Shown here: positions 1 through 64,000 of the stretch, piece after piece | Position numbering within the stretch: position 1 is the stretch's first letter | How the letters are laid out: each line of letters opens with the position of its first letter | Assembly: GCA_037310415.1 (NCBI GenBank) | Contig: CP147780.1 | Span: 1,056,001 to 1,120,000 of the forward strand | Source of the DNA: Candidatus Atabeyarchaeum deiterrae | GTDB taxonomy: Archaea; Asgardarchaeota; Atabeyarchaeia; Atabeyarchaeales; Atabeyarchaeaceae | Direction of reading: 5' to 3' | DNA length: 64,000 bases | Translations under genes and position numbers: made by a program | The notes under the pieces: model-generated | What the model was told of the DNA's origin: nothing | What the model saw: the letters and a program-made list of their open reading frames with translations, nothing else | Databases searched by the model: none

Positions 1-1203
1 ACAGATGAATTGATCCAACTAGACAGCAAATGGAGAGACTCGAAGAAAAAGGTGGAAGAACTCAGACACAGAAGAAACCTCCTTTCTGAGAAAATAGGTC
101 AGATCAAGCGCAAAAAGCAGGACGCCTCAAAGGAGCTAGAAGAAACTCAGCGCATCCCTCTGGACATAAAGAAGACCGAAGAACAGATGGCAAAACAGGA
201 AGAAAGGATCAAATTCATACTCATGAGGCTTCCAAACCTATTGCACGACTCTGTTCCAATAGGGAAAGATGATAGCGAAAACGTCGAAGTCAAACGCTGG
301 GGAGAAACAAGGGAATATGCTTTCACACCTAGAAGCCATATTGACCTCATGATTGAACTCGACCTGCTCGACCTGGATAGGGCAGCCAAAGTCTCAGGTG
401 CACGTTTCTACTACATGAAGAATGAAGCCGTCCTACTGGAACTCGCGTTAGAGAGATTTGCAGTCGACTACTTGAGAAACAAAGGATTCACAATAATCGA
501 ACCTCCTTTCATGATCAAAAAGGAACCTTACGAAGGAGTTACCTCACTAGCGGACTTTAAGGACACACTTTACAAGATTGAAGGAGAAGACCTCTACCTA
601 ATTGCCACATCAGAACACCCTATGGGTGCAATGTTCATGAATGAAGTCCTGCCAGCAGAAACCCTTCCGATCAAGAGCGCTGGCATAAGCCCGTGCTTTA
701 GGAAAGAAGCTGGAGCACATGGCAAGGACACAAAAGGAATCTTCAGAGTTCACCAATTCAACAAGATTGAGCAGTTCATCTTTTGCAGACCAGAGGATTC
801 ATGGAGCTTTCACGAAGAGCTCTTGGCAAACGCCGAAGGGCTCTACCAAAAGCTTGGCATTCCTTACAGAGTGGTGAATATCTGCACTGGGGACATCGGA
901 ACAGTTGCAGCCAAGAAATACGACATTGAAGCATGGATGCCAGTTCAAAAAGCATTCCGAGAAGTCGTATCATGTAGTAATTGCACAGACTACCAAGCGA
1001 GGAGGCTGAACATAAGGTACAGAGAGAAGACAGGTGAGAAATCAGAATTCATACACACGTTGAATAGCACTGCGATAGCGACACAGAGAACGATAGTAGC
1101 AATAGTTGAGAACTGCCAATTGGCAGACGGTTCGCTAAAGATACCAGAAGTGCTTGTTCCGTATATGAGCGGAATTGCAGAAATCAGGGGCAAAAAGCGA
1201 TAG
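1..1203 (+). CDS. serS: Seryl-tRNA synthetase, 5' end truncated by the window edge
   Basis: Class II motifs ATSEHP, FRKEAG..DTKGIFRVHQF, EVVSCSNCTDYQARRL and HTLNST; N-terminal coiled coil; frame is open back to position 1. Confidence 0.97.
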   Translation, partial: TDELIQLDSKWRDSKKKVEELRHRRNLLSEKIGQIKRKKQDASKELEETQRIPLDIKKTEEQMAKQEERIKFILMRLPNLLHDSVPIGKDDSENVEVKRWGETREYAFTPRSHIDLMIELDLLDLDRAAKVSGARFYYMKNEAVLLELALERFAVDYLRNKGFTIIEPPFMIKKEPYEGVTSLADFKDTLYKIEGEDLYLIATSEHPMGAMFMNEVLPAETLPIKSAGISPCFRKEAGAHGKDTKGIFRVHQFNKIEQFIFCRPEDSWSFHEELLANAEGLYQKLGIPYRVVNICTGDIGTVAAKKYDIEAWMPVQKAFREVVSCSNCTDYQARRLNIRYREKTGEKSEFIHTLNSTAIATQRTIVAIVENCQLADGSLKIPEVLVPYMSGIAEIRGKKR

Positions 1204-1238
1204 CCCGTTATGTTGAGAGTCGCAGATGGTGTGCTGGA

Positions 1239-2531
1239 ATGTTTGACGCAATTGTTGTAGGTGGCGGTATTGGCGGGCTCGCCACAGGAGCACTTCTAAC
1301 CAAGAAGGGTTTCAAAGTGTTGTTGCTAGAACAGGCTGGGATCCTCGGTGGACGTGCCAACAGCATTGATTACAAGAAACAGTATATCGTTGACTGGGGG
1401 ATCCACCTTCTCAGGTTTGGGGATAAGGGTATTGCCGCGCAGGTCTTCAATGCACTTGGAGAGAGACTTGAAGTCGTGGAACCTGGGGAAGGGAGACTCT
1501 TCCACGAAGGACAATGGTTTGAGCTTCCGACCAAAGCTGATGTTCTGAGGAGGACCCCGCTTCTTACTGACGAAGACAAAAAGGCGGTTGGAGGACTACT
1601 AGTTAAGATCATAGGAACCGCTCCAGAAAAAACACTCGGTCTCTCAATTGCCGAGTGGCTGGAGGATATGGGTGTCAGTAAGAGATTGGAATGGATCATG
1701 AAGTTGATCAGCAAGCTTTGCATTACAACACATTCTCCTTCGGACCTCTCTTGCGGCGAAGTGTTCACGGTGATATCAGGCGCCCTGAAAACTGGAAAAT
1801 CAGTGGGATATCCGAGAGGCGGGTGGAAGTCAATAGTCGAAAGACTAGCTTCCCTAATCTTGGAGGGAGGCGGAGAGCTAAAGACCAACATGAGAGTTGA
1901 GAAGATCACGATAGATGGTCGGATGAGAGCACGGGGGATTATCGCTGGTAGCAGCAGGATCGAAGCTGACAATATTGTATATGCTGGAACTTGCCAGCAG
2001 CTTCATAATCTCGTGGATGAGGGTGATGTTGGAGGAGCATTTCTTGCAAGGGCCACAGCAATAATGCCCACGGCTGGCGTTAGCATAGATCTTGGCATAC
2101 GCGGCAAAGCTTCTGATTTGAATGGGATGGTCGCAATTTACGAACCCTTCATACTGGGTCAGTTTACCTCGAATATCGATCCATCAGTTGCTCCATCAGG
2201 TCAGCAACTTGCAACATTTCTCTCCGTCTTGTCCCCCGATGAGGTTAGGAAAAAGACTAAGGTCGAGCAAGCTTTTGAGGTCTTGGAGAGCTATGTACTC
2301 AAAATGTTTCCTAGAATTAAGGGATCCATCCTTTGGAAGAGGAAAACTACCATGGATATTGTTGACGGTGTCCTTCCTTCAACCCTGCAGTCAAGGGAAA
2401 AGAGAATAGGATTCATGGGTCCGGTCAAAGGGCTTTACTTCGCTGGCGACTGCTATGATGGGGAAGGCGGGGGAAGTGACATTGCGTTTCACTCCGCAAG
2501 GAGATGCGCCGAAGTGATTGGGAATAAGTAG
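1239..2531 (+). CDS. FAD-dependent oxidoreductase, phytoene desaturase-like family
   Basis: N-terminal GGGIGG dinucleotide-binding motif, GGRA, YPRGG and C-terminal LYFAGD. Confidence 0.8.
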   Translation: MFDAIVVGGGIGGLATGALLTKKGFKVLLLEQAGILGGRANSIDYKKQYIVDWGIHLLRFGDKGIAAQVFNALGERLEVVEPGEGRLFHEGQWFELPTKADVLRRTPLLTDEDKKAVGGLLVKIIGTAPEKTLGLSIAEWLEDMGVSKRLEWIMKLISKLCITTHSPSDLSCGEVFTVISGALKTGKSVGYPRGGWKSIVERLASLILEGGGELKTNMRVEKITIDGRMRARGIIAGSSRIEADNIVYAGTCQQLHNLVDEGDVGGAFLARATAIMPTAGVSIDLGIRGKASDLNGMVAIYEPFILGQFTSNIDPSVAPSGQQLATFLSVLSPDEVRKKTKVEQAFEVLESYVLKMFPRIKGSILWKRKTTMDIVDGVLPSTLQSREKRIGFMGPVKGLYFAGDCYDGEGGGSDIAFHSARRCAEVIGNK

Positions 2532-2778
2532 AGTGATCCCACCCAATGGTTCATGGCGAGGTTCGCAAAAAACCACTACTCAGAGTAGTAGTAACTGAAG
2601 TTACACCGTTGAGTTAAATTCTCCTCTCTTGAGAAGTAAACCCTGTGTTGAGGGTGCGGCATTACTATTTCTTCTTTTAGAAGAAAGTCCCCTCCCCCTC
2701 CTCCGCCGCGCCTTCAACTTTCTGTCATACCATCAAGCATATCCCAGCTTGGGTGCTATAGGAGAGTTCCCAGTTATC

Positions 2779-3897
2779 CTACTTCAAGAGATTGTTCAGA
2801 GTATCGATTATCTTGGAGAGGTCTTCGCTAGTGACGGCTGGATGGCAAGGAAGGGACATGACTTCGTCCGCGGCGACCTCTGATTCTGGGAAGTCACCTT
2901 TTCTGTACTTGAAAGTGCTCGCGTAATAGGGTGACAAATGTATGGGACTTTCATAGTACGCGGCCGCCGTGATTCCATTCTCTCCGAGCTTCTTAATTAT
3001 GTCGTTACGAGACAATGGTGACTTACCAGATCTTACTCTGGTGGTGTAGAGGTACCATGTATGTTTAGCCCATTCTTCAACCATTGGAAGCTCTATGCCT
3101 GGAAGGTGGTCCTTGAGACCCTCTGTGAGGGCAAAAGCGTTTCTCTTTCTAGCTTCCAGGAAAGTAGGCAATTTTCTGAGTTGAACACGTCCTATGGCTG
3201 CCTCAATCTCTGGCATCCTATAGTTGTGACCAAGCATTTCGCATTGATATTCTTCTTTCTCCCCATGTCTCCTAATCATCCAGATTCTGTTTGCGAGCTC
3301 GTCGTCGCTTGTAGTTACCGCTCCTCCCTCACCTGTCGTAATATTCTTGCTGGCATAGAATGAAAAGCAGGCTAGATGCCCGATGGAACCGGTTTTCTTC
3401 CCCTTATACTCAGCTCCAATTGACTGGGCGCAATCTTCGATAACATAGATTCCTTTGTTCTCGGCCAGCTCCATCAACGGATCCATGTCAGCAGGGTGAC
3501 CATAAAGATGAACAGGAATTATGGCCTTGGTCCTTTTTGTAATCACTTTCTTGACCTTGCTAGGATCAATAGTATAGTTTCTCCCAGTTATGTCCGCGAA
3601 GACGGGTCTCGCGCCTGCTAGCAGAGCGACGTTGGCAGTGGCAATAAATGTGAACGGAGGAACAATCACCTCATCTCCGCTCTTGATACCGACCGCGAGA
3701 AGAGCTGAGTGAAGGGCAGCAGTTCCAGAGTTCACAGTCAACACATGTTTTACACCCAAGTATGATCCGAGCTCATTCTGGAACGCTTTATTCATCGGTC
3801 CCTCGCCGAGGCGGTTAGTCAATATCCCCGAACTTAGGACTTTCATTACTTCCTCCTTTTCTTCTGATCCTACAATAGGTCTGTTTATTGGTATCAT
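2779..3897 (-). CDS. DegT/DnrJ/EryC1/StrS PLP-dependent nucleotide-sugar aminotransferase
   Basis: NSGTAALH, PVHLYG, IEDCAQ and SFYASKNITTGEGG (PLP lysine). Confidence 0.93.
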   Translation of the reverse strand: MIPINRPIVGSEEKEEVMKVLSSGILTNRLGEGPMNKAFQNELGSYLGVKHVLTVNSGTAALHSALLAVGIKSGDEVIVPPFTFIATANVALLAGARPVFADITGRNYTIDPSKVKKVITKRTKAIIPVHLYGHPADMDPLMELAENKGIYVIEDCAQSIGAEYKGKKTGSIGHLACFSFYASKNITTGEGGAVTTSDDELANRIWMIRRHGEKEEYQCEMLGHNYRMPEIEAAIGRVQLRKLPTFLEARKRNAFALTEGLKDHLPGIELPMVEEWAKHTWYLYTTRVRSGKSPLSRNDIIKKLGENGITAAAYYESPIHLSPYYASTFKYRKGDFPESEVAADEVMSLPCHPAVTSEDLSKIIDTLNNLLK

Positions 3898-4182
3898 GCT
3901 TAGTATCAGACTCCGTGAAGAATCATGCTATGAGGAATAGTGAGAGGTACCTGACGCATATACATTCTTCTACTTTGGGTTCTCTTCACCGACGAGAGTT
4001 TATATCAGTTTTGATGCAAACCATCCTAATAGAAGGCAGCAGTTCTAACATTCTCTACCACGATGGACATCAGTGTCTTCAATCAAAGCGTCTTGATGGA
4101 ATAGACGTTGATACATGTCCATCGCGAAAGAGATATATCATACATCAGCCTTATCCTGAACTAGGAGGTATGAGGGTTGGAA

Positions 4183-4347
4183 ATGGAAGAAGAAAAGAAA
4201 GCGGAATACTATAAGAAACCAGAGCAGGTTGCGGCAGCACCGAAACCAGCGCACAAACCGGTACACAAGAAAGCAATACCCAAGGTCAAAGCCAAAGGCA
4301 AAGGCAAAGGCAAAGGCAAAGGCAAGGCAAAAGCACGCAAGAAATAG
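4183..4347 (+). CDS. Small Lys/Ala/Pro-rich basic protein (54 aa), not in the ORF track
   Basis: Translates to MEEEKKAEYYKKPEQVAAAPKPAHKPVHKKAIPKVKAKGKGKGKGKGKAKARKK*; G-rich RBS-like sequence upstream and T-rich tract downstream (~4405-4430). Confidence 0.65.
   Translation: MEEEKKAEYYKKPEQVAAAPKPAHKPVHKKAIPKVKAKGKGKGKGKGKAKARKK
4294..4326 (+). repeat. Hexanucleotide tandem repeat (AAAGGC)x5 encoding (KG)n
   Basis: aaaggcaaaggcaaaggcaaaggcaaaggcaag read directly. Confidence 0.9.
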
Positions 4348-4447
4348 AAAATGTTACGCGTCTCAAAGGAAGCATTGGCATCGCTAAGCCCAGTCTGCCT
4401 CGCTTCCCTTCTTTTGTTTTCTGTCTTTTTCGGGGCGCACAGGTTCA

Positions 4448-5320
4448 TCAGGTACACTGATTCTTGAGGCACTGAGGCGTGAGGTTATCATCCCTCGTGG
4501 GATTTAATCTCGACAAGGCCTCTGCTTTGACTGGGGTTACCACCTTGCCTACAAGTCCGTGGAGAGAGTAAGGCAGCCTTGCGAATCTTGTTCCTCCTCT
4601 CGTAACCCATGGATCTATCGGTATGTGTTGCTCTTCTTTCACCCATTTTGCTAGTGCATCTCTTTCCTGGAATCGCAACTCGTACGCGCTAGGATCCTCT
4701 ATGTAGATGTGGAAGCCGCGTCCAGAGTAGATAACTTCAAGGTTAATGTAGCCTTTGCTCAGAAGAATGCCGTGGAGGCGGCGCGTGTATATTGCGGCTT
4801 TCCTGAAGCAGATGTAGCAGAACTGGTACATTGACTTTCTCCTAATTCTCTCGCCCAGAGTTCCACAGTTGGGGCAGTCAATGTTCTCAGGATCTATATC
4901 GAACATGAGATGTTGTCCCACTATATTAGTGCACGAGGCACAGTTCTTCTTTCCTAGCTTTCTGCATTTTAGGCATTTCTCCTTGTCTTCGTAGAGATTC
5001 CTATCGTAGTAGGTGTCCTCAGGACAATAGTCCACCAAGTTGTATCTCAGGTCATCGAGGTCTCTGACAGAAAAGAGGATTAAGGAACCTGCTGATGTAC
5101 TGTATTTCTTTCGTACTATTCCGCTCTCTGCCCCCACGTCAACTGAGAAGATCGGGTTTCTTAGTGGTTCGGGTAGCCGATGAAACCACTGTTTGACTTG
5201 ACCAATGGCGAATTCATCGGAGTAGAACTTCTTTCTCTGCAGGATCGTCGGCGGAAAATGATTGACAGGAAAACACAGCCTCTGAGACAAAGTCGATTCC
5301 TCTTGGTAATACTCTTTCAA
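4448..5320 (-). CDS. Archaeo-eukaryotic primase small subunit (PriS)-like protein with Cys clusters
   Basis: FDID, YSGRGFHI and RxxRLPYSLHG AEP motifs; CxxC pairs. Confidence 0.8.
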   Translation of the reverse strand: MKEYYQEESTLSQRLCFPVNHFPPTILQRKKFYSDEFAIGQVKQWFHRLPEPLRNPIFSVDVGAESGIVRKKYSTSAGSLILFSVRDLDDLRYNLVDYCPEDTYYDRNLYEDKEKCLKCRKLGKKNCASCTNIVGQHLMFDIDPENIDCPNCGTLGERIRRKSMYQFCYICFRKAAIYTRRLHGILLSKGYINLEVIYSGRGFHIYIEDPSAYELRFQERDALAKWVKEEQHIPIDPWVTRGGTRFARLPYSLHGLVGKVVTPVKAEALSRLNPTRDDNLTPQCLKNQCT

Positions 5321-5345
5321 AGAATCTGCCGACCGACTTGGACTC

Positions 5346-6305
5346 TCAAGATACAGTCCATTTCTTTTCCTCAGCCTTTTCGTCTTCAGACTCTTGAACT
5401 TGACCCTTGCTGGACAGCATTTTAAGGTATGCAGAGGTCGTAAGTGCTGTTGCCACTGACTTCAATTCGCCTGACCAACCCAAGTTGAGCGATTTCTCAA
5501 TCATGTTAGCAACCTGCTGAGTCTTGGCTTCACCAAGCTGGCTGACTGTTTCGTATACTTCCTTTTTCCAAATCTCATGTGCATCTACTGCTCTGTTAAC
5601 TTGCTCCTTAATATTCCCACCAGAATAAGGCGCGTCATGAGACGGAACGAGGAGATCAATTCTCAATTCCAGCAGTCTATTCAATATGATCTCCTTTCTC
5701 TCAGCACTCCCCGTTAAGTCTATCACGTACTTTCCGGGATTAGAAGGAACTTCGATTACCTCGTCTCCTGCAAAAACAGCTCTCCTATAATCATCGTAGT
5801 ACATGACATGCCCGCCGCAATGACCCCCACTATGAATAACTGTTAAGGTAGAAAACCCCAAATCAAGTTTCTCCCCGCCCAGAAGAATGGAATCAGGGTT
5901 AATCGGCGCAATCTTCCCAAAGGTCGACTTCAGTTTTCGTGTTTCTGCACTTGACTCCCCAAACACATTGAAATGCTTTGTCGCGAGCGTGCTTGGATCT
6001 CTCAAAGCCTCGGCACCCGTGCCATGGATGTAGATTTTTCCACCAGTCGCACTTTTCAGGTCAAATGCTGAGCCGAAGTGGTCAAGGTGCTCATGTGTCA
6101 AGAGAATATAGCTGACGTCCTTTTTTGGATCCTTTCCGGACTTCTTGATGGCATCTATCACTTCTCTCCATAGCTCGCCCTTGCTTCCTGTGTCGATCAC
6201 GGCTATTTTTCTGTCGATGATTATGAAGGCAGAGTTGGCAATTCCATTCCCGTTGCTTTTCCCCGTGACTCTAATCAACCCTGGATACATTTCCTCGTAA
6301 GTCAA
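5346..6305 (-). CDS. Metallo-beta-lactamase-fold hydrolase with C-terminal helical/wHTH domain
   Basis: IDTG, THEHLDHFG, GHCGGH, FAGD and PSHD. Confidence 0.88.
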   Translation of the reverse strand: MTYEEMYPGLIRVTGKSNGNGIANSAFIIIDRKIAVIDTGSKGELWREVIDAIKKSGKDPKKDVSYILLTHEHLDHFGSAFDLKSATGGKIYIHGTGAEALRDPSTLATKHFNVFGESSAETRKLKSTFGKIAPINPDSILLGGEKLDLGFSTLTVIHSGGHCGGHVMYYDDYRRAVFAGDEVIEVPSNPGKYVIDLTGSAERKEIILNRLLELRIDLLVPSHDAPYSGGNIKEQVNRAVDAHEIWKKEVYETVSQLGEAKTQQVANMIEKSLNLGWSGELKSVATALTTSAYLKMLSSKGQVQESEDEKAEEKKWTVS

Positions 6306-6446
6306 TACACTCCCACCTTTACAATCACAATTACTGTGAGTTAATCACTTAATTCTGTTGGTTCATGTTAAACAAACATTAGCACACAGAGACAGATAGG
6401 AGCGATCTGGGCGAAGTGGCTCCACATCATGAATAATAAAGACGAT

Positions 6447-7364
6447 TTAGATAAATAGCGTGAGAACAAATAGAAGAATCGACCCAATGAATAGGGTTGC
6501 GAAGACAAGTTTGCTCCAATGGAGAACCTTCTCCCCATCCAATGGCGGGACAGGAAGCAGGTTGAACAAAGCCAGCCATCCACTTAGGTTAGCGCCGATG
6601 AAAAAGATTAGCGAGAAATCAGAGAGGATGAAGGCAAATGCTACCATTGTGACACCTATCGCAATGTTAGTGGCTGGTCCTGCCGCCGCTGTCTTCCCAA
6701 ACTCTTTGGGAGTTGCGTTTCCACCTATCATGACCGCACCAGGCATGTATATCTTCCAAGGGAGAAGTAAGAATACAACCGTCAAGAAGGCGTAATAAGG
6801 TATTATCCTGAATTCCGCTATCAAGCCGTGTCTCTGGGCGACGAACTTATGTGCGAGTTCGTGAGGGAGAAAACTCAGAAAGAGAATCACAGTAAGAAAG
6901 AGGAAGAGAGTCCAGTCAAAGTAGGTGAGAAAGGGTAACAGGTAGAGCGGAACCATAATTGAAAGACTCAGCAATGCCAGTAAACCCAAAGCAACTAGTA
7001 AGTGCATGACCTCGGTTCTTGAAGAGTGCCCTCTACCTTTCTTCACTGTGTAAGGTTCTCCATAATCGACTCGGTAGTAGTAGGAAGGTCCAGATTGAGA
7101 TTCTTCCTCACTCTCGTCATCGTACTTACTTGACTTCACGGAGACTTGACCAAGCACCGAAGTAGGGGAATCTTTCTGCAGTACTCCAAGGGGCTGCGCT
7201 TTCTGGGTTTCGGGAGTGCCAGTGCAATCATGTGACTCTGGTAATCTGTGCTTCGCACAATAGTATTTCTGGCAATGCCTGCATGAGTATGGTAGAGACA
7301 CAGATTCTCCGCATTTAGCGCATTTCGTCAATTCCCTTTCAACTCTAAGGATGCAGATGGTCAA
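6447..7364 (-). CDS. AN1-type zinc finger fused to an M50 (site-2) membrane metalloprotease
   Basis: CAKC..CRHCQKYYCAKHRLPESHDC; HELAH; AAGP; NLLPVPPLDG; several TM segments. Confidence 0.9.
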   Translation of the reverse strand: MTICILRVERELTKCAKCGESVSLPYSCRHCQKYYCAKHRLPESHDCTGTPETQKAQPLGVLQKDSPTSVLGQVSVKSSKYDDESEEESQSGPSYYYRVDYGEPYTVKKGRGHSSRTEVMHLLVALGLLALLSLSIMVPLYLLPFLTYFDWTLFLFLTVILFLSFLPHELAHKFVAQRHGLIAEFRIIPYYAFLTVVFLLLPWKIYMPGAVMIGGNATPKEFGKTAAAGPATNIAIGVTMVAFAFILSDFSLIFFIGANLSGWLALFNLLPVPPLDGEKVLHWSKLVFATLFIGSILLFVLTLFI

Positions 7365-7530
7365 TTAATGGTGATATTGAGTTAATAAGAAATTCGAATG
7401 CGGAAATATCGTAGGATCGCAAGTGTGACAAGAAATGAAAAAAGAAGAGGATGGCGCTACCATTTTCCAGTATGCCGGAGGTCCAGCGTCAAGTCACTAT
7501 TCCATTAAGTGCAGTAGGGATTTCTGGGAT

Positions 7531-7971
7531 TCATAGTGTGGATGCTACCTCTTCGACAGCATTGCTCTGCGGATTGCATCTATTTTGATTCTGACGAAGC
7601 ACTAATGCCATTAGACGACCTAGTGGAGTCAACCGTGCTGGCGTTCCCTTCGAGTTCTCCGTTCCCCCGCAAAGTAGGTTGATCTCTCTTAGACGTCTGA
7701 TGTTCCACTTAACTGTGGAATAACTTATTCTTGACTCGCGTGACAGTATGCTGCAGAGTCTTGTTAGAGTCATCGATTTCCATTGCAGCTCCTGTGAAGC
7801 TGAAACAAGGAGGATCTTCTGTCTCTCTGTCAGAGTCGATTGGGACAAGTCGACCAAGTGCTTGCCGATCTCATTGTTCCATTTGCTGGAAAACGGTGTC
7901 TCTTGGCGATTCTGGACAGGCTGCAACGCAGTCGTGTGATACTTAAAGTGAGAAAAGGCAACAGCTGTCAC
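7531..7971 (-). CDS. Winged-helix DNA-binding protein (true start probably downstream of 7971)
   Basis: LTERQK..ISYSTVKWNIRRLREINLL..LTPLG wHTH pattern. Confidence 0.7.
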   Translation of the reverse strand: MTAVAFSHFKYHTTALQPVQNRQETPFSSKWNNEIGKHLVDLSQSTLTERQKILLVSASQELQWKSMTLTRLCSILSRESRISYSTVKWNIRRLREINLLCGGTENSKGTPARLTPLGRLMALVLRQNQNRCNPQSNAVEEVASTL

Positions 7972-8062
7972 GATTCATGCAGGAGCTGCTGCTGGAGGGT
8001 ACAATAACCTCTCTCGATTTCTTGGCCACCTCTTCTAACCATCTTTGCAGCTTTGAAAACAC
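7943..8062 (-). CDS. Putative 39-aa Cys-containing small protein
   Basis: GTG start just after AGGTGA; MFSKLQRWLEEVAKKSREVIVPSSSSSCMNRDSCCLFSL*. Confidence 0.3.
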   Translation of the reverse strand: MFSKLQRWLEEVAKKSREVIVPSSSSSCMNRDSCCLFSL

Positions 8063-8194
8063 GTTCACCTTTCATGATAGCCTCTTCACCATCCGTATAG
8101 TAGTCTAGCATGGTCAGCAAAACCCAGTTGGCGGCTATATTTAAACGCTTGGTTAACCTAATTTAACCACAACTTGACAGCACATTGACCGTGA

Positions 8195-8941
8195 ATGCTT
8201 GGACTCAATCTTGGTGTTGGTTCCTTGGAGAACACGGATCTTCTTCTCATAATGGCTCTATTAAGAGCAGAGGGTAAAGCAGCTAGAATAGACGACCTCT
8301 CAAAGGAATCAGGTCTGCCAGAGAAGGATCTTCTAAGTAGGATTCAGAGATTGGAAGATAACGACTTAATCAGGAAGCCGTTCAGTAAAGATATGATAGT
8401 CACCCCAGTGGGAGAAGACAGGCTCAAACTGGCAATTACAGCTGTAACTCTCGGCGCAACAATGGAACAGTCTGCAAGCATGCTATCTTGGAAAGAATTC
8501 GAGTCTTTCTGCATGAGGATTCTTGAAGAGAACGGGTACTCTTGTCTCCAAGGATTTCGATTCAGGTCTACACGCGGAAAGAGATTCGAGTGCGATGTTG
8601 TCGCAACAAGAAAGCCACTATTTGTATTGGGAGATTGTAAGCACTATGGCGGAAAGGTGAAAGGACTGAGAACCGTTGTAAAGAGGCAACTTGAGAGAGT
8701 CGACGCATTTTGTAAGACTATCCCGACAATCGTGAGAAGAATCCCAGAGATTGTCAATTGGAGGGAAGCAATAACAGTCCCGGTGATCATAACACTATTC
8801 CCAGAGAGTTCGACAATAATAAATAGAGTTCCCATAGTACCAGCTTTCAAGCTAAACAATTTCATCCAAGAACTTCCATCAAACATCGAGAGCATAGCTC
8901 ACACAACAGTAGAACCAGCAAAGCAGAAACGATTGCTTTAG
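8195..8941 (+). CDS. wHTH plus Mrr/NERD-like PD-(D/E)XK endonuclease domain protein
   Basis: N-terminal wHTH; WKEFE..ECDVVA..DCKH motif. Confidence 0.75.
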   Translation: MLGLNLGVGSLENTDLLLIMALLRAEGKAARIDDLSKESGLPEKDLLSRIQRLEDNDLIRKPFSKDMIVTPVGEDRLKLAITAVTLGATMEQSASMLSWKEFESFCMRILEENGYSCLQGFRFRSTRGKRFECDVVATRKPLFVLGDCKHYGGKVKGLRTVVKRQLERVDAFCKTIPTIVRRIPEIVNWREAITVPVIITLFPESSTIINRVPIVPAFKLNNFIQELPSNIESIAHTTVEPAKQKRLL

Positions 8942-9074
8942 GAAGCAATATACAAATCACAAGTGTCGTACACTTGGCACCCAAAGAGCTTAAATCGAGC
9001 CGAGAATCATTTTAAGCGGTGTCAAAGCTCTATCTGACTCAATATTCAATGGGGCTTCGCGAGAGGTAGTCTTA

Positions 9075-9626
9075 ATGGAACTTAAGAAGGTTAATATTCT
9101 GCTCACAGGTCCACCTGGCTCAGGAAAAACTCGGTTAATTCAGAAGATTGTCCAAGATCTTAAGGGATCTGGTGTGAATGTGGGAGGACTTGTAACTCCA
9201 GATGTCAGAATCGGCGGAGAGAGAACTGGTTTCCACATAGTCGATCTTCTGACTGGGGAGAAAGGGTTGATGGCTGATGCGAGTTACAACTCGGACATAA
9301 AAGTTGGAAGATATGGCGTCAATTTGGCTGTCATTAGAGAGATCGGGGTGAGCGCCCTTTACAGAGCCATAAGCAAAAGCGACATAATAATCATAGATGA
9401 GATTGGCAAGATGGAGCTTTACTCCAAAGAGTTCCAGGAAGCAGTTGAGAGAGCAATATCCTCAGCAAAACCCCTGCTTGGCACAGTCGGTGAAAGGTTG
9501 ATGCATCCATTTGTGGCGAGAATAAAGACCATGGCAGGTGTTCAGCTGATGACACTAAGCCGTTCGAACTGGGACGAGACATATGAGAAAATCAAAGAAA
9601 TCATCTTGCAGAGCAAGAAGATGTAG
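9075..9626 (+). CDS. Nucleoside triphosphatase, THEP1/NTPase_1 family
   Basis: LTGPPGSGKT, RTGF, VGRYGV and IIIDEIGKMEL. Confidence 0.92.
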   Translation: MELKKVNILLTGPPGSGKTRLIQKIVQDLKGSGVNVGGLVTPDVRIGGERTGFHIVDLLTGEKGLMADASYNSDIKVGRYGVNLAVIREIGVSALYRAISKSDIIIIDEIGKMELYSKEFQEAVERAISSAKPLLGTVGERLMHPFVARIKTMAGVQLMTLSRSNWDETYEKIKEIILQSKKM

Positions 9627-9759
9627 AAATAGGTGACCTTCACCGGCTCTACGACTGCGAGTTTATGTTCTCGGATTCTGCCATCATGTATTGTCAATCC
9701 GGTGAACTCTTAGATCTCTTGTGACGGTTTTGAGTTTCGCATGCTTGGAGGGATTTTTC

Positions 9760-10680
9760 TTGAGAATCGGAGTTATCTACGGACGCTTAACAGGTATTTG
9801 GCCCGCCAGAATGCTTGTCAGGAGCATCGAGAAGCTCGGGCATACTCCCATCTTTTTATCCTTGCGCCACGTCACTGCCACAGTCGGAAGAAATAATGAT
9901 CAGACGAATACAGAACAAGAAGGCGGCGACGCAATGAGATTCAATTGCAGAGGCAGAAGTCTGGATGATCTGAGCGCCGCCTTGGTCAGAACCTTGTCCT
10001 ACGGAACTCTCGACCAAATCACATACAGAATCTCTTTGTTGGAACACATGGAGAAGTCAGGGATCTTCGTGGTTAACTCAGCCTATGCGTTCCGACGGGC
10101 TAGAGACAAATATGCATCGCTGTTCTACCTGGAGAAGAACGCTATCCCTGTTCCAAAGACTGTCGTAACTGAAAGCTTCAGGCAAGCTCTGAAAGCCGTC
10201 AGAACAATAGGAGACGTGGTGATAAAACCTCTCGTCGGTGCTAGAGGGGAGGGCTCGATACGCACTTCAGATTTTGACGTGGCCTACAGAGCCTTGAAGG
10301 CTGCCTACTCAGTGGGGCAAGTTCTCTACATCCAACAGTACATTCCGAAACCTGATCGGGATATCAGGGCCTTCATCGTGGGCGATGAAGTCATCTCGGC
10401 TATGTATCGAATTGCGTCTCCAGGAGCATGGAAAACAAATGTTGCACAACAGGGAAAACCTGTCAAGTGCGAGCTAACGAGCGAACTGGAAGATCTTGCA
10501 GTCAGAGCATCTAGGTCTTTGGGGCTAGAATACAGTGGAGTAGATATAATAGAAGGTGAGAGTGGACCACGAATCACCGAAGTGAATGCCGCGCCAACAT
10601 GGCATGGCTTGCAGAAAGTGACGCCCTTCGACATTGCCGATCGCATTATGGAGCATGTCATCAAGACGGTCAAAAGATAG
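9760..10680 (+). CDS. RimK-family ATP-grasp alpha-L-glutamate ligase (TTG start preferred over 9721)
   Basis: RDK, PVPKT, IKPLVG, QQYIP..DIR, WKTN, GVDI and EVN motifs; GGAGG upstream of 9760. Confidence 0.88.
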   Translation: MRIGVIYGRLTGIWPARMLVRSIEKLGHTPIFLSLRHVTATVGRNNDQTNTEQEGGDAMRFNCRGRSLDDLSAALVRTLSYGTLDQITYRISLLEHMEKSGIFVVNSAYAFRRARDKYASLFYLEKNAIPVPKTVVTESFRQALKAVRTIGDVVIKPLVGARGEGSIRTSDFDVAYRALKAAYSVGQVLYIQQYIPKPDRDIRAFIVGDEVISAMYRIASPGAWKTNVAQQGKPVKCELTSELEDLAVRASRSLGLEYSGVDIIEGESGPRITEVNAAPTWHGLQKVTPFDIADRIMEHVIKTVKR

Positions 10681-10744
10681 AGATCTACACGTGAATGCTA
10701 GCTTGTCATAATGAAGAATAAGAAAAGACGTCTAATCCTGCCAG

Positions 10745-11521
10745 TTACCTGAGCAATGAGTCAAGGGTCGTCTGGTAATGTTGCAGCATTTTCTTGTCGC
10801 TGTTGCCTGAAGTGAACAGTTGATTTCCTAAATAGCCAATTGCTTTTATCAGGTCAGGTCTGAAAGAAATTGACTCACGAGTGTTGAACACTACGCATTC
10901 AATTTGATTGTCCGCTGAAGGTATCAGTCCATTCAGAAGTATACCGTAGGCTGCAACCTGTGGTATGGCCAAGACCAAGTTTGCATCCCTCAGATCCGGC
11001 TTGAAGTCAAGAACTTGGACTTTGTGATCAGATCTCAGTCGCACCAAATCAATGTGTCCTGTGAGTTTCAAATCCTCGCTATAGACTGGGACCTCGGAAG
11101 CAACCATGTAAGGATCAAAGTTAAGCAAGTATGACAAGACACTACCGTGACTGCTAGATGATGATACCACTTTTCTAACTAGCTTCAGCAATTCGCTGTA
11201 AGATTCGGGCTTTATCAGACTCTCCTTCGCCAAGCTGTATGTTAAGCTGGCCTCAGCACTCTTAGAAGTATTCGATAGTCTCATGGCAGAAGCTCTCTTG
11301 AAGTCGTCCCTTAAGAAGTAGTGGTGAGGTATCTCATCCTTGCAAACTCGTTCCAGGAAATTCCAAAGAGGCGATGCAAGATCGTGTAGAGATGGATCAG
11401 ATATCAAGGATCTGTGATTTGTTCTATTCCACTGAAACAAATAGGTGACGTTCCTGTGTGTTATTCTTTTTCTAACAATCTCCTTCGAAGATTGTTTGAC
11501 CTCCATCTCTAACACCACCAT
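10745..11521 (-). CDS. PD-(D/E)XK nuclease superfamily protein
   Basis: EVPVY..GHIDLV..LDFK..QVAAYG RecB/Cas4-like motif series. Confidence 0.75.
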   Translation of the reverse strand: MVVLEMEVKQSSKEIVRKRITHRNVTYLFQWNRTNHRSLISDPSLHDLASPLWNFLERVCKDEIPHHYFLRDDFKRASAMRLSNTSKSAEASLTYSLAKESLIKPESYSELLKLVRKVVSSSSSHGSVLSYLLNFDPYMVASEVPVYSEDLKLTGHIDLVRLRSDHKVQVLDFKPDLRDANLVLAIPQVAAYGILLNGLIPSADNQIECVVFNTRESISFRPDLIKAIGYLGNQLFTSGNSDKKMLQHYQTTLDSLLR

Positions 11522-11722
11522 AGGCTCCTACTTGACTTCTAAGTACATATTACTTGTGGTACTATACTCTCGGTTGCCCAAATTTGATGCAGTGTTGGTT
11601 TTGATCAAGTGCCCTTTCTTCATCACAAGAATAGTTTAATATGATAGAATTCTAAATAACTACTGTAGGGATCTGTCGACTTCGAGGTTTGGTGCGAACC
11701 TGCTTCAGCGAGTTGAGAGGGC

Positions 11723-12343
11723 TTGATTCACTCAATTTACTTCATAAACACTGGTGGTCGCCTTATGTTCAGCAGAAAATACGGTAGCATCGAGCTGAAT
11801 CCAGACCTAATGGCCGGCTTCCTCACTGCGATAAAAGAGTTCTCAGGAGAGATATCGGCAGGTACGGAAAAGGCAAAAGATGCTGTAAGAGAGATTGAGA
11901 TGGAGACCTATAATGTCGTATACGATTTCAGAACCTCTGACGGATTGATGTGTGTAATGTTACATGATAAGAAAGACGATCCTCGAATTGTAAGAGGAGT
12001 AGCCAAAATCATACTCGATGGATTCCTGAAGAAATACAGAGATGAACTCGATGATTGGAAAGGCGAACTGACTATCTTCTCAGAATTTGGAGAGGTGTTA
12101 GACGAGATAGCCAAAAATGGGAAGGTGGCCGAGGTATATCCAACGCTGAAGAAAAAGCTCACTTCTTTGACAGTAAAACTCGGAATGATAAATGAGCCAG
12201 AATACAAGGTCGCCTTGAAATGCGATGGGAAAAGGACTTACCGAGAGATTGCTGATGAACTGAAAATTGATCTGGAGACCATCTATACGGTAATGAGTAG
12301 GCTGAAGGATCTGGGTCTCATCAAAGAGGAGGCCGTCGAATAG
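11723..12343 (+). CDS. Longin-like domain plus C-terminal wHTH protein (Asgard-type)
   Basis: MIHSIYFINTGGRLMFSRKY..DLMAGFLTAIKEFS longin pattern; CDGKRTYREIADEL..LKDLGLI wHTH. Confidence 0.75.
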   Translation: MIHSIYFINTGGRLMFSRKYGSIELNPDLMAGFLTAIKEFSGEISAGTEKAKDAVREIEMETYNVVYDFRTSDGLMCVMLHDKKDDPRIVRGVAKIILDGFLKKYRDELDDWKGELTIFSEFGEVLDEIAKNGKVAEVYPTLKKKLTSLTVKLGMINEPEYKVALKCDGKRTYREIADELKIDLETIYTVMSRLKDLGLIKEEAVE

Positions 12344-12392
12344 TCCACTCTCTTCCATGCACCTATCAAGGTAGCCATGAGTCTAGTTACCT

Positions 12393-13100
12393 TTACTTGA
12401 TCAAGATGGCTCCAGACGTCATGATCAGCAGACCAAGTATCACAATGCCTGGAGGAAGGATCAGCATCGCAACACTTTCTCCAGTTGAGAATATCCATTG
12501 GAGTACTTGTCCAAAGTAATAGACTAAGAATCCTCCTGCAAGGAGCAGAGAACTGTTTCTAATTACTCCAGCGCTTTGGACGGCTACATATAGGTATATG
12601 AGTGGTATCACTACTGCAAAGATTGCGTATATGACGTCAAATGTGAGTCTCACTGGAGTCCCAACTGAAATCAGCATTTCGTCAGGCAAGAATGTAAAGA
12701 ATATGCCACAGATTGCTGGTATGACTGGCAATATGAATTTGAGAACCTTGTTCTCAAAAACACGCAGTGTAAGTGCAAGAATTATGAAGGTTAATGCAAT
12801 CCATTGGAATGTCTCACCGAGTCTCCAAAGCCAAAGATAAGTCAAGTCAATTTGGTTAACATAGAAATCCCACGCGATAAAGAATCCTCTACTAATAGCC
12901 AAGAACAAGAAGAACAGCGAGAAGAACAGGTAGAACATCGTGTTCTTTTTCTCTCGTGCACCTCCAGCCATAAACCTTAAGGCCTTAAGCAAAGCGAAAT
13001 AGCCGAAGAGGAGAAACTCATACGCAACCGCAACAAACCAGAATCCTATTGCAACAGAAGCCCCAACTGAAACATAGCCAGGATATGGACTTAGAGACAT
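12393..13100 (-). CDS. Multi-pass (6-7 TM) membrane protein
   Basis: Consecutive hydrophobic segments; GGTGA RBS upstream. Confidence 0.75.
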   Translation of the reverse strand: MSLSPYPGYVSVGASVAIGFWFVAVAYEFLLFGYFALLKALRFMAGGAREKKNTMFYLFFSLFFLFLAISRGFFIAWDFYVNQIDLTYLWLWRLGETFQWIALTFIILALTLRVFENKVLKFILPVIPAICGIFFTFLPDEMLISVGTPVRLTFDVIYAIFAVVIPLIYLYVAVQSAGVIRNSSLLLAGGFLVYYFGQVLQWIFSTGESVAMLILPPGIVILGLLIMTSGAILIK

Positions 13101-13442
13101 CTCCGTTATCTCACCCCTTTGCGCCCGATTTGAAAGAATCGCCTTCTTTTCTGGATCAAGATAGGAGTGTAAGAGTCAAACCATACTTTCAAGAGGGTCG
13201 ATTAAGGCAAGTCAGTTTAGGGTTATGACGCCCGTTTGGTCGCTCAGGATTTGCAGGTTAGATTTCTGCGCGATTACAGCTCGACTTGATAATGACTCTG
13301 ACATGAACATGCATAAATATGTATCCGTCTCTGTTTCCATCAGATGAGCACTCAATATCATAGGACTGCAAAAGATCCTCGTCAATTCGACACGCTCACT
13401 ACTCGTAATCCAATACCAAGCATGATATGAGGTGGAACTGAG

Positions 13443-14837
13443 ATGGAGGACATTATTCTTAGACTAGTTGAGAGAAGCACCCAAGAACTCGGCGCCGAAT
13501 TTGTTGAAGCTAGGTTTCAGAATACTCGGGGCTTGGGAATTTCTGTTATTGATGGCGTGCCAAGAGAAGTAGCTCGCTCTGTCAATATCGGACTGGGCGT
13601 CAGAGCCTTCAAAGGTGGGGCATGGGGGTTTAGTGCAACAACAAACGTTAGGGATTCCCTGATCGCAGATACGGTTAGATCAGCCGTCAGAATAGCCAAA
13701 AAAGCCAGTGAAACGGCCAAGCAGAAATTCAAACTTGCGAATCTAGCTCCTACGACAGGAGCAAGCACTGTCCCCGTAAGAGTCAACCCCTTGGACATAC
13801 CGATGTCGGAAAAAATTGAGTTGACTCTTGACCTGAACAAACAGGCAACATCATTCAGTCCCAAGGTGGTCAATACGAACACCTTCTTTGGTGAGACCAA
13901 GGGTTACGTTTTCATCGCTAATTCGTCTGGCACAAACGTAAGAAAAGAAATAGCTCGGGTGCGAGCTGGAGCCAATGTATACGCTGCAGAGAATGGAGTT
14001 AGGGAAAGAGGATTCGAAGTGGTGGGTGGAACTGGTGGATACGAAGTTGTTCAAAGTGAAAGCGCCCACAGATTAGGTGAAATCGCGGCCGAAAAAGCAG
14101 TGAAGCTCCTAGATGCCAAAGCAGCACCTTCGGGGAAGTTCACTGTAGTACTGGATCCAAGACTTGTAGGCGTTTTCGCTCACGAAGCATTTGGGCATGC
14201 GTGTGAAGCCGACAAAGTTCTATCAGGAGCTTCACTTGTTGAAGGCAAGATCGGGAGCAAAGTCGGAAATGAATCTGTAACGATCATGGATGACCCCACT
14301 ATTTCGGGACTCTACGGATCATTTACTTACGATGACGAGGGGATTGCGGCTAGCTCACACGTTCTGATTGATCGAGGAGTGCTCAAGGGATATCTTCACT
14401 CGATCGAAACCGCCATCAGAATGAACGTCGAACCAAACGGATCAGCACGTGCTGAAGACTTCATGTCTACTCCAATTGTCAGGATGTCAAACACATATGT
14501 AACTGCAGGAAGTTGTGAAGTTGACGAGGTCTTTGAGAATGTTAAGAACGGGATCTATGCGGTGGGCAGCGAATATGGCTATGTGATTCCAGCTAGTGGG
14601 CAATTCGTGTTCAAAAGTGAGTATGGATACATTGTAAGAAATGGAGAGCCCAAGGAGCTGATCCGCGATGTTGCGCTTAGCGGTTTGATATTGGAGGCAC
14701 TGAACAACGTTGAAGTCGTGGGACGTGATGTTGGATTTGAGCCAGGGGTCTGTGGAAAATCGGGTCAATCGGTTCCAATTTCCACTGGGGGTCCACATGT
14801 CCGTATGAGCAATGTCGTAATTGGAGGAATGAGGTGA
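13443..14837 (+). CDS. tldD: TldD metalloprotease subunit
   Basis: HEAFGHACEAD, YDDEG, RMSNT, CGKSGQ and GGPH. Confidence 0.93.
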   Translation: MEDIILRLVERSTQELGAEFVEARFQNTRGLGISVIDGVPREVARSVNIGLGVRAFKGGAWGFSATTNVRDSLIADTVRSAVRIAKKASETAKQKFKLANLAPTTGASTVPVRVNPLDIPMSEKIELTLDLNKQATSFSPKVVNTNTFFGETKGYVFIANSSGTNVRKEIARVRAGANVYAAENGVRERGFEVVGGTGGYEVVQSESAHRLGEIAAEKAVKLLDAKAAPSGKFTVVLDPRLVGVFAHEAFGHACEADKVLSGASLVEGKIGSKVGNESVTIMDDPTISGLYGSFTYDDEGIAASSHVLIDRGVLKGYLHSIETAIRMNVEPNGSARAEDFMSTPIVRMSNTYVTAGSCEVDEVFENVKNGIYAVGSEYGYVIPASGQFVFKSEYGYIVRNGEPKELIRDVALSGLILEALNNVEVVGRDVGFEPGVCGKSGQSVPISTGGPHVRMSNVVIGGMR

Positions 14838-14844
14838 TCCAGAG

Positions 14845-16215
14845 CTGAGGAACAAGGGAAGCGCAACCTCTGATCTTCTTGAGCTAGGAGAGAGACTGGT
14901 CAAGAAATCTGATAAAGGCAAGTATGACCAGCTTGAGCTATTTATCTCTCAACATGTTTTGACCTCGGCCGAGGTTGAAAAAGGATCTGTCAAGAAAGGC
15001 GAGAATCTGCTTGATGTGGGAGCTTCAGCGAGGGTCGTCGTAGGAAGATCAGTCGGATTCGCGTATGCTACTTCTTTCGATGAGAAAGACATCCTTGAAG
15101 TTATAGAAGAAGCAACCGTCCTAGCAAAGGCAATCCCCCCAGATCCAGATTTCCAGTCAATGCCGGGAGTTGAACCATATCCAAGCATCTCGAAGAGACC
15201 AGACAAACGAATAGATTCAATAACTGTTGAAGAAGCAATAGATATGGCTCAACAGATAGGAGACTCAGCAAGAATCGATCCGAGAATCTATTCCATAAAC
15301 ACGTCCGTTGATCTTGCGTCGGTGAATGCGGCCATAGTCAATACACTGGGTATCTCGGTGAGCGAAAAGGATACGTATGTCGGCGTTTCCGCGAACATTG
15401 TAACGAAAAGTGAAAGCGAAATGGCATCAGGTTTTGAGTTCCGAGGAGCTAGAAAGATCAGTGAAATAGATCTAGGGTGGGTTGGGCGGGAGGCTGCAAC
15501 TCAGTCGGTCAAATCACTCGGAGCCAAGAAGATTAGTTCAGGCAGGATGCCAGTAGTCTTTGGCCAGAAGGTCACTGCGGCCATAATATCAGCTGGTGTA
15601 TCGGCTGCTTCCAGCGCCGAGAACATACAGAGAAAGAGGAGCTATCTCACTGGGAAGCTTGGTGAGTCGATAGCGAACAGCGAAGTCACCGTGACTGATG
15701 ATGGAACGCTACCGAACGGGCTTCTTACTTCAAAGTCAGATGCAGAAGGATCGCCAAGGACTAAGACAACAATTGTTGAGAAGGGTGTGCTTAAGTCGTA
15801 CCTTCAAGACTCCTATACCGCTAAGAAAGACAGGATCAAGAATACTGGGAACGCCGTTAGAAGCGGTGGATGGGATTACAGAACCGCTCCAGGGATTGGG
15901 CACACAAACCTCATACTCAAACCTGGGCGGGGAAAAATCGACGACTTGATTTCCGAGGTAAGAGAAGGCATACTAGTTCTCTACACAGGAGACAGACCCA
16001 ATATTGCGACAGGTGAATTCAGTGCTCAGGCAACGGTTGGATTCAAAATCGAGAATGGAGACATAGCCTTTCCAACCAAGCAGGCAATGATTGGGGTCAA
16101 GTTGATCGACTTACTTGATGATCTTGATGCAATTGGAAACGATTCTCAACAGATCTCAGGGGTTATAGCTCCTAGCATAAGAGCAAAGGAAGCAGCAATC
16201 TCTGGCGGAACATAA
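14845..16215 (+). CDS. pmbA: PmbA/TldE subunit, probable CTG start at 14845 (track start 14959)
   Basis: DDGT..DAEG, TGNA; no HExxH; in-frame PmbA-like N-terminal extension following GAGGTGA. Confidence 0.85.
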   Translation: MRNKGSATSDLLELGERLVKKSDKGKYDQLELFISQHVLTSAEVEKGSVKKGENLLDVGASARVVVGRSVGFAYATSFDEKDILEVIEEATVLAKAIPPDPDFQSMPGVEPYPSISKRPDKRIDSITVEEAIDMAQQIGDSARIDPRIYSINTSVDLASVNAAIVNTLGISVSEKDTYVGVSANIVTKSESEMASGFEFRGARKISEIDLGWVGREAATQSVKSLGAKKISSGRMPVVFGQKVTAAIISAGVSAASSAENIQRKRSYLTGKLGESIANSEVTVTDDGTLPNGLLTSKSDAEGSPRTKTTIVEKGVLKSYLQDSYTAKKDRIKNTGNAVRSGGWDYRTAPGIGHTNLILKPGRGKIDDLISEVREGILVLYTGDRPNIATGEFSAQATVGFKIENGDIAFPTKQAMIGVKLIDLLDDLDAIGNDSQQISGVIAPSIRAKEAAISGGT

Positions 16216-16297
16216 GCTAAATTAACTAGCACGTTTTAATGTGTGCGATTCTGAATCGGATCGTCACATTCAACTACATTCAGAGAGTGAATGGTAA

Positions 16298-16675
16298 ATG
16301 ACTGACGAACTTGAGAGGATAAGAGTAAGAAAAATGGAAGAGCTGCGAAGACAGGCGGCACAAAGACAGAAATTGGAGGAGGACAAGAAGAAAGGTGAGG
16401 ATGCCAAGAAGAAGATATTAGCAGTTGTGTTCGAACCTGACGCCACTCAGTACCTCATTGAATTGAAGAAGAGAGATGCAACAACCGCCACGGAGATCGA
16501 AAACACAATCCTGAAGCTTGTTTTGAGCCGACAACTGAAGTACAAAGTTGATGCTGTCGACATAGAAACCCTAGAGAGGCGCATCAAAGGCATAGAACCC
16601 AAAATTACAATCAAGCGAAGGGGAAAAGAAGAGGTGGACCTAACAGATAAGTTGAAGGAAGACGAAGACAGGTGA
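16298..16675 (+). CDS. PDCD5/TFAR19-like DNA-binding protein
   Basis: DELERIRVRKMEEL N-terminus and KITIKRR near the C-terminus. Confidence 0.75.
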   Translation: MTDELERIRVRKMEELRRQAAQRQKLEEDKKKGEDAKKKILAVVFEPDATQYLIELKKRDATTATEIENTILKLVLSRQLKYKVDAVDIETLERRIKGIEPKITIKRRGKEEVDLTDKLKEDEDR

Positions 16676-16879
16676 GCATTAGAGATTTTAGAGAGGCGTC
16701 TGAAAAGACAGTCCAATCAAGTCGCGATTTTTCGTTGACGCTTTCACCTGCACAACCTGTCATGCGAGATTCGCAACCGTACAAAAACAATTATTAAGTC
16801 ATTCCGATAAGATTTTAGATCGATATTCAGATATCATGTGACGGAATCACGCGTTATATTGTTGACAGGGGATAGCTCA

Positions 16880-17608
16880 ATGTCGTTTGAAAGAACTAGA
16901 ACTGGAATCGATTCACTTGATGCCTTGATTGAGGGAGGTATCCCAAGAGGCAGAATAATCCTGATAGCTGGAGGGTGCGGCACTGGGAAGAGTATCTTGT
17001 CGACCCAGTTCATCTATGAAGGAGCCAAGCACTTTAATGAACCGGGAATCATGATTACGACAGAAGAGAGACCAAAGAGTATACGCCAGAACATGCTACG
17101 CTTCGGGTGGAACCTAAAGGAACTTGAGGATGGGAAGAAACTCGCGATTATAGATGCAGCTTCCCCAAAAGCTAGGATTCCATCCTCAGAAATGTACAAA
17201 ATAAGTTACTATGACACAAATAGCCTGCTACTGAAGATCTACGAGGCCGTCAATGAGATTGGCGCAAAGAGGGCAGTAATCGACTCAATACCTGGACTTG
17301 CCCTCAGACTGGAATCAGATTCAGAGATTAGAAGAGCAATATCACAGCTAGGGTCACTTCTATCTGAGTTGGAATGTACCAGCCTAGTTGTTTCTGAAGT
17401 TAATATCCCAGGTAGGCTCGGAAGGTTCGGCATAGAGGAATTCATAGCAGACGGAGTCTTCTTGCTGGAGAACTCACAAGTTGATGGCAGATACCAAAGA
17501 ACCTTCTCAATAGTGAAAATGAGAGGCACCGACAACAGCGCGGACGTTCATGAACTCAAAATCACAGACAAGGGAATTGAAGTGATCTCAAAGGGAAGGA
17601 AGAAGTAG
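16880..17608 (+). CDS. Single-domain KaiC-like (RecA-superfamily) ATPase
   Basis: RTGIDSLDALIEGGIP, GGCGTGKS, VIDSI, IADGV and KMRG. Confidence 0.9.
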   Translation: MSFERTRTGIDSLDALIEGGIPRGRIILIAGGCGTGKSILSTQFIYEGAKHFNEPGIMITTEERPKSIRQNMLRFGWNLKELEDGKKLAIIDAASPKARIPSSEMYKISYYDTNSLLLKIYEAVNEIGAKRAVIDSIPGLALRLESDSEIRRAISQLGSLLSELECTSLVVSEVNIPGRLGRFGIEEFIADGVFLLENSQVDGRYQRTFSIVKMRGTDNSADVHELKITDKGIEVISKGRKK

Positions 17609-17694
17609 ACAAGTTGGCAGAACCGTTTCTCACTTTTTGCATCTTTCCCAGTTTTCCATCGGACCGCACTTTCTCCCCTTTTTTCTTTTGTTTC

Positions 17695-18747
17695 TTATTT
17701 CATAAACTTACCGAAGGCGAGACACAATCTAACCCAGCTGAAATCGCCTACTTCCCTGAGGGCTAAGTTCATTCCCTCTTCATCCCCCTTTTCGAACACT
17801 TCAACCAATTTCAAAGACTGCCTAAATGCGTCGGTACTCCTGACTTTTTCATCTCTTGCGCCACTGACAACGTTCTTAGCAGTCTCAAGTTCCTCTGTGA
17901 GAAGATACTCTATTGTAGCTTTCCGATAGTTCTCGGCTGCCTCATTCGTGTTCTCGCCTTTCAGGTACTCTTCAGCAGCTCGTAAATGGCATACTGCCGT
18001 TTTCTCGGTTTCCCCTCCCTTCTGGTATATTGAAGCTGCTTCTAGCAGGAAGCCAGGCGATCGGTTATGATCCTTCGTTTTAATACTTTCTTCTGCAGCT
18101 TTCTGCAGATCATCTGCAGCCATAAGATAGTACTCATCCGCTTCCCTCTTGTTTCCGGATTGAACGAATGCTTCCGCGGCTTTCTTGAGGCATTTTGCAG
18201 ATTCATTGAATTTGCCAACTCTCAGGTAGAGATCTCTCGCATCATTAAGTGCCCTCACCGTTCCATGCACATCTTTCAGCTCAAGTCTAGCATCCGCTTC
18301 CCTCTCAATATGCTGTGCCGCTATGATTGGTTCACCTAAAACCTCATATTCAGTGGCAGCTAACCTGTAGTTCTCTGCAACGTTTCGCAATAGATTCGAC
18401 TTCTTGTATGCTTCTACAGCCTTGAGATACAGTGGTATTGCTCCTCTATGATCGACCTTATCCGAGTGGCGTTTTGCAGCCTTGACGTAATTCTCCCCAG
18501 CCAAGTTGAATTCCTTTATCTCATCGAATTTCGTTGCAGCTCTCTCGAAGAACTCATCTGTCTTCCCACTCCGATCTTCTTCGTATAGCTTCACCGCTTG
18601 TGTGAGAAATCTCACGGCATCAGCCTGCTCCCCTTTCTCAGCAAGTCTTGCCGAAGCTTCGAAGAGTTTCTCTCCCGCTGCCTGCTTAACTTTCATCGAT
18701 CGGTATTTCTCTGCTTCATCAATGAGTTTCTGTATTTTCTCATCCAA
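17695..18747 (-). CDS. Alpha-SNAP-like TPR helical repeat protein
   Basis: Repeated AGENYVKAA / AENYRLAA / AKCLKKAA / AENYRKA units; C-terminal FEKGDEEGM resembles the SNAP tail. Confidence 0.65.
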   Translation of the reverse strand: MDEKIQKLIDEAEKYRSMKVKQAAGEKLFEASARLAEKGEQADAVRFLTQAVKLYEEDRSGKTDEFFERAATKFDEIKEFNLAGENYVKAAKRHSDKVDHRGAIPLYLKAVEAYKKSNLLRNVAENYRLAATEYEVLGEPIIAAQHIEREADARLELKDVHGTVRALNDARDLYLRVGKFNESAKCLKKAAEAFVQSGNKREADEYYLMAADDLQKAAEESIKTKDHNRSPGFLLEAASIYQKGGETEKTAVCHLRAAEEYLKGENTNEAAENYRKATIEYLLTEELETAKNVVSGARDEKVRSTDAFRQSLKLVEVFEKGDEEGMNLALREVGDFSWVRLCLAFGKFMK

Positions 18748-18879
18748 CTTGGATTTTCCTCCTATATGCAGACATTAGTCACACTATATAGGGTTACTTC
18801 CTATAATTCGTGATCCTCAAAACCCAAAGGTAAAATACAAGGTCAAGGATATACATTTCCTTTAGGAGGAGAGGAAGAC

Positions 18880-20550
18880 TTGAGTAGTAAATCCCCATAT
18901 CAATCCAAAATATGGTTAAAGAATTATGATAAGAATGTGCCGCCCAAGCTACCCGAACCGAAAACCCCATTGCACAAAATCCTTGACGATACGGCAAAGG
19001 AATTCCCAGACAAGGCTGCTCTAATCTTCTATAAAAAGAAGATAAACTTCAGAGAATTCAAAGAGTACTCTGACAGGCTTGCTGCAGCGTTCGTATCAAT
19101 TGGAGTAAGAAAAGGCGACATCATAGGACTGCACATGCCTAACCTTCCACACTACCCGATCACAATGTGGGGAGCATGGAAAGCTGGCGCGGTCGTCATG
19201 GGTGTGAGCCCCATGATGAAAGAGAGAGATCTGAAACATCAACTCAAAGATTCTGGCGCCAAGGTCATCGTATCTGCTGAGATGTATGTGAAGATGGTTA
19301 GCACACTCAAACCTGAGACCAAACTCGAACACATTATCTCCGCCGGTCTGAATGACTTCCCAGAAGGTTCCTTGCCAAAACCAAAAGAAATTCCAGGCGC
19401 AACTCATTTCGTCAAACTCATCACAGAACACAAACCGAACCCCCCAAGCGTTCAGGTTGACTTGAAGGAAACACCAGCCTTTCTGCAATACACCGGAGGA
19501 ACAACAGGACTGCCTAAAGGTGCGACAATAACCCACTACAATCACCTCTCAAACATGAATCAATTCACTGCGTGGCTTGCCTTCAAGAAAGGCATAGAGT
19601 CAGTCGTTTCTGGTTTCCCCTACTTCCACATAGCAGGCACATTGACATGCACGATGTCGGTGATGAATGCGGCCACACAAGCACTAGTAGTGAATCCAAG
19701 AGACCTCCCGTTGATTTTCCAGCTCGTCAATGAACATAGACCAACGTTACTAGCTAATGTCAGCACGCTGTACATGCTCATGCTTCGGCACCCTGATTTC
19801 AAGAAATGTGATTTCAGCTCAGTCAAGTACTTCATAAGCGCGGCAGCTCCGTTTCCGGCGGAGGTCATAAAGGAATTCGAGAAAGCTGCCGGGAGGAGAG
19901 TCGTTGAAGCGTATGGTTTAACAGAATGTTCTCCTCTCGTCGCATCAAACCCTGTTGAGCATATGAGAAAAATAGGTTCAGTTGGAATGCCATTTCCAGA
20001 TACAGATGTCAAGATTGTTGAAGTGGGAACAAAAGATAAAGAAGTCCCTTTGGGTGAAGCTGGAGACCTACTAGTTCGAGGTCCACAAGTATTCAAGGGA
20101 TACTGGAATAGACCGGAAGAGTCCAAAGCATCGCTAATAGGCGACGGATGGTGTCGTACAGGTGACGTAGCAAGGATGGATGAAGATGGATTTATCTACA
20201 TAGTTGATAGAACCAAAGACATGATCAATATTGGTGGGCTGAAAGTCTATCCCAGAGAAGTCGACGACACACTGTCCGAACATCCAGCCGTAATGATGGC
20301 TGCAACAGTTGGGCTTGTTGATCCTGACCGGCCAGGAAGCGAGAGGATCAAGGCATTCATTGTTCTCAAGCAGGGCTATGAAGAAAGCGAAAAACTGAAA
20401 CAGGAAATAATACAGTTTGTCAAGGATAAGATAGCTCCATACAAGGTTCCAAGGTTCATAGAATTCCGAAAGGAGTTGCCCCTGACGCTGATAGGCAAGG
20501 TTGTCAAAGTCTCTCTGAGAGAAGAAGAGAAGTCCAAAACAGCGAAATAG
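18880..20550 (+). CDS. Long-chain fatty acid-CoA ligase
   Basis: YTGGTTGLPKG, YGLTE, TGD, DRTKDMI and PLTLIGK. Confidence 0.93.
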   Translation: MSSKSPYQSKIWLKNYDKNVPPKLPEPKTPLHKILDDTAKEFPDKAALIFYKKKINFREFKEYSDRLAAAFVSIGVRKGDIIGLHMPNLPHYPITMWGAWKAGAVVMGVSPMMKERDLKHQLKDSGAKVIVSAEMYVKMVSTLKPETKLEHIISAGLNDFPEGSLPKPKEIPGATHFVKLITEHKPNPPSVQVDLKETPAFLQYTGGTTGLPKGATITHYNHLSNMNQFTAWLAFKKGIESVVSGFPYFHIAGTLTCTMSVMNAATQALVVNPRDLPLIFQLVNEHRPTLLANVSTLYMLMLRHPDFKKCDFSSVKYFISAAAPFPAEVIKEFEKAAGRRVVEAYGLTECSPLVASNPVEHMRKIGSVGMPFPDTDVKIVEVGTKDKEVPLGEAGDLLVRGPQVFKGYWNRPEESKASLIGDGWCRTGDVARMDEDGFIYIVDRTKDMINIGGLKVYPREVDDTLSEHPAVMMAATVGLVDPDRPGSERIKAFIVLKQGYEESEKLKQEIIQFVKDKIAPYKVPRFIEFRKELPLTLIGKVVKVSLREEEKSKTAK

Positions 20551-20700
20551 AAGAAAAGGCAGAAAAAGCCCAGATTCTACTTTACGAATTTGCAACTCCG
20601 TCGAGCTTCCAGAAGATCGGAGATAAGCCCTCCATCTATTTCATCTTTTCTGAAAAGTAAAAAAAGAGGTAAGCACTGCGGATCAGGTAGCAGACCTCTC

Positions 20701-21885
20701 CTACAACTGTTTATTTGATAGTATCGTAACGCCGGCAACCGACCCTGTTCCACCTAGATTATGAGTTAGACCTATCTCAGCACCGCTGACCTGTCTTTTG
20801 TCTGCTTCATTTCTTAAATGCCAAGATATCTCGCAGATCTGTGCGATTCCCGTTGCTCCTATCGGATGCCCTTTGCTCTTCAGACCGCCACTCGGATTTA
20901 TCGGTATCTTTCCACCTATCTCGGTATTACCCTGTTCTATGAACTTTCCTCCTTCGCCCTTCTTGCAAAATCCTAAGTCCTCGGTGTCCAGTATTTCTGT
21001 TATTGTGAAGCAGTCATGAACCTCGGCTAGATTGATGTCTTCGGGTCCAATGCCAGCCATCTTGTAGGCCTCCTTACCAGCTTCAACGGTCGCATAGAAT
21101 GTTGTAAAGTCTGGTTTAGACGCCATATTGAAAGTGTCAGTGGCAAGCCCCAAGCCAGCGACGTAGACTGGAGCGTCGGTGTATTTCTTGGCAAGCTCGG
21201 CCCGTGTGATTATTACTGCTGCGGCTCCATCGGTGACGGGGCAACAGTCATAGAGTCCAAGTGGAGAGCATACCATTGGCGCCTTAAGAACATCCTCTAG
21301 CTTGATCGGCCTCTGGAAATGAGCATACGGGTCTAATGCCCCATTCTTGTGGTTCTTGACGGCCACGTAACCCATCTGTTGTTTTGTGGTACCAAAATCA
21401 TGCATATGTCTATTCGCGTAGAATGCAAATACGGCCGGCGCTGTCATCCCTCTTGCATAGATTGGATGCATTCCCCGAGCAACTACCCCTTGAAGTGATT
21501 CTATCGGGGGCACGTCGCGCATCTTCTCTACTCCAAGGGCCAAGGCAACATCATATGCCCCAGATGCGACTGCAAAGCAAGCATTTCTGAAGGAATCGGA
21601 GCCAGTTGCACAGGCGTTCTCTAGCCTTGATACTGGTCTTGGAAAGAATGAGAGTGGTTCTGCAAGGGAAGCTCCGGTTAGTATCTCGCGTTTTATTATG
21701 CTGCCTATGCAGGTACCGAGCCAAGCAGCTTGTATTTCCTTTTGATCCATTCCATTATCCACACTTTTAAGCGCGTTCAAGTATGCTTCGCTCATCATAT
21801 CCTCGTAACTCTTTTCGAATAATTCTCCGAACTTGATCATCCCAAAACCTACAACGGCGACTTTGTTCCTCATTTTCATCTTCAC
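20701..21885 (-). CDS. Thiolase, SCP2/archaeal type
   Basis: ENACATGS, EVHDCF, KGHPIGATG and HNLGG. Confidence 0.93.
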   Translation of the reverse strand: MKMKMRNKVAVVGFGMIKFGELFEKSYEDMMSEAYLNALKSVDNGMDQKEIQAAWLGTCIGSIIKREILTGASLAEPLSFFPRPVSRLENACATGSDSFRNACFAVASGAYDVALALGVEKMRDVPPIESLQGVVARGMHPIYARGMTAPAVFAFYANRHMHDFGTTKQQMGYVAVKNHKNGALDPYAHFQRPIKLEDVLKAPMVCSPLGLYDCCPVTDGAAAVIITRAELAKKYTDAPVYVAGLGLATDTFNMASKPDFTTFYATVEAGKEAYKMAGIGPEDINLAEVHDCFTITEILDTEDLGFCKKGEGGKFIEQGNTEIGGKIPINPSGGLKSKGHPIGATGIAQICEISWHLRNEADKRQVSGAEIGLTHNLGGTGSVAGVTILSNKQL

Positions 21886-21921
21886 GCTCCTATGTTGGAA
21901 ATCACGGATTCCAATTCTTTC

Positions 21922-22347
21922 CTACTTCTTGGCTTCCGTTGCTTCTCTAATCGGTTTTGCGCGGAAGCCGTATCTGAACAAGCCCTCGGCCTCACCAAAT
22001 CTTCTGAAGACCAGTTCTACAGGCATGTCTATCTTGACTTCCTCTGGCTTTGCCTGCGTCATGGACACCATTAACCTTGCTCCGTCTTCTGTGTCGACTA
22101 TCGTCATGATCGTGGGGGTCTCAAAACCTGGGGGCATAACATGTTCAACCGTGAACGTCACAACTTTTGCTCTTCTGCTGATGTTGTGATCTTCGAATCC
22201 CTCCGCGCTTGCGCACTTGAGGCAGATTCTCCCCATCTTCGGGAAGTTTATGTAACCACATTTCTTGCACTTCAGACCTACGAGCCTGTACAGTTGTGGG
22301 ATTTCTCTCCACAACATTGGAGAAGCGATCGACATTTTTAGTTTCAT
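21922..22347 (-). CDS. DUF35 Zn-ribbon/OB-fold thiolase partner
   Basis: CKKCG..CLKC followed by an OB-fold ending YGFRAKP. Confidence 0.9.
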   Translation of the reverse strand: MKLKMSIASPMLWREIPQLYRLVGLKCKKCGYINFPKMGRICLKCASAEGFEDHNISRRAKVVTFTVEHVMPPGFETPTIMTIVDTEDGARLMVSMTQAKPEEVKIDMPVELVFRRFGEAEGLFRYGFRAKPIREATEAKK

Positions 22348-22356
22348 TCCTCCTCT

Positions 22357-23400
22357 TCAAGGACTTGCCGATATTACTCCTTTCAACTTCGCATACTGGA
22401 TATAGTTTATTGTCTCCTTCGATTTCTGGAAATTCTTGATAGAGAAGAGTGCATTCTTCTTGGCTTCCGCAGTGGGCAACAACTTGAGGCTGATTGCATC
22501 ACTGCATCCGGCGCCGTACGACAGCAACATGATTCGTTCATTTGGTTTAGCTTGTTCAAAGACCTGCGCTAGACCTAGAAGTACGTACGCAGCTCCAGTC
22601 TCTCCGAAAACATTGAATGTGATTCCAGGCATCAAGTTTGGCATATCGAATCCGACTTTCTTCGAAGCATCTATACCTTTTGACGGATCGATGCCAAACG
22701 GTAGCATTTGCTGCACGACGTACCTGAAGTCCTTGGAAGTCTTCCCTAGTTTCTTAATTAGACCGCTGGCGGCTTCAACCACAGCCTTTGTGTAACCGTA
22801 CTCTCTTGCGAATCTATCGTCTCCGCTATCCCTTTCATATGCGTCGGCGCTTCTTCTCCACCTGTCTGCGAATTCATATGCAGAAGAGGTTGCGCCTTCG
22901 ATCTCCGCTATGGCATTCTCCTTACCAAGCATAACAGCGCCTGCTCCAGCGCCTGAATAGAATTCGAGCGTAGAACCTGGAGATCCCAGTAGACTGTCAG
23001 TTCCTATTACTAAGCCGTACTTGGCTCTGCCAGCGTTTATGAGATCCATGCAAGCCAACAAGGCAGAGGTTCCTGCCCTTGCAGAGCCGCCAAACTCCAT
23101 TAGCGTAGCTGAAGAGGGCACACCAATATGAGCGGCGATCGTCGTTGACACTGTCCTGTCAGCGTAAGGACTTGAGGTAGTTCCAACATAAACAGCCTCA
23201 ACCTTCTCTGGCGAAATACCAGAATGCCGAACAGCATTAGTAGCTGCCTCTGCAGCCATTGTGACTACATCCTCGTCTGTGCTCGGCACGGCCTTCTCAA
23301 CATCCATTAATGGTGGCGGATAGTTGCTTGCCTTCAAAATCTCGCTCAACTTTATTCTATAGCTCGGTACGTAAGTCCCTATACCTACTATGCCGACCAT
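22357..23400 (-). CDS. HMG-CoA synthase-family protein lacking the canonical catalytic Cys/His
   Basis: MVGI..YVPSYRI, DED..TMA, GAGAGA and SYGAG present; FGGSARAG in place of FACKAG. Confidence 0.8.
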   Translation of the reverse strand: MVGIVGIGTYVPSYRIKLSEILKASNYPPPLMDVEKAVPSTDEDVVTMAAEAATNAVRHSGISPEKVEAVYVGTTSSPYADRTVSTTIAAHIGVPSSATLMEFGGSARAGTSALLACMDLINAGRAKYGLVIGTDSLLGSPGSTLEFYSGAGAGAVMLGKENAIAEIEGATSSAYEFADRWRRSADAYERDSGDDRFAREYGYTKAVVEAASGLIKKLGKTSKDFRYVVQQMLPFGIDPSKGIDASKKVGFDMPNLMPGITFNVFGETGAAYVLLGLAQVFEQAKPNERIMLLSYGAGCSDAISLKLLPTAEAKKNALFSIKNFQKSKETINYIQYAKLKGVISASP

Positions 23401-23613
23401 GAAGTCCTCATCTCCCTTGGGAACAATCTTTGCGGGTATTGCTATGTAATTTCATCGTACTGTTCACCTTTTTAATCTTTACCAGAAACAGAGACTGTTC
23501 TCTAGTGATTTGAAATCAATGAAACGACAACTGTTAAGAATAACACACTTGAAATTCAGGACAAGAGCCTACCTTATCTCAACTTAAATCGGATCCGCTT
23601 AAACTGAAGGAGC

Positions 23614-23985
23614 CTATTGGCTGCTCTCCAAACGGCTCACGTAGTCTCTGTGATCGAGCATCGCTCTTATGGCTAGTGCTGCCGTCTGAGGTTCCTCGTA
23701 TACCGGGATGCCACCTTCTTGCCTAAGGTACCGCAAGACCCTGCTATCTTCATTGGCATGTATCGTTAATCCGATTATTGGCTTTCCGTATCTATGCTTA
23801 AGTTCCGCAAGCAGTTTGGCTTCATCCAGTTCTCGTTTTGTTCCCATCTCCGTTATGATCGTATCTTCTAAGACAACGGTGAAAGCTTCGAGTAACCCGA
23901 CACCTATGACTATCACGCAATCTATGTAGCCTTCTTTGAGAAGCGTTTCGGCGCATGTAGACACAACGCCTTCCCCGAAGGCTCC
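23614..23985 (-). pseudogene. Orphan 3' fragment (123 codons) of the acetate-CoA ligase alpha gene; left boundary of the island
   Basis: 96/111 aa identical to the C-terminus of 59789..61243 from GAFG onward; similarity stops abruptly at 23985. Confidence 0.92.
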
Positions 23986-24290
23986 GTTTTTGTTTGAGGA
24001 GCATTTTCTCGGCTCGGTTTTGTTTTTCCGCATTTTCTTTTGGTTCTTCACGCGCGTGAAATGCATGTTTTCTTGGGTGGTATTTGAAGTCCACGCGGGG
24101 CATTTTTCGGTGGTGCATTCTACGGTGCCGTAGACTGTTTTGCATGATTCTTCGGATTCTGTCTGGTTTTGCGTTTTTGTTGCAGTTTCGGTCTTGTTTT
24201 GCATTTTTCGGTGGTTCTCATAGCTTCTCCTTGCACGGATCTGTGGGTCGGCAGACGTGTGGAGTTTTGGCTCGGGGCCCGTGGTCGCCT
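23986..24290 (+). other. A-poor, T/G-rich non-coding tract with palindromes and a 15-nt direct repeat
   Basis: About 30 A in 305 nt by hand count; palindrome TTCACGCGCGTGAA (24047-24060); hairpin TCTACGG-tg-CCGTAGA (24119-24134); GCATTTTTCGGTGGT at 24100 and 24201. Confidence 0.75.
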
Positions 24291-24397
24291 TGTTAATGGG
24301 ATCGAAAGTATTGAATCTTGCGATCTTCAACAGACTTAAATACGTGGAATGTTGGAAGTATTTTCAATGCTAAAATTAGGAGGGTGAGAGAGGAAAA

Positions 24398-25075
24398 ATG
24401 TTGAAGCGTTCTAGTCGTCTAGCTTTGATAGTGGTTACGACTATTCTCGTTTTTTCGCTTTCGTTTGCAATGTCCGCTCGACCAGTGTCTGCGGGTCAGA
24501 CGTTCATTAATTCGGTTCGATTTGGGAATGATTTTGGTTACGGAAGGATCAACGTCGATCTCTACCGCCAAGGTACTGGATACAGTTTCAAGGTGACATT
24601 CTACTACGAGATATGGGTGTGCACAGACGTACGTTACTACCCCCAAACGGGACATATAGACAACCTGAGGCTGGGGGTCGACACTTGCAACGCGGCGCAC
24701 ACGCAATGGTACCACCAGCTATATTCTGGATTAGTGATGTTGACTGGGGTAGTTAACCAGTATTTTGAAATTGGTGGTACGCAGGTTGCCACTAAGTATC
24801 ATGATGGTGTGAAGTATACAGTCTACTACGGGACAGTGATCTTTGGACCGACCTATAATCCGTACAGTGGACAATACATCAACGCCTACATGATGTGGGG
24901 TGCATGGAATATCAACATGATATATTTCGAAATCATTGTGAGTATGAATTATGCCGAGCTTGCGAAAGATCAGAATGCGTTAATAATGGACTATTTCCGA
25001 GATCTGTACTCGAACGCGTACCAAGTTACGTACTTCCCGGACGTATTCTTCTTAGCTAACCCGCCCTGGCAATGA
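24398..25075 (+). CDS. Secreted Tyr/Gly-rich protein of unknown function
   Basis: Signal peptide MLKRSSRLALIVV..PVSA; GGAGGGTGA RBS; T-tract downstream. Confidence 0.75.
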   Translation: MLKRSSRLALIVVTTILVFSLSFAMSARPVSAGQTFINSVRFGNDFGYGRINVDLYRQGTGYSFKVTFYYEIWVCTDVRYYPQTGHIDNLRLGVDTCNAAHTQWYHQLYSGLVMLTGVVNQYFEIGGTQVATKYHDGVKYTVYYGTVIFGPTYNPYSGQYINAYMMWGAWNINMIYFEIIVSMNYAELAKDQNALIMDYFRDLYSNAYQVTYFPDVFFLANPPWQ

Positions 25076-25127
25076 ACACGCCGCAAATAAGTCGATTAGC
25101 ATAATCGAAACAAAGAGAGTCTGGAGT

Positions 25128-25148
25128 ATCTTCTCTTTTTCTTTTTTT
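25128..25148 (+). terminator. Oligo-T archaeal terminator candidate
   Basis: tcttctcttttcttttttt about 55 nt after the stop codon. Confidence 0.45.
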
Positions 25149-25526
25149 GGGTCTTCTTAAGACCGTATTGATTCTACGATAGTCGGAGAAGAGTTAGGTG
25201 ATGAGAGGACTTCTAGTGTTAACTGAGGGTATGTTCAACAATGCAGGTTGCGCCAGGTCAGGAATTCGTGGAGAAGTATGTTGAGAGGATGAATTCTCCT
25301 TGTAGTGTTTGAACTCTTGATTGCTGCTCTCTATTTTGCATTTAGAGGGGTAAGCTAACTAGTTTTGCCCTGGTGTTCTTGGGGCGTTTTTGGCGCTTGC
25401 TCTTCTTGGCTTGCCAGTTGCTTCTGTTAGAAGCGTTTGTCTGGAGTGCACTTTGTTCGTGGGACTATTTTTCTCTTGTTTACGTCCATCTGAGGCGACT
25501 TACCCTTAGTTTTTTTGTTTTGGCTC

Positions 25527-25696
25527 GGCGCCCTATGCCTTCGCCCTAAAAGAACAAGTGGCGTATGTTCGGATAACGTTCCACGTGCGCCTACTTTGTT
25601 CTTTTCCCCCTCGCCTCTCGGCTCGGGGTCGGGCTCAGGCAGGGCGCCTCGCAGTGTACGGTCAAATCACCTCTCTCTTTCGTTCGAGGTGATTTG
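25527..25696 (+). ncRNA. Structured leader: branched stem-loop plus RBS-sequestering hairpin
   Basis: Stems 25527-34/25641-48, 25548-57/25596-605, 25560-68/25583-91 (two G-U pairs), a side hairpin at 25607-28, and a perfect 11-bp stem 25663-73/25686-96. Confidence 0.65.
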
Positions 25697-25697
25697 C

Positions 25698-26828
25698 TTG
25701 TACAATAATGATGATTGTTCTCGTGGCTGTGGTTCCTTTGGGCGTCGAAGGTATTCGTTGAGGGTTGATGCTCTTTCCGCTGAGGAGTGGGCTTATCTTC
25801 GTGGCTTGTACCTCGCTGATGGGACTAAGCGTGTTACCTTCTGTCTTGGTGGAGATGAGGTGGAGTTGTCGCTGAAGCTTGTTGATATGCTAAACCGCGC
25901 TGGGTTGAAGCCGATTGTGAAGAAGGATCCAGATGAAGAAATGTTGCTTGTGTCCGCGTGGTCGTTGAGTCTCCTTGAGTTTCTGGGGCGCAAAGGCACT
26001 CTGCTGCATGATGTTGAGGCGCGGAGGAGGTTCTTCGAGGAGAACAGGCTGATGAGTGTTGGGCTGGGTGTTCCCTTCATTGCGGGTCTGATAGACGGTG
26101 ACGGCTTCTGTCAGGTGAGTGTTGTTGATGAGCTTGGTCCCTTCGGCAAGGTGAACAGGTGGAGGTGGGGGTTTGCTCAGAAGAAGTTGCCGTTTCTCCT
26201 CGACTACTTCAGGGAGTTCGTTGAGTCTCTCGCACTCAAGAGCGTAAGGATTCGTGTAATGAGGAATGGCGTAGTTGTTGCAGAGATTTGTCAGGCTGGC
26301 ATCAAGGCTCTACTCAAGGCTGGCATAGCCTCCCACTCAGTGAAGGCGAACCAGTGGGTGAAGAGGGTGGAGGAGCTTGACAAAACGAGTAGGCGAGTGA
26401 GCTATTTGACTTCTAATGAGGTTGCCGAGAAGCTGAGAGTAAGTAAGCCAACCGTGTGGCGCTGGCTCAAAACTGGAAAGATGCGATGTGCCCAGTGGAC
26501 TGCGAGGAGGCTGAAGAACGGCAAGGAGACCTATCTGTCGCATCGTTACATCCATGCGGAGGAAGTTGAGCGCGTGAGGTATGAACTTGAAGAGGAAAGA
26601 GCGCTATTGAAACAAGTCAGGGAAGATGGATACGTCAAGTTCAATGATGTGGCTAGAGTTTTGAACGTTCCGAAAACCACTCTGCGACGGTGGTTTCGGA
26701 GCGGAAGAGTGCAAGTTACATTAGTCCGAGGGCGCAATAGAGACCGCGGGTACTGGATGCCGAGGAAGGACGTTGAGCGCCTCAAGCGCCGGGTCCGCAA
26801 GTCTGAAGACTTTTTGAAACGTCGCTGA
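25698..26828 (+). CDS. Double-motif LAGLIDADG endonuclease-family protein with two C-terminal excisionase/MerR-type HTH domains
   Basis: AYLRGLYLADG and FIAGLIDGDG; YLTSNEVAEKLRVSKPTVWRWLKTG and VKFNDVARVLNVPKTTLRRWFRSG; TTG start after GAGGTGA. Confidence 0.85.
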   Translation: MYNNDDCSRGCGSFGRRRYSLRVDALSAEEWAYLRGLYLADGTKRVTFCLGGDEVELSLKLVDMLNRAGLKPIVKKDPDEEMLLVSAWSLSLLEFLGRKGTLLHDVEARRRFFEENRLMSVGLGVPFIAGLIDGDGFCQVSVVDELGPFGKVNRWRWGFAQKKLPFLLDYFREFVESLALKSVRIRVMRNGVVVAEICQAGIKALLKAGIASHSVKANQWVKRVEELDKTSRRVSYLTSNEVAEKLRVSKPTVWRWLKTGKMRCAQWTARRLKNGKETYLSHRYIHAEEVERVRYELEEERALLKQVREDGYVKFNDVARVLNVPKTTLRRWFRSGRVQVTLVRGRNRDRGYWMPRKDVERLKRRVRKSEDFLKRR

Positions 26829-27234
26829 GAATGTTGCACGGCAGATGCAACATGCTGCTAGTCGCTATCAACGCGTCTGGCTTGATGGGGTTTGTGGCTC
26901 CTATCTCCAGAAGTGTCCTTATACACCAGAATCATTGGATTTGTGAGCTTCTCGCACATTTTGACCAATACCAGAACTTGTTTTGTGAAAGACCAAGACT
27001 ACACAGAGAAGCTGAACAAGTTACGATGCTGGTTCAGAAAGTGCTCCAGAGTTTTGCGTAATGAAGTATTCTGGTCAATATGATACGAACTAGTTGCATA
27101 TTGCGAGTTTTCTGATTGGATTATGATTGGGATCATTTATAGATATGCAGGTTTATAGAGGATTGATTAGTCATTTCCTAGATGCTTGGCAATAGCGCAT
27201 TTAACATATCATCTGGTGATGGTACTACTGAACT

Positions 27235-28590
27235 TTGAATAGTGGTGGTGTGCAGATCGGAATGGGAGATTCTTCTCTAGCTTCCCAAAGTGGCCCTTGT
27301 ATGGAATTGATAGTGATCTCGCCAGAGCCTGCAATGTTTGAAAGGACAATCATGGTTGACACAAACTATTTGATGCAGGTCAATCAGGAAGACATTATGG
27401 AGATGTTGTTCAACCCTTGCTACGAGGACAAGTTTACTGAAGCTAGCAAACTGATAAAGAAGCAAATGATAAAACTGCTTCGAGACGTTGTCAACCGCAA
27501 ACTTGACTTATGTTTTACAAACCACATTGCAAGGGAATTTGTGTGTCGGCAATGCATGAAAAAAGGTCTAATCAAGATCTACATGAAGTACATTACGGTT
27601 TTGACCCCGAGAGAGGCATTTGAATCTGAGTTCTTGAACGTCTCTGCAGCCATCAATTCTCAAATCCCAGACCCTTTGGGAAAGGGTGAGATTAACGACA
27701 CGTATTCTTATATTCTGGCAGCATTGGCAGGATCGAAGTATTTTGTGACTGAGGACAAGCACGTTACGTCAATCTACAAGTATCTGGCTGGTATCAGAGA
27801 AGGAGATTCAAACCTCAAAGCCAAAGAAATCAAAAACGTGAACGAGACGTACAAGATACTCAATTCACAAGAAACTGCATTCCCGATCGATGATGTTCTC
27901 AAGGCGCTTTTTGGAGATCTTGGGTCATTGCCTGTTCCAATCAAGATTGGGAGCCTGGGGGATAGCTTGCCAAACGTATTGGATAAGGAGGATGTTTTAG
28001 TACGAATTCTCCGGTTTCTGCAAGAGATTGGTCACCTAAGGGCAAGTTCCGCGAAGGTCCCAGATGGTTGGGACGAATCGCTTGTAGAAAAGTCAAGACT
28101 GCGGATTTCGGCCGTGGCTAAATCAGTAGGCATATCAGATTTCGAAAAAGTAGATCCTAGTCGTTTTGGTGCGAAACTTAGGGAGAGAATTGCAGACTGG
28201 ACAGGAGAACCTTCGGATCAGCAATTGGCAGAGGATCTCGGCGGCAAGGTTAGTGATCTGCGGGCCATCATGTACAAGGAGGAGGTGGGATACATGGATT
28301 GGGAGGATCAGTTCTCTGCCGAGGAACCTGTGAAGGAGTTCAAGGTTGAATGCGGGAACTGTCGGAGCCATGTCGAGTTGGAGGCTTATTATGACGGCGT
28401 CGTAGAAGTTGATGATAGGGAGATGGGTACAGAGAACCTTCATGAGTGGTCTGGTGAAATTGAATGTCCATCGTGTGGGAATCTGTTGGAGGTTGTCTAT
28501 AGAGTTTGGGAATATCCTGTGATGTGTTTCAACACTGATGAGACAGAGTGCGAAGGCTGCAAATTGCTACCTGAGAAGAAATCAAGCTAG
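27235..28590 (+). CDS. PIN-domain protein with C-terminal Zn ribbon (start possibly later)
   Basis: IMVDTN..E..EINDTY..FVTEDKH acidic PIN pattern; CGNC..REMGTE..CPSCG..WEYP. Confidence 0.65.
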   Translation: MNSGGVQIGMGDSSLASQSGPCMELIVISPEPAMFERTIMVDTNYLMQVNQEDIMEMLFNPCYEDKFTEASKLIKKQMIKLLRDVVNRKLDLCFTNHIAREFVCRQCMKKGLIKIYMKYITVLTPREAFESEFLNVSAAINSQIPDPLGKGEINDTYSYILAALAGSKYFVTEDKHVTSIYKYLAGIREGDSNLKAKEIKNVNETYKILNSQETAFPIDDVLKALFGDLGSLPVPIKIGSLGDSLPNVLDKEDVLVRILRFLQEIGHLRASSAKVPDGWDESLVEKSRLRISAVAKSVGISDFEKVDPSRFGAKLRERIADWTGEPSDQQLAEDLGGKVSDLRAIMYKEEVGYMDWEDQFSAEEPVKEFKVECGNCRSHVELEAYYDGVVEVDDREMGTENLHEWSGEIECPSCGNLLEVVYRVWEYPVMCFNTDETECEGCKLLPEKKSS

Positions 28591-30618
28591 TAATTGATGG
28601 ATAATCTTTCGAGATTCAGCGGAAAGCTTTCGCCATTCTGCAATCGCTCGGGCGAACGGCGATACGACTCTTATTCCTTTCTCAAGAAACATCAGTCTGT
28701 TAGCATCGGAAATATCTGAAAAGACGACAAGATAAGGAGCAATTGTCTTGTCTTCCCTAGACTTTTGTAAGGCATTGATCTTGTTCGCTGTCTGCTTAAT
28801 CGTTTTTTCGATTTCGCCCACATGTAGTTTTACCTTACATTCGTAGAAGTCAACCGTCTTTCCATCGATTTTCTCGGCAAGAACATCAATCTGCTCACCC
28901 TCCTCTTGCGTGTCACATCTTACCGATGCATACATGCTGCCTTTTTCCTCCACCAGCCAATCAAAGAACAGGTACTCGAAGAACTTGCCCTTAAGATTGC
29001 CTAGCGTGTCTTCGGTTCTCGCTTTGAGTTCAAGCAAGTTGAGCCTTCGCAATTGATCCATCTCAGCTATTCTGTCAGGAATGTTTATCTCAGTCTCTTC
29101 GTAGACTACCGTTTCAAAGACAGATGACACGCTTCGTTTTCCCAGATACTCCCTAAAGATCTCGTTGTCCACCTCTATCTCCCTGACTTCTATCAGATTC
29201 CGCTTTTCATAGCTATTCAGCAGGCTCTTAGCTTTCCTATATGATGTGATGCCAAATCCTGAATAGTCACAGGCACAGTCGAAAAATACCAGCCAACCTG
29301 AATAGTCGGAGATGCCAAGGCTACTAACAGCCTCAATCAGAATGCAATAGCTGTAATCGTATTCCTTCCTCCCCTTTTCACCTACTGGGTGCTTAAATAC
29401 TCTTATCTGAACTTTCTCAATCATATGCTCCAGCTTACGCTGTTCTACAACTCCCATCACCAAAGGGACAAATGCTGGAACACCATTGAAGACCGTGAGT
29501 TCTTGGGCATCCAAAACATTGACTTCGTACCAAAGCAAATAGTAGTTTAACTGCTTCATCACTGAAGCCTTATCTGTCTTATGCATGTAGTCAGGGTCTG
29601 TCAATCCTTTTGGTTTCAGCAGTTCACCGAATTCTTTCTTGTCAAAGCTTTCTGAGAGGACCAATATATTGTCATCAGCTCCGCGAACTGCTAGCTGATT
29701 CTCGAGGGGCAGAGATATCTCATTGTTTATCCTGTCAAAGTATCCGTCAAAAACATACCAACTTTTTCGCTCCGGGTGTCTTTCTTCACGGCGTTGAACA
29801 CTCTTCTTCCCGCTACTCGTAAGAGAGGGATCCAGCTTATGCAAATCCACGAGACAACTTTTTCCATATTGCTCTTTCCCGACTAGTCTATACCAGAGAT
29901 ATTGGAGAGCGTAGACATAGCCTGCATAGGCGCTCTTCAAAAACTGTTCTTCAGTAACGGGGTTCAGAACTGTCGCAGCGAGCTGACCTTTGGGAAAGCC
30001 ACGTTTAGTGTCATTTAGGTCTATTAGCGTATAGGCGATCGTTGAGACTTTGAGCGCTTGACTTTCAGTGACGTTCTCAACGGCAGAAATAACATGAGGC
30101 ATAACAACCTGACTTATCGAATCAAGAAAAGCAAGTAAATGCTTCGTTGAGGTTTCGAACTGTTGCCACTCCTCTGATTCCCTAATCCCTCTCGCGGCTT
30201 TCCAGATTCTCTTTATGAAGATTGTCTTTTCACAGGTGTTAGGTATATCATTTAGTGGGATACCAGTGAACCTTGCTCTGAAGAACGTATAGTCCTCAGT
30301 CAGATCCAAACCGGTTCCCATAGTGACTGAACGAATTAGGCACCTTACGCAAGTATCAACCAGAAACCTATAGCCAGCGAGCAGCTCATGCTCATCCTCA
30401 ATTCCATGGTATTCTTTCAACCAGCCTCTGAATGCTTGGGTTCCTAACGCGATCCTCAGGACACTCAACCACGCTAGAAACTCTCCAATCGCATTTGTGA
30501 ACACGGTCGCGTCGCTATTATCTTTTTTCAAAATGCAGTCCCCAATATCAAGATGACTGGGCGATTTTCCTAAATATATGTTGCATATGTCTGATTGGGG
30601 ACGCCTGAACGAAGTCAC
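28582..30618 (-). CDS. Large protein with C-terminal PD-(D/E)XK restriction-endonuclease-like domain
   Basis: KGKFFE..QIDVLA..FYECK; N-terminal ~530 aa not recognised. Confidence 0.7.
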   Translation of the reverse strand: MTSFRRPQSDICNIYLGKSPSHLDIGDCILKKDNSDATVFTNAIGEFLAWLSVLRIALGTQAFRGWLKEYHGIEDEHELLAGYRFLVDTCVRCLIRSVTMGTGLDLTEDYTFFRARFTGIPLNDIPNTCEKTIFIKRIWKAARGIRESEEWQQFETSTKHLLAFLDSISQVVMPHVISAVENVTESQALKVSTIAYTLIDLNDTKRGFPKGQLAATVLNPVTEEQFLKSAYAGYVYALQYLWYRLVGKEQYGKSCLVDLHKLDPSLTSSGKKSVQRREERHPERKSWYVFDGYFDRINNEISLPLENQLAVRGADDNILVLSESFDKKEFGELLKPKGLTDPDYMHKTDKASVMKQLNYYLLWYEVNVLDAQELTVFNGVPAFVPLVMGVVEQRKLEHMIEKVQIRVFKHPVGEKGRKEYDYSYCILIEAVSSLGISDYSGWLVFFDCACDYSGFGITSYRKAKSLLNSYEKRNLIEVREIEVDNEIFREYLGKRSVSSVFETVVYEETEINIPDRIAEMDQLRRLNLLELKARTEDTLGNLKGKFFEYLFFDWLVEEKGSMYASVRCDTQEEGEQIDVLAEKIDGKTVDFYECKVKLHVGEIEKTIKQTANKINALQKSREDKTIAPYLVVFSDISDANRLMFLEKGIRVVSPFARAIAEWRKLSAESRKIIHQLLA

Positions 30619-30680
30619 CTTTTAAGTGTCCAGTTCTGTGCAAGAAGTCGTCAACACATTTGCGGCGAAAGCCCAAGGGG

Positions 30681-30860
30681 GAGTGTTTCCAGTTGATGAG
30701 TGCCAAGCAAGTTGTTGCCTTGTGCCATCTCTTGTATGAAGCGTTATGCTGGCGTGTCAGTGGTAGCAGTATGTAGTCCATGTGGACAGGCAAGTGGCGC
30801 TACACTCTCACAACCAAAGTTAAGCGCCTCAGACGCAAGCTGTGTAGGTCTGTCGACTGC
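30681..30860 (+). pseudogene. Degenerate excisionase-type HTH remnant resembling the LAGLIDADG-HTH C-terminus
   Basis: Reads LMSAKQVVALCHLLYEALCWRVSGSSM*SMWTGKWRYTLTTKVKRLRRKL, with TAG at 30774. Confidence 0.65.
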
Positions 30861-31082
30861 CATGAATGCTGTGGAGATGTTCGGTGGTGCATCCAACACA
30901 TGACTTATTTCTTGGCGCGCTGCATGTGCGTTGTGACCATCAAGGAAAATAGAGCGAATAGTTGTGGGAGTCGACGAACGATCGACAAGCCGAGGTAGCT
31001 TCGATAGAGGATCCTCAGAAGGCGGTGTTGTCTAGCCACTTGTGGCATCGCAATATTCTTATTAGCTGCTCCTGCGACATAT

Positions 31083-31844
31083 TTGTTCATGAATGTTGAG
31101 ACCCTTAAACGGAGAATCACCTCGCTAATTAAAGAATTCCAGAAGGTGGAATCAGCGGTCCGCGCCTGGGAAAAGCGAGGCAGTTTGGCTAAGTCATTAG
31201 CCAGGGTTCTTTACTATATTGGCGAACCGTACAAACCTGAGCCAAGAGTTCGCACCAGTCCCACGCTTTATGCCAAACTCAAGGACATTATTGATAACTC
31301 GTTGAAGTTGCTGCCAGACAACAAACAGTATTTGCTTACTTCATGGAACCAGTGGCGGCGCAGTGTTGGAGAGGATGATGTCGATTCGTTGGACTCTACT
31401 CAACTTGGAGACGGAATAAAAATTCTCGACGATATTTCGGAGTTCGAAAAGAAGTCTGAAGAGAAGAAGGCTCCGCCTTCACCGAGCAGAGTCATACGCG
31501 AATGTGGAGGACTCATCGATCCGCAACTTTACGAGCTTTGTGCAGGGAAGGATTACCACGATGTGGTGACGAACGCCTTCACAGTCTTGGAGGACAGGAT
31601 ACGCAGCAAAGCGGGGCTTGACCCAAGCCACACTGGAACCAAGTTGATGGACGAGGTATTCAATCCTTCAACTGGACTACTTGTTTCTGGATCGACTCAC
31701 AATGAACGTGAATTTTTTTACTTGATTTTCCGCGGGGCTCACGGGTTTCTTCGCAATCCACCATCTCATCGCATCACAGGCGGCGAATCTGAGATTGAGC
31801 CAGTCGAAGTGATGTGTTTGGTGGATTACCCCTCAAAATCCTGA
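31083..31844 (+). CDS. TIGR02391-family protein, probably frameshifted near the 3' end
   Basis: YHDVVTNAFTVLEDRIR..GTKLMDEVF..FRGAHGFLRNPPSH; terminal helix breaks at ~31830. Confidence 0.75.
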   Translation: MFMNVETLKRRITSLIKEFQKVESAVRAWEKRGSLAKSLARVLYYIGEPYKPEPRVRTSPTLYAKLKDIIDNSLKLLPDNKQYLLTSWNQWRRSVGEDDVDSLDSTQLGDGIKILDDISEFEKKSEEKKAPPSPSRVIRECGGLIDPQLYELCAGKDYHDVVTNAFTVLEDRIRSKAGLDPSHTGTKLMDEVFNPSTGLLVSGSTHNEREFFYLIFRGAHGFLRNPPSHRITGGESEIEPVEVMCLVDYPSKS

Positions 31845-31976
31845 TGAGAGCATCAATTCGGAAATAATGAGTTTCTCGATGTCGCGTAATTCAGCAAGGC
31901 AGGTGGCAGTTTTGGAGGAGAAGGGAGCCTCGATTGCATCATGGAATTGAAAGGTTCGCTAGAGGAGTGTTAAAAG

Positions 31977-32888
31977 ATGGGGAGAACGTACTCGAATATA
32001 AGGCATAAAAGGCAATCCTACAAAGAACTGTGGTGGATTTCCTGGCTCTTTGGGTTGCCAGTAATTTTGGGAACTGCCGTGGCGATTTCGACCAATTCAT
32101 GGGCAACAAATCCTGAAGCATTCCTAACTTGGTGGATTATTAGCGAAGTTGCCGTAGTTCTAATCACGATAGTATTCTATTCACCCCGTTGGGTGAAACT
32201 TTTCAAGCACAAGCATCGTTTTGTGACAATAGGGCACCATAGATTGTGTAGAGTATGTGGATTAGTAACGGACGCGGAAGGCAAGATTGTTGGGAAGCTG
32301 CAGAAAGTGGACAAGAACAGGGCTCTCGAGAAATACAAAACTGATCAATTAATGAAAGCTGAGGAGCAGAGAGCAGAAGAGAGAAAAAGAGAAGAGCAAC
32401 TGCTTGAGAGGCTCGGAATCCCGAGACCCTTAAAGACGGAGAAGAATGACCAAGAAACCAAGCGCGTATCCAAAATTGTTCAAAGCGATGTGATTGGACG
32501 CTTTGCAGACCCAGAACAGAAACGTGTGGAAGCTGGTCTCTCCTTTGACAGAAAAGACTATTGTTCCACGGTGAACAACCTCAACACTGCTCTGGAATTG
32601 GGACTAAAAGAACTGCTGGAAATACCTGTAACAACATCGAACATCAACACTGCGAACATCATCGAGATTTGGGTTAGCAATCACTATCCTTGTTCTCTGT
32701 TTCTGTCTGAGGTAAGGAAGCATGTCTTGGATCTCGATAATAAAGTCAAGCATGAAGGATACATACCTTCACGAAAAGATTGTATCGACGGGATGAAGAG
32801 CCTGGAGGATCTATTGAAGAAGCTAAGAGAATTGAAGTTGACGGATGATATGAAGAGTAAGCTCCACGTGGGATTGAAGCTGAGATAG
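31977..32888 (+). CDS. 2TM plus coiled coil plus HEPN-like domain protein
   Basis: Two N-terminal TMs; ALELGLK..LDNKVKHEGYIPS (variant of RxxxxH). Confidence 0.6.
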   Translation: MGRTYSNIRHKRQSYKELWWISWLFGLPVILGTAVAISTNSWATNPEAFLTWWIISEVAVVLITIVFYSPRWVKLFKHKHRFVTIGHHRLCRVCGLVTDAEGKIVGKLQKVDKNRALEKYKTDQLMKAEEQRAEERKREEQLLERLGIPRPLKTEKNDQETKRVSKIVQSDVIGRFADPEQKRVEAGLSFDRKDYCSTVNNLNTALELGLKELLEIPVTTSNINTANIIEIWVSNHYPCSLFLSEVRKHVLDLDNKVKHEGYIPSRKDCIDGMKSLEDLLKKLRELKLTDDMKSKLHVGLKLR

Positions 32889-33013
32889 CGTCTTGTCTAG
32901 TCAAGGTGGTTTCTTGTCCCAATCGCTTCTCATTCTAGGGATTGCTATTCCTATCCGCAAGACCTGTCCCGAGAGTGCCTTGTCTAATTGTTAAACGAGG
33001 TCGCTGCTGGTCG

Positions 33014-33694
33014 CTACTTCAATTCAACAAAACTGAAGAACAGATGATGAATACGAAACGGGGAGCGATCCTTCTCCCTTAAGTGCGTCGAGACGTAATG
33101 TTCCCTAAAAGCAGAAACGGAAGATGCCAAAGTCATGACTTCTACTATTCTTTCTTTATCAACTCGAGTCTTTATTTCTTTGACTATTACGGCAATCCTC
33201 CCAGTATTAATATAGCCAATCAATGAGCCGACTGTGCCATTTGCACAGTACCTCCCTTCAATATAGCGATACAACCCCTGCTTAATGTATTCCCTATAGC
33301 TTCTACTGTTGCCCTCGGCTAACAGTTTGCATTCGAAACCAAAAAACGCCTCTTTTTCCCAACGATCCCTAAAACAAAAATCGATGGTTGGTGGTTTTCC
33401 TCTATCCTTAGCGTGCTCTCGATCAATCTTTTGATTTATGGGGACAACAGCCGGTGGGACGCTGGATGCAGACCAAGCAATATTGACCTCTTTAAAAAGC
33501 TCTTCGGTGATTTCGTCCTCTGACATTTGTGGTTTGACTATGCGATTTCTATACAAGGTAGTGTATGCTTCGCAAACGATTTCGAGAAGTCTGGTGATGC
33601 CCTTGTCCCCTAGATGCTTAGCAAGGTCAAAAGGGCTGCCGGTTCTGTAACCTTCTTGCAGAGAGTCATAAGTCATTGACAATTGCTTCCCCAT
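33014..33694 (-). CDS. PD-(D/E)XK nuclease partner of the adjacent methyltransferase
   Basis: EDEIT..TIDFCF..FECKLL..YIKQGL; overlaps the MTase stop. Confidence 0.7.
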   Translation of the reverse strand: MGKQLSMTYDSLQEGYRTGSPFDLAKHLGDKGITRLLEIVCEAYTTLYRNRIVKPQMSEDEITEELFKEVNIAWSASSVPPAVVPINQKIDREHAKDRGKPPTIDFCFRDRWEKEAFFGFECKLLAEGNSRSYREYIKQGLYRYIEGRYCANGTVGSLIGYINTGRIAVIVKEIKTRVDKERIVEVMTLASSVSAFREHYVSTHLREKDRSPFRIHHLFFSFVELK

Positions 33695-36657
33695 TCTTCC
33701 ATGATATCTCTATAGACTCTGTCTGCATCTGAGATTGCTGATGACTTCGTCCAATATCTCATCTGATTGGGCTTGATGATATATACACGATTTTTGGAGT
33801 ATCTTCGAAGATGCCTTCTAACGTAAACGCCCCCCGCCTTCTCGTCAATTAACTCTTGGTCCAATTGTTTCAGAACTTTATCCATCTCTTCTTCGCCTAG
33901 CTCTTCGTTCACAATTTCCCGACCATTTGGCACTAGCTGAAGAGAGATCATGCGAAGAGGTCCTTTTGCCGAATATGTTGTTCCGATGAAACTTTGACCT
34001 GGAGGTGAGAATTGGTGATTGAGAGTTTGGCACAAATTTCTCAAGTATTTCTTGACATCAGATTCAGCGGAAGGCTTGATTGCGTCAGAGTCTCCTTTAA
34101 GGCGGAAATAGTCAAGCGTAAATCTTATCGCATCTGCCACAAGTGCCTTCTCCATCTTGTCCAGACCATAGAGATTCATCAATCTGCAATTCTCGGCTTC
34201 TCGAAATTCCTCGTCCTTTGCGAGTCTTTCGAGGAATCTCATGTCAAGGTTGCCTTTAAGAATCCCCTTGGGAATGGGAATGCTCATGATTTCGTTTTTC
34301 GCTAATTCGTCTCTCTCAACGAGCCACCTGCCGCTCGTGAGCATTGCGTAATACAATGGTAAATCTGAGTTTATTGTTTCGCAGACAGCTATAAGGTCAC
34401 TAAGACACCGTTTATCGGAGTGTATTCCAATTATGGATTGTGGAAATACGGAATCTTCGACCATTACTGCGGATATTAGACCGTACCCTTTTCTAGGACT
34501 CTGTTTTATCAGTAGGTGCGGTCCTTTGTATATCTGCCTTTTTTCTGTTCTCGATCTGATGAAACGGTTTTCAGAACATCGTTTCAATGACTTGCTTTCC
34601 ACAATATACTTCTGAAGATTTTCCGCCGTGACCTCCAGTTTTCCAATTAATTCCTTAGTGAAATACCTCCTATTTCCAACGATATACCCTTCCCCATGGA
34701 TCCAACCGCGCTCACGAGCAACCCGATCTAGAGTTGGATTAGACGATAGTTTTCTGATCAATTCATAATCTCTTGGCGACCCCCACATCGCTGTTTTCCA
34801 GATTGTTTCAGATGCCAGTGCTTCCCTGAGAGGTATCTGGGCAATGTCTTGAGGTTCAATTATGAAGGATAATTCATCTTGTAGCGTAAAACTGGGTTTA
34901 GGAGAACAATAGAAGATTGACTCATCTTCTGGAGGAGGTGAAGGCGAAAAAACTATCGCAGCTCCTGGGCCTACAGCATGCGAGAAGAGTAAGTGCCTAA
35001 GGGCAGAGAAGTTGAATATCGCTTTAATCTCATATGTAGAGAAAAAGGCCTTCCTAAATTGCGAATTGCGAGATGAACGATTGAAAAGTAATGCTTTACT
35101 GGACACAATCATGCAGACTTTTCCTTCAGGCTTGCAAAGGTCAGCACTCTTCCAGAGGAAGACTTGACAGATTTGTCGGTCTCCGATTTTCTTGCGACAT
35201 AATTTGACGTATCTTTCCGCGGACTTTGAAAGTTTGCTTTCCCAAGGCGGGTTGCCCACCACCAAATCGAATTTATCATGAAGTTTCGGAATGTTTTCAA
35301 GGGAATCGGCGACAAAGAGATTACCGCCGACCAACCGCTCAAATTTCACCTCATCCCAGATGGTTTTAGGCTCTAGATAGTCGCATACAGTTAGGTAGAG
35401 ACTTAAGGCAGAGATTCTAATCGCTTTTTCATCAAGGTCAACACCAAAAATGCTATTCTTGAGTATTTTGACAAGTTCTGAGGGAGTAGGATTTTGGTAG
35501 CGATTCGATTTCTTCCAGCGAGCTACTAATCTTCGGTAACCTTCGACCAAAAAGATCCCTGAACCACATGCTGGGTCAATTATTCGCATGCTGATGTTTG
35601 GGTCTGAAAGAGGCATGACTTCATCCATTAAGAAGGCGACTAGGTGATACGGCGTATAGTGAATGCCTCTCGGCCACACTTCTTCGTTTTCCTTTTTAAG
35701 TGTGAGGAATTGTTCGTATATGCTACTTATCAATTCGACGGGTATCACGTCAAAAGAGTATAGAGGCCATAGGACCATTTGGCGAGTATCAAGATATTCT
35801 TCGCCCTTTAGCATCCTTTGCAGTAAGTCTAGGTGATCTTGCTTGATTATATTTTCTTCATCTTGCTCAACTACGAAAATATCTCCGTTGAATTTTTCAT
35901 CGAGATATCTAAAGAAGTCGTATGCCGCTTTCTTTGCGCTCAGTAAATCAGTAAAGCAAGCTGCGTCGCAATGGAACCGACTAAAGAAACCCTGTGGAAA
36001 GACACCTCGTCCTTGCGTATCTCGTCTGTCTTCAAGATATTTGATAAAAATCGAGCGAACAAGGATGGAATGAACAATTTTGGATGATAGTCCAGCACCG
36101 ATAAGTTTTCGCCTCATATAGTCAAGATTCTTGAGCAACATCTGAAAAATGCTGCTATCTGTTTTGAAAATACTTATGTTTCTACGCCAATAGTTGCCTG
36201 TTTCGAGTTCAGCTCTTTCATAGTTTCTGAACGATTTTCTCTCATTTTCGACTTCCGAGAAGACTTTGAGTTCTTCAATGAGGCCAGCTTTGTCGTCTCC
36301 TTTTTTGGGAGGTTCCAGATTATTATATATTCGAACTGCATCTGGCAGAACAATAAATAGAAGTGGGGCTTGGCCCATGTTCCATGACAGTTTGTGCAAT
36401 TCAGCTATTTTGGAAGCGGTCGGATGCTCCATTAGTTTGAAGTATATTAACGGTATGGAAGACCCGCCTCTCTGAGGTCTGAGAAAGTATATTGCATCAA
36501 TACCCAGCTTTTTTATTGAGTCTGCAATAATTTGCCTGACATAGGCATCTTCGGTCGAGAGAACATCAGTGACGAGTCCATTATATTTCGAGAAGTCGAG
36601 AAGAGAACAAACCTGTTCAAAGGATGCCTGACTCTTTGGTTTGCCGTTAACTGACAT
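33673..36657 (-). CDS. N6-adenine DNA methyltransferase, type IIG/Eco57I-like, with target-recognition domain
   Basis: ELISSIYE, HYTP, IDPACGSGIFL and VGNPPW. Confidence 0.9.
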   Translation of the reverse strand: MSVNGKPKSQASFEQVCSLLDFSKYNGLVTDVLSTEDAYVRQIIADSIKKLGIDAIYFLRPQRGGSSIPLIYFKLMEHPTASKIAELHKLSWNMGQAPLLFIVLPDAVRIYNNLEPPKKGDDKAGLIEELKVFSEVENERKSFRNYERAELETGNYWRRNISIFKTDSSIFQMLLKNLDYMRRKLIGAGLSSKIVHSILVRSIFIKYLEDRRDTQGRGVFPQGFFSRFHCDAACFTDLLSAKKAAYDFFRYLDEKFNGDIFVVEQDEENIIKQDHLDLLQRMLKGEEYLDTRQMVLWPLYSFDVIPVELISSIYEQFLTLKKENEEVWPRGIHYTPYHLVAFLMDEVMPLSDPNISMRIIDPACGSGIFLVEGYRRLVARWKKSNRYQNPTPSELVKILKNSIFGVDLDEKAIRISALSLYLTVCDYLEPKTIWDEVKFERLVGGNLFVADSLENIPKLHDKFDLVVGNPPWESKLSKSAERYVKLCRKKIGDRQICQVFLWKSADLCKPEGKVCMIVSSKALLFNRSSRNSQFRKAFFSTYEIKAIFNFSALRHLLFSHAVGPGAAIVFSPSPPPEDESIFYCSPKPSFTLQDELSFIIEPQDIAQIPLREALASETIWKTAMWGSPRDYELIRKLSSNPTLDRVARERGWIHGEGYIVGNRRYFTKELIGKLEVTAENLQKYIVESKSLKRCSENRFIRSRTEKRQIYKGPHLLIKQSPRKGYGLISAVMVEDSVFPQSIIGIHSDKRCLSDLIAVCETINSDLPLYYAMLTSGRWLVERDELAKNEIMSIPIPKGILKGNLDMRFLERLAKDEEFREAENCRLMNLYGLDKMEKALVADAIRFTLDYFRLKGDSDAIKPSAESDVKKYLRNLCQTLNHQFSPPGQSFIGTTYSAKGPLRMISLQLVPNGREIVNEELGEEEMDKVLKQLDQELIDEKAGGVYVRRHLRRYSKNRVYIIKPNQMRYWTKSSAISDADRVYRDIMEEWGSNCQ

Positions 36658-36890
36658 CAGGGCTCACCTTCTGTGAAGGCATCTTTTCTCCACCAAATCC
36701 AAGTTCCTTTGGCTGCTCCCACTCTTTTGCCTCTGATGAGTCCGTCTCCGCGTAGGTCTCGGAGTCTCAGGAGTATCTTGTTCCTTGTTACATTCGACAA
36801 TATCTCCTGTAGTTCTCCAGTCTCCATTGGCTCGTCATGACTATTAATGATTTTGATGATGGCTTCGATCGTTCTATCATTTGGCTTCAT
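36657..36890 (-). CDS. Small wHTH regulator heading the R-M operon (ATG at 36890)
   Basis: PMETGEL..VTRNKILLRLRDLRGDGLIRGKRV..WIWW; stop overlaps the MTase start. Confidence 0.75.
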   Translation of the reverse strand: MKPNDRTIEAIIKIINSHDEPMETGELQEILSNVTRNKILLRLRDLRGDGLIRGKRVGAAKGTWIWWRKDAFTEGEP

Positions 36891-36918
36891 TGGTAGAGTC
36901 ACTTGTATTTTCACTAGG

Positions 36919-36960
36919 AAATGTATATATAACACTATTTAAAGTAGCATATATAGATTT
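36919..36960. promoter_or_regulatory. Inverted repeat flanking a TATA box; candidate operator
   Basis: AAATGTATATAT-n18 (containing TTTAAA)-ATATATAGATTT, 11/12 complementary. Confidence 0.55.
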
Positions 36961-37015
36961 GTAAGGGGATGCTCATACCCGGCAATTTGCACATTAATAT
37001 GGCTGATCCGACTTA

Positions 37016-37644
37016 GTGTTTACTGGTGAGAGCATGGACATCATGCTATATCTCAGGGAATTTGTCATCAAGATCCCCTGTGGAATCGAAATCTATAGTG
37101 AAGCGAGCATCAAATATGAGTTGGCTTTTTACCTTCGAGGCGTATTAGGCAAAAAATACAAAATTCAGCTAGAAAGAAACATAGATTTCTTCCAGCTCTC
37201 AAAAGAGAAATATTGGAAAAAAGAAATGGATATTGTGGTCTTCACTCCGGATGAAGAAGGAAACACTGCATTGAGTTGAAATTCCCTGCCCAAGGTCAAT
37301 ATCCTGAGCAGATGTTTAGTGCCTGTAAGGACATAGCTTTTCTGCAACAACTGGTAGAATCAGGTTTCAACGAATGCTACTTTATGATGTTTGCCAATGA
37401 CCCACTATTCTATTCAGATAAAGGCGATGATGGGATTTACAGAATGTTCAGGAAGGAGAAGTTGATCAAAGGAGAGATTAGAAAGCCAACAGGAAAGAAA
37501 GATGAGATATTGCATATCGATGGAGAATATAAGATAAAGTGGGAAACTTTAGAAAGCAGTCTAAAGTTTTTCATCATAGAGGTCAAAACCTGGACGACAG
37601 AGTTATTCGATTTTCTTTGCCGAGCGCGCATGGAGTGTGAATAG
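37016..37644 (+). pseudogene. Frameshifted PD-(D/E)XK nuclease-like gene (ORFs 37016..37279 and 37276..37644)
   Basis: EMDIVV in one frame continues as HCIELKFP..GQYPEQMF in another; shift near 37255-37263. Confidence 0.75.
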
Positions 37645-37656
37645 TCCCCCTTTCTG

Positions 37657-37721
37657 GTCTTTGGAGGGGGTCATTTTCCGACGCTGAGGTTTAGCGCCTT
37701 AAGGGTGAACTTAGTAGGAAG
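37657..37721 (+). repeat. Remnant of the HTH terminal helix
   Basis: Reads GLWRGSFSDAEV*RLKGELSRK; GTTTAGCGCCTTAAGGGTGAACTTA is 20/25 identical to the 40318 copy. Confidence 0.65.
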
Positions 37722-38263
37722 CAGAGAACGCTAGAAATGCCAGCATAAGTGTTGAATAACGCACTCAGCTTGATTCTCGTCCACAACCTATTGACCTATA
37801 GGGATTTTTGAGTGTTAATGAGAGGGGGAAAACTAAGAGAGAAGATAATGGCACCTGATATAAAAGACTCAGCCGAATATGCAAGACCAAAAAGAAAGTG
37901 TGAGACGCGCATTTGGTTCGTCATTTCTTAAGCCCCTGTTAAATAGAGTCTTACGCGATAAGGAGCGAAAGTCTAGCAAGTGACAACTGAAGGTCTATTG
38001 GAGTCGTATCGTTTCAGGGATTGGAAAGAGTGAGGCGGAGAGTTTTCTTTTATGTCTAGTCTTCTGGTTTTCTTTTTCTAAGAACCATCTCGCCGTCCAA
38101 GATTGGACGGGAAGAGAGTCGCTGAGAGCTACGTTTTAGCACTCCAAACCGGCAAAGGACGATGATGATTAGAAGGGTCAATGGCTTGTCAGGCGAACCA
38201 CACAACATCATGGGTCGTTGATACTTCGGTGATAGGTGCGCCCTCTTGGATGTGCACGAATCG

Positions 38264-39016
38264 TTATGGCCAGATTCCACCTGTTCGAACAAAGACTCCT
38301 CCAAATAGCCATAGAAGCAAAACTACTATGAATGCAGACACCAGATCAGGAGGTGATTGCAGACCACTAGGGACACCTATAAGTTGCAGGCACCTCACAA
38401 AAGTGAAGATCGCGGTAGCACCCGTCAAAGCGAAGAACAATCCACCCCAAACGAAGTGTCGCGCCACCGCTTCGTTTACTCTTTTGTCCTTGGCTTGCTT
38501 CTTCCGTGTTCGGAGTCTACTTTGAAACACTCCAAGAAGATTCTTCCACATGGAGCTAATAACCACGTAAATTATGATAATCAACACAATTATGAATAAG
38601 ATGAGAAGAAAGAGACTCAATAGAACTCTTGTTTCCAGAAAGGGGTAATATGAAATCATCACGCCAATCAACGGGATGACAAATGTCTCCCCTCCAGTCA
38701 GTGCTACAACCGATAGGAGAAATAGAAGGAACTTCCATGCACCCAGTCTTTCAGAAACGTTGTCTTCCATTATCCCGCAGTAAACGCCCACATAAAATGG
38801 ATACACGCTCACAGAAGCAATAAGGAAGGGTAAGTAGTCTCTAAGGGCGCCAAGGTAAATGTTCAGCAAGGTAAAGAGGAAGACGATGATTGTGAATGTG
38901 AACAAGAAGGTAGTGTCAAATCAGGAAAGAGCACTTCTCTCTTCCATGGGCTCCCTTAGCCTATTTGTTCGGGAAGCGATCGGCTTCTGCCGCCTTCGCG
39001 TTCGTCTTTCAGTCAT
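38264..39016 (-). pseudogene. Multi-pass membrane protein gene with an in-frame TGA at 38921-38923
   Basis: ATG at 39016 is in frame with ORF 38264..38905; MTERRT..ALS*FDTTFLFTF..; about 6 TM. Confidence 0.55.
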
Positions 39017-39150
39017 TCTTGCCCCTTCAACCCTGCCATAGTAAGTGTCTTCGATTGTTGCCTGCTAGGCTAAGACTTGGATTATATATATTTGGTCCCC
39101 GATAACCTAGTTGGTTATCCAAAAAGGCGTGAGGGGCGTAGTGAAGGATA

Positions 39151-39894
39151 TTGAACACGGATGAGACAGGTGGGGACGTAACTATCCAAGGGGATTTAGA
39201 AAGGCGCAAGCCAGTGGACTCTGAATTAGTCGTAATTAAGACCCGGCTAGAGAATTTCGAGAAAGAAATAGAAGAGTTAGTGAGGAAGAAGAAGCAAAGC
39301 AAAGAGTATCAGGATGAGGCATCGTCATGTATCGGCAAAGTCAAGGAGGAACTAGATGATACCCCGAGATATCGCAGAAGAAAACTACTAGGAAGATATG
39401 GGAAGGATCTTGGATTCCTTTCTCAACAGATTGATGAGAGAAGCCATCAAATCTGGACGCTCGGCGCGCTTTTTGTACCAATATCTTTCCTGATCTTCGC
39501 ACAAACAGTCACGCTAATGGGAGGTCTCGATGTTACCACGCTTGTCTGGAGATTTCTACTGGAGATCGCGTCCTTCATTTGCTACGGCGCTTGGTTTCAT
39601 GTATATCGTAGAGCTCACAGATTTAATGTACTCAGCTACCCACGAATTCATACCTTGGAGAAAACGTTAGGTTGTTCAGGACACTTGTATTTGGGTGACC
39701 TTCGTAATAGATATGGGATTAGCACTAGTCCCCCCAGAATGTTCAAATGGACATTCGGACTGCTTGCCCTCCTTTGGACGATATACATTCTTTCGCCCAT
39801 GATAGTCCTGCTCAACTTTATTGCTTTGATCGGAACTGGGGTGTTTCAAGCATTCATCGTGATCATGTTGATTGGCTCTCTCGACGATCCTTAG
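39151..39894 (+). CDS. Coiled-coil plus multi-TM membrane protein
   Basis: Charged coiled-coil N-terminus followed by 3-4 hydrophobic segments. Confidence 0.65.
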   Translation: MNTDETGGDVTIQGDLERRKPVDSELVVIKTRLENFEKEIEELVRKKKQSKEYQDEASSCIGKVKEELDDTPRYRRRKLLGRYGKDLGFLSQQIDERSHQIWTLGALFVPISFLIFAQTVTLMGGLDVTTLVWRFLLEIASFICYGAWFHVYRRAHRFNVLSYPRIHTLEKTLGCSGHLYLGDLRNRYGISTSPPRMFKWTFGLLALLWTIYILSPMIVLLNFIALIGTGVFQAFIVIMLIGSLDDP

Positions 39895-40317
39895 ACGAAG
39901 ATACACTGCCCTTCTACTTCTCATTGATGGCCATGTTTATAGGTCAGCCTATCCTAGATTTCATTTTAGTCGTGAAAAAAATGAAATTGGGCGTAAATCG
40001 GTTCTTCGAAACACTAAAACACAAAACCAAAACTATCATAACAATAGTCAGCGAAGGGTTTTTCGCGTCAGTTGGTTGGCATTTGTTTAATATTCTGATA
40101 TCAAACATACTTTAGACGAAAATAGAATGGAAGATGTTCAGAGCAGTAATCTATTCATAATTGTTGCAAAGACAATAATTGTAGGCTTCAATAGTTCGTG
40201 TCCTAGTAAATTCTAGCATGTTATCGAATTGTGTTATTATAAGAGTCTGTAATTCAAGAAAATGAAGAAGCAAATTAAATGAATTCCTCCTCTTTTTTGT
40301 TAGCGTCGGGTGCCGCG

Positions 40318-40359
40318 GTTGAGCGTCTCAAGCGCGAACTTAAAGGTGACGAATCATGA
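40318..40359 (+). repeat. Remnant of the HTH terminal helix ending in a stop codon
   Basis: GTTGAGCGTCTCAAGCGC is 17/18 identical to 26772-26789; reads VERLKRELKGDES*. Confidence 0.75.
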
Positions 40360-40494
40360 ATAACCGCCCCAGATGTTAGGTGGCACCCCTAACATATCCC
40401 CTGAGGTTGTCGGGTATAGGTCAGAGCACTGATCAGAGCGCCGAAAGGACCTCGGAGGAGGTGCTCAAGGAAGCTCATGTTTCACTATCTTTGT

Positions 40495-41619
40495 TCAAGT
40501 CAGTATCTTTTGTGGGGGAGGAGAAGAAAGTATTTTCAACGTGTCGAAGGCGATAGGTTCGTCGATTCTCCAAGGGATAGTCAAGCATTTCTTCGCTGGA
40601 AGACGAACTCTCTCCGGGATTGACCGTGCTTCCGGGTTTAGTATGATCAGCAGAAACTTCGGGTTGAGTTTGGCCGCATCGAGGAACGCATTGTTGATGG
40701 CTTGGTCTCTGAATGAGTAGCCTATCGACAAGTGCGCGTCTCCTTCCATGAGTTCGCGTCTAAGTGCGGAGAAATATGTTGCATAGGGATCCTGTGATAC
40801 ATATTTCTCGTCCATGGGGTAGACCATCAGTTTGCCAGCTACCTTCTCGCCGTGGAAGGAGACGGAAGAAGGTTCCTCTCTGCGCTGGACTATCTTGCCA
40901 TCCTCAAAGATGAAGCGATCGATTGAGCCATGCAGCTTTATTAGTTGTATTCGCACGCCGCCTATGATCCCGTGAGGAGTAAATATGGGCTGTCTTTGAG
41001 CTTCGTTGAGGGAGAATCCATCTGTCAAGTGCTTACCTTTGCTTTCGAAGTACCTCTCTATTGCGAGATCGTAGTTTGTTGTTGCTATGGCGAAGTTTTT
41101 GAGTTCATATTTCTCTCCGTTGGCGTATACGTCTATAGATTGACCGAAGGGCATTATGGCAAAGAGCTTGTCGTATGTCTCCCCTGCCTTGTCGGCGTTG
41201 ACTTTATTGCATTCTTCTGATATCACTTTCTTCGCCCACTCGATGGCATCTTCGATCTCGGGATCTGCTTGGGGTAAGAGTTTGCTGATTGGCGTTTCCT
41301 TGACTGGTGTGCCGCTTGGCATGGCTGGTGTTTCGGCGAGAGAGGCAGCAACATAGCTGGCAAATGGCCCCGCTTCTTTCAGCGCACGCTGCGGTCTCAG
41401 TAGACCATTCAAAACAGAGAAGACCGTTTCAATGTCAACCTCTCTCTGTTCGTAGCCAGATCTCACTAGTTGTCTCTCAACGGAATCTATTAGCTCGAGC
41501 GCATGATCAAGTCCTTCCTTCTCCAGTCTTGCCTTCACCGCTTTATAGAGTCCTAGCATGGTTTCCACACCGAAGACCTTTGAGATTCCAGCTCCGACAA
41601 ACAACATTGCCAACACCAC
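40495..41619 (-). CDS. SIR2-like (SIR2_2) protein, candidate defence NADase
   Basis: FVGAGIS, TTNYD, KLHGS and IGYSFRD. Confidence 0.88.
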   Translation of the reverse strand: MVLAMLFVGAGISKVFGVETMLGLYKAVKARLEKEGLDHALELIDSVERQLVRSGYEQREVDIETVFSVLNGLLRPQRALKEAGPFASYVAASLAETPAMPSGTPVKETPISKLLPQADPEIEDAIEWAKKVISEECNKVNADKAGETYDKLFAIMPFGQSIDVYANGEKYELKNFAIATTNYDLAIERYFESKGKHLTDGFSLNEAQRQPIFTPHGIIGGVRIQLIKLHGSIDRFIFEDGKIVQRREEPSSVSFHGEKVAGKLMVYPMDEKYVSQDPYATYFSALRRELMEGDAHLSIGYSFRDQAINNAFLDAAKLNPKFLLIILNPEARSIPERVRLPAKKCLTIPWRIDEPIAFDTLKILSSPPPQKILT

Positions 41620-41699
41620 AAAAGCTCTGTCTCATACGTCAAGAAGTAAGCGCGCGCGCTAATCCCGACTGGATGCGTGTTCTATGCTGGTATATACTA

Positions 41700-43565
41700 C
41701 TATTCTTCACTCTTTGTGATTTTATCGAATTCTTGAAGGCTCCAAACCTCTTCACATATCTTCTGATAGAGTTCTGTTCTTTCCAGTAAATCTCTCTTAC
41801 TGAAATGGTCGTGCGGCTTTAAAGGCAACCCCGATTGTTCCTTGTACTTTAGGAAGTTAGGATTCATGTTGTAGCAGTTCGGATTCAATGTTCTTGCAAG
41901 CAGATTCTGGGAGTCGTAATGTGGAAGCTTCTGCTCGTAAGGGAGATTGCCGTAGCTTTGATTAAACCCTTCTGGAACTAGGAGCAAGCCGCCTATCCTA
42001 TTTCTGAGTTCCTTAAACTCTTCCTCTGTTTTTGCCTCATTTTTGTGCTCCTCATAACTATCGGACCAAATGTGCTCGATTTGGTAGGGTTTAGCCAGTT
42101 CGCGACTGGTATATTCTCTAAACCTATTTGGCATCTTTGACTTCTGTTCCAAGTAGCTTGTTATTCTTGCGAGTAGCCAATGAATGAAACGCCTACGATT
42201 CTGGGTCAACTCCAGATCCTTCAATCGATCAAACTTCTCACCAGAACTGGTTATCCTGTCCTTGAATATCTGGGAAAGTTGCCCGACATCCTTGTCGCGT
42301 ATCTCTTTGAGCAGGTTAAACATGGAATAGCTAATGGAATTGTAGGCTAAGGTCTTGTTGTTGACTGATCTGAGCACTATGTACGTCTCTAGGAATCTTG
42401 AAACTAGCTGCAGTTTCCTCTTCATTGTGTTCTCATCGTCAGTCTTCTTGATTGTTGCAATAAGTAGCGGGTAGCTAAGAGTAAAGCCTCTTTTGCCTAT
42501 GTAATACATCGTCTCTGAATCTGGAGCGAGCTCCCTTTCGGCGGCATGTATTCGACGGTACAGCTTCGCATAGAATGGCACATCGTCTTTGATAAGCTCA
42601 ACGAAATCTTTCTCAGTCTTTAGACCTATACTGTCTCTGTTATCTCTTAGCCAACTGTGTAGTCCTGCGCCAATCTTTTCAAAGTCATCGTAAGGATTGC
42701 CAGTAGTTCCCTGTTTCTCTGCGTACTTTGCTCTAAGCCAAGTCTTGAAGAACTCTATGTCTTCGGCGTAACCAATTTCGCTGAGTTCCAGGACCGTCTT
42801 TTTCCATGTTTCATTAAGTGCTTTTTGCTGTTCACCATCATTTATGCTAGATAGAAGATAGCCTTTCAACATTTCAACGGATGTGAGATCGAGACCTCTG
42901 TTATTCATCGTTTCAAATATCTGGTAAGCGTCCTCATCGGAGTATGTGACAATCTCGACTAGCACTACATTCTCCATTAGCCAGTCTATGAAGTATGGCA
43001 GCGCCTTTGCTTTCAATTCTGGAGGAAACAGTTCATCTATGTCGCCATATCTCTCTATGATGTTCTTTACGGATTCACCCTTGCCTTCCACATCGTACGT
43101 CGCTTGGCTATTGTTATAGAGTGCGTCTATGCAGTCCTTCCTGTCATCGATTTGTAAATTGTATGATTTTTCTCCATACATCTCCGAGAATATCATGTCG
43201 TTGACCCAGACCTGATCTGACCTGTTTTTCTGCAGGTTGTTCAGGTATATCAAAAGCAGGGTCAAGGAAGTCAGGCGTTGCTGCCCATCAATGATGAATT
43301 TCAAGTCACCTTTCTGGCTCAGAATGATGGGTCCGAGAAAGTAATGTCTGTACTTCTGGACATCCTTCCTTTGGTGGTTTTCTCGGTAGCTGATTGTGAA
43401 TCTCCCGGTTAAGTCCGACAGTAGTTGCTCGATGTGGGGCCTTTCCCATTTGTATTCTCTTTGGAAGACATCAACCGTGTATTTCGCTTTGTCTAGAAGT
43501 TGCCGGACTGTCCTCTCGTTAGCATCTATCTTATTGATTTTCGCATCCACCTTTGACGCCCCCAT
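41700..43565 (-). CDS. DUF262-DUF1524 (GmrSD-like) modification-dependent restriction endonuclease
   Basis: FQREYKW, IIDGQQRLT, FETMNNRG and C-terminal IEHI..N HNH-like motif. Confidence 0.9.
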   Translation of the reverse strand: MGASKVDAKINKIDANERTVRQLLDKAKYTVDVFQREYKWERPHIEQLLSDLTGRFTISYRENHQRKDVQKYRHYFLGPIILSQKGDLKFIIDGQQRLTSLTLLLIYLNNLQKNRSDQVWVNDMIFSEMYGEKSYNLQIDDRKDCIDALYNNSQATYDVEGKGESVKNIIERYGDIDELFPPELKAKALPYFIDWLMENVVLVEIVTYSDEDAYQIFETMNNRGLDLTSVEMLKGYLLSSINDGEQQKALNETWKKTVLELSEIGYAEDIEFFKTWLRAKYAEKQGTTGNPYDDFEKIGAGLHSWLRDNRDSIGLKTEKDFVELIKDDVPFYAKLYRRIHAAERELAPDSETMYYIGKRGFTLSYPLLIATIKKTDDENTMKRKLQLVSRFLETYIVLRSVNNKTLAYNSISYSMFNLLKEIRDKDVGQLSQIFKDRITSSGEKFDRLKDLELTQNRRRFIHWLLARITSYLEQKSKMPNRFREYTSRELAKPYQIEHIWSDSYEEHKNEAKTEEEFKELRNRIGGLLLVPEGFNQSYGNLPYEQKLPHYDSQNLLARTLNPNCYNMNPNFLKYKEQSGLPLKPHDHFSKRDLLERTELYQKICEEVWSLQEFDKITKSEE

Positions 43566-44035
43566 TTCCTCACGAAGAACGAAGTACAGGATCAGTAATG
43601 GGAGATTATAATGGTTGCGTCTTTACTGAGACTTTCGCAATTGGGTGCAGCGAGCGTCAGATGGTCCAAACTCGATAGATATTCTTGCTTGGGGCGCATG
43701 ACCCATGGATGATTTCGCTTTTCTTGTTTTTGTTTGTTTTCAGGTGGGATTGATCGTTGGACGTCGATGATATTCTGGATCATTCATGAAGTGTAAAGGT
43801 GGCGGCTTCCCGTTGGGGTTTCTTGATTGTGGTTTGTGTTCGTGATCTGATTTGGTTCGACGCTTTGACTGGTTTTTTCTTGGAGCAAGATATATAAGTT
43901 GCGTTCTCACAGGCGCGGTATGCGATTCCCGCTCAGAACTGGATTGATAGGAACCTGTCAGGGCACTTTGAACACAAAGGGGAATTTTCTTCATTCCTTC
44001 AAGAAGAGGATTATTGGCAATTAGCGGAAATATGA

Positions 44036-45085
44036 GTGATTAATATGAGTAGAAAATTCGTCGATCGAGCGGTGTTACTTCAGAGTAGTGAAGAACTGTG
44101 TGAAGTAGCATCGATCCCGTCTATCTTTGGCAATAATCTGCGTAACATCAAGACACGTCTTTGTAGCCAAGATTACACTGAACGAATGAGCGGCACATCC
44201 TCGTTTCTAGGTAGCTTCATGAATAGATACGATAAAGCCCATTTGAGGGTTCTTTTCGAACTTGCTAAAGGTTCGAACGAATACTTTGAAGCAAATGAAT
44301 CCTTTTATCGTGATCACTTTGTTCATGCGATAGATGTTTTCCTTCTAGGGAACTATTTCATTCTGAAAGACAAGAAGTTGAGAGATGAAAGTAGAAAAAT
44401 GGTTGAGGCCACAGCATGGGCATACAACCTCCCGTATACGTGGATGCTACTTTGGGGTTTGACTGCTCTATTCCATGATTTAGCGTATTTATTTCAAAAG
44501 ATACGGTCGATACTTCCCATTCGTGCGGAAATTGATACTGCAACAGATCCTGAGTTAGCATTTTGGGATGAATTCCTGAAATCTCTAAGTGTAAGAGAGA
44601 GAGAATTTGTTGGATCTAAAATGGCGGAACTAGACCATGGCGTTCTAAGTGGAATGTGGCTCCTTAAGGAAGTGCGCAGACATTACTATGATTCCGATGA
44701 CGAGAGAAAAATGCTCTTTAGTAAACGGTTCTTTCCAGTTGGGAGGGCGATATGCCTGCATAACGTTGACAATCAACATCCGAACGTATCATTTGATATC
44801 TCTGACAATTTTCTCGGGTTTCTATTAGTGCTTTGTGATGAACTCCATGAGCAAGACAGAATACAAGGCAAGTTTTATTCTTGCGACATGATAGTGGATG
44901 AAACGCTACTCGAAAGTAATGAGATTGATGTGGAGCTGGTCTATCACGATGATCTTGAGGCGAATGATTTCAGGAATATGTGTGTCCGGAAATTTGATAA
45001 GCTTCAAAGATTAAGAGGGCATAAGGCCAGTATTAAGTTGACCGCGGAAAAACTGTGCAAATCTGAAACAATTACCTTGCTTTAG
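44036..45085 (+). CDS. HD-domain (HD-CE-like) phosphohydrolase
   Basis: RDHFVH, LFHDLAY, DHG, CLHN and LCDEL..DR. Confidence 0.75.
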   Translation: MINMSRKFVDRAVLLQSSEELCEVASIPSIFGNNLRNIKTRLCSQDYTERMSGTSSFLGSFMNRYDKAHLRVLFELAKGSNEYFEANESFYRDHFVHAIDVFLLGNYFILKDKKLRDESRKMVEATAWAYNLPYTWMLLWGLTALFHDLAYLFQKIRSILPIRAEIDTATDPELAFWDEFLKSLSVREREFVGSKMAELDHGVLSGMWLLKEVRRHYYDSDDERKMLFSKRFFPVGRAICLHNVDNQHPNVSFDISDNFLGFLLVLCDELHEQDRIQGKFYSCDMIVDETLLESNEIDVELVYHDDLEANDFRNMCVRKFDKLQRLRGHKASIKLTAEKLCKSETITLL

Positions 45086-45418
45086 AATGAAAAGTCAAGA
45101 TCGTACTATTTGTGTCTATGTCAAGGGTCTCTGTTTGGTTCAAAGAGTGGATTTGACAGTATTGAGGAATGCTTTCAAGACCAAACGAAAAATGTTCATG
45201 CGATTGAGACAGGTCTGAGCTCCGATCCCATGATGAACCGGCGCCTCTGAGCACTGGACAAGTCTATTTTAGTCAGTAACATCGATTGCGGACACTTGAG
45301 GGTTGTGCTGGGGGCAAGTGGTCGGTGACGGTCCGGGCAAGGGAGGATTTAGCAAATAGAGCAATACGTTGTGGTAATACTGTTCTCGTGAATGCGTTAA
45401 AGGAGAGATAAAGATTCC

Positions 45419-46117
45419 ATGACGACAGAAATTCTGCAAGAAGGGATTGTCTCCTTAACAAAAAGCAGAGATGTTTTTAGATCTTATGTCAAAAAGTCTC
45501 ATGAAAGGTTGACTGATTTCCCAAATTCAAGTTATTATTTCCATAAGAAGGTCATAGACATGATTAGGACGAGTGACTACGATGAATTACTTAGCAATGA
45601 TTTGTTCTTCGAATTTGTGTACGCCACATTGTCCTCGTGGGGATTGGACAGAATGGATGGAGGAGCGAGGTTAGAAGAGTTCATCGTCTTCAGAAAATGT
45701 GTCTTAGATAGCTCTGACTTTTTGAGGAACTTGTGCAAAGCAAGATTGAACAAACTCGATGACAAAGAACGAGAGGAAACGAAAAGTAAGTTGGCAGTTC
45801 TCTTTGACAAACTGGGGGGAGTGATGAAGACCGAAAGTAAGTTAGTCGGGGTTTCTAAGACTATGCACCACCTGTTGCCAGATCTAGTTCCACCAATTGA
45901 TAGAAAGCATACCGAGACCTTCTTCTACGGAAGACCAGTCAATAGGGCTCAGGAAAAGAAAGCATTCTTAGAGCTGTTTGATTGCTTTCACTTAATATGC
46001 AAGAAGTTGAACTTGAGTGAACGTGATTTGGAGGAAAAATGGGACACGTCGATTCCGAAGTTAATTGATAATGCCATAATCGGCTATGTTAAAGAGAAGT
46101 TACAGGATAAAGGCTAA
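45419..46117 (+). CDS. Hypothetical protein, possibly HhH DNA-glycosylase-like
   Basis: LSSWG..VGVSKTMHHLLPDLVPPID..KLID pattern. Confidence 0.5.
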   Translation: MTTEILQEGIVSLTKSRDVFRSYVKKSHERLTDFPNSSYYFHKKVIDMIRTSDYDELLSNDLFFEFVYATLSSWGLDRMDGGARLEEFIVFRKCVLDSSDFLRNLCKARLNKLDDKEREETKSKLAVLFDKLGGVMKTESKLVGVSKTMHHLLPDLVPPIDRKHTETFFYGRPVNRAQEKKAFLELFDCFHLICKKLNLSERDLEEKWDTSIPKLIDNAIIGYVKEKLQDKG

Positions 46118-46385
46118 AGACAAGGCGTGAGAGAAACCTTCTCTTTTCTGCCCAGGTGGCGGTGAACTGGACAGTCAATATCCATTCAGTTGAAGACCTC
46201 GTATTTTCTTCTCGGTCATGATCCATGGGGTCTCTTCTCACAATGATCGGTGATAGGACCGATTTTGATTCAAGTTTGGCTGACTATTACCTGGCATTTA
46301 GTTAGCATCAAGTAGCTGCTTGTAAGCTAGTAACTTTCATATGGTTTAATGATGGATACTGTTGTGCATGAGGAGGCTGTAGAGC

Positions 46386-47339
46386 GTGGCAGTTAAAGTA
46401 TTGGGGAGTGATCTTTGGTCGACAATAACGAGTCTCTCTCGTCACTCCACGCGCAGATATGTTGCTGTCGCATACCTCGGGCAAGGAGCAAACAGACTTC
46501 TTCCACTAGGTAAAGGCGACTGCCTAGTTGTAAACATGAGTGAAAGCACGGTAAGGGGCGGCCAGACGAATCCTAGCGAGATCGAGAAATATCTGGCGAA
46601 GGGAGTGAACGTATTCACCTGTCTGAATCTTCATGCTAAAGCGTTTGTCTTCGACAGAATGGCAATAGTCTCTTCTGCCAACGTATCACAGCATTCCAAG
46701 CACGAATTGATAGAGATGGGCTTACTATGTAGAGACAGAGATGTAGTTAGCAGGGTTCGCGGGTGGATAAAATCCTTGCAAAGAGATCCCGTTTCTCCGG
46801 AGTACGTTAAGAGATGCAAGAGGCTATACAGACCGCCGAGAATGCATAACACTTCCAGCAAAGGAAGAGGAACTGCACTCCCGAGCTATTCAACAGTCTG
46901 GCTTCTAGGTAGTCTGCGACTCTATGAATTGACCGAGGAAGAAAAGTGCATCTGCAAACGTGACGTAGGGAACGCATCAAGGAGAATCCAGAATTCAGGA
47001 AGGTATCATGTAGAGGTGGTTCGACAACCTATGGAATCACATTTCTCGCAGCGCGTCGCCCCAGGGGATCAAGTGATCCAAGTAGTCTCGGACAAGAACA
47101 GAATCAGAGTTTACCCGCCATCTCGAGTACTAGCGATCACTAGACTGAAGGCCCCCAATGAACAAAAACTGAGGAACGTATTCGTTCACCTTGAGGAGCC
47201 GAACCATTTTCGTCCAATCGGTTGGAACTACTTCAAGAAAAAACTGGCGAAAGTTGGATTGAGGCGAATCACTGAGAACTCTCGATTAGAGGTCGAGACT
47301 TTGGAAGCGAAAAGCGTTGTGTTGGGACTCTGGAGCTAA
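46386..47339 (+). CDS. Phospholipase D-family (HKD) nuclease domain protein
   Basis: VAY, LHAKAFVFD..SSANVS..E. Confidence 0.82.
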   Translation: MAVKVLGSDLWSTITSLSRHSTRRYVAVAYLGQGANRLLPLGKGDCLVVNMSESTVRGGQTNPSEIEKYLAKGVNVFTCLNLHAKAFVFDRMAIVSSANVSQHSKHELIEMGLLCRDRDVVSRVRGWIKSLQRDPVSPEYVKRCKRLYRPPRMHNTSSKGRGTALPSYSTVWLLGSLRLYELTEEEKCICKRDVGNASRRIQNSGRYHVEVVRQPMESHFSQRVAPGDQVIQVVSDKNRIRVYPPSRVLAITRLKAPNEQKLRNVFVHLEEPNHFRPIGWNYFKKKLAKVGLRRITENSRLEVETLEAKSVVLGLWS

Positions 47340-47589
47340 ATGGGACCATTTGTGCACCTGTGCGTTCTCAATAGAATGTATATTCGAGATGCAAGCGGGG
47401 AACCGCAGATGAGTCCATTGACATTCGAGTCACCGTCAAACGAGGCGGCGCAGGCAGAGTAGAGGTTTTGCGCGTCAATCTTGCTGGGCGCGAGGCGTTT
47501 CAGGATAGCTCTAAAAGTCTGGGTCGCTCATTCGATGGGTCGCTGCAATAACCAATTGCCAGCTAGATGCTTTCGCACGGAGCGGGTTT

Positions 47590-47604
47590 GAAAACCTTTA
47601 ATAC
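47590..47604 (+). promoter_or_regulatory. BRE-TATA promoter candidate for the type IIG operon
   Basis: GAAAACCTTTAATA about 75 nt upstream of 47678. Confidence 0.45.
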
Positions 47605-47677
47605 TAGAGTAAGTTGATTTCAGTACTGTGTAAGTTCAGGCGGTGAGGGGAAGTTGTATTAATGTCAATGGAGGAGA

Positions 47678-50539
47678 TTGGTTTTGAAATCTGTGGCTGA
47701 AAGAGACATCCATGTGGAACTTTACCGAATACTCAAGAACTTCATTGATGAAGAGAAGTTTTCTTCCATGGGAATAGAGTTTACGGGTGTGAAGTATGAA
47801 CCGACGGTCAATGGGAGACCGGACCTAGTTCTTGAGGTTATTGAGAAAGGTAAGAGGTTACCTCTGCTCGTTATTGAGACCAAGCGTAAGGTCCCTTTCA
47901 TAGATCGCAGGTTTGATCCGTATAGCAAGGACGTTGTAAAGCAGGCTTCTGGTTACGCTGTGACTATGGGCTCCCCCTATTTTGCCACGTGCAACGGAGA
48001 CGTCCTAGTACTATTCGACACTTTTACAGCTGGCGTGCCTCTCCCTGAAAGAAGGCTCAAGCAGTTCAAGGTTTCATTTGATAGAGACTTCGCTAAGGTC
48101 CTTCTTGAGGAACTGTGCAGATTTAGGGTGGGTAAGGGCAAGTGGCTTGAGCTCAATGATGTATTTGTGCTAAGGCTTAGAACATTCCATACCTTCGTGT
48201 CTTCCTTCATTTTGGATTCACTTAAAGAGCAACTTAAACTGGACTTGGGTTTCAAGGATAGGTATGTGTCTTGGCTTAGATCTCAATTTTTCGAGTTTTC
48301 CTCGGACACCAATGAGAAGATCGCTGAACAGTTCGCGTATATGCTCATGAACAGGTTAACTTTCTATAAGACGCTTGAGACACAGATTCCGGATCTGCCG
48401 AAGTTGAGAAAAATAGAGACTGAGGATCCGAAAGCGTTTTCTGACAAGCTCAGGGAGACTCTCGTTAAGACTTGCAAGAGTTTTGACTATGAGGCGGTTC
48501 TAAAACCGCACGATGTACTCGATCAAATACCGTTGCCAAGGAAGTTAGTATACGCTTTCAACGACCTTATTGAGGAATTGGAAACATATGACTTGTCGAA
48601 GATTGAAAGCGACGTTATCGGAAGGGTCTACGAGGAACTCATCCCTGACGAAGAGAGACACAGGCTCGGACAGTACTACACACCTCCGCCCATAGTTGAG
48701 TTGATCACCGAGATGTGCATTAGGTCGCCCAGAGACAGGGTTCTTGACCCAGCTTGCGGGAGCGGAGGATTCCTTGTTAAAGCATATCACAAACTCAAGG
48801 AACTTAAGAAAAGGGATAACCCAATTGCAGACGACGCAACACTTCATCGGGAGATCTTGGACGAGGTATACGGAGTGGACATTAACCCGTTCCCTGGGCA
48901 GCTTTCTGCAATCAATCTTGCTGTCAGAAACCTCAAGGTCAGGACAAAGGTGATAAACGTAACCATAAGCGACTTCTTTTCATCTAACCTTACGGGTGGC
49001 TACATACCTAAGGACTTCGATGCGGTGGTGGCGAACCCTCCCTATACGCGCCAAGAAGAGATGGATCGAAAGAAGGAGATCAGGGAGATAGCATTAATCT
49101 GCTCCGATGGCTCAAAGATTGATATGGATTCAAGGGCTGGGATCTTCGCCTACTTCTTTACCCATGGTGCGAATTTCTTGAGGAATCATGGTATGATGGG
49201 GCAGATAACGTCTGACACTTGGCTCGATGTCGGCTTCGGGGAAGACTTAAAGAGATTCTTTCTGGACCACTTCAAAATAGACAGCGTTATTTGGTATGAC
49301 ATTCGAGCGTTTGAGAAAGCCCTCGTGGGAACATGTGTAACAACCTTGCAGAAGGAGGAGTCTAAGAAGAATAGAGAGGATAACGTAGTCAGATTTGTCA
49401 GGATTAAGAAATCCATGCCGACAGGAGCCATAGTCGAAAAGATCCAAACATCAGAGAAGGACTTCGAAGATGATCGCATCGGAGTAACGCTCAGGAGGCA
49501 AAGGGAACTAAGACCTGAGGACAAATGGGGAATAATACTTAGAGCTCCGACGATATATTATAGGATTCTGGGGAGTGAGAAAGTAGCCAAACTTGGTGAG
49601 ATCGCTTCGGTGAAGCGCGGTATCACAAGTGGTGCAAACGAGTTTTTCTACCTTGACAGAGGAAAGGTAAAACTCTGGTCTATAGAGAGAAAGTACTTGA
49701 AACCTATTGTAGTCTCTCCAAAGGAGAAGAAAATCCAAGTTAGGCCTGAGGATATTACCGAATGGGCTTTAATGGTCAACAAATCAAAAGATGAGCTCTC
49801 GCAGGAAGGGGCTAACGTACTGAAATACATTCGCTGGGGGGAAGAGCAGGAACCTGCCATCAAGGGCGGGAAGAGAGACGGTTCTACTGTAAAAGGCTAC
49901 CACAAACTGACTACTGTGAGCTACCATGACCCATGGTTCTATATTGGGGAACGCGAACCAGCACCCATACTACGAAGCAGAAGAATCTGGGAACGATGCA
50001 TCTATCTGCTGAATGAGGCTAACGCATTAGCAAACGATTCTCTGTTCGAGATACGTCCCAATGATGAAGGTGACGTGACCGTCCTCGCTGGTATACTCAA
50101 TTCCTCGATTACAGCTCTTGCTTCAGAGCTTGAAGGTCGTTTCTACGGTGGGGGCATCCTCGAACTCGAGGTTTACGAGACCAAAGCTATGACGGTTGTT
50201 GATCCAGGTAGGTTATCATCAGGAGAGAGGAGGCGAATTGAAGCTGCGTTTTCGAAGGTCTGTGAGGCTCAGAACAAAGGCAATGAGAAGATCGAGCGCG
50301 AAGCAAGATTACTCCTCGACTCGGTTGTTTTCGATGTTCTGGGACTAAAGGATAATGAAAGGACGCAGGTGTACGAGGGTATAGAACTACTTAGGACGAT
50401 GAGGATGGCGAGAAAAGATGTGGGGGTATTAGTTGAAACTGCGGAGAAGTGGGAGCCATGGAAACCAATGAAACTAAAGAGGACTGAGGATAAACCCTCA
50501 AAACGACTTGACGAATGGATGAGAAGGGAGGACTCGTGA
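47678..50539 (+). CDS. Type IIG fused restriction endonuclease/N6-adenine methyltransferase
   Basis: RPDLV..IETK..QA..YA nuclease; GQYYTP, DPACGSGGFL and NPPY; C-terminal TRD. Confidence 0.92.
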   Translation: MVLKSVAERDIHVELYRILKNFIDEEKFSSMGIEFTGVKYEPTVNGRPDLVLEVIEKGKRLPLLVIETKRKVPFIDRRFDPYSKDVVKQASGYAVTMGSPYFATCNGDVLVLFDTFTAGVPLPERRLKQFKVSFDRDFAKVLLEELCRFRVGKGKWLELNDVFVLRLRTFHTFVSSFILDSLKEQLKLDLGFKDRYVSWLRSQFFEFSSDTNEKIAEQFAYMLMNRLTFYKTLETQIPDLPKLRKIETEDPKAFSDKLRETLVKTCKSFDYEAVLKPHDVLDQIPLPRKLVYAFNDLIEELETYDLSKIESDVIGRVYEELIPDEERHRLGQYYTPPPIVELITEMCIRSPRDRVLDPACGSGGFLVKAYHKLKELKKRDNPIADDATLHREILDEVYGVDINPFPGQLSAINLAVRNLKVRTKVINVTISDFFSSNLTGGYIPKDFDAVVANPPYTRQEEMDRKKEIREIALICSDGSKIDMDSRAGIFAYFFTHGANFLRNHGMMGQITSDTWLDVGFGEDLKRFFLDHFKIDSVIWYDIRAFEKALVGTCVTTLQKEESKKNREDNVVRFVRIKKSMPTGAIVEKIQTSEKDFEDDRIGVTLRRQRELRPEDKWGIILRAPTIYYRILGSEKVAKLGEIASVKRGITSGANEFFYLDRGKVKLWSIERKYLKPIVVSPKEKKIQVRPEDITEWALMVNKSKDELSQEGANVLKYIRWGEEQEPAIKGGKRDGSTVKGYHKLTTVSYHDPWFYIGEREPAPILRSRRIWERCIYLLNEANALANDSLFEIRPNDEGDVTVLAGILNSSITALASELEGRFYGGGILELEVYETKAMTVVDPGRLSSGERRRIEAAFSKVCEAQNKGNEKIEREARLLLDSVVFDVLGLKDNERTQVYEGIELLRTMRMARKDVGVLVETAEKWEPWKPMKLKRTEDKPSKRLDEWMRREDS

Positions 50540-51354
50540 TGTCACTAGTGAAGGAAACGCCTGAGGTAAGAAGCTGGATCTACGATACTCTTGAGGAGAG
50601 CAGATTACGATTGCCCCGGTTGGAGGGTTTCTCGGTTCGAGAAAAGAGGGTGACGGCGCTATTCGAAAGATTAAAATCGAGTATAGATGTCGAAAATTGG
50701 TCGGAAGAGGACATTGGTGACTGGCTGAATAATAAGGATGTCGAAGATAGCATTGACAGACTCATTCTCGCTGCTAATCTGGGAGTCCCTCTATACATCG
50801 TTCTCTGGTGTGACGAGGTACAGAAATTTCGGGTTCTCTCAGTGAGAATTGTCAAAGGAGAAGGAAAGGTCTTCACGAAAGACGAAAAGCTGTTCAAGTC
50901 ATTGGATGAGTTTGCACAATGGTTGGCTACTCTAAAGGGGATGCAGGTTTCGAAGAAATATAGAGAGAAAGAACGCCTGTCGGCTGTCGATAATTGGCTT
51001 AGAAAGAAGAAGATTCCTTGGCCGGGTAACTTGGACGGTTTCTTGGTGAATCGGAAGAAAGAGAAAGTCTTGGCTTTGTTCGAGGTAAGAAGGACACGCG
51101 TCAAGTCTGTACGAAAGCATGAACTGAATGATTTCTTCTATGACGATATGCAAGGCTGGGTAGCTCTCGATATCCTGAGAAAGCAATTGGATGTCCCGTT
51201 GTACATTATTACTTGGTCGAGCGATGAGACGCTACTGAAAATCCAAAAACTATTAAGGGTAACAAACACGGGGCTGGATCGCGGTGAAGAAGTGTTTATA
51301 GATGAGGGAAAGGTTGTACGCTGGTTTCTGCAGTCAATTTGGAAAGAGCAATGA
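50539..51354 (+). CDS. Putative PD-(D/E)XK-fold nuclease translationally coupled to the type IIG gene
   Basis: TGATG overlap; PGNLDGFL..LFEVRR. Confidence 0.6.
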   Translation: MSLVKETPEVRSWIYDTLEESRLRLPRLEGFSVREKRVTALFERLKSSIDVENWSEEDIGDWLNNKDVEDSIDRLILAANLGVPLYIVLWCDEVQKFRVLSVRIVKGEGKVFTKDEKLFKSLDEFAQWLATLKGMQVSKKYREKERLSAVDNWLRKKKIPWPGNLDGFLVNRKKEKVLALFEVRRTRVKSVRKHELNDFFYDDMQGWVALDILRKQLDVPLYIITWSSDETLLKIQKLLRVTNTGLDRGEEVFIDEGKVVRWFLQSIWKEQ

Positions 51355-51375
51355 ACTCTTGTTCTCTGGGGGGAG

Positions 51376-54096
51376 ATGATGAGCGAGAAATACCTTATCT
51401 TCCTTGATATCATAGGGTTCCAAGATCTGCCTCGTGAAATAGCTCAGGCGACTCATGTGGAGGAGAAGAAGGTAAGATCTGACTTAATAGACACGATAGA
51501 GGAGCGACTATGCGCGATTGAGGAGAAGGGTGAGATCCTTGGCAAGACGTACCTAACTGATGACTGGATTCTTGTCACCGATTCTCTGGATCTGGCAATT
51601 AAGGTTGTATCCGAGGTCTTGGACCATAAAACTGGATACAAAGATTACCAAAGCATTCCCTTGGAAATTGGGATCGGTTCAGGCAACTATGATAGATGGG
51701 CAAAATTCGTCGGCAAAGATCTAATCTGCGAAGAGGATACAGTGAAGCTTCTCAAGACCGATATCATCAAGTACTATCATAGATGGTACGAGAAAACGCA
51801 TGGCTCAGAATTGAAATCAACTTTTGTTATTATTACACAGTCTATATATCAGGAAATGGAACCTCTGGACAGGAAAATGTGTCAGAATGTCCCCTATCTA
51901 ATTGACAGAGGCACAAAGAAGGAGAAAGAGACCATTGGTTTCTTTGTTGCCGATGTTAGTGGAATTACCCGAAGAGGCAAGGTTTTTGAATTTCTTGAGA
52001 AAATAGGTCGCAAAGGTAGTAAGCTCTACGATCGGATTGATTACTTGTATGTCCCTCCAGTTGAATATGATGCGATAAAGGAAACTTTGCAGAAGAACAA
52101 AGTTGTCTTCATTACTGGAACGCCAGAGTATGGCAAGACCTACACAGCTGTGAGGCTGTTGTGGGAGTATTTCAACATGACGTACGAACCAATATGGAGG
52201 GCTGGCGGAGAGAGGAGTGAAAGGACAGAAACTAGAAAAAGAATGGAAGACATAGGAAAGGAGTTGGTGCCACATCGCGTCATATACTTTGAAGACCCTT
52301 TTGGAAGCATGGAATACGAGGCAAGGGAGAGCTTGGAAAGAGATATCGGAGGGATAGTAGAGCTCGTTAGGAAAAATCAATTGGACGCGTATGTGATAAT
52401 AACATCTCGAGAAGAGGTGTTCAAAAGATTCAAGAATGAGAAAGTGCCTTTGACGGATCTCGGAGAGTTTGAGAAGAAACTTGGCATCAAGAGGCAATCT
52501 TACGACTACAAGCGGAGAAAGGACATGCTCATTAGGTGGGCTGAGGCGAAAGCATGCAAGTGGAGCGATGATACGAATCTGATGGAACTTGTCTTGAAGA
52601 GTTTAGAAAATCGTGCAGTTCTACCAACGCCATTGGGTATAAGGGATTTTGTCTTTTCAACAGTCGATGTGAAAGACAGCAGAAAACTGTTGGAGGATCT
52701 GAGGGTTAAGTCAGAGGAAACTGCGAAAGGCTTTGCCAAAGAGATCGAGAAAATGCCCTCCTACATGATGGCTTTCTTGATATATCCACTCGTCTCCTTC
52801 TTCAAAGTAGATGTGTTGAGAGTGCTATATAGAAGATTGGTAGAGGAAGTGGAAATGGAGGAGGAGCCTTGGACATTCGAGAATGTTCTTGGCTGGTTCA
52901 AAGATGACAAGATAGATGTCTCGGGTGAGGTTGTAATGTTCTCTCATCCTTCGTACGGTGAGGCTGTGAGGCAACTCTTGTCAAGAGAGGATCAACTTCC
53001 TCAGACCAGGAGAGATATCATTCACAAGATACCATTCATGGTGCTAGAACAAGCAGATTTTCAACCACGCGTAGCAGAATTTGTTGAAAGAGACTTCAGT
53101 TATCTTTCGAAGGATCTCCGAAATGGCTTGTTACTGAAACTGGGTGAGATCTGCAGAACCAAGAATGTCACTTCCATGCTTATTGCGGATCATGTTTCAA
53201 GAGCTATTGCGGGGAATTTCGGAAGCCTTCCTGATGAAGTTGGAAACATATTGTTTGAACTTTCCAAATACGACATAAGCAAGTGTTCTGTGGCTAGGTC
53301 CATCATTAGTAATTACAGTAACCTACCTGAATCTGTCCAAGTTCTCGTCTTCGACCTTTCTGGGGACAGTGTGAGTGCGAGCACAGTAGCAGATGCTATC
53401 GTTCAGAATTTCAATAATCTCCCAGAAAATGTCCAAGACCGGCTGTTCGAGCTTTGCAATAGCAAGATAATCTTATGGACCTCCGCAAGAAGCATTGTGA
53501 AAAACTTCGGTACACTCCCTAGTAGTGTTACTGATTTATTGTCTGAGCTTGCTGATGATGATGGTGATATTGCGGAAACCTATGCTGATGACGTGGCGAG
53601 GGCGATTGTAGAGGAGTTTGGAAGAGTTCCTGAGAATGTGAGATCGCTATTGTTCAGACTTTGTGACAAAGCCAAGACCAATATCGGAGTAGGTATGTCT
53701 ATCGTGTTTGACTTTGCCAATCTCCCTGATTCCGTAAAAGAATTGCTGTTCAAGCTCTCTGATGAGCCAAGAAATGCAGAATCCATAGCGTGGGCCATCG
53801 TGCTCTGTTTTGGCAACCTTCCTGACCGTGTCAGAAATTTGGTCTTCAAGCTGTGGTTGAAGATTGACAATACTGAAGATATCGAAGACTTGGCCCAGGC
53901 AATTATAATGATGTATTCTATTCTTCCAACTGATTTCAGAAACCTCTTGTTCAAACTCGCTGATTTCAGCCAGACTGCGTTAAGCAAGATAGAAAAGTTG
54001 GTGACTGACGATCGTAGCCTTCCTAATGATTTCAAGAGTGAGCTTCTTTCTAGCTTCTCCGAGAAGAGAAGGACATATCGCGAATCGGGACATTGA
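51376..54096 (+). CDS. Class III nucleotide cyclase-like domain plus STAND NTPase plus helical repeats (NLR-like)
   Basis: FLDIIGF..TDD..IGIGSG; ITGTPEYGKT, YFEDPFG and IITSR; about 10 C-terminal repeats. Confidence 0.8.
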   Translation: MMSEKYLIFLDIIGFQDLPREIAQATHVEEKKVRSDLIDTIEERLCAIEEKGEILGKTYLTDDWILVTDSLDLAIKVVSEVLDHKTGYKDYQSIPLEIGIGSGNYDRWAKFVGKDLICEEDTVKLLKTDIIKYYHRWYEKTHGSELKSTFVIITQSIYQEMEPLDRKMCQNVPYLIDRGTKKEKETIGFFVADVSGITRRGKVFEFLEKIGRKGSKLYDRIDYLYVPPVEYDAIKETLQKNKVVFITGTPEYGKTYTAVRLLWEYFNMTYEPIWRAGGERSERTETRKRMEDIGKELVPHRVIYFEDPFGSMEYEARESLERDIGGIVELVRKNQLDAYVIITSREEVFKRFKNEKVPLTDLGEFEKKLGIKRQSYDYKRRKDMLIRWAEAKACKWSDDTNLMELVLKSLENRAVLPTPLGIRDFVFSTVDVKDSRKLLEDLRVKSEETAKGFAKEIEKMPSYMMAFLIYPLVSFFKVDVLRVLYRRLVEEVEMEEEPWTFENVLGWFKDDKIDVSGEVVMFSHPSYGEAVRQLLSREDQLPQTRRDIIHKIPFMVLEQADFQPRVAEFVERDFSYLSKDLRNGLLLKLGEICRTKNVTSMLIADHVSRAIAGNFGSLPDEVGNILFELSKYDISKCSVARSIISNYSNLPESVQVLVFDLSGDSVSASTVADAIVQNFNNLPENVQDRLFELCNSKIILWTSARSIVKNFGTLPSSVTDLLSELADDDGDIAETYADDVARAIVEEFGRVPENVRSLLFRLCDKAKTNIGVGMSIVFDFANLPDSVKELLFKLSDEPRNAESIAWAIVLCFGNLPDRVRNLVFKLWLKIDNTEDIEDLAQAIIMMYSILPTDFRNLLFKLADFSQTALSKIEKLVTDDRSLPNDFKSELLSSFSEKRRTYRESGH
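53071..54060 (+). repeat. About 10 coding tandem repeats of 33-39 aa (AIxxNFxxLPxxVxxLLFxL)
   Basis: AIAGNFGSLPDEVGNILFEL, AIVQNFNNLPENVQDRLFEL, AIVLCFGNLPDRVRNLVFKL and others. Confidence 0.85.
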
Positions 54097-54239
54097 CCAT
54101 ACTGATAGATCTTGAGGTGCTTTTCAGCCGCCAGTTGCGGAGCCGGTGGACTGCTCTGATGCGTAAAAGACTTTAAGCATTCCTAGGTAGAATCATGTTG
54201 AAAAAGGCTTGATTACTCCTTCTATGGCAGCATTGAAGT

Positions 54240-54701
54240 TTATTCCTGCGTGGCCGCCAGCTTTTTTCGCATAAATGACTCGTACTCCACAGCTGTCAGA
54301 TACTGCCCAGCCATTGTGATTGGCTTATGGTATGCAACCGGTTCCGAGTACTTCCTTAGTTCGTTTAGCACCAGCGTTAGTACTTCCTTTGATGGGGCTC
54401 GCGTAGGCGAGTTCTTGACATAGGCAAGGAACTCGGCTTCGCTCAGAAAGAGCTTCTCCCTATACCTAGTGATAACGCTGTCAGGGGTCAGAAACTCAAC
54501 TCTCACGATAGTGCCTTCGCCGACCAGCTTTTTTGTTCCTCTAGATGCATAGAATATGACCTTGTTCTTTGGTCGTAATCTGGTGAAGTTGCGAGGAAGG
54601 AACTTGGCGAAAACCTTGGTTCCTCCATCGAAAAGCCTGTCAATGAGGCGGTCTGGGACTGGATATATTACTCCAACTATACGATGCATCGCGCTCTCCA
54701 A
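54240..54701 (-). CDS. DUF365 / PUA(EVE/ASCH)-like domain protein
   Basis: GVIYPVP..IDRLF..KVIFYAS..LVGEGTI..TMAGQYLT. Confidence 0.75.
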   Translation of the reverse strand: MESAMHRIVGVIYPVPDRLIDRLFDGGTKVFAKFLPRNFTRLRPKNKVIFYASRGTKKLVGEGTIVRVEFLTPDSVITRYREKLFLSEAEFLAYVKNSPTRAPSKEVLTLVLNELRKYSEPVAYHKPITMAGQYLTAVEYESFMRKKLAATQE

Positions 54702-54936
54702 GGACTTTTCGATTCCTCCAGATGATTATTGGCGAGGTGAAAGATGAACTGATGAATCCATGTTGGCGTTTTCTTGGCCCTGTCGAATGGAAGGCTTCCA
54801 CCGATATTAGGTCAACTCGATCAATTAAGCATTGTCTCATGATTTCTCTAGGTCAAGGAGCGAGGAGGAGATAGCTGGGGGTTTTTAGTGCCTCGTTGGG
54901 AACATACTCAAGTAGTGGCTTCGAGGATGAAGACTC

Positions 54937-57900
54937 TTGGGGTTAGAGAATCGTGTGAAGTTTCGTTGGCTTGCTTGGAGAAAGAGGGTTGTTGTTGTTC
55001 TATTTGTCGGTGTTATGGCCCTCCTCTTGCTGTTGAGATTCTTCGGTGAAGCGATATCGAGGGCTCTCTCTTCTGTACTTCCTAGTGCCGTTTCAATTTT
55101 TGCTCAACTCATCGCACCCACTATCATTGCCAGCTTCATGATCTTTTTAGTCGTTTTCGTTAGAAGAGGTTCAGGATTGTTCCTCCGCCGGAAGCGAACC
55201 TATAATATTGGCGGCCTCGCTATATCGGCTCTTGAGTTGCTGAGTGTTCCCAGTGAAAGTGTCAGGCAACGGGTTAGAGGCGCCGTATCGAGAGACGAAC
55301 AAGAGGATGGTGCTGCGGTGAGCGATGAGAGGCAGTACCAGTTCAGTCACCTAGCAAGTTTGTTTGAGAAGAATGGGTCTAAACGTGTAGGAAATGGTGG
55401 AGGCTTGGGATACGAGATCCACTTCAAGAACGGACTCATAGGCGTGGATTTCGTGGTGACTGGTCAGGACACAGAGGAGTGTAAAAGAAGAAGGGAGCAG
55501 ATTGAGGCAAGTTTGCTGAGTAAGTTTCCTGTTCAACTCATGGAGGTGAGAAGAGAACATCTCGTGGACCTTGCGTTGATGGGGTTCGTGGAGAAAGCTA
55601 ACTACAGAGGAACGGTTGAAGTTCTGGCAGTAGACAACAGAATCGCCCAGGTTGTCTCTGGTGGGCGATCCCGCTATCTTGGGGTCGTCGCTCTCATGGG
55701 TCGCCCCGAGATGAGCGCCCACGAACAGCGTTGTCAGATTGACCAGTTCATAACTGGTATTAACAGCGCATTGAGGTTTGGTCGCGGCGGTGAAGAGAGA
55801 GGTGAAGTGCGCTTTGTTGTCTCATTTGAGGCTTCAAACCCTCCTAAGCACCCCAGTGATGCGTCGTTGAGGGAGAAGTTGCGGGAGAAGCCCGATGTAA
55901 GGTTGAGTCTGGCACGAAAAAAGGTTGAAGTTGAGGCAATGGAGATTGAGTTCGGTCAGCGCGTAGGATGGTGGAAGGTCTCCACATATGTAGTCGTGGT
56001 GAGCGACAGCCTTGGCCTTGTCAAGCAGAAGCTTGAGTCGGTAAGAAGTGTCTTGAGAAGTGTTTGGAGTGGCAGCCACTTCTCGCCAGTTAGCAGTTTT
56101 CTTCATGGTAAAGAGATTGTAGCGTACCTTCCCCGTATCATGCGGAGAGTTCTCCTTCCAAGGAGATACGTGACCGGGATGAGCAGCCTAAGATTGAGTT
56201 CTCTGGTTCACATACCCGAGGAGCCGCATCCGCCTCTGACTAGGATGACCGCGCCTCTCTTTGAGGCACCTGACCCGTCAGTGATTATCGGCAGCAACCA
56301 TGTTGACGTTATCACGCTGGGGGATGTTCTCAATTCTACTGGTGGAGCGTTGTACCCCCTAACTGTTCCCGTGCGTGTGTTAGGCACTCACGCTGTTGTG
56401 TTCGGCGAGACAGGTTCAGGGAAAACCTGCCATATTATCAGTTTGTTATGGGATATGACTGGAGGAAACGAGGCTAATGGGGCTGAAAATGAGCTTGGCT
56501 CCCGTATTCCCTTTCTCGTACTCGATCAGAAAGGAGAGTACCGCTGCCTCATTCGACCTGAGAGGGGAATAATCTATTTCTTGCCTGGGTCTCGCCTTGC
56601 TCCCCTTTTGATAAACTTGTTCGACCCCCAAGGTGATGAGCCTGAGAGTCACGCGAAGCGCATTTTCAACATTATCAGGGAGATCTTATTCACAAACCGA
56701 ACTGAACTCACTCCGCAGATGGAGCGCGTGCTCTACGATGTTCTCAGTATGTCTATTGGGGGCGACTGGGACAAGTTTAACGCGAATCTAGCAGAGTATC
56801 TTACTCTGCACGGAGAAGAGTTGCCTCAACTAGGCGCGACTATCCAAGGGATACTTAACAGAGTGGGGCAGTTCACTCGACCACCCCTCTCCCAAGTGTT
56901 CAACTGCAGAGAAAGCAACGTGAACTTCAACCACCTTGTCCAGCGCAACGCCATAATTGATCTTAGTGAACTTCGAAGGCAGGGCACGCCTGAAGATGTT
57001 CGGTTGCTAGCCAACATCATTGGCAAGTATGTTAGCGTTGCGTCGTTGAACAGGGGCCCTGACTTCAGTGGTCAGCTGAGACACCTGTTCGTTGTGGACG
57101 ATGCCCTCGATGTGGTGCCTGAGGTGCTTGCGAAGAAGACTACCGCCGACGTGGGAACAATCGAGTACATGGCTATGCTTCTTCGAGCGACGGGTCAAGG
57201 CTTGATCGTGGTGTCGCAAAGACCTAACATAGCAGAGAACGTGATCGGGAACAGCGGTGTAAAGTTGTTCTTCAGGACCGTGGTGGACAGTAGGGATGTG
57301 GCTGCTTGGATAAACCTGTCCGAGGAGCAGCAAGCATACCTTAAGGTGTTGCCGAGGCAGGAAGCGATCATCATGGTTCCCCAGCACCCTGCGCCGATGC
57401 GGATTCGGGTCCAAGATGTCAGCACCTTCGTAAGTAGAAAGGTTACCGATCGCGACATAACTGTTAACAACATGATCAACTACCCGCTCATGTATGACAT
57501 GTGGGGAGAAGAGGTGGGAAGGCAAAGCAGTGAAAATAAGCTGGAGCCATCGCGGTTGCACAGTGGGGAGAACTCACTCTTGGAAAGTGAAACAGTCGGG
57601 GTCAAAACGGCAGAAGCAGTCTTGGAAGAGGAATGCGTTGGGAAAGCGACGAAAGGGGAGGACGGTGACGAATGCGAGGAAGATAAGGTTTGCAGGCTAA
57701 ATGCAGATAGCCGTGAGGCTTGGGGAAAACTAAGCCCATGTCTAGCGGACGGACTTGCCGTTGACAGCGAGTTTGTTTCCCGTATTCTCGGCGTGTCGTC
57801 GAAGGTTGCTCACCGCATGATGCTCATGCTCAAATCCGCCGGTCTAATTGTGGTTGCGAAGATACCCAACTACGCATACGGTAAGGGTTTCCAGTACGCG

Positions 57901-59121
57901 TACTACGTGCCGAAGAAGGGAACATATGGTAGTGGCATAGTAGCGTACGTTCGTGAGAAGATCTACAGCGAGGTGACCAGCAGGGAAGCGCTGGCTGAGT
58001 TGCAACCCAAGGGGATGAACAGCGCAGACATGATCATCCAATACATGTATCCTCTCATTATTCAATTAGCTGGCGAGAGCAGCTCCGTGTTGTCAGTGTT
58101 GAGAGATAGAATAGGGAGAGCGGCAGAGGAATTCGCTTCTACTAGGGGAAGACTACTCTCCGACACGGGCAGAGACATCGAGACTAAGGTTGTTGTTGTC
58201 ACCTTGTGGAGCAGCATCGCTAAGAAACTTGAGGAAGCGCGCCGAAGAGGCGAACTAGGCAGAGACTGCTTATGTGTCTTGGCCTTCAATAGGCGAACCA
58301 TGTCTCTCCTCGCAGACTATGTACTTCACCATATACAGCTTGGAATCCTGACGGGGGAAGGAGAGGACGGAGCGGATGAAGGTAAGACAAGACTTGAGAA
58401 AGACGATTCGAGTCGACTGGAGGCATCGGATGAAGCAGGATCGGGAACTGGAGACATTGAAAATGAGAATAAGAGGTTGATTAGGAATAGGGTCTTGGCG
58501 GTTGTCAAAGAGTCTGGGGGCATTGAGCCTCATGCGGTTGCTGAGAAACTTGGCGTACGTCTGCCTAGAGTCAGCGAGGTTGCCAAGAGTTTGAGGGACG
58601 AGGGATTAATCAAGGTTGCGAGGAATATCCCATTCATCTCCTCGCTCAAGAAAAGTAACGCAGTCTTCTATCTTGACGCAGCGAGACCGACGGTTCTCCA
58701 CGACACGCTTATGAATGAGATTTGGAGGTGGAACTCCGAGTTGGGAGGTCGCTGTAGGGACTACGGCTTTGAGTATGGTGGGAAGACTTGGTGCACGGAT
58801 GGCTTGCTTGAGAACAGAGGTGGCAGCTTCATACTTGAGGTAGTTGCTGGCGACTACGAGGAGAGGATTGTTGAGCAGCTTCAAGCGTACTCCGGCAAGG
58901 TTGGCTACATGGGGATCAAGGGGATAGTAGTAGTTTTCTTGGTTATTGATTGTCTTGTTAGGGTGAGAGAGGAGATTGCGGCTAGTGAGATTGCTCTTCA
59001 CAATGTAGAGCTTCTTACTACACTTCGTTCTAGAGAGGAGAAACTTCAATTCAAGTCACTGCTATTGCATGGGCGTACTATGTCTTATCATAGAAATCAT
59101 GATGCGATCAAGAGAAGCTGA
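54937..59121 (+). CDS. Membrane-anchored HerA/FtsK/coupling-protein-like ATPase (DUF87-type) with C-terminal wHTH and nuclease-fold modules
   Basis: 2 N-terminal TMs; HAVVFGETGSGKT, LDQKGEY, VVDDA and LRATG..VSQRP; two wHTH segments; HDTL..TDG..LEV..Y tail. Confidence 0.8.
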   Translation: MGLENRVKFRWLAWRKRVVVVLFVGVMALLLLLRFFGEAISRALSSVLPSAVSIFAQLIAPTIIASFMIFLVVFVRRGSGLFLRRKRTYNIGGLAISALELLSVPSESVRQRVRGAVSRDEQEDGAAVSDERQYQFSHLASLFEKNGSKRVGNGGGLGYEIHFKNGLIGVDFVVTGQDTEECKRRREQIEASLLSKFPVQLMEVRREHLVDLALMGFVEKANYRGTVEVLAVDNRIAQVVSGGRSRYLGVVALMGRPEMSAHEQRCQIDQFITGINSALRFGRGGEERGEVRFVVSFEASNPPKHPSDASLREKLREKPDVRLSLARKKVEVEAMEIEFGQRVGWWKVSTYVVVVSDSLGLVKQKLESVRSVLRSVWSGSHFSPVSSFLHGKEIVAYLPRIMRRVLLPRRYVTGMSSLRLSSLVHIPEEPHPPLTRMTAPLFEAPDPSVIIGSNHVDVITLGDVLNSTGGALYPLTVPVRVLGTHAVVFGETGSGKTCHIISLLWDMTGGNEANGAENELGSRIPFLVLDQKGEYRCLIRPERGIIYFLPGSRLAPLLINLFDPQGDEPESHAKRIFNIIREILFTNRTELTPQMERVLYDVLSMSIGGDWDKFNANLAEYLTLHGEELPQLGATIQGILNRVGQFTRPPLSQVFNCRESNVNFNHLVQRNAIIDLSELRRQGTPEDVRLLANIIGKYVSVASLNRGPDFSGQLRHLFVVDDALDVVPEVLAKKTTADVGTIEYMAMLLRATGQGLIVVSQRPNIAENVIGNSGVKLFFRTVVDSRDVAAWINLSEEQQAYLKVLPRQEAIIMVPQHPAPMRIRVQDVSTFVSRKVTDRDITVNNMINYPLMYDMWGEEVGRQSSENKLEPSRLHSGENSLLESETVGVKTAEAVLEEECVGKATKGEDGDECEEDKVCRLNADSREAWGKLSPCLADGLAVDSEFVSRILGVSSKVAHRMMLMLKSAGLIVVAKIPNYAYGKGFQYAYYVPKKGTYGSGIVAYVREKIYSEVTSREALAELQPKGMNSADMIIQYMYPLIIQLAGESSSVLSVLRDRIGRAAEEFASTRGRLLSDTGRDIETKVVVVTLWSSIAKKLEEARRRGELGRDCLCVLAFNRRTMSLLADYVLHHIQLGILTGEGEDGADEGKTRLEKDDSSRLEASDEAGSGTGDIENENKRLIRNRVLAVVKESGGIEPHAVAEKLGVRLPRVSEVAKSLRDEGLIKVARNIPFISSLKKSNAVFYLDAARPTVLHDTLMNEIWRWNSELGGRCRDYGFEYGGKTWCTDGLLENRGGSFILEVVAGDYEERIVEQLQAYSGKVGYMGIKGIVVVFLVIDCLVRVREEIAASEIALHNVELLTTLRSREEKLQFKSLLLHGRTMSYHRNHDAIKRS

Positions 59122-59139
59122 CTAAGATCTTGTTGCTTC

Positions 59140-59221
59140 CTATTGTTGTCTAACACGTTTCAATTCGTTTGTGCAATTCAGCATCGCCCTTATTGCCTGA
59201 GCTGCCATCTGAGGGTCCTCG
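59140..59221 (-). pseudogene. Third, 27-codon orphan acdA 3' tail
   Basis: EDPQMAAQAIRAMLNCTNELKRVRQQ*; 59180-59221 is 36/42 nt identical to 59841-59882 and 35/42 to 23657-23698. Confidence 0.88.
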
Positions 59222-59307
59222 GAACTGAGGGACTTCTCTCCCCTGGAACCTAGCCATATTCCTGTAAGATTATCGAGTGGAAAACTTAAGAAGGTTCAGC
59301 CGATCAC

Positions 59308-59772
59308 GTGACTATCGTTTCCTTGGAGCGGAGGCTTCCGATCTTGGACGAAGTTGCAGGAGCAACACTTATCCTGGCTTTTGTTACATTTCTATTGGTT
59401 GTTGTGTCTATAATTGACACGAGCAGAATATTGAAAGATGACCGAAAAGGCAGGCAGATCAAGTGGGTCGAGCACAGAATAGCCGAACTCTACTATCCGC
59501 TGAATCATAACATGGGCGACTCGATTACTCTTTACGCTTTCATGCCTTCAATAGAGAACAAGCTCTACTTGGCTGAACCTGACCTCAGGAAGGCACTGGA
59601 GGAATTCAGAAACTCCAATATAAGCATCCGAACAATTGGCGGAATGCTCACAGGGGAGATCTTGGAAAACGAGGAACATGTCAGAGACTTGAATAGGGTA
59701 ATCAAGAATCTAGTAAAATCACAGCTGGAAGGTCTTCAAGGACAACTTGACAACTTGACGGGCGCGAAGTAG
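59308..59772 (+). CDS. Single-TM membrane protein (single-gene cassette)
   Basis: N-terminal hydrophobic helix followed by a helical domain containing ELYYPL. Confidence 0.7.
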   Translation: MTIVSLERRLPILDEVAGATLILAFVTFLLVVVSIIDTSRILKDDRKGRQIKWVEHRIAELYYPLNHNMGDSITLYAFMPSIENKLYLAEPDLRKALEEFRNSNISIRTIGGMLTGEILENEEHVRDLNRVIKNLVKSQLEGLQGQLDNLTGAK

Positions 59773-59788
59773 GAAGTACACCCTGGAG

Positions 59789-61243
59789 CTATTGATGTGC
59801 TACCACTAGGGGGATGCGCTCCAAGTAGCTTTTGTAGTCGAGCATTGCCCTTATCGCCTGAGCCGCTGTCTGAGGATCCTCGTATACTGGGATGCCCCCC
59901 TCTTGTCTGAGATAGCGCAGAACCCTGCTATCTTGATTGGCATATATTGTCAATCCTACTATCGGTTTGCCGTACTTTTGCTTGAGTCCAGCGAGTGCTT
60001 TCGCTTCATCTAGTTCCCTCTTGGTTCCCATCTCTGTCATGATAGTGTCTTCCAGGACAAGGGTGAAGGCTTCCAGCAACCCTACGCCTATGACTATCAC
60101 GGCGTCAATGTAATCTTGTTTTAGAAGCGTTTCCGTACACGTTGACACTACACCTTCACCGAAGGCGCCATCGGTCAAATCAGCGGGATTAGCATGACTC
60201 CAGTACGTCGGAAGGATCTTATTCAATGTTTCAATAGCATCCTTTTTGAGTGGAGGAACTTTAAGGTTCAGGTGATCAGCTTGATCCATGAATTGTACGC
60301 CGACGCCTCCACCGAACGTTACGATCCCTATGTTAGGTCCGTGGGGAATCGGTTGGGTTGAGAAAGCTATTGCTAGATCAAACATTCTAGAAACACTATC
60401 AGCACGTATTGCTCCGCTCGCTTTGAAAGCTGCCGAAACAATTCTATCTGAACCCGCAAGCGTTCCGACATGTGATGCGACGACTTTCTGGCTCGTTTCT
60501 CCTGTTCCTGCTTTCATAACTAGAACCGGTTTTCTTAAGGAAGCCTGCTTCACCGTCTCCATGTATTTTCTGCCATCTCTGAGGCCTTCAAAATAAGTCA
60601 TGATTACCTTCGTTGTAGGGTCATGCGTGTAGTATTCAATGATGTCGGATAAGTCTAGGTTGGCTGAGTCCCCTACGTTAACAAACTTGCTTAGACCCAT
60701 TCGGCGCCGATACGTTAATCCGTGTACGATAACTCCGGGGCTCCCACCTTGTGACACAAACGCGATATTGCCGGGAAGAGGTCTTATGGGACCGAGCAAG
60801 GCTGAGAAGCTTGAGGATGCGCTATACACGCCGTTGCAATTAGGGCCAGTGAAGCGGATCCCACCCTTTCTGGCTATTCGTACGACCTCATGTTCCAGCT
60901 CTGAACCTGACTCTCCAATTTCGCTAAACCCAGCAGAGATAACAATGGCTGCTTTCACGTTCTGTGAGACGCAATCCTCCATTGTCTCTGGCACGAATTT
61001 CGCTGGAAGGGTGAAGATTGCGCAGTCAATATAGTCCTTTATCTGACTGACTCTATTGACTGTTTCAAGTTTCAATATCTTTGAAGTTGCGTTAGAGTTC
61101 ACGAGATAGACTCTGCCTTTGAATCCCCCATTCACAATATTCTTTATCAAAAAACCACTGACACTGATGGGATCTCTCGACGCGCCAATGCACGCCACAA
61201 CCTTCGGGTTGAACAATGGTTCAAGTTCCTCAAAGATACCCAA
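59789..61243 (-). CDS. acdA: Acetate/acyl-CoA ligase (ADP-forming) alpha subunit
   Basis: LFNPKVVACIGAS, ISAGFSE, GPNCNG, SQGG, ASHVG (phospho-His) and NPADLT. Confidence 0.9.
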   Translation of the reverse strand: MGIFEELEPLFNPKVVACIGASRDPISVSGFLIKNIVNGGFKGRVYLVNSNATSKILKLETVNRVSQIKDYIDCAIFTLPAKFVPETMEDCVSQNVKAAIVISAGFSEIGESGSELEHEVVRIARKGGIRFTGPNCNGVYSASSSFSALLGPIRPLPGNIAFVSQGGSPGVIVHGLTYRRRMGLSKFVNVGDSANLDLSDIIEYYTHDPTTKVIMTYFEGLRDGRKYMETVKQASLRKPVLVMKAGTGETSQKVVASHVGTLAGSDRIVSAAFKASGAIRADSVSRMFDLAIAFSTQPIPHGPNIGIVTFGGGVGVQFMDQADHLNLKVPPLKKDAIETLNKILPTYWSHANPADLTDGAFGEGVVSTCTETLLKQDYIDAVIVIGVGLLEAFTLVLEDTIMTEMGTKRELDEAKALAGLKQKYGKPIVGLTIYANQDSRVLRYLRQEGGIPVYEDPQTAAQAIRAMLDYKSYLERIPLVVAHQ

Positions 61244-61513
61244 CTCTATAGTTCACAACCACATCCTTTTCTTAGGGCTTAATAAGTTGGAAAAAGTGAG
61301 GTATAAAAGGATTCTGCGTGGATCACTGCCTTTGCTGATGTTCCCGTGAAAGCGCGACCTATATCTCGCGTTTCCCGAATTCTTCAGTTGGCAAATCAGT
61401 GACGTTAGGTATTGATGCTATCGATTTTCCCAGAATATGTTATAAAGTTATTTCCCTCAATATCAGTTGATTCTGTAGAGCTAGTCCGCTCGCTAATAGG
61501 GTGGGTGCAACTC

Positions 61514-62662
61514 TTGGTCGGCGCTAGAGAGGTTCTTAACAAACTAACATGGGACAAGAGGTACAGTTTAGTTGACTATGCGGTGATCTTTGTCCACAGG
61601 GGAGCAATTCATGATCTCAAGGTTGTCAGAGCTAGTGACATAACAGGCATGGAGAAGAGTTTCTTCGTGATCGAAGAGACCATGATTCCTTTTCATAGGA
61701 TCCGGGCTATTAGAAACATAAAGAATGGGGAGGACATCTATGCTAGGGCAGGTGGCGTCCAGTTTCCTCTTGAACAAATCGAAGGTCATGAAGCGCTGGG
61801 TGACTTCGAGGACATAGCGCATCGCCAATACCAGTCAGATACAAGAAGTGCTCCCATTGGCGAAATTTTGAGTGGCGCCAGATTATCATTTCCGGAAGAT
61901 GAGCCGGACTCATTTGGAAAGAGAGTTGCGGATGCAGCAGAATTGGAATTGGTTGAACTATCATTTTTCAAATATGATGGAAGCGCAGAGGTATCCAGTA
62001 AGTACCAATCCATTTTGAACCTCGCTGAGAATGCTTTGCTTGAATCTGCGCTCAACGTGGTTTCGCTTCACCTGCCAAACATCAATATCCTGAGTGAACA
62101 CAGAGTGCGGGAACTTCTCACTGTGTTTCTCCCCTTTTGTGGCAGAATGAATTGCAGAAGTGTAGTTGTTCATCCTGGTAGAATGTCAGGTTCCGCGCCT
62201 GGTCGTTTGCAGCGTGATGGTGCAGAGCTTATAGATATTCTTAAGAAGTTCTCAGGAGAGCTTGAACAACACAATGTTACTCTTTCCATTGAAACATTTC
62301 CTGAAAGAAATAGGGTTCCTTCGGGAGCAACAGACACACGTGAATTCATTGAGGATCTGTCAAATGTATATAGCATAGCATATGATACTTCACATACGAC
62401 TGGAGATACGGACCAGGTAGTAGGAGATATATTGAACAACATTGACTGGATTAACGTCTTCCACTTCTCTAACCGCAACGATGACGAGAGACATATGCCA
62501 ATCTTCAGCTCAAAAGGAGACCTTGACTTCACAAAGATCATACGTGCAATAAGAAGCAGCAGATTCACAGGGATGATATTCCTCGAGTACCAGCCAAACA
62601 AGTACAGGATGCTACTTGAACGTGACCTAAGAATGCTTAGAAACATGATTCACTCTCAATGA
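61514..62662 (+). CDS. DUF504 (MJ1316-like) domain fused to a xylose isomerase/AP-endonuclease-2 TIM barrel (track start 61412)
   Basis: REVLNKLTWD..HRG..IPFHRI; SLHLP, VVHPG, IE, DTSH, FHFSN..HMP and LEY. Confidence 0.75.
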   Translation: MVGAREVLNKLTWDKRYSLVDYAVIFVHRGAIHDLKVVRASDITGMEKSFFVIEETMIPFHRIRAIRNIKNGEDIYARAGGVQFPLEQIEGHEALGDFEDIAHRQYQSDTRSAPIGEILSGARLSFPEDEPDSFGKRVADAAELELVELSFFKYDGSAEVSSKYQSILNLAENALLESALNVVSLHLPNINILSEHRVRELLTVFLPFCGRMNCRSVVVHPGRMSGSAPGRLQRDGAELIDILKKFSGELEQHNVTLSIETFPERNRVPSGATDTREFIEDLSNVYSIAYDTSHTTGDTDQVVGDILNNIDWINVFHFSNRNDDERHMPIFSSKGDLDFTKIIRAIRSSRFTGMIFLEYQPNKYRMLLERDLRMLRNMIHSQ

Positions 62663-62715
62663 GATTGCAGAGAAATAAAAAAGAGGAGTATGTGAAACAA
62701 TCAATTTCTCTGATT

Positions 62716-63096
62716 CTACCCCAATGGAATAACTCCAACAGTCATCGCGAGTTTTATGAACATGGCAATTTCATTGCCTGCGCCGTAGATCATGAGTTTT
62801 CCTTGCTCCAGAAGCGAACCTCCGCCAATTGGCTTTGCCTTGCCTGAGATCATGTCGTTCCACGCGTCTGGATCGACTTTTAGGGTCAGATCGGGTGCAG
62901 GATATAGTCCACTTCCAAATTCTGCGCCATCAGGGCGGAAGACTATGTGGAACTCCTTCGCGCCGATCTGGAAATTATGGATCCTCCCATAGTATCCCTT
63001 AAGCCATGTTTTGAGAACATCTTTAGCTTTGGGGTTCTTGTTGATTGAATCTACGAGTTTCTTGAATCCCGCTTCGACTTTTTCTAGGTCTACCAT
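62716..63096 (-). CDS. SCP2 sterol/lipid-binding domain protein
   Basis: PDLTLKVD..WNDMISG..GKLMIYG. Confidence 0.75.
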   Translation of the reverse strand: MVDLEKVEAGFKKLVDSINKNPKAKDVLKTWLKGYYGRIHNFQIGAKEFHIVFRPDGAEFGSGLYPAPDLTLKVDPDAWNDMISGKAKPIGGGSLLEQGKLMIYGAGNEIAMFIKLAMTVGVIPLG

Positions 63097-63139
63097 CTCT
63101 CAATTCACCTTCATCTATTATGCGATCCATTTCCTCTCC

Positions 63140-63394
63140 TCAGGTCTGCTTTGCTGCGTACTCCTTTATGGCATCCAAGCACACTCGGCGCAGATTTCCA
63201 GCTGAGATGCTGCCATATTTCTTGACCATCTTCTTTTCAAGCTTGTCCACGACATCGTCAGGCAATACTAGCTCCACGTGAACTTTGTTTATATCTAGAA
63301 ACCACCTGCCCATGCTTCCAAAGTAGGCATGTTCCACAATCCACTTCGACAGATCTTCTTTCTCTATTCTGGTTTTTCCAAGCCACTCACTCAT
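63140..63394 (-). CDS. Small protein with C-terminal ribbon-helix-helix-like segment
   Basis: ELVLPDDVVDKL..KKYG..DAIKEY. Confidence 0.5.
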   Translation of the reverse strand: MSEWLGKTRIEKEDLSKWIVEHAYFGSMGRWFLDINKVHVELVLPDDVVDKLEKKMVKKYGSISAGNLRRVCLDAIKEYAAKQT

Positions 63395-63412
63395 TGTTAG
63401 GACTCTCCCTCC

Positions 63413-63706
63413 CTATTTTGCTAGGTTATACTCTGCATCAATTGTCGATTTAGTGTAGATTCCCTTCACCTTCTCGATTTTCTTGACTCCTGTTGGATCC
63501 TTCATGAAGATCATAAACCCCATTGGCCAGTCCAGTGCTATCCTCTGCTGATCGCCCTTCTTTCTACCGACCTCTATGAGTCCGCCACCTGTTAGCCAAT
63601 TCTCAACGATGAGTCTGCAGAGATCCTCTGTTTTCATTCCAGCGGTTTTGGCAAATTCATCAATTTTCGCTTTGACTTGAGGAGTCAGTTCAAATGATAT
63701 TGGCAT
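63413..63706 (-). CDS. Small protein with N-terminal RHH-like segment
   Basis: ISFELTPQVKAKIDEFAK..LCRLIVENWL; GGAGG RBS. Confidence 0.55.
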   Translation of the reverse strand: MPISFELTPQVKAKIDEFAKTAGMKTEDLCRLIVENWLTGGGLIEVGRKKGDQQRIALDWPMGFMIFMKDPTGVKKIEKVKGIYTKSTIDAEYNLAK

Positions 63707-63731
63707 TGATTTTTCTCACTTCCTCCTTCTT

Positions 63732-64000
63732 TCATTTCTTTCGCAGTGCAGCCCTAACGTATGGTTTTCCCCAATACTCAGAGAAAGTGACGCCTTCAAA
63801 TGGGTATCTTGTTGGCCCAAGTGCTCTTGATCTTTCTGGCACGCCCAGACAGAATGCTGTTACGGGACGCCACCCGTATGGGATTCCAAAGTGCTTTAGA
63901 ACCATGTCGCGTCGCCTTTCATCGCCTATGCATGGGAAACTGTCCCATCCTGCTCCGAGTCCCAAGGCTGTTGCTGCCAACCACATGTTCTCCATTGACA
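63732..64000 (-). CDS. Nitroreductase-family protein, 5' end outside the window
   Basis: ENMWLAATALGLGAGW..LGVP..R. Confidence 0.85.
   Translation of the reverse strand, partial: SMENMWLAATALGLGAGWDSFPCIGDERRRDMVLKHFGIPYGWRPVTAFCLGVPERSRALGPTRYPFEGVTFSEYWGKPYVRAALRKK

Follow-up and report, generated by a model that had tools for sequence, protein, structure and literature searches.

How a block of defence genes comes to lie within the end of a metabolic gene, with pieces of that gene displaced around it and no integrase of its own, is the question raised by one chromosomal locus of Candidatus Atabeyarchaeum deiterrae. The whole stretch analysed, called the window here, comprises 64,000 nt (contig CP147780.1, positions 1,056,001 to 1,120,000). 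Its 36-kb defence island sits within the end of acdA and supplies this gene with a substitute end. The three kinds of partial duplicates seen in a preliminary description, namely acdA tails, tails of a LAGLIDADG-HTH gene and the start of its leader, are real, as sequence matches confirmed. A chimeric assembly had been named there as a possible artefact; four of the junctions (23988, 30819, 37689 and 40318) are bridged by Logan contigs of run X3, possibly the source sample. The island is best read as a large representative of a family of mobile elements of Atabeyarchaeia that encode no integrase or transposase. We give a probability of about 0.6 to its having spread by nuclease-initiated, homology-dependent "end replacement", in the manner of fungal mitochondrial mobile ORFs but scaled up with cargo.

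Features of the island and its borders (window coordinates)
Feature	Position	Strand	Remarks
Orphan acdA tail B	23629..23988	-	120 codons, frame open; adjoins HMG-CoA synthase gene
Conserved element terminus (left-end module)	23989..24263	+	GCATTTT(C) repeats and displaced leader promoter
Displaced leader start	24264..24293	+	First ~30 nt; 16/17 nt equal 25517-25533
1.25-kb block splitting leader	24294..25516	+	225-aa ORF (24398-25075), no Pfam family
Conserved structured leader upstream of LAGLIDADG-HTH	25517..25715	+	Fold, covariance model
LAGLIDADG-HTH gene	25689..26828	+	Two LAGLIDADG motifs and two HTH_17 (excisionase-type) domains (Pfam)
Exchange core, current tail, hairpin	26772..26853	+	Core 26772-26789; hairpin 26831-26853
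Cargo block 1	26854..30793		ORFs of 451 aa (+) and 678 aa (-), no family
Orphan LAGLIDADG-HTH tail 1	30794..30899	+	Core 30819; hairpin ~30877-30899
Cargo block 2	30900..37663		Hypoth_Ymh protein, type IIG restriction-modification enzyme (33673-36657), HTH protein, small ORFs
Orphan LAGLIDADG-HTH tail 2	37664..37780	+	Core 37689; decayed, stop within motif
Cargo block 3	37781..40292		Two membrane proteins
Orphan LAGLIDADG-HTH tail 3	40293..40405	+	Core 40318; hairpin 40373-40395; ancestral tail type
Defence cargo	40406..54936		SIR2-like, GmrSD/HEC-06, PLD-like, nSTAND3 NTPase, DUF365, unknown ORFs
Membrane HerA/FtsK/TrwB-like ATPase, 1394 aa	54937..59121	+	C-terminal wHTH modules (Pfam, PADLOC, Atlas leads)
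acdA tail fragment C	59140..59288	-	Last ~23 codons clear; upstream part decayed
ORF of 154 aa, membrane	59308..59772	+	Carried by nested ~0.6-kb insertion
acdA, intact ADP-forming acetyl-CoA synthetase gene	59789..61243	-	Duplicated part = last 120 codons (59813-60172)

The 3' part of acdA in the window is imported, and the displaced 120-codon tail lies 36 kb distant. The two copies (23638-23985 and 59822-60169) showed 77.6% nucleotide identity over 348 nt and 82% amino acid identity over the 120 codons. Tail C was 83-86% identical to both over a short stretch (59180-59221) and reached ~59288 once gaps were permitted in the alignment. In the complete sister genome Atabeyarchaeia-1 (G001) the site is empty: the HMG-CoA synthase gene abuts an intact acdA, of which the orthologue of tail B forms part, and the left side is fully syntenic. 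A third genome, from another genus (G002), carries the same element at the same site, with the ATPase end directly after acdA and an orphan of 119 codons that has the GAFGEG boundary at its start, as in the window, and a homologous left-end module behind it. The two acdA copies of G002 form a reciprocal mosaic with a switch near position 245 of the 360-nt duplicate. Up to this point G001 sides with the full copy (39 sites versus 12), and beyond it with the orphan (23 sites versus 4; Fisher 2e-7 at the best cut). Thus, acdA DNA was exchanged in G002 at an internal point, whereas the outer GAFGEG boundary is inherited, since the window and G002 have it in common along with the homologous element terminus. 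The start of tail C falls in the same zone as the G002 switch, and tail B of the window gives a weak hint of a mosaic (79.6% identity to G001 in the first 245 nt, over a baseline of 74%). All scorable tail pairs, orphans among them, had dN/dS values of 0.01-0.14, and therefore the pieces diverged while they were part of working genes.

Both termini of the element are conserved. On the right, the ATPase gene forms the terminus, and a homologue abuts acdA in G002 (C49). The downstream flank of tail C matches the G002 junction of acdA and the ATPase gene, at which the 154-aa membrane ORF is missing. The defence cargo inside this terminus also holds a second type IIG-like methyltransferase/restriction enzyme. 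On the left, the end module was 72% identical over 188 nt, tail boundary included, to the end of an island in G002 (C107), and it was homologous to the DNA upstream of leader-bearing copies in G002 (C169, C202) and at 2.556 Mb of its own genome. Positions 23985-24293 are collinear with a G002 copy over its upstream module, its promoter and the initial ~30 nt of its leader, so that 24264 is a true displaced leader start; it stands as far from the left-end module as in C169. Leader copies are 77-94% identical in nucleotides although their proteins are only ~40% identical. The consensus fold comprises 47 pairs, with G-U pairs on the + strand; its covariance model gave 9 matches in 3 genomes, and a search against Rfam matched no family. 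The left terminus as a whole is best interpreted as a LAGLIDADG-HTH module made up of terminal repeats, promoter, structured leader, gene, and core plus hairpin.

The start of the LAGLIDADG-HTH gene was placed as in the gene call on L082. The acidic residues of both LAGLIDADG motifs were invariant among 10 homologues, and the closest solved proteins were I-DmoI, I-CreI and PI-SceI. Near its 3' end the gene contains an 18-nt core, GTTGAGCGCCTCAAGCGC, at 26772, with same-strand copies at 40318 (1 mismatch), 30819 (3) and 37689 (4). Allowing up to 3 mismatches, the window contained three matches versus 0.04 expected, and the rest of the 2.76-Mb genome, both strands included, only five. A degenerate pattern derived from these four copies occurs four times in the genome, all on the + strand within the island. 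About 45 nt past each core lies a hairpin, ATGTT...AACAT, with compensatory changes between copies. The copy at 37689, the weakest of the four, is backed by a GAACTTA continuation common to 40318 and to the tails of real orthologous genes. In two such orthologues (L083 and L084, 81% nucleotide identity) the homology to the window gene ends at 26786-26788, within the core, beyond which they carry the tail type of orphans 37689 and 40318. This comparison of sequences shows that the gene had its tail replaced exactly at the core, the older type being that of these two orphans.

Such arrays are rare. Among ~30 gene copies, three loci have orphan tails standing behind one another, and a fourth possibly a single orphan; more than two orphans occur at one locus only, and no array was found behind the gene in 16 other copies inspected. 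In G001 and G002, single genes stand between orphan pairs of a similar kind. The array of G001 lacks a LAGLIDADG-HTH gene at its head and lies in a defence island, 7-8 kb from a 447-aa tyrosine integrase.

Elements of 1.25-3.3 kb at other loci also have diverged duplicates of a target-gene end on their flanks and empty sites in sister genomes, and the sole gene common to them is LAGLIDADG-HTH. In G001, a LAGLIDADG-HTH pseudogene stands alone between 125-165-nt duplicates (72%) of a peptidase M28 3' end (L062), at a site that is empty in the window's genome. In G002, 132-nt duplicates (83%) of an aminotransferase 3' end surround a LAGLIDADG-HTH and a DUF4062-TPR gene (L064), and 37-nt duplicates occur at a gene start (L066); an empty site is known for each. 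Empty sites in the window's genome lie at 1548.6 kb and 1289.95 kb. Duplicates of 45 nt were found at L061, and an orphan of an acd paralogue adjoins the left-end module in C202. Two other LAGLIDADG-HTH insertions (L072, L076) had no detectable flanking duplicate. The window's genome has 4-5 copies of the gene, G001 ~7 and G002 more than 20, many of them pseudogenes; G002 also holds several copies of the ATPase gene.

That no integrase was recognisable in the island had been noted from the start, and this held when the whole genome was searched. A six-frame search with PF00589 gave three matches, all outside the window, and a Pfam scan of the main island ORFs (~30 frames) found no recombinase or transposase domain; nor was a recombinase domain found in the other ORFs scanned in L064, L066 and L076. 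The tyrosine recombinases of G002 amount to a XerA-like gene and one fragment. Homologues of the 447-aa integrase of G001 occur in the window's genome, intact at 497 kb and as fragments at 1009 kb near a LAGLIDADG paralogue. The intact one belongs to the 7.8-kb element iMGE-xvi (PMC11529989), whose att motif, AATTAACTTAT, at 490569 is unrelated to the island cores.

With these data the preliminary description can be revised. Its central proposal, that cargo came in on a variant gene end by which the anchor gene was restored and its old end displaced, is borne out by the empty site in G001 and by the element and mosaic in G002. The orthologues bear it out for the LAGLIDADG-HTH anchor, their tails being of the type present as orphans in the window. 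Breakpoints had been said to vary: the copies do differ in their 5' ends, but the relatives show fixed exchange points, and free breakpoints are contradicted by the inherited GAFGEG boundary, the single acdA exchange zone and the single core of the LAGLIDADG-HTH tails. The idea of an array built only cassette by cassette is not supported, the island being mainly one large element with conserved termini, and orphan-tail arrays are rare.

Under end replacement, the nuclease with its two LAGLIDADG motifs would be tethered by the pair of excisionase-type HTH domains and cut an unoccupied target near a gene end. Host homologous recombination would then mend the break with an element-bearing copy as the template; the diverged gene end of this copy would restore the gene, and the resident end would be left as an orphan. 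At acdA the exchange point would lie ~245 nt into the 360-nt duplicate, whose outer boundary would be a relic that the element takes along. Further such events may later have added the 0.6-kb ORF154 insert at acdA, the 1.25-kb block in the leader and the three blocks behind the core. The nuclease had been suggested as initiator before, and the LAGLIDADG-HTH protein is indeed the best candidate because of its position, its recurrence in minimal elements and its conserved residues; cleavage and the starting role are attributed to it on these grounds. The ATPase may move DNA between cells. Against end replacement count the ~20-50 nt of homology at the LAGLIDADG tail core, little for ordinary homologous recombination, the two insertions with no detectable flanking duplicate, the rarity of orphan-tail arrays, the tyrosine integrase 7-8 kb from the G001 orphans and the circular element treated below.

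An integrase could account for the fixed exchange points. The island would then be a classical integrative element whose tyrosine integrase was lost or acts in trans from a plasmid or virus; the attB of acdA would have recombined with an attP mimicking the gene end, as happens at icd with e14 and phage 21, smaller mobilisable cassettes would have been put at secondary sites, and the LAGLIDADG-HTH units would be unrelated selfish passengers. The integrase beside the G001 orphan tails and its homologues in the window's genome are in line with this, as is a related circular Atabeyarchaeia element encoding membrane proteins of 1,402 and 1,202 aa, for which a tyrosine recombinase gene was reported (bioRxiv 10.1101/2024.03.22.586370). 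We consider it unlikely, given an island without integrase, minimal elements that have LAGLIDADG-HTH and no recombinase, the more than 20 LAGLIDADG-HTH copies and several ATPase copies of G002, whose integrase genes amount to the XerA-like one and the fragment, and the unrelated iMGE-xvi att motif. Moreover, the duplicates are long (up to 360 nt), extend to either side of the exchange point and reach no more than 72-84% identity, and an integrase does not need such duplicates.

Alternatively, the LAGLIDADG-HTH protein might itself be the recombinase of an integron-like platform, perhaps with the structured leader RNA. Cassettes that lack a promoter or consist of a single gene would be captured at the core, within the 3' end of its own gene, and the latest would lie beside the gene. 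Three orphan tails in one orientation with one core and hairpin, each behind a cargo block, the replacement exactly at the core, the orphan pairs around single genes and a leader better conserved than the protein would fit. To our knowledge, however, LAGLIDADG proteins are nucleases or maturases, not strand-transferases, and the 16 copies without an array, the G001 array without the gene at its head, the single locus with more than two orphans and the absence of any attC-like structure apart from a simple hairpin make this quite improbable. We give hardly any credence to plain host recombination, in which a plasmid with host gene fragments would have entered by a RadA-mediated single crossover (Campbell type) with no dedicated enzyme, the repeated pattern merely marking where homology chanced to exist. 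A single crossover would give a reciprocal mosaic and leave homology to either side of the exchange point, and the ATPase is plasmid-like; yet at least five different target genes show this architecture, LAGLIDADG-HTH being present in every case, and separate events have an exchange zone in common. An identity of ~75% between partners strongly disfavours spontaneous homologous recombination, and the ~20-50 nt of homology at the LAGLIDADG core would be a very short substrate for it.

End replacement, our preferred reading, has partial parallels in several known systems. The likeness to integrons (IntI, attI, attC) is loose: cargo blocks have the same orientation, each ending in a related hairpin site, behind one anchor gene, but IntI and an attC architecture are absent here, what repeats is the coding end of the anchor gene itself, and the arrangement occurs rarely and covers only the smaller part of the island. 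At Rhs/CDI loci displaced gene ends and neighbouring genes likewise pile up downstream of an anchor gene; there toxin and immunity modules are exchanged within one gene family, whereas in the island a metabolic gene and the nuclease gene of the element itself serve as anchors, and the insertions are entire, unrelated blocks of cargo. WhiA-type proteins have two LAGLIDADG repeats followed by an HTH domain, the same domain order as the LAGLIDADG-HTH protein. WhiA is a single-copy regulator that has lost the catalytic acidic residues, whereas here these are invariant and the gene is multi-copy, often decayed and located at insertion borders. In the intronless homing of T4-like phages, a free-standing nuclease gene spreads, as it may here, when its product cuts an allele without the gene some way off from where the gene is inserted, and the flanks are co-converted; the phage cases make no diverged gene-end duplicates and carry no large cargo. 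The elements e14 and phage 21 at icd also give a metabolic gene a diverged 3' end in place of its own, which is left at the far junction, but they use a tyrosine integrase and a short identical core, while here there is no integrase, the duplicate spans the exchange point and minimal elements consist of the LAGLIDADG-HTH gene alone.

In the mobile ORFs of fungal mitochondria (Allomyces macrogynus atp6; Glomus atp6, atp9, cox2 and nad3), a free-standing LAGLIDADG or GIY-YIG endonuclease gene is inserted in the 3' part of a host gene, a foreign C-terminal part, 64-81% identical, is fused in frame, the native one is left downstream, and close relatives have the empty allele (PMC3630166). The pattern of inserted and displaced C-terminal parts is the same as in the Atabeyarchaeia elements, so that end replacement would not be wholly new. 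The latter differ in that the nuclease has two excisionase-type HTH domains and a conserved structured leader, its gene is antisense to the target, cargo, which may be absent or reach ~33 kb, includes defence systems and a DNA-translocase-like ATPase, further sites have received nested insertions, and the targets include gene starts. A gene-end-replacing strategy described so far for small mobile ORFs of fungal mitochondria would thus operate here in an archaeal chromosome.

The window (G000:C1:1056001-1120000) lies in a complete genome of 2.76 Mb (G000), and the public runs containing this stretch came from wetland and freshwater-sediment metagenomes. In this genome, 36 kb separate the HMG-CoA synthase gene from intact acdA, and the features of this island are listed in the table together with those of related loci in the sister genome SRVP18_Atabeyarchaeia-1 (G001) and in the metagenome-assembled genome LC30 (G002), which belongs to the same genus as G001. 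The three kinds of partial duplicate first noticed by eye, namely the acdA tails, the tails of the LAGLIDADG-HTH gene and the start of its leader, were all confirmed as real. A single defence operon may be formed at 47678-54096 by a head-to-tail series made up of a type IIG-like methyltransferase/restriction gene, a 279-amino-acid open reading frame (ORF) and the nSTAND3 NTPase gene; the NTPase carries about nine C-terminal repeats of 32 amino acids, plainly visible in self-tBLASTx.

Features of the island, leader copies and smaller insertions with duplicated target ends
Feature	Location	Strand or size	Remarks
HMG-CoA synthase	22357-23400	minus	left neighbour of island
Structured leader	25517-25715	~200 nt	upstream of one LAGLIDADG-HTH subfamily
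LAGLIDADG-HTH gene	25689-26828		left part of island
Two type IIG restriction-modification enzymes, SIR2-like, GmrSD/HEC-06, PLD-like, nSTAND3 NTPase	island middle
Membrane HerA/FtsK-like ATPase	right end of island	1394 aa
acdA, intact ADP-forming acetyl-CoA synthetase	59789-61243	minus, 484 aa	right neighbour
Leader copies, own genome	G000:C1:2557023-2557248; G000:C1:40000-40145
Leader copy, sister genome	G001:C1:110625-110841
Leader copies, LC30	G002 C17, C169, C198, C202, C221
Insertion L062	G001	duplicate 125-165 nt, 72%	peptidase M28 gene 3' end; between: LAGLIDADG-HTH pseudogene only
Insertion L064	G002	duplicate 132 nt, 83%	aminotransferase gene 3' end; between: LAGLIDADG-HTH + DUF4062-TPR gene
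Insertion L066	G002	duplicate 37 nt, 84%	DUF3786 gene start; between: LAGLIDADG-HTH + others
Insertion L061	G001	duplicate 45 nt, 76%	between: LAGLIDADG-HTH

A chimeric assembly was considered and rejected, since the critical island junctions are spanned by contigs of a separate Logan assembly (run X3, possibly the source sample); the Atabeyarchaeia genomes were termed complete in the paper describing them (PMC11529989). When contigs of four public runs were compared with positions 22000-41999, no empty site, circle or alternative cassette order was found. The two contig joints that appeared, one between 24034 and 25517 and one between 25696 and 26758, derive from paralogous copies in other organisms. 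In one of these runs (X7), contigs extended over the left flank and over a gene of 90-95% identity but over none of the cargo blocks; absence cannot be proved from contigs.

At the acdA end, the orphan 3' end beside the HMG-CoA synthase gene (tail B, 23629-23988) matched the intact gene (23638-23985 versus 59822-60169) at 77.6% over 348 nt, and the 120 codons agreed at 82%. Both copies were also resembled by a third one (tail C) at 59180-59221, which reached approximately 59288 with gaps allowed. G001 was collinear with window positions 4-23424 and then ran directly into intact acdA, thus representing the empty site. In G002, a homologue of the ATPase gene ends within about 25 nt beyond acdA on contig C49, an arrangement that matches the tail C/ATPase junction of the window, and contig C107 carries an acdA orphan of 119 codons with the same GAFGEG start as tail B, followed by a terminus homologous to 23989-24114. 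Thus, one element family holds the same acdA site in two genera.

The two G002 copies form a reciprocal mosaic. Among the sites at which they differ, G001 agreed with the full copy at 39 and with the orphan at 12 before position 245, and at 4 and 23, respectively, after it (Fisher's test, 2e-7 at the best cut). Therefore, DNA exchange took place within the 360-nt duplicate. Of the orphan, only the final third is native, the two thirds before it being foreign, and its outer boundary is a property of the element and no marker of exchange. By the same mosaic, the final ∼115 nt of the full G002 acdA are foreign. The start of tail C coincides with the exchange zone near position 245, so that the small ORF154 insert, which is missing from G002, used the same place. 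What the preliminary description took for two breakpoints is a boundary inherited with the element plus a zone of exchange.

In the window itself, for which the empty allele available for comparison comes from another genus (G001), the full acdA copy was 75.5% identical to that of G001 in the first 245 nt of the duplicate versus 74% across the remaining gene, and tail B was somewhat nearer (79.6%); these are weak hints. A metagenome scan with acdA yielded one 2.3-kb contig ending just past the gene, which did not distinguish the native window tail. Within the duplicated part of window acdA (59813-60172, compared with G001 and G002), the exchange zone reads GTTCTGCGCTATCTCAGAC and resembles the variant GTTAAGCGCCTCAGAC found at 30819 of the LAGLIDADG-HTH core described below; the motif common to both (GTT..GCGC..CTCAGAC) is missing from the other acdA copies, and the likeness is probably due to chance. 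The dN/dS values were 0.01 to 0.14 over every scorable tail pair, orphans included, almost all changes being silent, which indicates that divergence took place when each piece still belonged to a functional gene. The acdA orphans (window 23614-24330, minus strand, and G002:C107:900-1256) have open frames of 119 to 120 codons and dN/dS values of 0.04 to 0.14; either they were orphaned recently, or exchange with functional copies keeps renewing them, or their translation continues.

The LAGLIDADG-HTH protein contains LAGLIDADG_3 and HTH_17 domains (Pfam) and shows the feature of monomeric two-motif LAGLIDADG proteins, two LAGLIDADG helices, both of which terminate in a conserved acidic residue; D41/G42 and D133-G134-D135-G136 were invariant in an alignment of 10 homologues (A4), and the nearest solved proteins were I-DmoI, I-CreI and PI-SceI. 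An 18-nt core near the end of its gene (26772) is repeated at 30819, 37689 and 40318, on the plus strand every time. With up to three mismatches, three matches were counted in the window, where 0.04 would be expected, and five elsewhere in the genome, both strands included. Behind each tail copy lies a hairpin with an 8-bp stem that shows compensatory changes among copies. Upstream of the core, the orphan tails retain only ∼20 to 40 nt; three chance truncations so close together would not be expected.

In L083 and L084, two orthologues (81% nucleotide identity) carried by short contigs from metagenomes, homology to the window gene stops at 26786-26788, inside the core, beyond which they continue with a GAACTTA tail that matches the orphans at 40318 (92%) and 37689 (89%). 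Thus, the window gene acquired a different tail at the core, and the older type persists downstream. The sequence beyond the tail differs in each of three contigs. These tails were undetected by self-tBLASTx and blastn-short and were recovered by pattern and covariance-model searches. With the tail model, additional orphan tails appeared at three places only (1652.9 plus 1654.5 kb and 409 kb in G001, and contig C204 in G002), none lay behind 16 other gene copies, and a scan of 25 loci with this model and with each copy's own tail against its flanks revealed no more arrays behind intact genes. Arrays of this kind are not general.

The first of these places belongs to a second defence-type island (G001:C1:1650001-1664000; L045, 1060-13321) with DndB/GmrSD_N-like, HNH, HEPN and Schlafen AlbA_2 genes. 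There, orphan tails lie on either side of a gene for a 396-amino-acid protein, with a tyrosine integrase of 447 amino acids 7-8 kb off, and no intact LAGLIDADG-HTH gene heads the array.

To the left of the gene, positions 23985-24293 were collinear with a G002 copy over the upstream module, the promoter and the first ∼30 nt of the leader, which identifies 24264 as a genuine displaced leader start. Leader copies were 77 to 94% identical in nucleotides, with corresponding proteins only ∼40% identical. The structure comprises a long hairpin of 25 bp, two more hairpins and a middle segment of variable length, and the G-U pairs indicate that it is the sense strand that folds. No Rfam family matched the leader or the window at gathering thresholds; the leader may regulate the nuclease, act as a protein-binding RNA or take part in mobility. 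The element terminus beside the acdA orphan (23989-24263) has about five copies of GCATTTT(C), which could be protein-binding repeats, and is conserved with them at the matching place in G002 (C107, C169 and C202) and at 2.557 Mb of the window's own genome.

Across the genome collection, the LAGLIDADG-HTH family is essentially confined to these Atabeyarchaeia, with 4 or 5 copies in G000 and ∼7 in G001, and G002 has more than 20; many are decayed. Several are clean insertions for which the sister genome holds empty sites, G000 being empty at the L062, L064, L066, L072 and L076 sites. At least four copies lie between diverged direct duplicates of the end of a target gene (table), and on C202 of G002 an orphan of an acd paralogue adjoins the left-end module. 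What the 36-kb island and the smaller insertions (at least five; three Asgard genomes in all) have in common is only a LAGLIDADG-type nuclease gene and diverged target-end duplicates. On G002:C198:19978-21488 (L038, ∼1119 in the reverse-strand index), a LAGLIDADG-HTH gene is cut after EVEKLRKK of the first HTH domain and, at KPDVKLSLARKK, runs on in frame into an ATPase gene. A similar stretch (EKLREKPDV) stands at that point of the ATPase, a likeness that suggests recombination at this short motif. Some 47 kb upstream of the window, an inverted repeat of 923 nt (G000:C1:984207-985125 and 1008293-1009202; 77% identical) adjoins a degraded tyrosine integrase (1009195-1010059) and a LAGLIDADG-HTH paralogue (1004346-1005248).

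The pattern of these insertions (a nuclease gene, an imported and a displaced target end, and an empty allele in relatives) is known from fungal mitochondrial mobile ORF elements, in which a LAGLIDADG or GIY-YIG nuclease cuts the allele that lacks the ORF, and the element is copied in during repair (PMC3630166). By this analogy, nuclease-initiated, homology-dependent insertion is considered the most likely mechanism (probability of about 0.6). The acdA exchange zone near position 245 would then mark the nuclease cut, and the long homology flanking it would have provided the arms for repair. Transfer of DNA between cells may be the task of the ATPase, which has HerA/FtsK/TrwB-like features and forms a conserved terminus of the large elements.

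The main rival, a tyrosine integrase that was lost or acts in trans, is distinctly less probable. It would account for the fixed exchange points, one such enzyme is encoded 7-8 kb from the G001 orphans, and a tyrosine recombinase has been reported on a circular Atabeyarchaeia element that encodes membrane proteins of 1,402 and 1,202 amino acids. The duplicates are 72 to 84% identical throughout, without a long identical block, although age could have erased an att core. That the island has no recognisable recombinase or transposase was borne out: a six-frame search with PF00589 gave three matches in G000 and none in the window, and Pfam detected no such domain in the main island ORFs (∼30 frames). 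Likewise, no recombinase domain was found in the other ORFs scanned in L064, L066 and L076, nor any tyrosine recombinase in G002 beyond a XerA-like gene and one fragment. Action in trans by the sole intact mobile-element integrase of G000, at 497 kb, was rejected, since it belongs to the 7.8-kb iMGE-xvi (PMC11529989), whose att motif (AATTAACTTAT, at 490569) is unrelated to the cores in the window. A true cassette platform driven by the LAGLIDADG-HTH protein and its leader RNA is still less likely than an integrase. Of similarly low probability is the broader proposal that the protein and its unusually conserved leader RNA form a new archaeal site-specific insertion system without integrase or transposase, which would insert itself and cargo of any size at gene ends, capture blocks at its own 3' core and so act as a self-extending platform for defence genes. 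Plain host recombination is a very unlikely source of these insertions.

Integrases, transposases or anonymous hotspots are the usual explanation for defence islands and for large islands of other kinds. Should insertion here be driven by the nuclease, homing would reach beyond introns, inteins and small organellar ORFs, and tens of kilobases of cargo could move in cellular chromosomes with the target gene kept working. Archaea would gain one more class of mobile element, part of the integrase-less variable regions of Atabeyarchaeia would be explained, and a natural set of nucleases with known empty target alleles would be at hand; the conserved leader RNA poses an additional testable question. 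The word LAGLIDADG is absent from the published survey of Atabeyarchaeia mobile elements (PMC11529989).

The end replacement is real and recurrent. Elements of the e14/phage 21 type carry a tyrosine or serine recombinase, which is missing here. Integrons combine IntI, attI and attC, and the island has none of these: the window contains neither an IntI-type integrase next to attI nor attC sites with their imperfect inverted repeats and R''/L''-L'/R' boxes, each tail being followed only by its short hairpin. The closest agreement is with the mobile ORF elements, whose duplicates are 64 to 81% identical (PMC3630166). Shared with them are a homing-endonuclease-family ORF within the insertion, an imported, diverged C-terminal end that is in frame and keeps the host gene whole (intact acdA, the G002 mosaic and the replaced LAGLIDADG-HTH tail), a displaced native C-terminal end (tail B and the C107, L062 and L064 orphans) and an empty allele in relatives (G001 at acdA and G000 at the small-element sites). 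The new system that had been proposed is no categorically new principle; it represents endonuclease-borne end replacement in a new form, which differs from the mobile ORF elements in its host, an archaeal chromosome, in the fusion of the nuclease to excisionase-type HTH domains, in a leader RNA better conserved than the protein, in cargo of up to ∼33 kb that includes defence systems, and in nested insertions at fixed cores.

Follow-up and report, generated by a model that had tools for sequence, protein, structure and literature searches.

The stretch of DNA analysed here, referred to below as the window, comprises 64,000 nucleotides (positions 1,056,001 to 1,120,000 of contig CP147780.1, assembly GCA_037310415.1) of the closed 2.76-Mb genome (46.6% G+C) of Candidatus Atabeyarchaeum deiterrae, a member of the Atabeyarchaeia, a lineage of Asgard archaea. 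On its minus strand, positions 59789–61243 are occupied by an intact, 484-codon gene for an ADP-forming acyl-CoA synthetase alpha subunit (acdA-like, with Pfam CoA_binding and Succ_CoA_lig domains), while a second copy consisting only of the gene's tail lies at 23614–23987 on the same strand. This orphan is open for 124 codons up to a stop at the homologous position and is followed by co-oriented genes for an HMGS-fold protein (22357–23400), a DUF35 protein (21922–22347) and a thiolase (20701–21885). A BlastP comparison of the orphan with intact acdA yielded 98 identical residues out of 120 without gaps (E 3e-69). Over the 120 aligned codons, the bases are 76% identical, the 86 differences are distributed 17/9/60 over the three codon positions, and the longest exact run is 15 nt, CGTGATAGTCATAGG on the coding strand, equivalent to the CCTATGACTATCACG given in a first-pass annotation made from the sequence alone. 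The duplication described in that annotation is therefore real, although it had counted 96 of 111 identical residues. Two of its boundaries need correction: native sequence resumes at position 23987 and not at 23985, and the foreign part of the intact gene begins further upstream than the homology to the orphan, at gene nt ~1035 (position 60209), such that the replaced piece is about 421 nt long and not ~370–380 nt.

In order to clarify which of the two tails is native, we performed a protein search restricted to the tail, which retrieved eleven orthologs. One of these, P0003, has a head 96% identical to that of the acdA protein in the window, whereas its tail is 97% identical to the orphan and only 81% identical to the working tail. 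The respective 5.4-kb contig from a JGI metagenome (L033), which stems from a 98–99% identical strain, reads SCP2 – AP-endonuclease/MJ1316 – acdA – HMGS-fold – DUF35 – thiolase. Its positions 1–3057 align to window positions 63266–60210 and its positions 3096–5387 align, without a break, to 23987–21696 at 98.95%. This contig is the empty site. The first-pass annotation had read the orphan as the original end of the chromosomal gene, recently displaced, and had specified that this would fail if acdA were not adjacent to the HMGS-like operon in island-free relatives or if the orphan derived from a separate paralog. Neither was the case. Besides L033, acdA lies directly beside the HMGS-like operon in Atabeyarchaeia-1 (L001) and in two further metagenome lineages (L034, L035), with the same gene order following it. 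The orphan differs from the L033 tail at 3 of 374 bases, no more than the neighbouring working genes (0.86%), and the displacement is thus recent relative to a strain split of 1–2%. In maximum-likelihood trees, the acdA head in the window is sister to the empty allele (100/100), the orphan is sister to the tail of the empty allele (94/98), and the working tail stands alone on the longest terminal branch. The interpretation that the orphan is the native end is thus supported, and the working tail from gene nt ~1035 onwards (59789–60209, gene nt 1035–1455 including the stop) is foreign. It keeps the gene in frame and intact: the 484-codon reading frame contains no internal stops and all residues that are invariant in the tail alignment are retained.

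The first-pass annotation further considered the carried tail as heavily recoded. According to the Nei–Gojobori method, a comparison of working tail and orphan gives dS 1.77, dN 0.105 and dN/dS 0.06 (against the native tail, values are 1.6–1.8 for dS and 0.06–0.07 for dN/dS), and every pair of orthologous tails from different lineages of this family gives dS 0.9–4.5 and dN/dS 0.03–0.12. The silent differences are therefore what is expected for a genus-level foreign ortholog under purifying selection, the dN/dS value shows past purifying selection on the carried piece, and no special recoding needs to be assumed. No sampled acdA tail is more than 83% identical to the carried one at the protein level, so the donor lineage is unsampled.

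The junctions are informative with regard to the mode of insertion. In 60-nt windows, the native part of acdA (60210–61243, minus strand, gene nt 1–1034) is 96–100% identical to the empty allele up to nt 1034, and the last 16 nt of this stretch, TGAATAAGATCCTTCC (60210–60225, gene nt 1019–1034), are identical between the island-bearing and empty alleles and represent the probable crossover point. From nt 1035, identity drops to 55–80%. The orphan, in turn, matches the empty allele only from nt 1073 (gene nt 1073–1446 including the stop). The 38 native bases in between (nt 1035–1072) are absent from the island-bearing genome, and the inserted DNA (23988–60209, 36,222 nt) thus replaced target DNA. 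In five natural orthologs this stretch is well conserved. The carried tail departs from it at six invariant bases, is at its most diverged here (55% identity), and changes three residues (K, V, T) that are invariant in the 12 other full-length acdA proteins compared. Of the two functions that had been suggested for the divergence of the carried tail, i.e., prevention of excision by homologous recombination and immunity to the island's own endonuclease, the evidence favours the latter. Differences from the L033 strain rise over positions 63266 to 60210 toward the left junction (0.4%, 0.8%, 1.6%, 1.6%, 2.4%, 2.0%, then 4 in the last 57 nt), which could reflect a short co-conversion tract or a linked strain difference.

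Duplication of the 3′ end of a target gene with concomitant restoration of the gene is the hallmark of integrase-type elements, such as prophage e14 and phage 21 in the Escherichia coli icd gene, where the original end is left as an orphan (icdC), or genomic islands in the 3′ ends of tRNA or tmRNA genes. We therefore considered Campbell-type integration of a circular island with an acdA 3′ end in its attP, followed by loss of the integrase gene and of the attR core. The identical 16-nt block at the left junction, the report of integrase-bearing, circularising elements in these genomes by Valentin-Alvarado et al. (PMC11529989), and Xis-type helix-turn-helix (HTH) domains in an island-encoded protein (see below) would be in line with this possibility. 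However, six-frame scans with PF00589, PF00239 and PF16795 did not reveal any tyrosine or serine recombinase in the window, and searches with Pfam, PHROGs and NCBIfam, which covered most but not all of the island's ORFs and used loose thresholds for those without a hit, did not reveal one either. Such elements carry a diverged copy of the target gene's 3′ end and use a tyrosine integrase and a short identical core present at both junctions. Here, the two junctions share no core, and the duplicated piece is not an att site: the 16-mer occurs only once in the window, the 15-nt exact match within the tails cannot be the crossover because the intact gene is already foreign upstream of it, and repeat searches at both ends of the insertion gave only short chance-level pairs apart from a third acdA relic. 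There are no tRNA genes in the window. Together with the recurrence of the same junction in an independent host that has its own orphan, which a later chance deletion cannot explain, and with the existence of minimal elements containing only a nuclease gene (both described below), this makes a lost integrase unlikely.

The bulk of the inserted DNA (27235–59121) is a defence island, all systems of which are absent from the closely related L033. Pfam and PADLOC searches identified a type IIG restriction–modification system (33673–36657), SIR2 (40495–41619), a GmrSD/HEC-06-like protein (41700–43565), a PLD/DrmC-like protein (46386–47339), a mad2-like methyltransferase (47678–50539), an nSTAND3 NTPase (51376–54096), DUF365 (54240–54701) and a HerA/mad8-like ATPase of 1394 aa (54937–59121), in addition to proteins of unknown function. 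A 154-aa ORF between this region and the carried tail (59308–59772, plus strand) has no family hit in Pfam, PHROGs or NCBIfam. About 20 nt from the end of the gene for the 1394-aa protein, a third, 87-nt relic of an acdA 3′ end is present (59140–59226, minus strand), which terminates in EDPQMAAQAIRAMLNCTNELKRVRQQ followed by a stop. It contains a 66-nt repeat 76% identical to 59817–59882 and was found by tblastn with E 0.001 genome-wide. In LC30, the functional acdA end occupies the same position next to the homologous gene (L002 7303–7759), and LC30 diverges from its congener Atabeyarchaeia-1 only from gene nt ~1348. This points to a second, separate gene-end replacement site in acdA and to a related island in another genus, and the island in the window is composite.

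Next to the orphan, 1.5 kb from its junction, a free-standing gene (25515–26828, plus strand, conserved core from ~25695) encodes a protein with two LAGLIDADG motifs, GLYLADG and GLIDGDG, about 100 residues apart, followed by two C-terminal Xis/MerR-type HTH_17 domains. The Asp-Gly of both motifs is invariant in twelve relatives. All twelve match Pfam LAGLIDADG_3 (PF14528) at E ≤ 0.01, the best at 1.3e-9, whereas the protein from the window itself scores 19.7 bits against a curated cut-off of 22.5 bits, so that this profile alone does not settle its assignment. A sequence search against PDB returned only HTH matches. An AlphaFold2 model built on the family alignment has a pLDDT of 83.7, and its top Foldseek hits against PDB, PI-SceI, I-DmoI, I-AniI and I-Tsp061I at E 1e-7 to 1e-5, agree with the double αββαββα fold of LAGLIDADG homing endonucleases. 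WhiA was also retrieved and shows that a LAGLIDADG plus HTH scaffold can be non-catalytic. The family is multicopy and partly decayed, with 5, about 10 and about 25 matches at 30–46% identity in three Atabeyarchaeia genomes (G000, the genome studied here, G001 and G002), although some matches are parts of one copy. Several copies have stop codons, as expected for the life cycle of selfish homing genes.

The conserved end of the element abutting the orphan (23988–24330) carries the sequence ..KMRKNK.EPRKC.SN.N, which runs in frame into GAFGE both in the window and in L049, a contig from a second, divergent host whose core genes are only 74–76% identical to the window at the nucleotide level. 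L049 carries an orphan acdA tail with the same N-GAFGE junction (KMRKNKSKPRKCLSNQN followed by GAFGE there, compared with KMRKNKTEPRKCSSNKN followed by GAFGE here), its positions 9854–10335 align to window positions 24137–23654 at 72%, and beside this end lies the same nuclease gene with 82% nucleotide identity. The remainder of that island differs apart from one weak match to the 303-aa ORF, and the HMGS-like operon lies downstream. The L049 orphan groups with acdA tails of its own lineage (100/98) on a longer branch, as would be expected for an older insertion. The intact acdA of the L049 host was not examined, such that it was not tested whether the carried tail travels with the element. 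The metagenome scan returned only two loci, close homologs of the nuclease (P0016, P0017) lie on contigs too short to reach a junction, and L050 (Logan SRR9661788) is the same DNA as L049 6805–9065. The L049 nuclease is listed in nr under 'Candidatus Njordarchaeota archaeon', i.e., the second host of the acdA-targeting element is filed under a different Asgard name. A ~1.25-kb segment in the window, which contains a 225-aa ORF without family hit (24398–25075, plus strand) and is bracketed by 17-nt direct repeats (24264–24280 and 25517–25533, 16 of 17 identical), is missing from the otherwise colinear L049 element and looks like a later insertion between the element end and the nuclease leader.

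Homologous nucleases sit between a replacement tail and an orphan tail at two other genes, as minimal elements of 1.4–1.9 kb. In L035 (1–2305), a gene for a 419-aa LAGLIDADG-HTH homolog within a 1.9-kb element lies between an intact PTP-phosphatase gene with a diverged tail and an orphan native PTP tail, and L034 (6788–7354) is the respective empty site. Native identity on the side of the intact gene fades at about L034 7054–7078 and that of the orphan begins at about 7092–7116. As both edges are gradual, this locus is compatible with a loss of target bases but establishes neither a gap nor a short shared core. In the genome studied here, at G000:C1:1216186–1217770 (L041 1274–2858), the last ~43 codons of a 136-aa gene are duplicated on either side of a gene for a 370-aa LAGLIDADG-HTH protein encoded antisense to it. 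In both cases the nuclease gene is essentially the only content (L035 also has a 49-codon call over the orphan tail). The nuclease gene, not the cargo, therefore defines the architecture. These recurrences, and that in L049, also argue against a one-off import of a linear donor fragment by one homologous crossover in acdA and one illegitimate join 38 nt downstream, with the nuclease gene as a mere passenger, even though the structure of the window alone (crossover at the 16-nt identity, loss of 38 nt and almost no microhomology at the right join) would fit. We consider this scenario very unlikely.

The general picture that emerges is that the 36.2-kb island is most likely the cargo of a homing-endonuclease element that carries its own gene end, a reading to which we assign a probability of about 0.65. 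In this view, the LAGLIDADG-HTH nuclease would cut island-free acdA within or next to gene nt ~1035–1090, and the break would be repaired from an element-bearing copy, with the acdA body upstream of nt 1034 as one homology arm and the orphan tail from nt 1073 onward, plus the HMGS-like operon, as the other. Everything between the arms would be copied in: a cleavage-resistant foreign tail that keeps acdA working, the defence genes and the nuclease gene. The recipient would keep its own tail as an orphan, and loss of the 38 nt between the arms would destroy the target in both copies, which would also account for the proposed immunity, because neither copy in the carrier retains the target. This mechanism would account for the host-specific orphans, the foreign tail, the lost 38 nt, the absence of a core and the lack of an integrase. 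Our data demonstrate the empty site, the foreign origin of the working tail and the native origin of the orphan, the missing 38 nt without a shared core, the nuclease fold (as predicted from the model) with its catalytic residues, the same junction in a second host and the same layout at two other genes, whereas we merely infer that the nuclease is active, where it cuts, that homologous recombination is the copying step and that all 36 kb moved in one event. Cleavage was not assayed and no cut site is known; the evidence is indirect and rests on the 38 nt of conserved target that are missing from the orphan and altered in the carried tail. Copying of 36 kb by break repair between hosts whose arms are only ~75% identical would be inefficient, the nuclease gene lies 33 kb from the carried tail, and the model does not explain the second insertion point at nt ~1348. 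The two Xis-like HTH domains would also fit a role in site-specific recombination. A protein that excises and inserts the element as a novel recombinase or transposase-like enzyme, with the HTH domains binding the element ends, is therefore not excluded, and the association of the protein with the junctions, the conserved element end next to the orphan and the coexistence of other elements in these genomes as circles (PMC11529989) could be cited in its favour. To our knowledge, however, LAGLIDADG proteins are hydrolytic nucleases, maturases or DNA binders and not strand-transfer enzymes, a cut-and-paste or conservative reaction would not be expected to leave a host-specific orphan and a 38-nt loss, and no terminal inverted repeats or target duplications were seen at the two ends. 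We regard this alternative as unlikely.

The same layout has been described for mobile endonuclease ORFs (mORFs) in fungal mitochondria, namely in Allomyces macrogynus atp6, Glomus sp. atp6, atp9, cox2 and nad3, Rhizopus atp9 and Mortierella cox2 (PMC3630166). There, the gene body is followed by a foreign in-frame C-terminal piece, a LAGLIDADG or GIY-YIG endonuclease ORF and the displaced native remnant. The remnant is nearly identical to close relatives, the carried piece is 64–81% identical, and the latter is read as horizontally acquired together with the endonuclease. The case reported here differs in that it resides in an archaeal chromosome, that the nuclease is fused to two HTH domains and is encoded antisense to the target gene in two of three targets rather than in phase with it, that several genes are targeted, and that 36 kb of defence genes lie between the carried tail and the nuclease gene, while mORF elements comprise about 1 kb. 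Literature searches did not reveal an archaeal chromosomal case, and the paper on the mobile elements of these very genomes lists defence islands and IS-like elements but does not mention LAGLIDADG elements (PMC11529989). In intronless homing by the free-standing Seg and Mob endonucleases of T4-like phages, the nuclease likewise cuts the allele that lacks it, the nuclease-bearing allele is protected by sequence differences at the site and flanking DNA is co-converted, but these elements do not duplicate or replace part of the target gene, belong to the GIY-YIG and HNH families and carry little cargo. Synthetic 'Cleave and Rescue' gene drives (PMC7951863) follow the same logic, in that a sequence-specific cleaver of a host gene is tightly linked to an uncleavable, recoded working version of that gene and cargo rides along. 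The likeness is functional only, as these elements are engineered with Cas9, act by killing non-carriers in sexual populations and do not insert at the target.

The movement of defence islands is mostly explained by integrases, transposases or recombination in conserved flanks. The present case would add a fourth route, a homing endonuclease that drags along tens of kilobases of cargo and pays for its insertion by bringing a spare gene end, it would extend a layout described for ~1-kb mitochondrial elements to a multicopy family with several target genes in the chromosome of an Asgard archaeon, it would explain why conserved metabolic genes in these genomes have mosaic 3′ ends, and it provides a simple, testable nuclease–target pair. 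More tentatively, since we consider it somewhat less likely than not, the whole family may work as a natural 'cleave and rescue' drive, each member cutting the 3′ part of a different conserved host gene and inserting itself together with an uncleavable foreign replacement, with the slot between nuclease and replacement tail growing by accretion into a defence island. If so, a homing endonuclease, not an integrase or transposase, moves whole defence islands between archaeal lineages and leaves mosaic gene ends behind, as seen in the swapped acdA tails of element-free relatives. Two element-free relatives from one metagenome (P0005 and P0008; L034 10001–11464 versus L035 5064–6521) have acdA heads that are 90–98% identical but tails that are only 70–76% identical from about nt 900–1080, and P0005 changes partner between the head and tail trees, which suggests earlier tail swaps. 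Within the cargo, a blastn search for orphan 3′ ends of the nuclease gene gave no match, while a motif search revealed a single candidate at 40318–40335 (plus strand), where the peptide AAVERLKRELKGDES, followed by a stop, resembles the C-terminal end of the nuclease (..DVERLKRRVRK..).

Follow-up and report, generated by a model that had tools for sequence, protein, structure and literature searches.

Why do short copies of the end of a single gene, all in one orientation, lie between successive blocks of defense genes in the genome of an Asgard archaeon? No known prokaryotes are more closely related to eukaryotes than the Asgard archaea, whose mobile elements, to our knowledge, have barely been charted. 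The window analyzed here is a stretch of 64,000 nt from Candidatus Atabeyarchaeum deiterrae (Asgardarchaeota; Atabeyarchaeia; Atabeyarchaeales; Atabeyarchaeaceae; GCA_037310415.1, contig CP147780.1, positions 1,056,001-1,120,000 of the forward strand); positions are counted within the window, and genome scans covered the 2.76-Mb host genome. A sequence-only reading had noted that a motif at the end of a LAGLIDADG-HTH gene recurs in the DNA downstream, and we found exact matches at all four places, 26772, 30819, 37689, and 40318, each on the plus strand. The same reading had proposed that new blocks insert into the 3' end of this gene, exchanging its terminal DNA-binding domain and perhaps its specificity.

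The gene was assigned using Pfam, AF2, Foldseek, and the invariant aspartates.

25689-26828, plus strand: gene for a predicted single-chain LAGLIDADG nuclease with two HTH_17 (Xis/MerR-type) domains; possible starts are GTG 25689 or TTG 25698.

Pfam HTH_17 matched the protein twice (E 5e-15; 55.8 bits against a cut-off of 27), and LAGLIDADG_3 gave a weak match below its cut-off. The AF2 model (pLDDT 83.5) has the tandem alpha-beta-beta-alpha-beta-beta-alpha fold and was matched by Foldseek to PI-SceI, I-DmoI, I-Tsp061I, and I-AniI with a probability of 1.0 and TM scores by target of 0.5-0.65. The LAGLIDADG helices read GLYLADG and GLIDGDG, and 15 family members share D41, D133, and D135 without exception. 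Fold and motifs identify the protein as a two-motif single-chain LAGLIDADG endonuclease, for which cleavage is predicted.

Like the homing endonucleases I-DmoI and I-Tsp061I and the PI-SceI domain, the protein has a two-domain single-chain fold that keeps both catalytic aspartates, and its gene is multicopy, patchily distributed, frequently a pseudogene, and associated with a demonstrable empty site. Unlike them, it is fused to one to three Xis/MerR-type HTH_17 domains, and its gene lies outside any intron or intein, flanked by a ~400-nt left region with a leader and by an 85-nt 3' module. Moreover, the insertions duplicate part of the target gene, unlike classical homing by gene conversion. 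The succession of a LAGLIDADG fold and a C-terminal HTH recalls WhiA, whose N-domain (3hyj) was also matched by Foldseek; WhiA, however, is a conserved single-copy regulator that has lost the catalytic acidic residues, whereas here the catalytic Asp is invariant and genomes carry 4-21 matches, some with in-frame stops.

We found the family in 3 of the 41 genomes searched (4, 7, and 21 matches) and only in this archaeal family, with genes frequently interrupted by in-frame stops. These relatives were detected by an alignment-based scan; a locus search with the single protein returned none. As had been anticipated, the number of HTH domains varies between homologues, from 1 to 3, and so does the sequence behind the conserved core described below. 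The copy in isolate LC30 is a cargo-free 2.4-kb insertion in a GPN-GTPase gene, its only long ORF being the LAGLIDADG-HTH gene, and both sister genomes contain the empty site. Being multicopy, often broken, and associated with an empty site, the gene behaves as a selfish element, and our results show the selfish, multicopy nature of the family. Hypervariable defense genes had been expected downstream of homologues. Downstream content does differ even between orthologs ~80% identical in DNA (77% in protein), but hypervariable defense genes are not a property of the family: most homologues, including the LC30 copy, are free of defense cargo, the five other annotated paralogues all lie among housekeeping genes, and around 20 other family genes no further orphan modules were found up to a distance of 10 kb. 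Neither Rfam nor tRNA scans of the window gave a match, indicating that the element does not sit in a known RNA gene or intron family. A report on integrated elements in the same genomes (PMC11529989) does not mention the LAGLIDADG-HTH gene family; a text search for LAGLIDADG gave 0 hits.

The repeated unit is a 3'-end module of ~85 nt. It comprises a core of 18 nt that codes for VERLKR, a short tail that varies in sequence and contains a stop codon, a GAATGCCACC box, and a hairpin. Within the gene, two positions are relevant.

26565-26582, plus strand: motif resembling the core, located where the first HTH ends; by sequence reading and R2 score, a paralogue of the core inside the gene.
26772-26858, plus strand: resident 3'-end module, with the core at 26772-26789, an apparently foreign type-B tail and stop at 26790-26828, and the hairpin at 26831-26853.

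The hairpin has a stem of 8-9 bp (ATGTTnnn/nnnAACAT) and a loop of 5-7 nt and lies 35-45 nt downstream of each of the four copies, perfect behind 26772 and 40318 and decayed behind 30819 and 37689. Only three perfect ATGTT...AACAT hairpins of the module type occur in the entire genome. Double changes affect 5 of the 9 pairs, and the observed covariation values were reached by 0-3 of 500 shuffles. The core codons (GTTGAGCGCCTC) are identical between lineages with ~40% protein identity; other VERLK peptides in the same genome use different codons. The impression that many differences between the copies are silent was overstated, as of the 7 differences within the cores, 2 are silent, and one creates a stop codon.

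A degenerate form of the motif matched the window exactly four times against 0.02 expected from shuffles, and seven times in both strands of the genome, four of these in the present 14 kb and one at the end of a paralogous gene. Because this pattern was defined post hoc, we ran independent tests. Among the 31 sites of the whole genome that match the gene's core at 14/18 or better, the sole 17/18 match is at 40318. BLAST searches of the whole genome with the L022 and L031 gene ends returned no match, the modules being too short and diverged for BLAST, and we therefore used a covariance model, R2, built from other genomes and metagenomes only, with the window sequences left out. R2 ranked the window's four copies as the top four of the genome (47.7 bits for 30819, 44.7 for 40318, 34.4 for the copy in the gene, and 33.3 for 37689), and the next best match scored 15.6 bits. 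The motif is thus not equally frequent genome-wide, and these data show that the four modules are homologous and, within this genome, confined to this locus. The looser copy at 26565, which scored 13.6 bits (E ~0.9), is simply the homologous position in the gene's first HTH repeat. A loose contig end at 26580 (run X2), considered as a one-HTH variant, was rejected, as it continues into sequence of an unrelated organism (L063) that shows no similarity to the window.

One explanation of the module is that of a functional RNA or regulatory signal (a 3' UTR stabilizer, terminator, or insulator) recruited repeatedly between operons, its position reflecting its function. The covarying hairpin, the placement of the module directly behind stop codons in the gene copies, and the location of the 37689 copy 45 nt downstream of an ORF would be in agreement with such a role. 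We nevertheless regard it as very improbable: the decayed hairpins of both inner copies and the nonsense codon argue against selection on them, the hairpins lack a downstream T-run, the 30819 copy is situated in a divergent promoter region and not where a gene ends, and Rfam gave no match.

A comparison with an ortholog on a metagenome contig (L029, 81% nt identity) was more informative. The two are colinear over window positions 25698-26788, as far as the core reaches, and the remaining tail of the ortholog matches 40317-40342 (92%) and 37686-37713 (89%). These matches place 13.5 kb of the window between direct repeats, the cores at 26772 and 40318, which are identical at 17 of 18 positions. 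Our results therefore show an exact break of colinearity at the core together with a duplicated core; gene context flanks only the left side of the left copy, and the ortholog-type tail flanks only the right side of the right copy. The insert opens in register with the module tail and hairpin of another lineage, and the reading frame of the gene is kept, with a new tail and stop. Such an in-register start fits module-by-module recombination and not the insertion of arbitrary DNA. As judged from these alignments, the resident gene now appears to bear a foreign tail of 13 codons and a foreign hairpin. The proposal of insertion into the 3' end of the gene is borne out insofar as DNA entered there. 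The terminal DNA-binding domain is not swapped: the exchange starts after VERLKR and replaces only ~13 codons and the 3' hairpin, and no change of specificity can be deduced where the tail alone is exchanged.

Local alignment of the insert and block ends gave terminal inverted repeats scoring no better than shuffles, unlike the ends of a transposon with a target-site duplication. Contigs from four public DNA runs reproduced the reference and contained neither joints at the core copies nor an empty or circular form, although rare forms are invisible to contigs. They also contained a weak joint from 37364 to 39254 (side 21, depth 3.7), below the tool's reliability guide.

Downstream of the gene, the window is organized as follows (the cargo blocks are given without strand).

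27235-30618: cargo block 1, two genes that Pfam did not match, with weak leads to a PIN-like protein and to an ATPase plus Mrr-type nuclease.
30681-30904, plus strand: orphan module 1, with a decayed HTH_17 remnant, the core at 30819-30836 (15/18), a type-B-like tail, and a decayed hairpin; closest to L022 (LC30).
31083-37644: cargo block 2, with TIGR02391/Hypoth_Ymh, proteins of 303 and 226 aa, a type IIG R-M gene, and three small ORFs, one of them with a weak HTH_20 match below threshold.
37689-37776, plus strand: orphan module 2, with a 14/18 core carrying a nonsense change (GAG to TAG at 37692), a type-A tail, and a decayed hairpin; most similar to L031, a metagenome gene.
38181-40115: cargo block 3, small predicted membrane proteins with weak holin and 8xMP Pfam matches.
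40318-40400, plus strand: orphan module 3, with a 17/18 core, type-A tail VERLKRELKGDES, stop TGA 40357-40359, and a perfect hairpin at 40373-40395.
40495-43565, minus strand: SIR2-like and GmrSD genes beyond the last module (Pfam).

The contents first ascribed to these blocks were recovered by Pfam for TIGR02391/Hypoth_Ymh, type IIG R-M, SIR2, and GmrSD, whereas for PIN/REase and HEPN we obtained only weak Atlas leads. A decayed HTH had been recognized at 30681-30860, and the segment indeed reads as a decayed HTH_17 (LMSAKQV...GKWRY...VKRLRRKL, with an internal stop); the stop codon seen in the 40318 copy is likewise present and in frame.

By its agreement with the ortholog, orphan module 3 is presumably the displaced original end of the gene. 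The relic at 30819 is L022-like on both sides of its core and looks like the plain 3' remnant of a second gene rather than a hybrid junction. Both inner relics are decayed and resemble other lineages, and they were probably imported with the cargo, not displaced from the resident gene in situ. Furthermore, the outermost orphan is the best preserved, which does not fit a simple in situ series with the newest insert nearest the gene. These data point to one recent 13.5-kb event plus older events rather than to three local insertions.

The relics could also be the remains of separate complete LAGLIDADG-HTH elements of different lineages, lying side by side, each with its cargo, that lost their 5' parts; no special recombination at the core would then be involved. 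We consider this possible but rather doubtful. The three orphans do resemble three lineages (L022 for 30819, L031 for 37689, and L029/L030 for 40318), in the 30819 copy and the Atabeyarchaeia-1 orphans the core is still preceded by 40-140 nt of HTH coding sequence, decayed and frameshifted, and the family is mobile, multicopy, and rich in pseudogenes. Left unexplained, however, are the loss of colinearity exactly at the core end and the true tail 13.5 kb away behind a second core copy, where homology begins with the core's first base. The seven orphans at three loci keep at most ~200 nt of the gene, on one strand per locus, and at least seven independent deletions would be needed, all removing the leader and LAGLIDADG part and sparing the last 85-200 nt. 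No remnants of the LAGLIDADG body or leader were found within the cargo blocks, and left-end-like sequence beside the orphans was limited to short matches at chance level.

We give about even chances to a different reading, namely that the motif copies are the starts of the selfish gene's ~85-nt 3' module, that this module is a recombination hotspot, and that the cargo entered at the 18-nt core. Incoming DNA with its own module copy would have recombined with the resident gene inside the core by a one-site, Campbell-type integration, placing 13.5 kb of mostly defense cargo behind the gene. The gene would thereby have acquired the foreign 13-codon tail and hairpin, and its original tail and hairpin would have been stranded at 40318 as a gene-less relic; the inner relics may be older products of like events in other family lineages, arriving with cargo. 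The LAGLIDADG-HTH protein, the only candidate enzyme in sight, could have made a break at or near the core that led to recombination with module-bearing DNA. From these comparisons, we infer that the recombination was site-directed rather than generic, as well as its direction, its order, and its enzyme. Several observations count against recombination at the core. We know of no LAGLIDADG enzyme that carries out strand exchange; profile searches of the whole island for recombinases (Pfam, NCBIfam, PADLOC) were empty; orphan arrays are rare, occurring at three loci only; and the cargo genes are spread over both strands and have upstream regions of their own. In addition, module borders did not accompany the R-M module in its move between genomes, 32992-36708 being 84% identical to Atabeyarchaeia-1 551524-555251. 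The AATTAACTTAT attachment motif of PMC11529989 was absent from the 6.7 kb searched near this shared R-M module.

The cargo lies in an island of ~36 kb, whose borders show a comparable arrangement.

23614-23985, minus strand: orphan 3' fragment of a gene resembling acdA (ADP-forming acyl-CoA synthetase), which marks the island's left junction.
59789-60169, minus strand: 3' part of the acdA-like gene that the island carries as a replacement, marking the island's right end.

The fragment has 82% aa identity over 120 aa to the C terminus of the intact gene (59789-61243). The 13.5-kb insert might accordingly be an integrative element of an undetected tyrosine/serine-type recombinase, divergent in cis or acting in trans, with the gene's 3' end as attB, the core copies as attL and attR, and no role for the LAGLIDADG-HTH protein. 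The 18-nt direct repeats (17/18) at the insert ends, the gene end restored from insert-borne sequence with the displaced end at the far side, and the same topology for both the whole island in the acdA-like gene and the LC30 element in the GPN-GTPase gene are compatible with this view, and other integrated elements of Atabeyarchaeia genomes are reported to have tyrosine integrases (PMC11529989). We hold it to be unlikely, as no ORF of the island or of the 2.4-kb LC30 element has an integrase domain detectable by profiles.

As in integrase-driven island accretion at the 3' ends of tRNA, tmRNA, and protein genes, the insert restores the target gene end, the displaced end forms a co-oriented direct repeat at the far junction, and repeated use of the site yields blocks of largely defense cargo separated by relic gene ends. 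The locus differs from such islands in lacking a tyrosine/serine recombinase by sequence profiles, in having the end of a selfish nuclease gene and not of a housekeeping gene as its target, and in a repeated unit that includes a covarying hairpin. It also resembles integrons in its fixed capture point beside one gene and in cargo split by short, structured, imperfectly conserved relic sites in one orientation. However, there is no IntI-type tyrosine recombinase, the hairpin of 8-9 bp with a 5-7-nt loop lacks the R''/L''-L'/R' boxes and extrahelical bases of attC, the blocks are multigene, on both strands, and with their own promoters in place of promoterless co-oriented cassettes, and only three arrays were found.

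A bolder version of core recombination, to which we assign a low probability, would have a new class of archaeal elements mobilized by the LAGLIDADG-HTH protein itself, with nuclease-driven, integrase-free island accretion. The protein would break both its own 3' core and the target genes that receive whole elements, and circular DNA carrying a module or gene fragment would integrate by break-stimulated recombination. If true, this would be an integrase-free counterpart of integron and island accretion that assembles Asgard defense islands; a nuclease driving these events would provide an integrase-free route to island building and a compact, programmable-looking DNA-insertion system. Independently of the enzyme, the LAGLIDADG-HTH element is lineage-specific and multicopy, has conserved noncoding ends, and inserts into protein-coding genes, replacing the interrupted part, and at one locus its 3' end was the entry point for 13.5 kb of defense genes. 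Even conservatively read, the 85-nt module is a practical marker for the borders of variable defense cargo in this lineage.

Finally, we examined the DNA to the left of the gene, where the element family has a conserved region of ~400 nt that includes the leader.

23998-24222, plus strand: conserved left-end region of the LAGLIDADG-HTH element family, by nt comparison.
24264-24280, plus strand: first copy of a 17-nt repeat, at the leader start, which pairs with 25517-25533.
25516-25699, plus strand: conserved structured leader with a long hairpin at ~25551-25609 and a second hairpin at 25665-25696.

Compared with the sequence that precedes the leader in L009, L031, and L003, the left-end region is 68-75% identical in nt, and it has a short 78% match in L033. 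Leader identity is 77-94% nt in 5 of 6 copies and 66% in the most distant one; the proteins are ~40% identical. RNAalifold predicted 38 pairs for the leader, 6 of them with double changes, and its second hairpin covers the GAGGTGA before the start. The left-end region and leader are adjacent in L009 and L031; in the window they are split, with one repeat on each side, and the 17-nt repeats bracket a 1.25-kb insert with an ORF at 24398-25075. The leader start thus bears the same signature as the core, a short duplicated sequence around an insert.

The degenerate 13-mer that the sequence-only reading had placed at the 3' end of the LAGLIDADG-HTH gene (26772) and in intergenic DNA at 30819, 37689 and 40318 was found at these four sites in the window, all on the + strand, versus 0.02 occurrences expected. 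A scan of the whole genome returned seven occurrences, four at this locus and one ending a paralogue. The looser motif reported at 26565 marks the corresponding place in the first HTH repeat. Because the 13-mer had been fitted to its own four copies, we applied independent tests. A repeat search identified the same copies as the largest direct-repeat family of the 20-kb region, and their alignment extended the similarity to ~85 nt. This module comprises, in order, an 18-nt core encoding VERLKR, a tail of 8 to 13 codons plus stop, a GAATGCCACC box, and a hairpin, ATGTTnnn-loop-nnnAACAT. The core of the gene has 31 matches of at least 14/18 in the whole genome, the copy at 40318 being the sole 17/18 match. 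Perfect hairpins follow the gene (26831-26853) and the copy at 40318 (40373-40395), those after 30819 and 37689 having decayed; the genome holds just one further perfect ATGTT/AACAT hairpin. Homologous genes of isolate LC30 (L009 and L022) and of metagenome contigs (L029, L030, and L031) end in the same module. Its stem covaries (GGGT/ACCC, GCA/TGC, and AGG/CCT variants), with two-sided changes in 5/9 pairs and pairing in 84% of cells, values reached by 0-3/500 shuffles. A covariance model made from five non-window sequences only gave the window copies as its four best genome hits (47.7, 44.7, 34.4, and 33.3 bits; next 15.6). Together, these tests establish that the module repeat is real and not a product of chance.

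The host genome is complete (2.76 Mb; the window is G000:C1:1056001-1120000), and its relatives Atabeyarchaeia-1 (CP147779.1) and LC30 are both Asgard archaea. The gene and its leader lie as follows.

25516-25699: leader; a second hairpin spans the GAGGTGA upstream of the start codon
25689/25698-26828, + strand: LAGLIDADG-HTH ORF (379 aa), carrying two LAGLIDADG motifs and two HTH_17 domains of the excisionase/MerR type

The AlphaFold model of the protein (mean pLDDT 83.5; 15-member alignment as input) matches PI-SceI, I-DmoI, I-Tsp061I, I-AniI, and the WhiA N-domain with a Foldseek probability of 1.0, and the terminal aspartates of both LAGLIDADG motifs do not vary across the family. By predicted fold and motifs, the protein is a LAGLIDADG endonuclease. 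Its HTH fusion recalls WhiA, from which the window family differs in being catalytically intact, as judged by its residues, and selfish.

The public-run contig L029 (Logan assembly) holds an ortholog with 81% DNA identity. The alignment covers window positions 25698-26788 and so stops at the last base of the core; the 26 bases that follow in L029 match 40317-40342 (92%) and, less closely, 37686-37713. L030 shows the same pattern, its alignment with the gene ending at 26786. From this break in colinearity it follows that the left core (26772) has gene context on its left side only, whereas the right core (40318; 17/18 identical to the left) has an ortholog-type tail (VERLKREL...; type A, in which GAACTTA... 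follows the core), stop, and hairpin on its right side only; unrelated sequence precedes the right core. At its left edge, the 13.5 kb separating the two cores continues the module in register, with a tail and hairpin of a different type (type B), closest among the tails compared to that of L022 (about 20/40 nt). Such junctions bear the signature of one crossover between two modules inside the core. Insertion of arbitrary DNA was ruled out, as the insert begins in register with a module tail and hairpin, and a transposon was rejected because no terminal inverted repeats were found at the insert ends. The terminal DNA-binding domain had been thought to be swapped; the exchange left out the HTH and took in just the hairpin and the 13 codons that follow VERLKR.

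In public runs, the contigs, the sole form of these data, show the reference arrangement; PacBio HiFi and Nanopore reads of the source wetland site are reported in PMC11529989. In one wetland run (X4), contigs break at 25580-25605 and 36769-36776, with contig depth, a coarse measure, of 15, then 9, then about 3; strains may differ in what the island contains.

The codons of the core are preserved between lineages whose proteins share ~40% identity, and this genome encodes its other VERLK peptides differently; both points suggest constraint on the core, or its exchange, as DNA. Its sequence, TTGAG-CGC-CTCAA, is also nearly palindromic. In the best-supported reading, which we hold with evenly balanced confidence, the resident module would recombine within the core with a module on incoming, probably circular, DNA; the only candidate enzyme in sight would be the LAGLIDADG-HTH protein. 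Decay of tandem complete elements, a possible but less probable history, accounts for the lineage diversity of the relics and for the HTH remnant at 30819, but leaves the exact break and the duplicated core unexplained. Use of the gene end as attB by an integrase that escaped detection appears unlikely; no integrase was detected in the window island or in the minimal LC30 element. We give very little credence to a recruited regulatory RNA signal as the explanation.

The 30819 copy does retain a decayed HTH, as had been noticed (~140 nt of HTH_17 coding sequence with a stop), and resembles the one-HTH gene L022 on either side of the core (28/40 in the tail). The 37689 copy has a TAG within the core and resembles L031. 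Because the hairpins of both inner copies are damaged while that of the outermost (40318) is intact, we read the history as one recent 13.5-kb event that displaced the 40318 tail, with two older relics of other lineages already inside the insert. This hairpin state and the likeness to other lineages thus favor one recent event over the three successive local insertions originally envisaged.

Of 41 genomes of the phylum, only three, all of this archaeal family, gave matches to the LAGLIDADG-HTH family (4, 7, and 21), which forms only 11 clusters among 5.8 billion proteins. Several matches contain in-frame stops, and the HTH number varies from one to three, as anticipated. Atabeyarchaeia-1 has a pair of family genes on the same strand, separated by 13.5 kb (1159-2262 and 14699-16033 of L024, G001:C1:1621000-1640999), one with three in-frame stops and the other with three HTH domains. 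A subset of copies shares the ~180-nt leader, with 77-94% DNA identity in five of six and proteins ~40% identical; it folds into a long conserved hairpin (~25-bp). Leader-bearing copies also share a ~220-nt left-end region. Two insertions are informative.

1504-3955 of LC30 contig C169 (L056): cargo-free element of 2.4 kb between a CYTH gene and a GPN-GTPase gene
59789-60169, - strand: replacement tail of the acdA-like gene

Besides its left end and leader, the LC30 element comprises the broken gene, the module, and a further ~570 nt; an 82-aa ORF also lies in it. It interrupts the 5' part of the GPN-loop GTPase gene, whose orphan P-loop head adjoins the left end, and both sister genomes have the empty site (G000:C1:795732-797205 and G001:C1:814877-816315). 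The window island has the same topology, with the acdA-like gene as target and an orphan tail (23614-23985) adjoining the left end. Given this shared topology, the family acts like a selfish element, inserting into genes and providing the part it interrupts.

The whole ~36 kb (23986-60169) is an insertion in the acdA-like gene (59789-61243, - strand) and brings a recoded replacement of its last ~120 codons (82% amino acid identity). The ORF at 23614-24330 (- strand) fuses 114 island-derived codons to the orphan tail. The left-end region and leader are adjacent in LC30 and one metagenome copy, unlike in the window, where a 1.25-kb insert within 24264-25533, bearing an ORF (24398-25075) with no family match, is flanked by two copies of the 17-nt leader start, repeating the short-duplication signature of the 3' core.

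In its workings, the pattern resembles the tandem accretion of islands at an att site and, less closely, an integron. Neither a recombinase nor attC architecture was found, and we therefore place the locus in neither class. The family is absent from the paper on mobile elements of these genomes (PMC11529989). An integrase-free, nuclease-driven capture system would be categorically new if true, and we consider it doubtful.

Orphan modules without the gene occur at two loci beyond the window. LC30 contig C204 has two weak ones; the other locus is in Atabeyarchaeia-1.

4938-5022 and 6517-6558 of L053 (G001:C1:1648000-1667999), - strand: orphan modules bracketing a 396-aa ORF of no assigned family

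The L053 surroundings are defence-like (HNH, DndB/GmrSD-like, and HEPN genes), with no LAGLIDADG-HTH gene near the orphans on their strand. At every locus, the orphans are co-oriented on one strand. Defence cargo downstream did not hold as a rule: the five other paralogues annotated sit among housekeeping genes, and no orphan modules occur within 10 kb of 20 other family genes. In block 2, the type IIG R-M gene and its 226-aa neighbour (32992-36708) share 84% DNA identity with G001:C1:551524-555251 of Atabeyarchaeia-1, at a different site and without module borders; this segment may be the R-M-bearing ICE of PMC11529989. On these grounds, cargo capture at the module is real but occasional, and it is not the sole route of cargo flux.

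Many defence-type genes lie in the island outside the region studied. Positions 47678-54096 hold a second type IIG R-M gene and then a 279-aa ORF and an nSTAND3 NTPase; next comes a 1394-aa HerA-like ATPase at 54937-59121.

Follow-up and report, generated by a model that had tools for sequence, protein, structure and literature searches.

An orphaned acdA 3′ end and a one-gene block at a defence island of an Asgard archaeon

In Streptococcus thermophilus, integrative elements and CIMEs of the ICESt1/ICESt3 family accrete at the 3′ end of fda. All members of that system use one integrase and one att core, and the repeats that they leave are near-identical. The acdA locus described here resembles it in that the 3′ end of a housekeeping gene is targeted, a new end is provided by the element, truncated gene ends separate the members of tandem arrays and small relics devoid of recombination genes lie beside a larger element. 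It differs in that no integrase is recognisable, the boundaries are not the same (GAFG and EDPQ codons), the repeat is 76–86% identical and the inserted block comprises 661 bp with one gene. A CIME-like trait is present, as repeats derived from the target gene (66 nt at a spacing of 661) bracket a block without mobility genes. Another trait of CIMEs is absent: the outer tail runs from nt 1073 of the gene and the inner from nt 1362, so the att site is not common to both. In contrast to an integrase-borne element, the island carries no recognisable recombinase and the junction cores are not identical (36/42, with exact runs of at most 8 nt). Island accretion at a gene 3′ end is already known, and the present locus is a variant of it.

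Campbell-type insertion-duplication, familiar from suicide plasmids, provides a second comparison. As in that process, a 3′ fragment is duplicated, leaving one full gene and a truncated copy whose start marks that of the incoming homology, and the two copies are reciprocal chimeras. The laboratory case involves hundreds of identical bases, whereas the homology here is about 66–83 nt long and diverged, and no circular form has been seen. The locus also recalls integron cassettes, as the unit of capture is a single small ORF and units are stacked at one locus. Unlike an integron, it has no IntI (PF00589 is absent in and next to the island) and no attC-like or terminal inverted repeat; the repeat around the block derives from the target gene itself, and the ORF, which is convergent to the target, comes with an upstream region of its own. 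Insertion sequences and MITEs differ as well, for no inverted repeat marks the boundaries and the 66 nt repeated at the flanks are homologous to the target gene. Within the same archaeal lineage, a small element inside a larger integrated one has been described: mini-Yucahu-i, a circularising element of 2,644 bp nested in the integrated Yucahu-i of Atabeyarchaeia-1 (PMC11529989). It carries several genes and its circle is seen in reads, while the host element encodes a tyrosine integrase and is associated with an AT-rich att motif of 11 bp (PMC11529989). Mini-Yucahu is four times the size of the block at acdA, and its att is not a gene 3′ end. The same study of Atabeyarchaeia mobile elements reports two 'defense islands' (PMC11529989); the acdA island locus is not discussed in the main text of either the paper or its preprint.

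The acdA locus and its defence island

The window is the whole stretch of 64,000 nucleotides that was analysed, and the genome searched is a closed Asgard (Atabeyarchaeia) chromosome of 2,756,679 bp. The features of the locus are collected in Table 1. By its domains, the acdA product is predicted to be the alpha part of an NDP-forming acyl-CoA synthetase, and its closest named relative is a protein of 'Promethearchaeati archaeon SRVP18_Atabeyarchaeia-1'. The reading frame is uninterrupted, the domains are family-like and both displaced ends are present downstream; the 3′ end of the target gene has been regenerated by the insert.

Table 1. Features of the acdA locus, in window coordinates
Feature	Position	Strand	Description
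T2	23614..23987	-	displaced native acdA tail (GAFG..SSQ-stop); far end of the island
Island end arm	23988..24114	-	adjoins T2; about 75% identical to the arm by the displaced tail in G002
LAGLIDADG_3-like protein	25515..26828	+	437 aa, two HTH_17 domains; toward the far end of the island
HerA-like membrane ATPase	54937..59121	+	1394 aa, wHTH modules; island gene nearest acdA
T3	59140..59222	-	orphan last 27 codons and stop of acdA (EDPQM..RVRQQ-stop)
Upstream region of cassette gene	59223..59307	+	without acdA homology except a possible weak, gapped 20 nt
Cassette gene	59308..59772	+	154 aa; sole ORF of substance between T3 and T1b
Spacer	59773..59788	.	16 nt; lies between the stop codons of acdA and the cassette gene, which are convergent
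T1b	59789..59882	-	last 31 codons of working acdA; partner in the repeat with T3
acdA-like gene	59789..61243	-	484 aa; CoA_binding and Succ_CoA_lig (Pfam)

A defence island of 36.5 kb (genome positions 1,079,614–1,116,171) occupies the acdA 3′ end and lies between the copies of a 300-nt repeat of 77% identity (59822–60121 with 23638–23937). It encodes two methylase-nucleases of the Eco57I/MmeI type, GmrSD, a SIR2-like protein, an nSTAND3 NTPase and a PLD-like protein in addition to the HerA-like ATPase. The empty site of a near-identical strain is preserved in L010, a metagenome contig of 5.4 kb that matches the window at 63266–59838 and then at 23987–21696, the latter with 98.95% identity. 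It is likewise seen in six other relatives; in G001 and four more metagenome contigs, acdA is directly followed by a thiolase-like gene. The spans matched by L010 identify T2 (99–100% identical to this contig) as the native acdA end, and therefore the current end, from about nt 1031 of the gene, as island-borne. The initial annotation had placed the one-gene block in acdA; it lies in the replacement tail brought by the island and not in the native gene. No acdA was found beside the paralogous HerA-like genes, and alignment of the HerA-like C-terminus against metagenome contigs gave no relatives.

Compared with the empty site, the current acdA is 98% identical to about nt 900, 93% at nt 901–1030, 58% at nt 1031–1075 and 77% thereafter, and T2 resumes at nt 1073. 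The outer junction consequently shows a gap of about 45 nt between the identity blocks and no overlap core. A gap of this kind, rather than an overlap, fits the conversion tract of a donor allele better than conservative site-specific recombination, and by its sequence the junction does not appear to be a simple att exchange. A single att core in the 42-nt segment, shared by the outer and the inner event, was considered and rejected: it predicts the opposite of what is seen, namely that T2 is chromosomal from GAFG onwards (99% to L010) with T1a foreign (77%). Searches of all six frames with PF00589 and PF00239 gave three and one matches in the genome, none of them inside the island, and Pfam and PHROGs scans of the island ORFs detected no recombinases. 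The sole candidate mobility factor of the island is the putative LAGLIDADG_3-like protein, whose match to that family is weak (E 0.0017, under the curated Pfam cutoff). The divergent patch of 45 nt and the mosaic zone of 93% identity at the outer junction fit a conversion tract such as homing endonucleases leave. Homing alone does not duplicate its target, and the protein shows no link to the inner cassette. A gene of like architecture is carried by L012 as a solitary insert.

A related island occupies the same acdA junction in G002, a genome of a sister genus. Its second acdA tail begins at profile position 71, exactly as T2 does, and in the comparison of the far arms L009 (775–1251) aligns to window positions 24114–23637. 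At the other end, the HerA-like C-termini of the two islands share 62–65% protein identity and 73% DNA identity, and in G002 a distance of 22 nt separates the acdA stop from that of the HerA-like gene. The G002 island has no cassette and no third tail at acdA. Both ends of the island are thus common to G002 and yet the block is missing there, so the 661 bp represent an indel precisely within the island-supplied tail.

The orphan tail and the one-gene block

T3 translates as EDPQMAAQAIRAMLNCTNELKRVRQQ in a single frame through to its stop, which is 18 nt from that of the HerA-like gene. A repeat search finds positions 59156–59221 and 59817–59882 to be a direct repeat of 66 nt with 76% identity, a spacing of 661 and a longest exact run of 8 nt. 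The best other matches in the window to the 42-nt core of this repeat (59841–59882) are at 59180 (36/42) and, in the long displaced tail, at 23657 (33/42). When the window was shuffled 300 times with its dinucleotides preserved, the best match was 23.9 on average and at most 28/42. Against the whole 2.76-Mb genome, T3 is recovered by blastn (E 2e-7) and by tblastn (E 2.7e-4), and an nhmmer profile built from ten acdA tails scores it at 42.9 bits (genome-wide E 1.6e-11). T3 is genuinely homologous to the acdA 3′ end, in agreement with the third tail recognised in the initial annotation, and the 42-nt match passes the shuffled-sequence test proposed there. T3 has no match among the eight acdA paralogues identified in the genome, and a paralogous origin was rejected. 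With the ten-tail profile, no further short acdA orphans were detected in the genome or in the eight related loci.

The boundary of the orphan differs from that of the longer tails. Homology starts at GAFG in G000 and G002 (profile position 71 in both), and at EDPQ in the orphan only; within the gene the two starts fall at nt 1073 and nt 1362, a distance of 96 codons and close to the 97 or so first estimated. Confident alignment of T3 begins at CGAGGA, the ED codons. The preceding 20 nt or so show only weak, gapped similarity of low posterior, and the possible extension of homology into them means that the inner breakpoint is placed to about ±20 nt. A junction motif is nearly repeated over 12 nt (59209–59220 and 59225–59236). 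Two breakpoints had been taken as an argument against a single att core; different homology boundaries were indeed used, but they do not point to any enzyme. All three tails terminate in CAA-TAG, as had been observed, but so do those of several relatives, so this ending reflects shared ancestry and is not a separate signal. T3 also substitutes three residues that are near-invariant in the acdA family, T459, D469 and Y473.

Relatives lacking the block had been expected to end acdA in ..MLNCTNELKRVRQQ directly next to the HerA-like gene. G002 is such a relative in its layout, but its acdA ends in ..MLDYKSYLERLRQ, and a comparison of 13 acdA homologues and eight genomic loci found no instance of the ending predicted from T3, an outcome that the initial annotation had named as one that would refute it. 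An exact 28-mer of T3 has no match in JGI metagenome contigs or IMG/VR, and no circular or cassette-free form of the locus is present among the JGI and IMG/VR contigs searched. Rfam and tRNA scans of the region returned nothing credible.

The block between the tails contains no mobility gene, as was noted at the outset, its single ORF of 154 aa being the cassette gene. A shorter form of this gene is on record (142 aa, starting at a TTG at 59344). The protein has a hydrophobic N-terminus with one membrane helix, followed by a helical coiled-coil part. It matches nothing in Pfam, PHROGs, PADLOC or IMG/VR, and a word-index search returned only the protein itself. A HMMER search of 1.8 billion representatives detected eight remote relatives (E 5e-11 to 6e-4) of 73–167 aa, which have in common the membrane helix, the motif RKDRxIRWIE..L..LYYPL and a conserved LYLA segment. 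The ESM Atlas model (pLDDT 0.87) resembles a prefoldin-type helical hairpin on a membrane anchor and gives no functional lead. Among 301 Asgard genomes the family occurs only in the present one and, as a disrupted fragment, in G002, where it lies at a different variable spot and not at acdA. Two relatives reside on short Logan contigs, next to other small ORFs without known function and again not next to acdA. These relatives show the cassette gene to be a real gene of a small, sporadic family. Its scattered occurrence at variable spots indicates an accessory gene that does not travel with acdA, and the suggestion that homologues might neighbour acdA was not borne out in either the Asgard genomes or the Logan contigs.

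Origin of the orphan tail

The two tail copies form a mosaic when set against the G002 tail. Within the core, T1 matches T3 at 36/42 positions (86%) and G002 at 35/42. After the core, T1 and T3 agree at only 14/24 positions (58%; Fisher p 0.018) and T3 and G002 likewise at 14/24, whereas T1b and the G002 island tail agree at 22/24 (92%), with ..DYKSYLER in both, before they diverge. By position T3 is the counterpart of the G002 tail (18 versus 22 nt from the HerA stop), whereas by sequence after the core this role falls to T1b. Past the Arg codon the pattern reverses. The T1b ending, IPLVVAHQ-stop, is unique, extending three residues beyond the family norm and 15 nt beyond G002, while T3 ends in RVRQQ-stop, similar to the RLRQ-stop of G002. 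This distal part of the mosaic is the weak one: it consists of about four residues and the spacer length, and DNA identity there is about 38%, near random.

The favoured account, held with moderate confidence, is that T3 is an acdA end orphaned by a Campbell-type single crossover between a short DNA and the replacement tail supplied by the island. The incoming DNA would have consisted of a fragment of about 80 nt of an acdA tail together with one small membrane-protein gene, and the resident partner would have been the tail that the 36.5-kb island had given to acdA. A single crossover would duplicate the common homology on both sides of the insert, keeping acdA whole and leaving a gene-less tail beside its former neighbour, the HerA-like gene. 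The exchange would lie near the (E/K)R codon, about four to nine codons ahead of the stop, between a resident tail ..DYKSYLER-LRQ-stop and an incoming fragment ..NCTNELKR-IPLVVAHQ-stop. The left copy, now the current tail, would be resident-like up to ..YLER and foreign after it; the right copy, the orphan, would be foreign up to ..ELKR and resident-like thereafter, retaining the old stop and the spacing to HerA. Recombination would have been driven by homology, or by an enzyme acting in trans that is not recognised. The reciprocal mosaic of T1 and T3 relative to G002 matches the expectation of a single crossover near the Arg codon.

As no exact core of more than 8 nt persists in the repeat, either the event is not recent or its partners had diverged beforehand. 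Three near-invariant residues are gone from T3, while T2 remains 99% like a working allele, differing at about 1% of positions as the flanks do, and the event may therefore predate the arrival of the island in the chromosome. If T3 is the resident tail, the inner event would be older than that arrival and would have been carried in with the island; if most of T3 came in with the fragment, its decay may date from before the event.

An alternative regarded as possible but unlikely is that a second, larger acdA-targeting element once stood in tandem before the HerA-bearing island and was reduced by internal deletion to a CIME-like relic. Of that element, the deletion would have left only the foremost gene and the inner stretch of the displaced tail. 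The distance of 16 nt between the cassette stop and the acdA stop mimics the 22-nt layout of tail and HerA-like gene in G002, as would be the case for the first gene of an element, the block has no mobility gene, and the islands at the acdA site are variable. However, two events are required, the deletion must leave a gene and the region upstream of it intact and stop near a short palindrome at the start of the tail, and it is left unexplained why T1b and not T3 resembles the HerA-side tail of G002.

That same resemblance (22/24 for T1b against 14/24 for T3) tells against a site-specific nested integration, an alternative that is rather doubtful. It would employ a second att core within EDPQ..AIRAML and a recombinase in trans, T3 being the whole resident tail and T1b the tail brought by the cassette. 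Such a route would account for the ancestral place that T3 retains beside HerA, and the tail starts seem suited to it: the orphan homology begins 1 nt before a perfect 10-nt palindrome, GAGGATCCTC, and the long tail 6 nt before GCCTTCGGGGAAGGC, in a gene of 1455 nt with only seven such palindromes. These palindromes are suggestive of a nuclease or recombinase site, but the test was post hoc and the inner palindrome is perfect in T1 only. In addition, a T3-like ending occurs in none of the 13 acdA homologues and eight loci, the island has no recombinase of the PF00589 or PF00239 families, and no exact run common to the repeat copies is longer than 8 nt.

It is improbable that the cassette and both tails are ancestral to the island family and were lost from G002 by deletion. 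With two islands only, the polarity of the 661-bp indel is given by a single other island, G002, and is not fixed; moreover, the likeness of the G002 ending RLRQ-stop to the RVRQQ-stop of T3 is what a deletion product recombinant between T1 and T3 would show. This would, however, alter only the order of states and not the nature of T3. Nothing except the shortness of the match favours chance similarity or the later decay of a copy of T1b made by local slippage, and both are very unlikely: the shuffles and the profile score already refute chance, and a plain decayed duplicate should diverge evenly, yet the identity of T1 and T3 falls after the core while that of T1 and G002 stays high.

Stacked gene ends elsewhere and their meaning

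The genome was searched for genes whose 3′ end appears again downstream, in unchanged orientation and without a long ORF; T2 and three additional loci were recovered. At an ATP-synt_ab gene (genome positions 612,273–613,775), three orphan ends lie 3.9, 18.0 and 18.8 kb downstream, with starts at VFPEG, SLSVFP and SIDQTL, and the inner orphans are shorter, as at acdA. Defence genes are located between these orphan ends, and the last block, of about 0.9 kb, has one ORF of 188 aa. For the LAGLIDADG gene of the island, blastn with its last 200 nt yielded a single match, of 18 nt at 40318. No motif common to the tail cores of acdA, the ATP-synt_ab gene and the LAGLIDADG gene rises above chance. Repeated capture, as initially proposed for acdA, is in keeping with this recurrence of events at gene 3′ ends in the genome, and the proposal of a nested one-gene capture at a second boundary was largely right in form.

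T3 alone is a small scar. Its value is that of a minimal example of how an Asgard defence island is built, with one gene, 661 bp and both junctions readable. The mechanism is testable because the insert is missing from a related island, an integrase cannot be recognised and stacked tails exist at other genes; the lineage also has public deep population metagenomes. If the route is guided by homology and not driven by an integrase, it would explain how cargo is transferred between islands without dedicated enzymes.

A speculative and rather unlikely extension is that Atabeyarchaeia may enlarge their islands by an integrase-independent 'tail-swap', in which DNA bearing a gene 3′ end recombines with the resident gene, the gene stays intact and the old end stays behind, with orphan ends being reused and palindromes serving as sites of breakage. 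If true, single genes of 0.66 kb and islands of 36 kb would stack by one process behind acdA, the ATP-synt_ab gene and the island's nuclease gene. Nuclease breaks at short palindromes in gene ends might initiate the process, and the orphan ends would later provide portable homology for the shuffling of cargo.

Possible exchange of acdA tails

The working copy of acdA, the acyl-CoA synthetase alpha-part gene that holds the 36.5-kb defence island at its 3′ end, departs from a 99%-identical empty-site strain in the stretch adjoining the outer island junction (see table). Identity there is 58% over ~45 nt and 93% over the 130 nt before it, and the match to the empty site therefore stops ahead of the start of T2, the displaced native acdA tail at the far end of the island. 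The stretch looks like a conversion tract rather than an att overlap. An alignment of acdA tails took in an empty-site relative (G001), a sister-genus genome with a related island (G002) and three related loci (L011, L012 and L013). The sister-genus tail segments fall into two allele classes: the current tail of G002 is 83% identical to those of G001 and L012, and the displaced one shares 92% identity with that of L011. These classes cut across the similarity of the gene bodies, a pattern that suggests repeated tail swapping in empty-site genomes as well. In G002 the displaced tail is separated from the thiolase-like gene by 4.2 kb of additional sequence, with a gene for a 430-aa cysteine-rich membrane protein, a 199-aa ORF and further ORFs; the same interval in G001 is just ~200 nt. 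No orphan tail was found within the 4.2-kb segment.

Features and their coordinates (G000, the genome of the window)
Feature	Genome or contig	Position	Details
Divergent acdA stretch	window	60172-60343
Extra segment	G002:C107	L009 1260-5523
ATP-synt_ab family gene with 3′-end copies	G000	593,337-613,775 (gene on - strand)	L028, L029
Candidate orphan 3′ end	G000	126,472-126,561	90 nt, 83% identity; 2.6 kb behind 734-aa gene 129,145-131,349
Candidate orphan 3′ end	G000	97,727-97,780	54 nt, 85% identity; 8.3 kb behind 171-aa gene 88,879-89,394
419-aa gene	L012	741-2305
Island gene, LAGLIDADG_3 and HTH_17 hits	window	25515-26828
Non-coding segment	L016	1485-1590	106 nt
Match to non-coding segment	G000	2,159,894-2,160,001	81% identity
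HerA-like paralogues	G000	616,635-618,575; 107,327-109,111; 2,654,187-2,655,437
HerA-like paralogue	G001	607,662-610,013
HerA-like paralogues	G002	several contigs

Orphan 3′ ends of other genes

The 3′ end of a 500-aa ATP-synt_ab family gene recurs three times downstream without the rest of the gene, at distances of 3.9, 18.0 and 18.8 kb. These copies begin at VFPEG, SLSVFP and SIDQTL, with SNF2, HD and AbiEii-type genes between them, and the last block of the array (~0.9 kb) holds a single ORF of 188 aa. Two other candidate orphan ends in G000 are tabulated.

Relatives of island genes elsewhere

Multiple paralogues of the HerA-like membrane ATPase (1394 aa) occur throughout the family at 30-55% identity, and none of those checked lies near an acdA gene. 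A 419-aa gene of L012 gives the same faint LAGLIDADG_3 and HTH_17 hits as an island gene. The L012 gene stands alone between the genes for a DSPc phosphatase and an acyl-CoA dehydrogenase, a pair that is adjacent in L011 and L013, and is a solitary mobile-gene insertion; tblastn finds three more copies in G000. On the Logan contig L016, a non-coding segment lies immediately 5′ of a relative of the small membrane-protein gene that sits between the acdA tails, and it has a match in G000. Since the remainder of this contig matches two other, distant G000 regions, L016 is a mosaic of pieces from variable regions.
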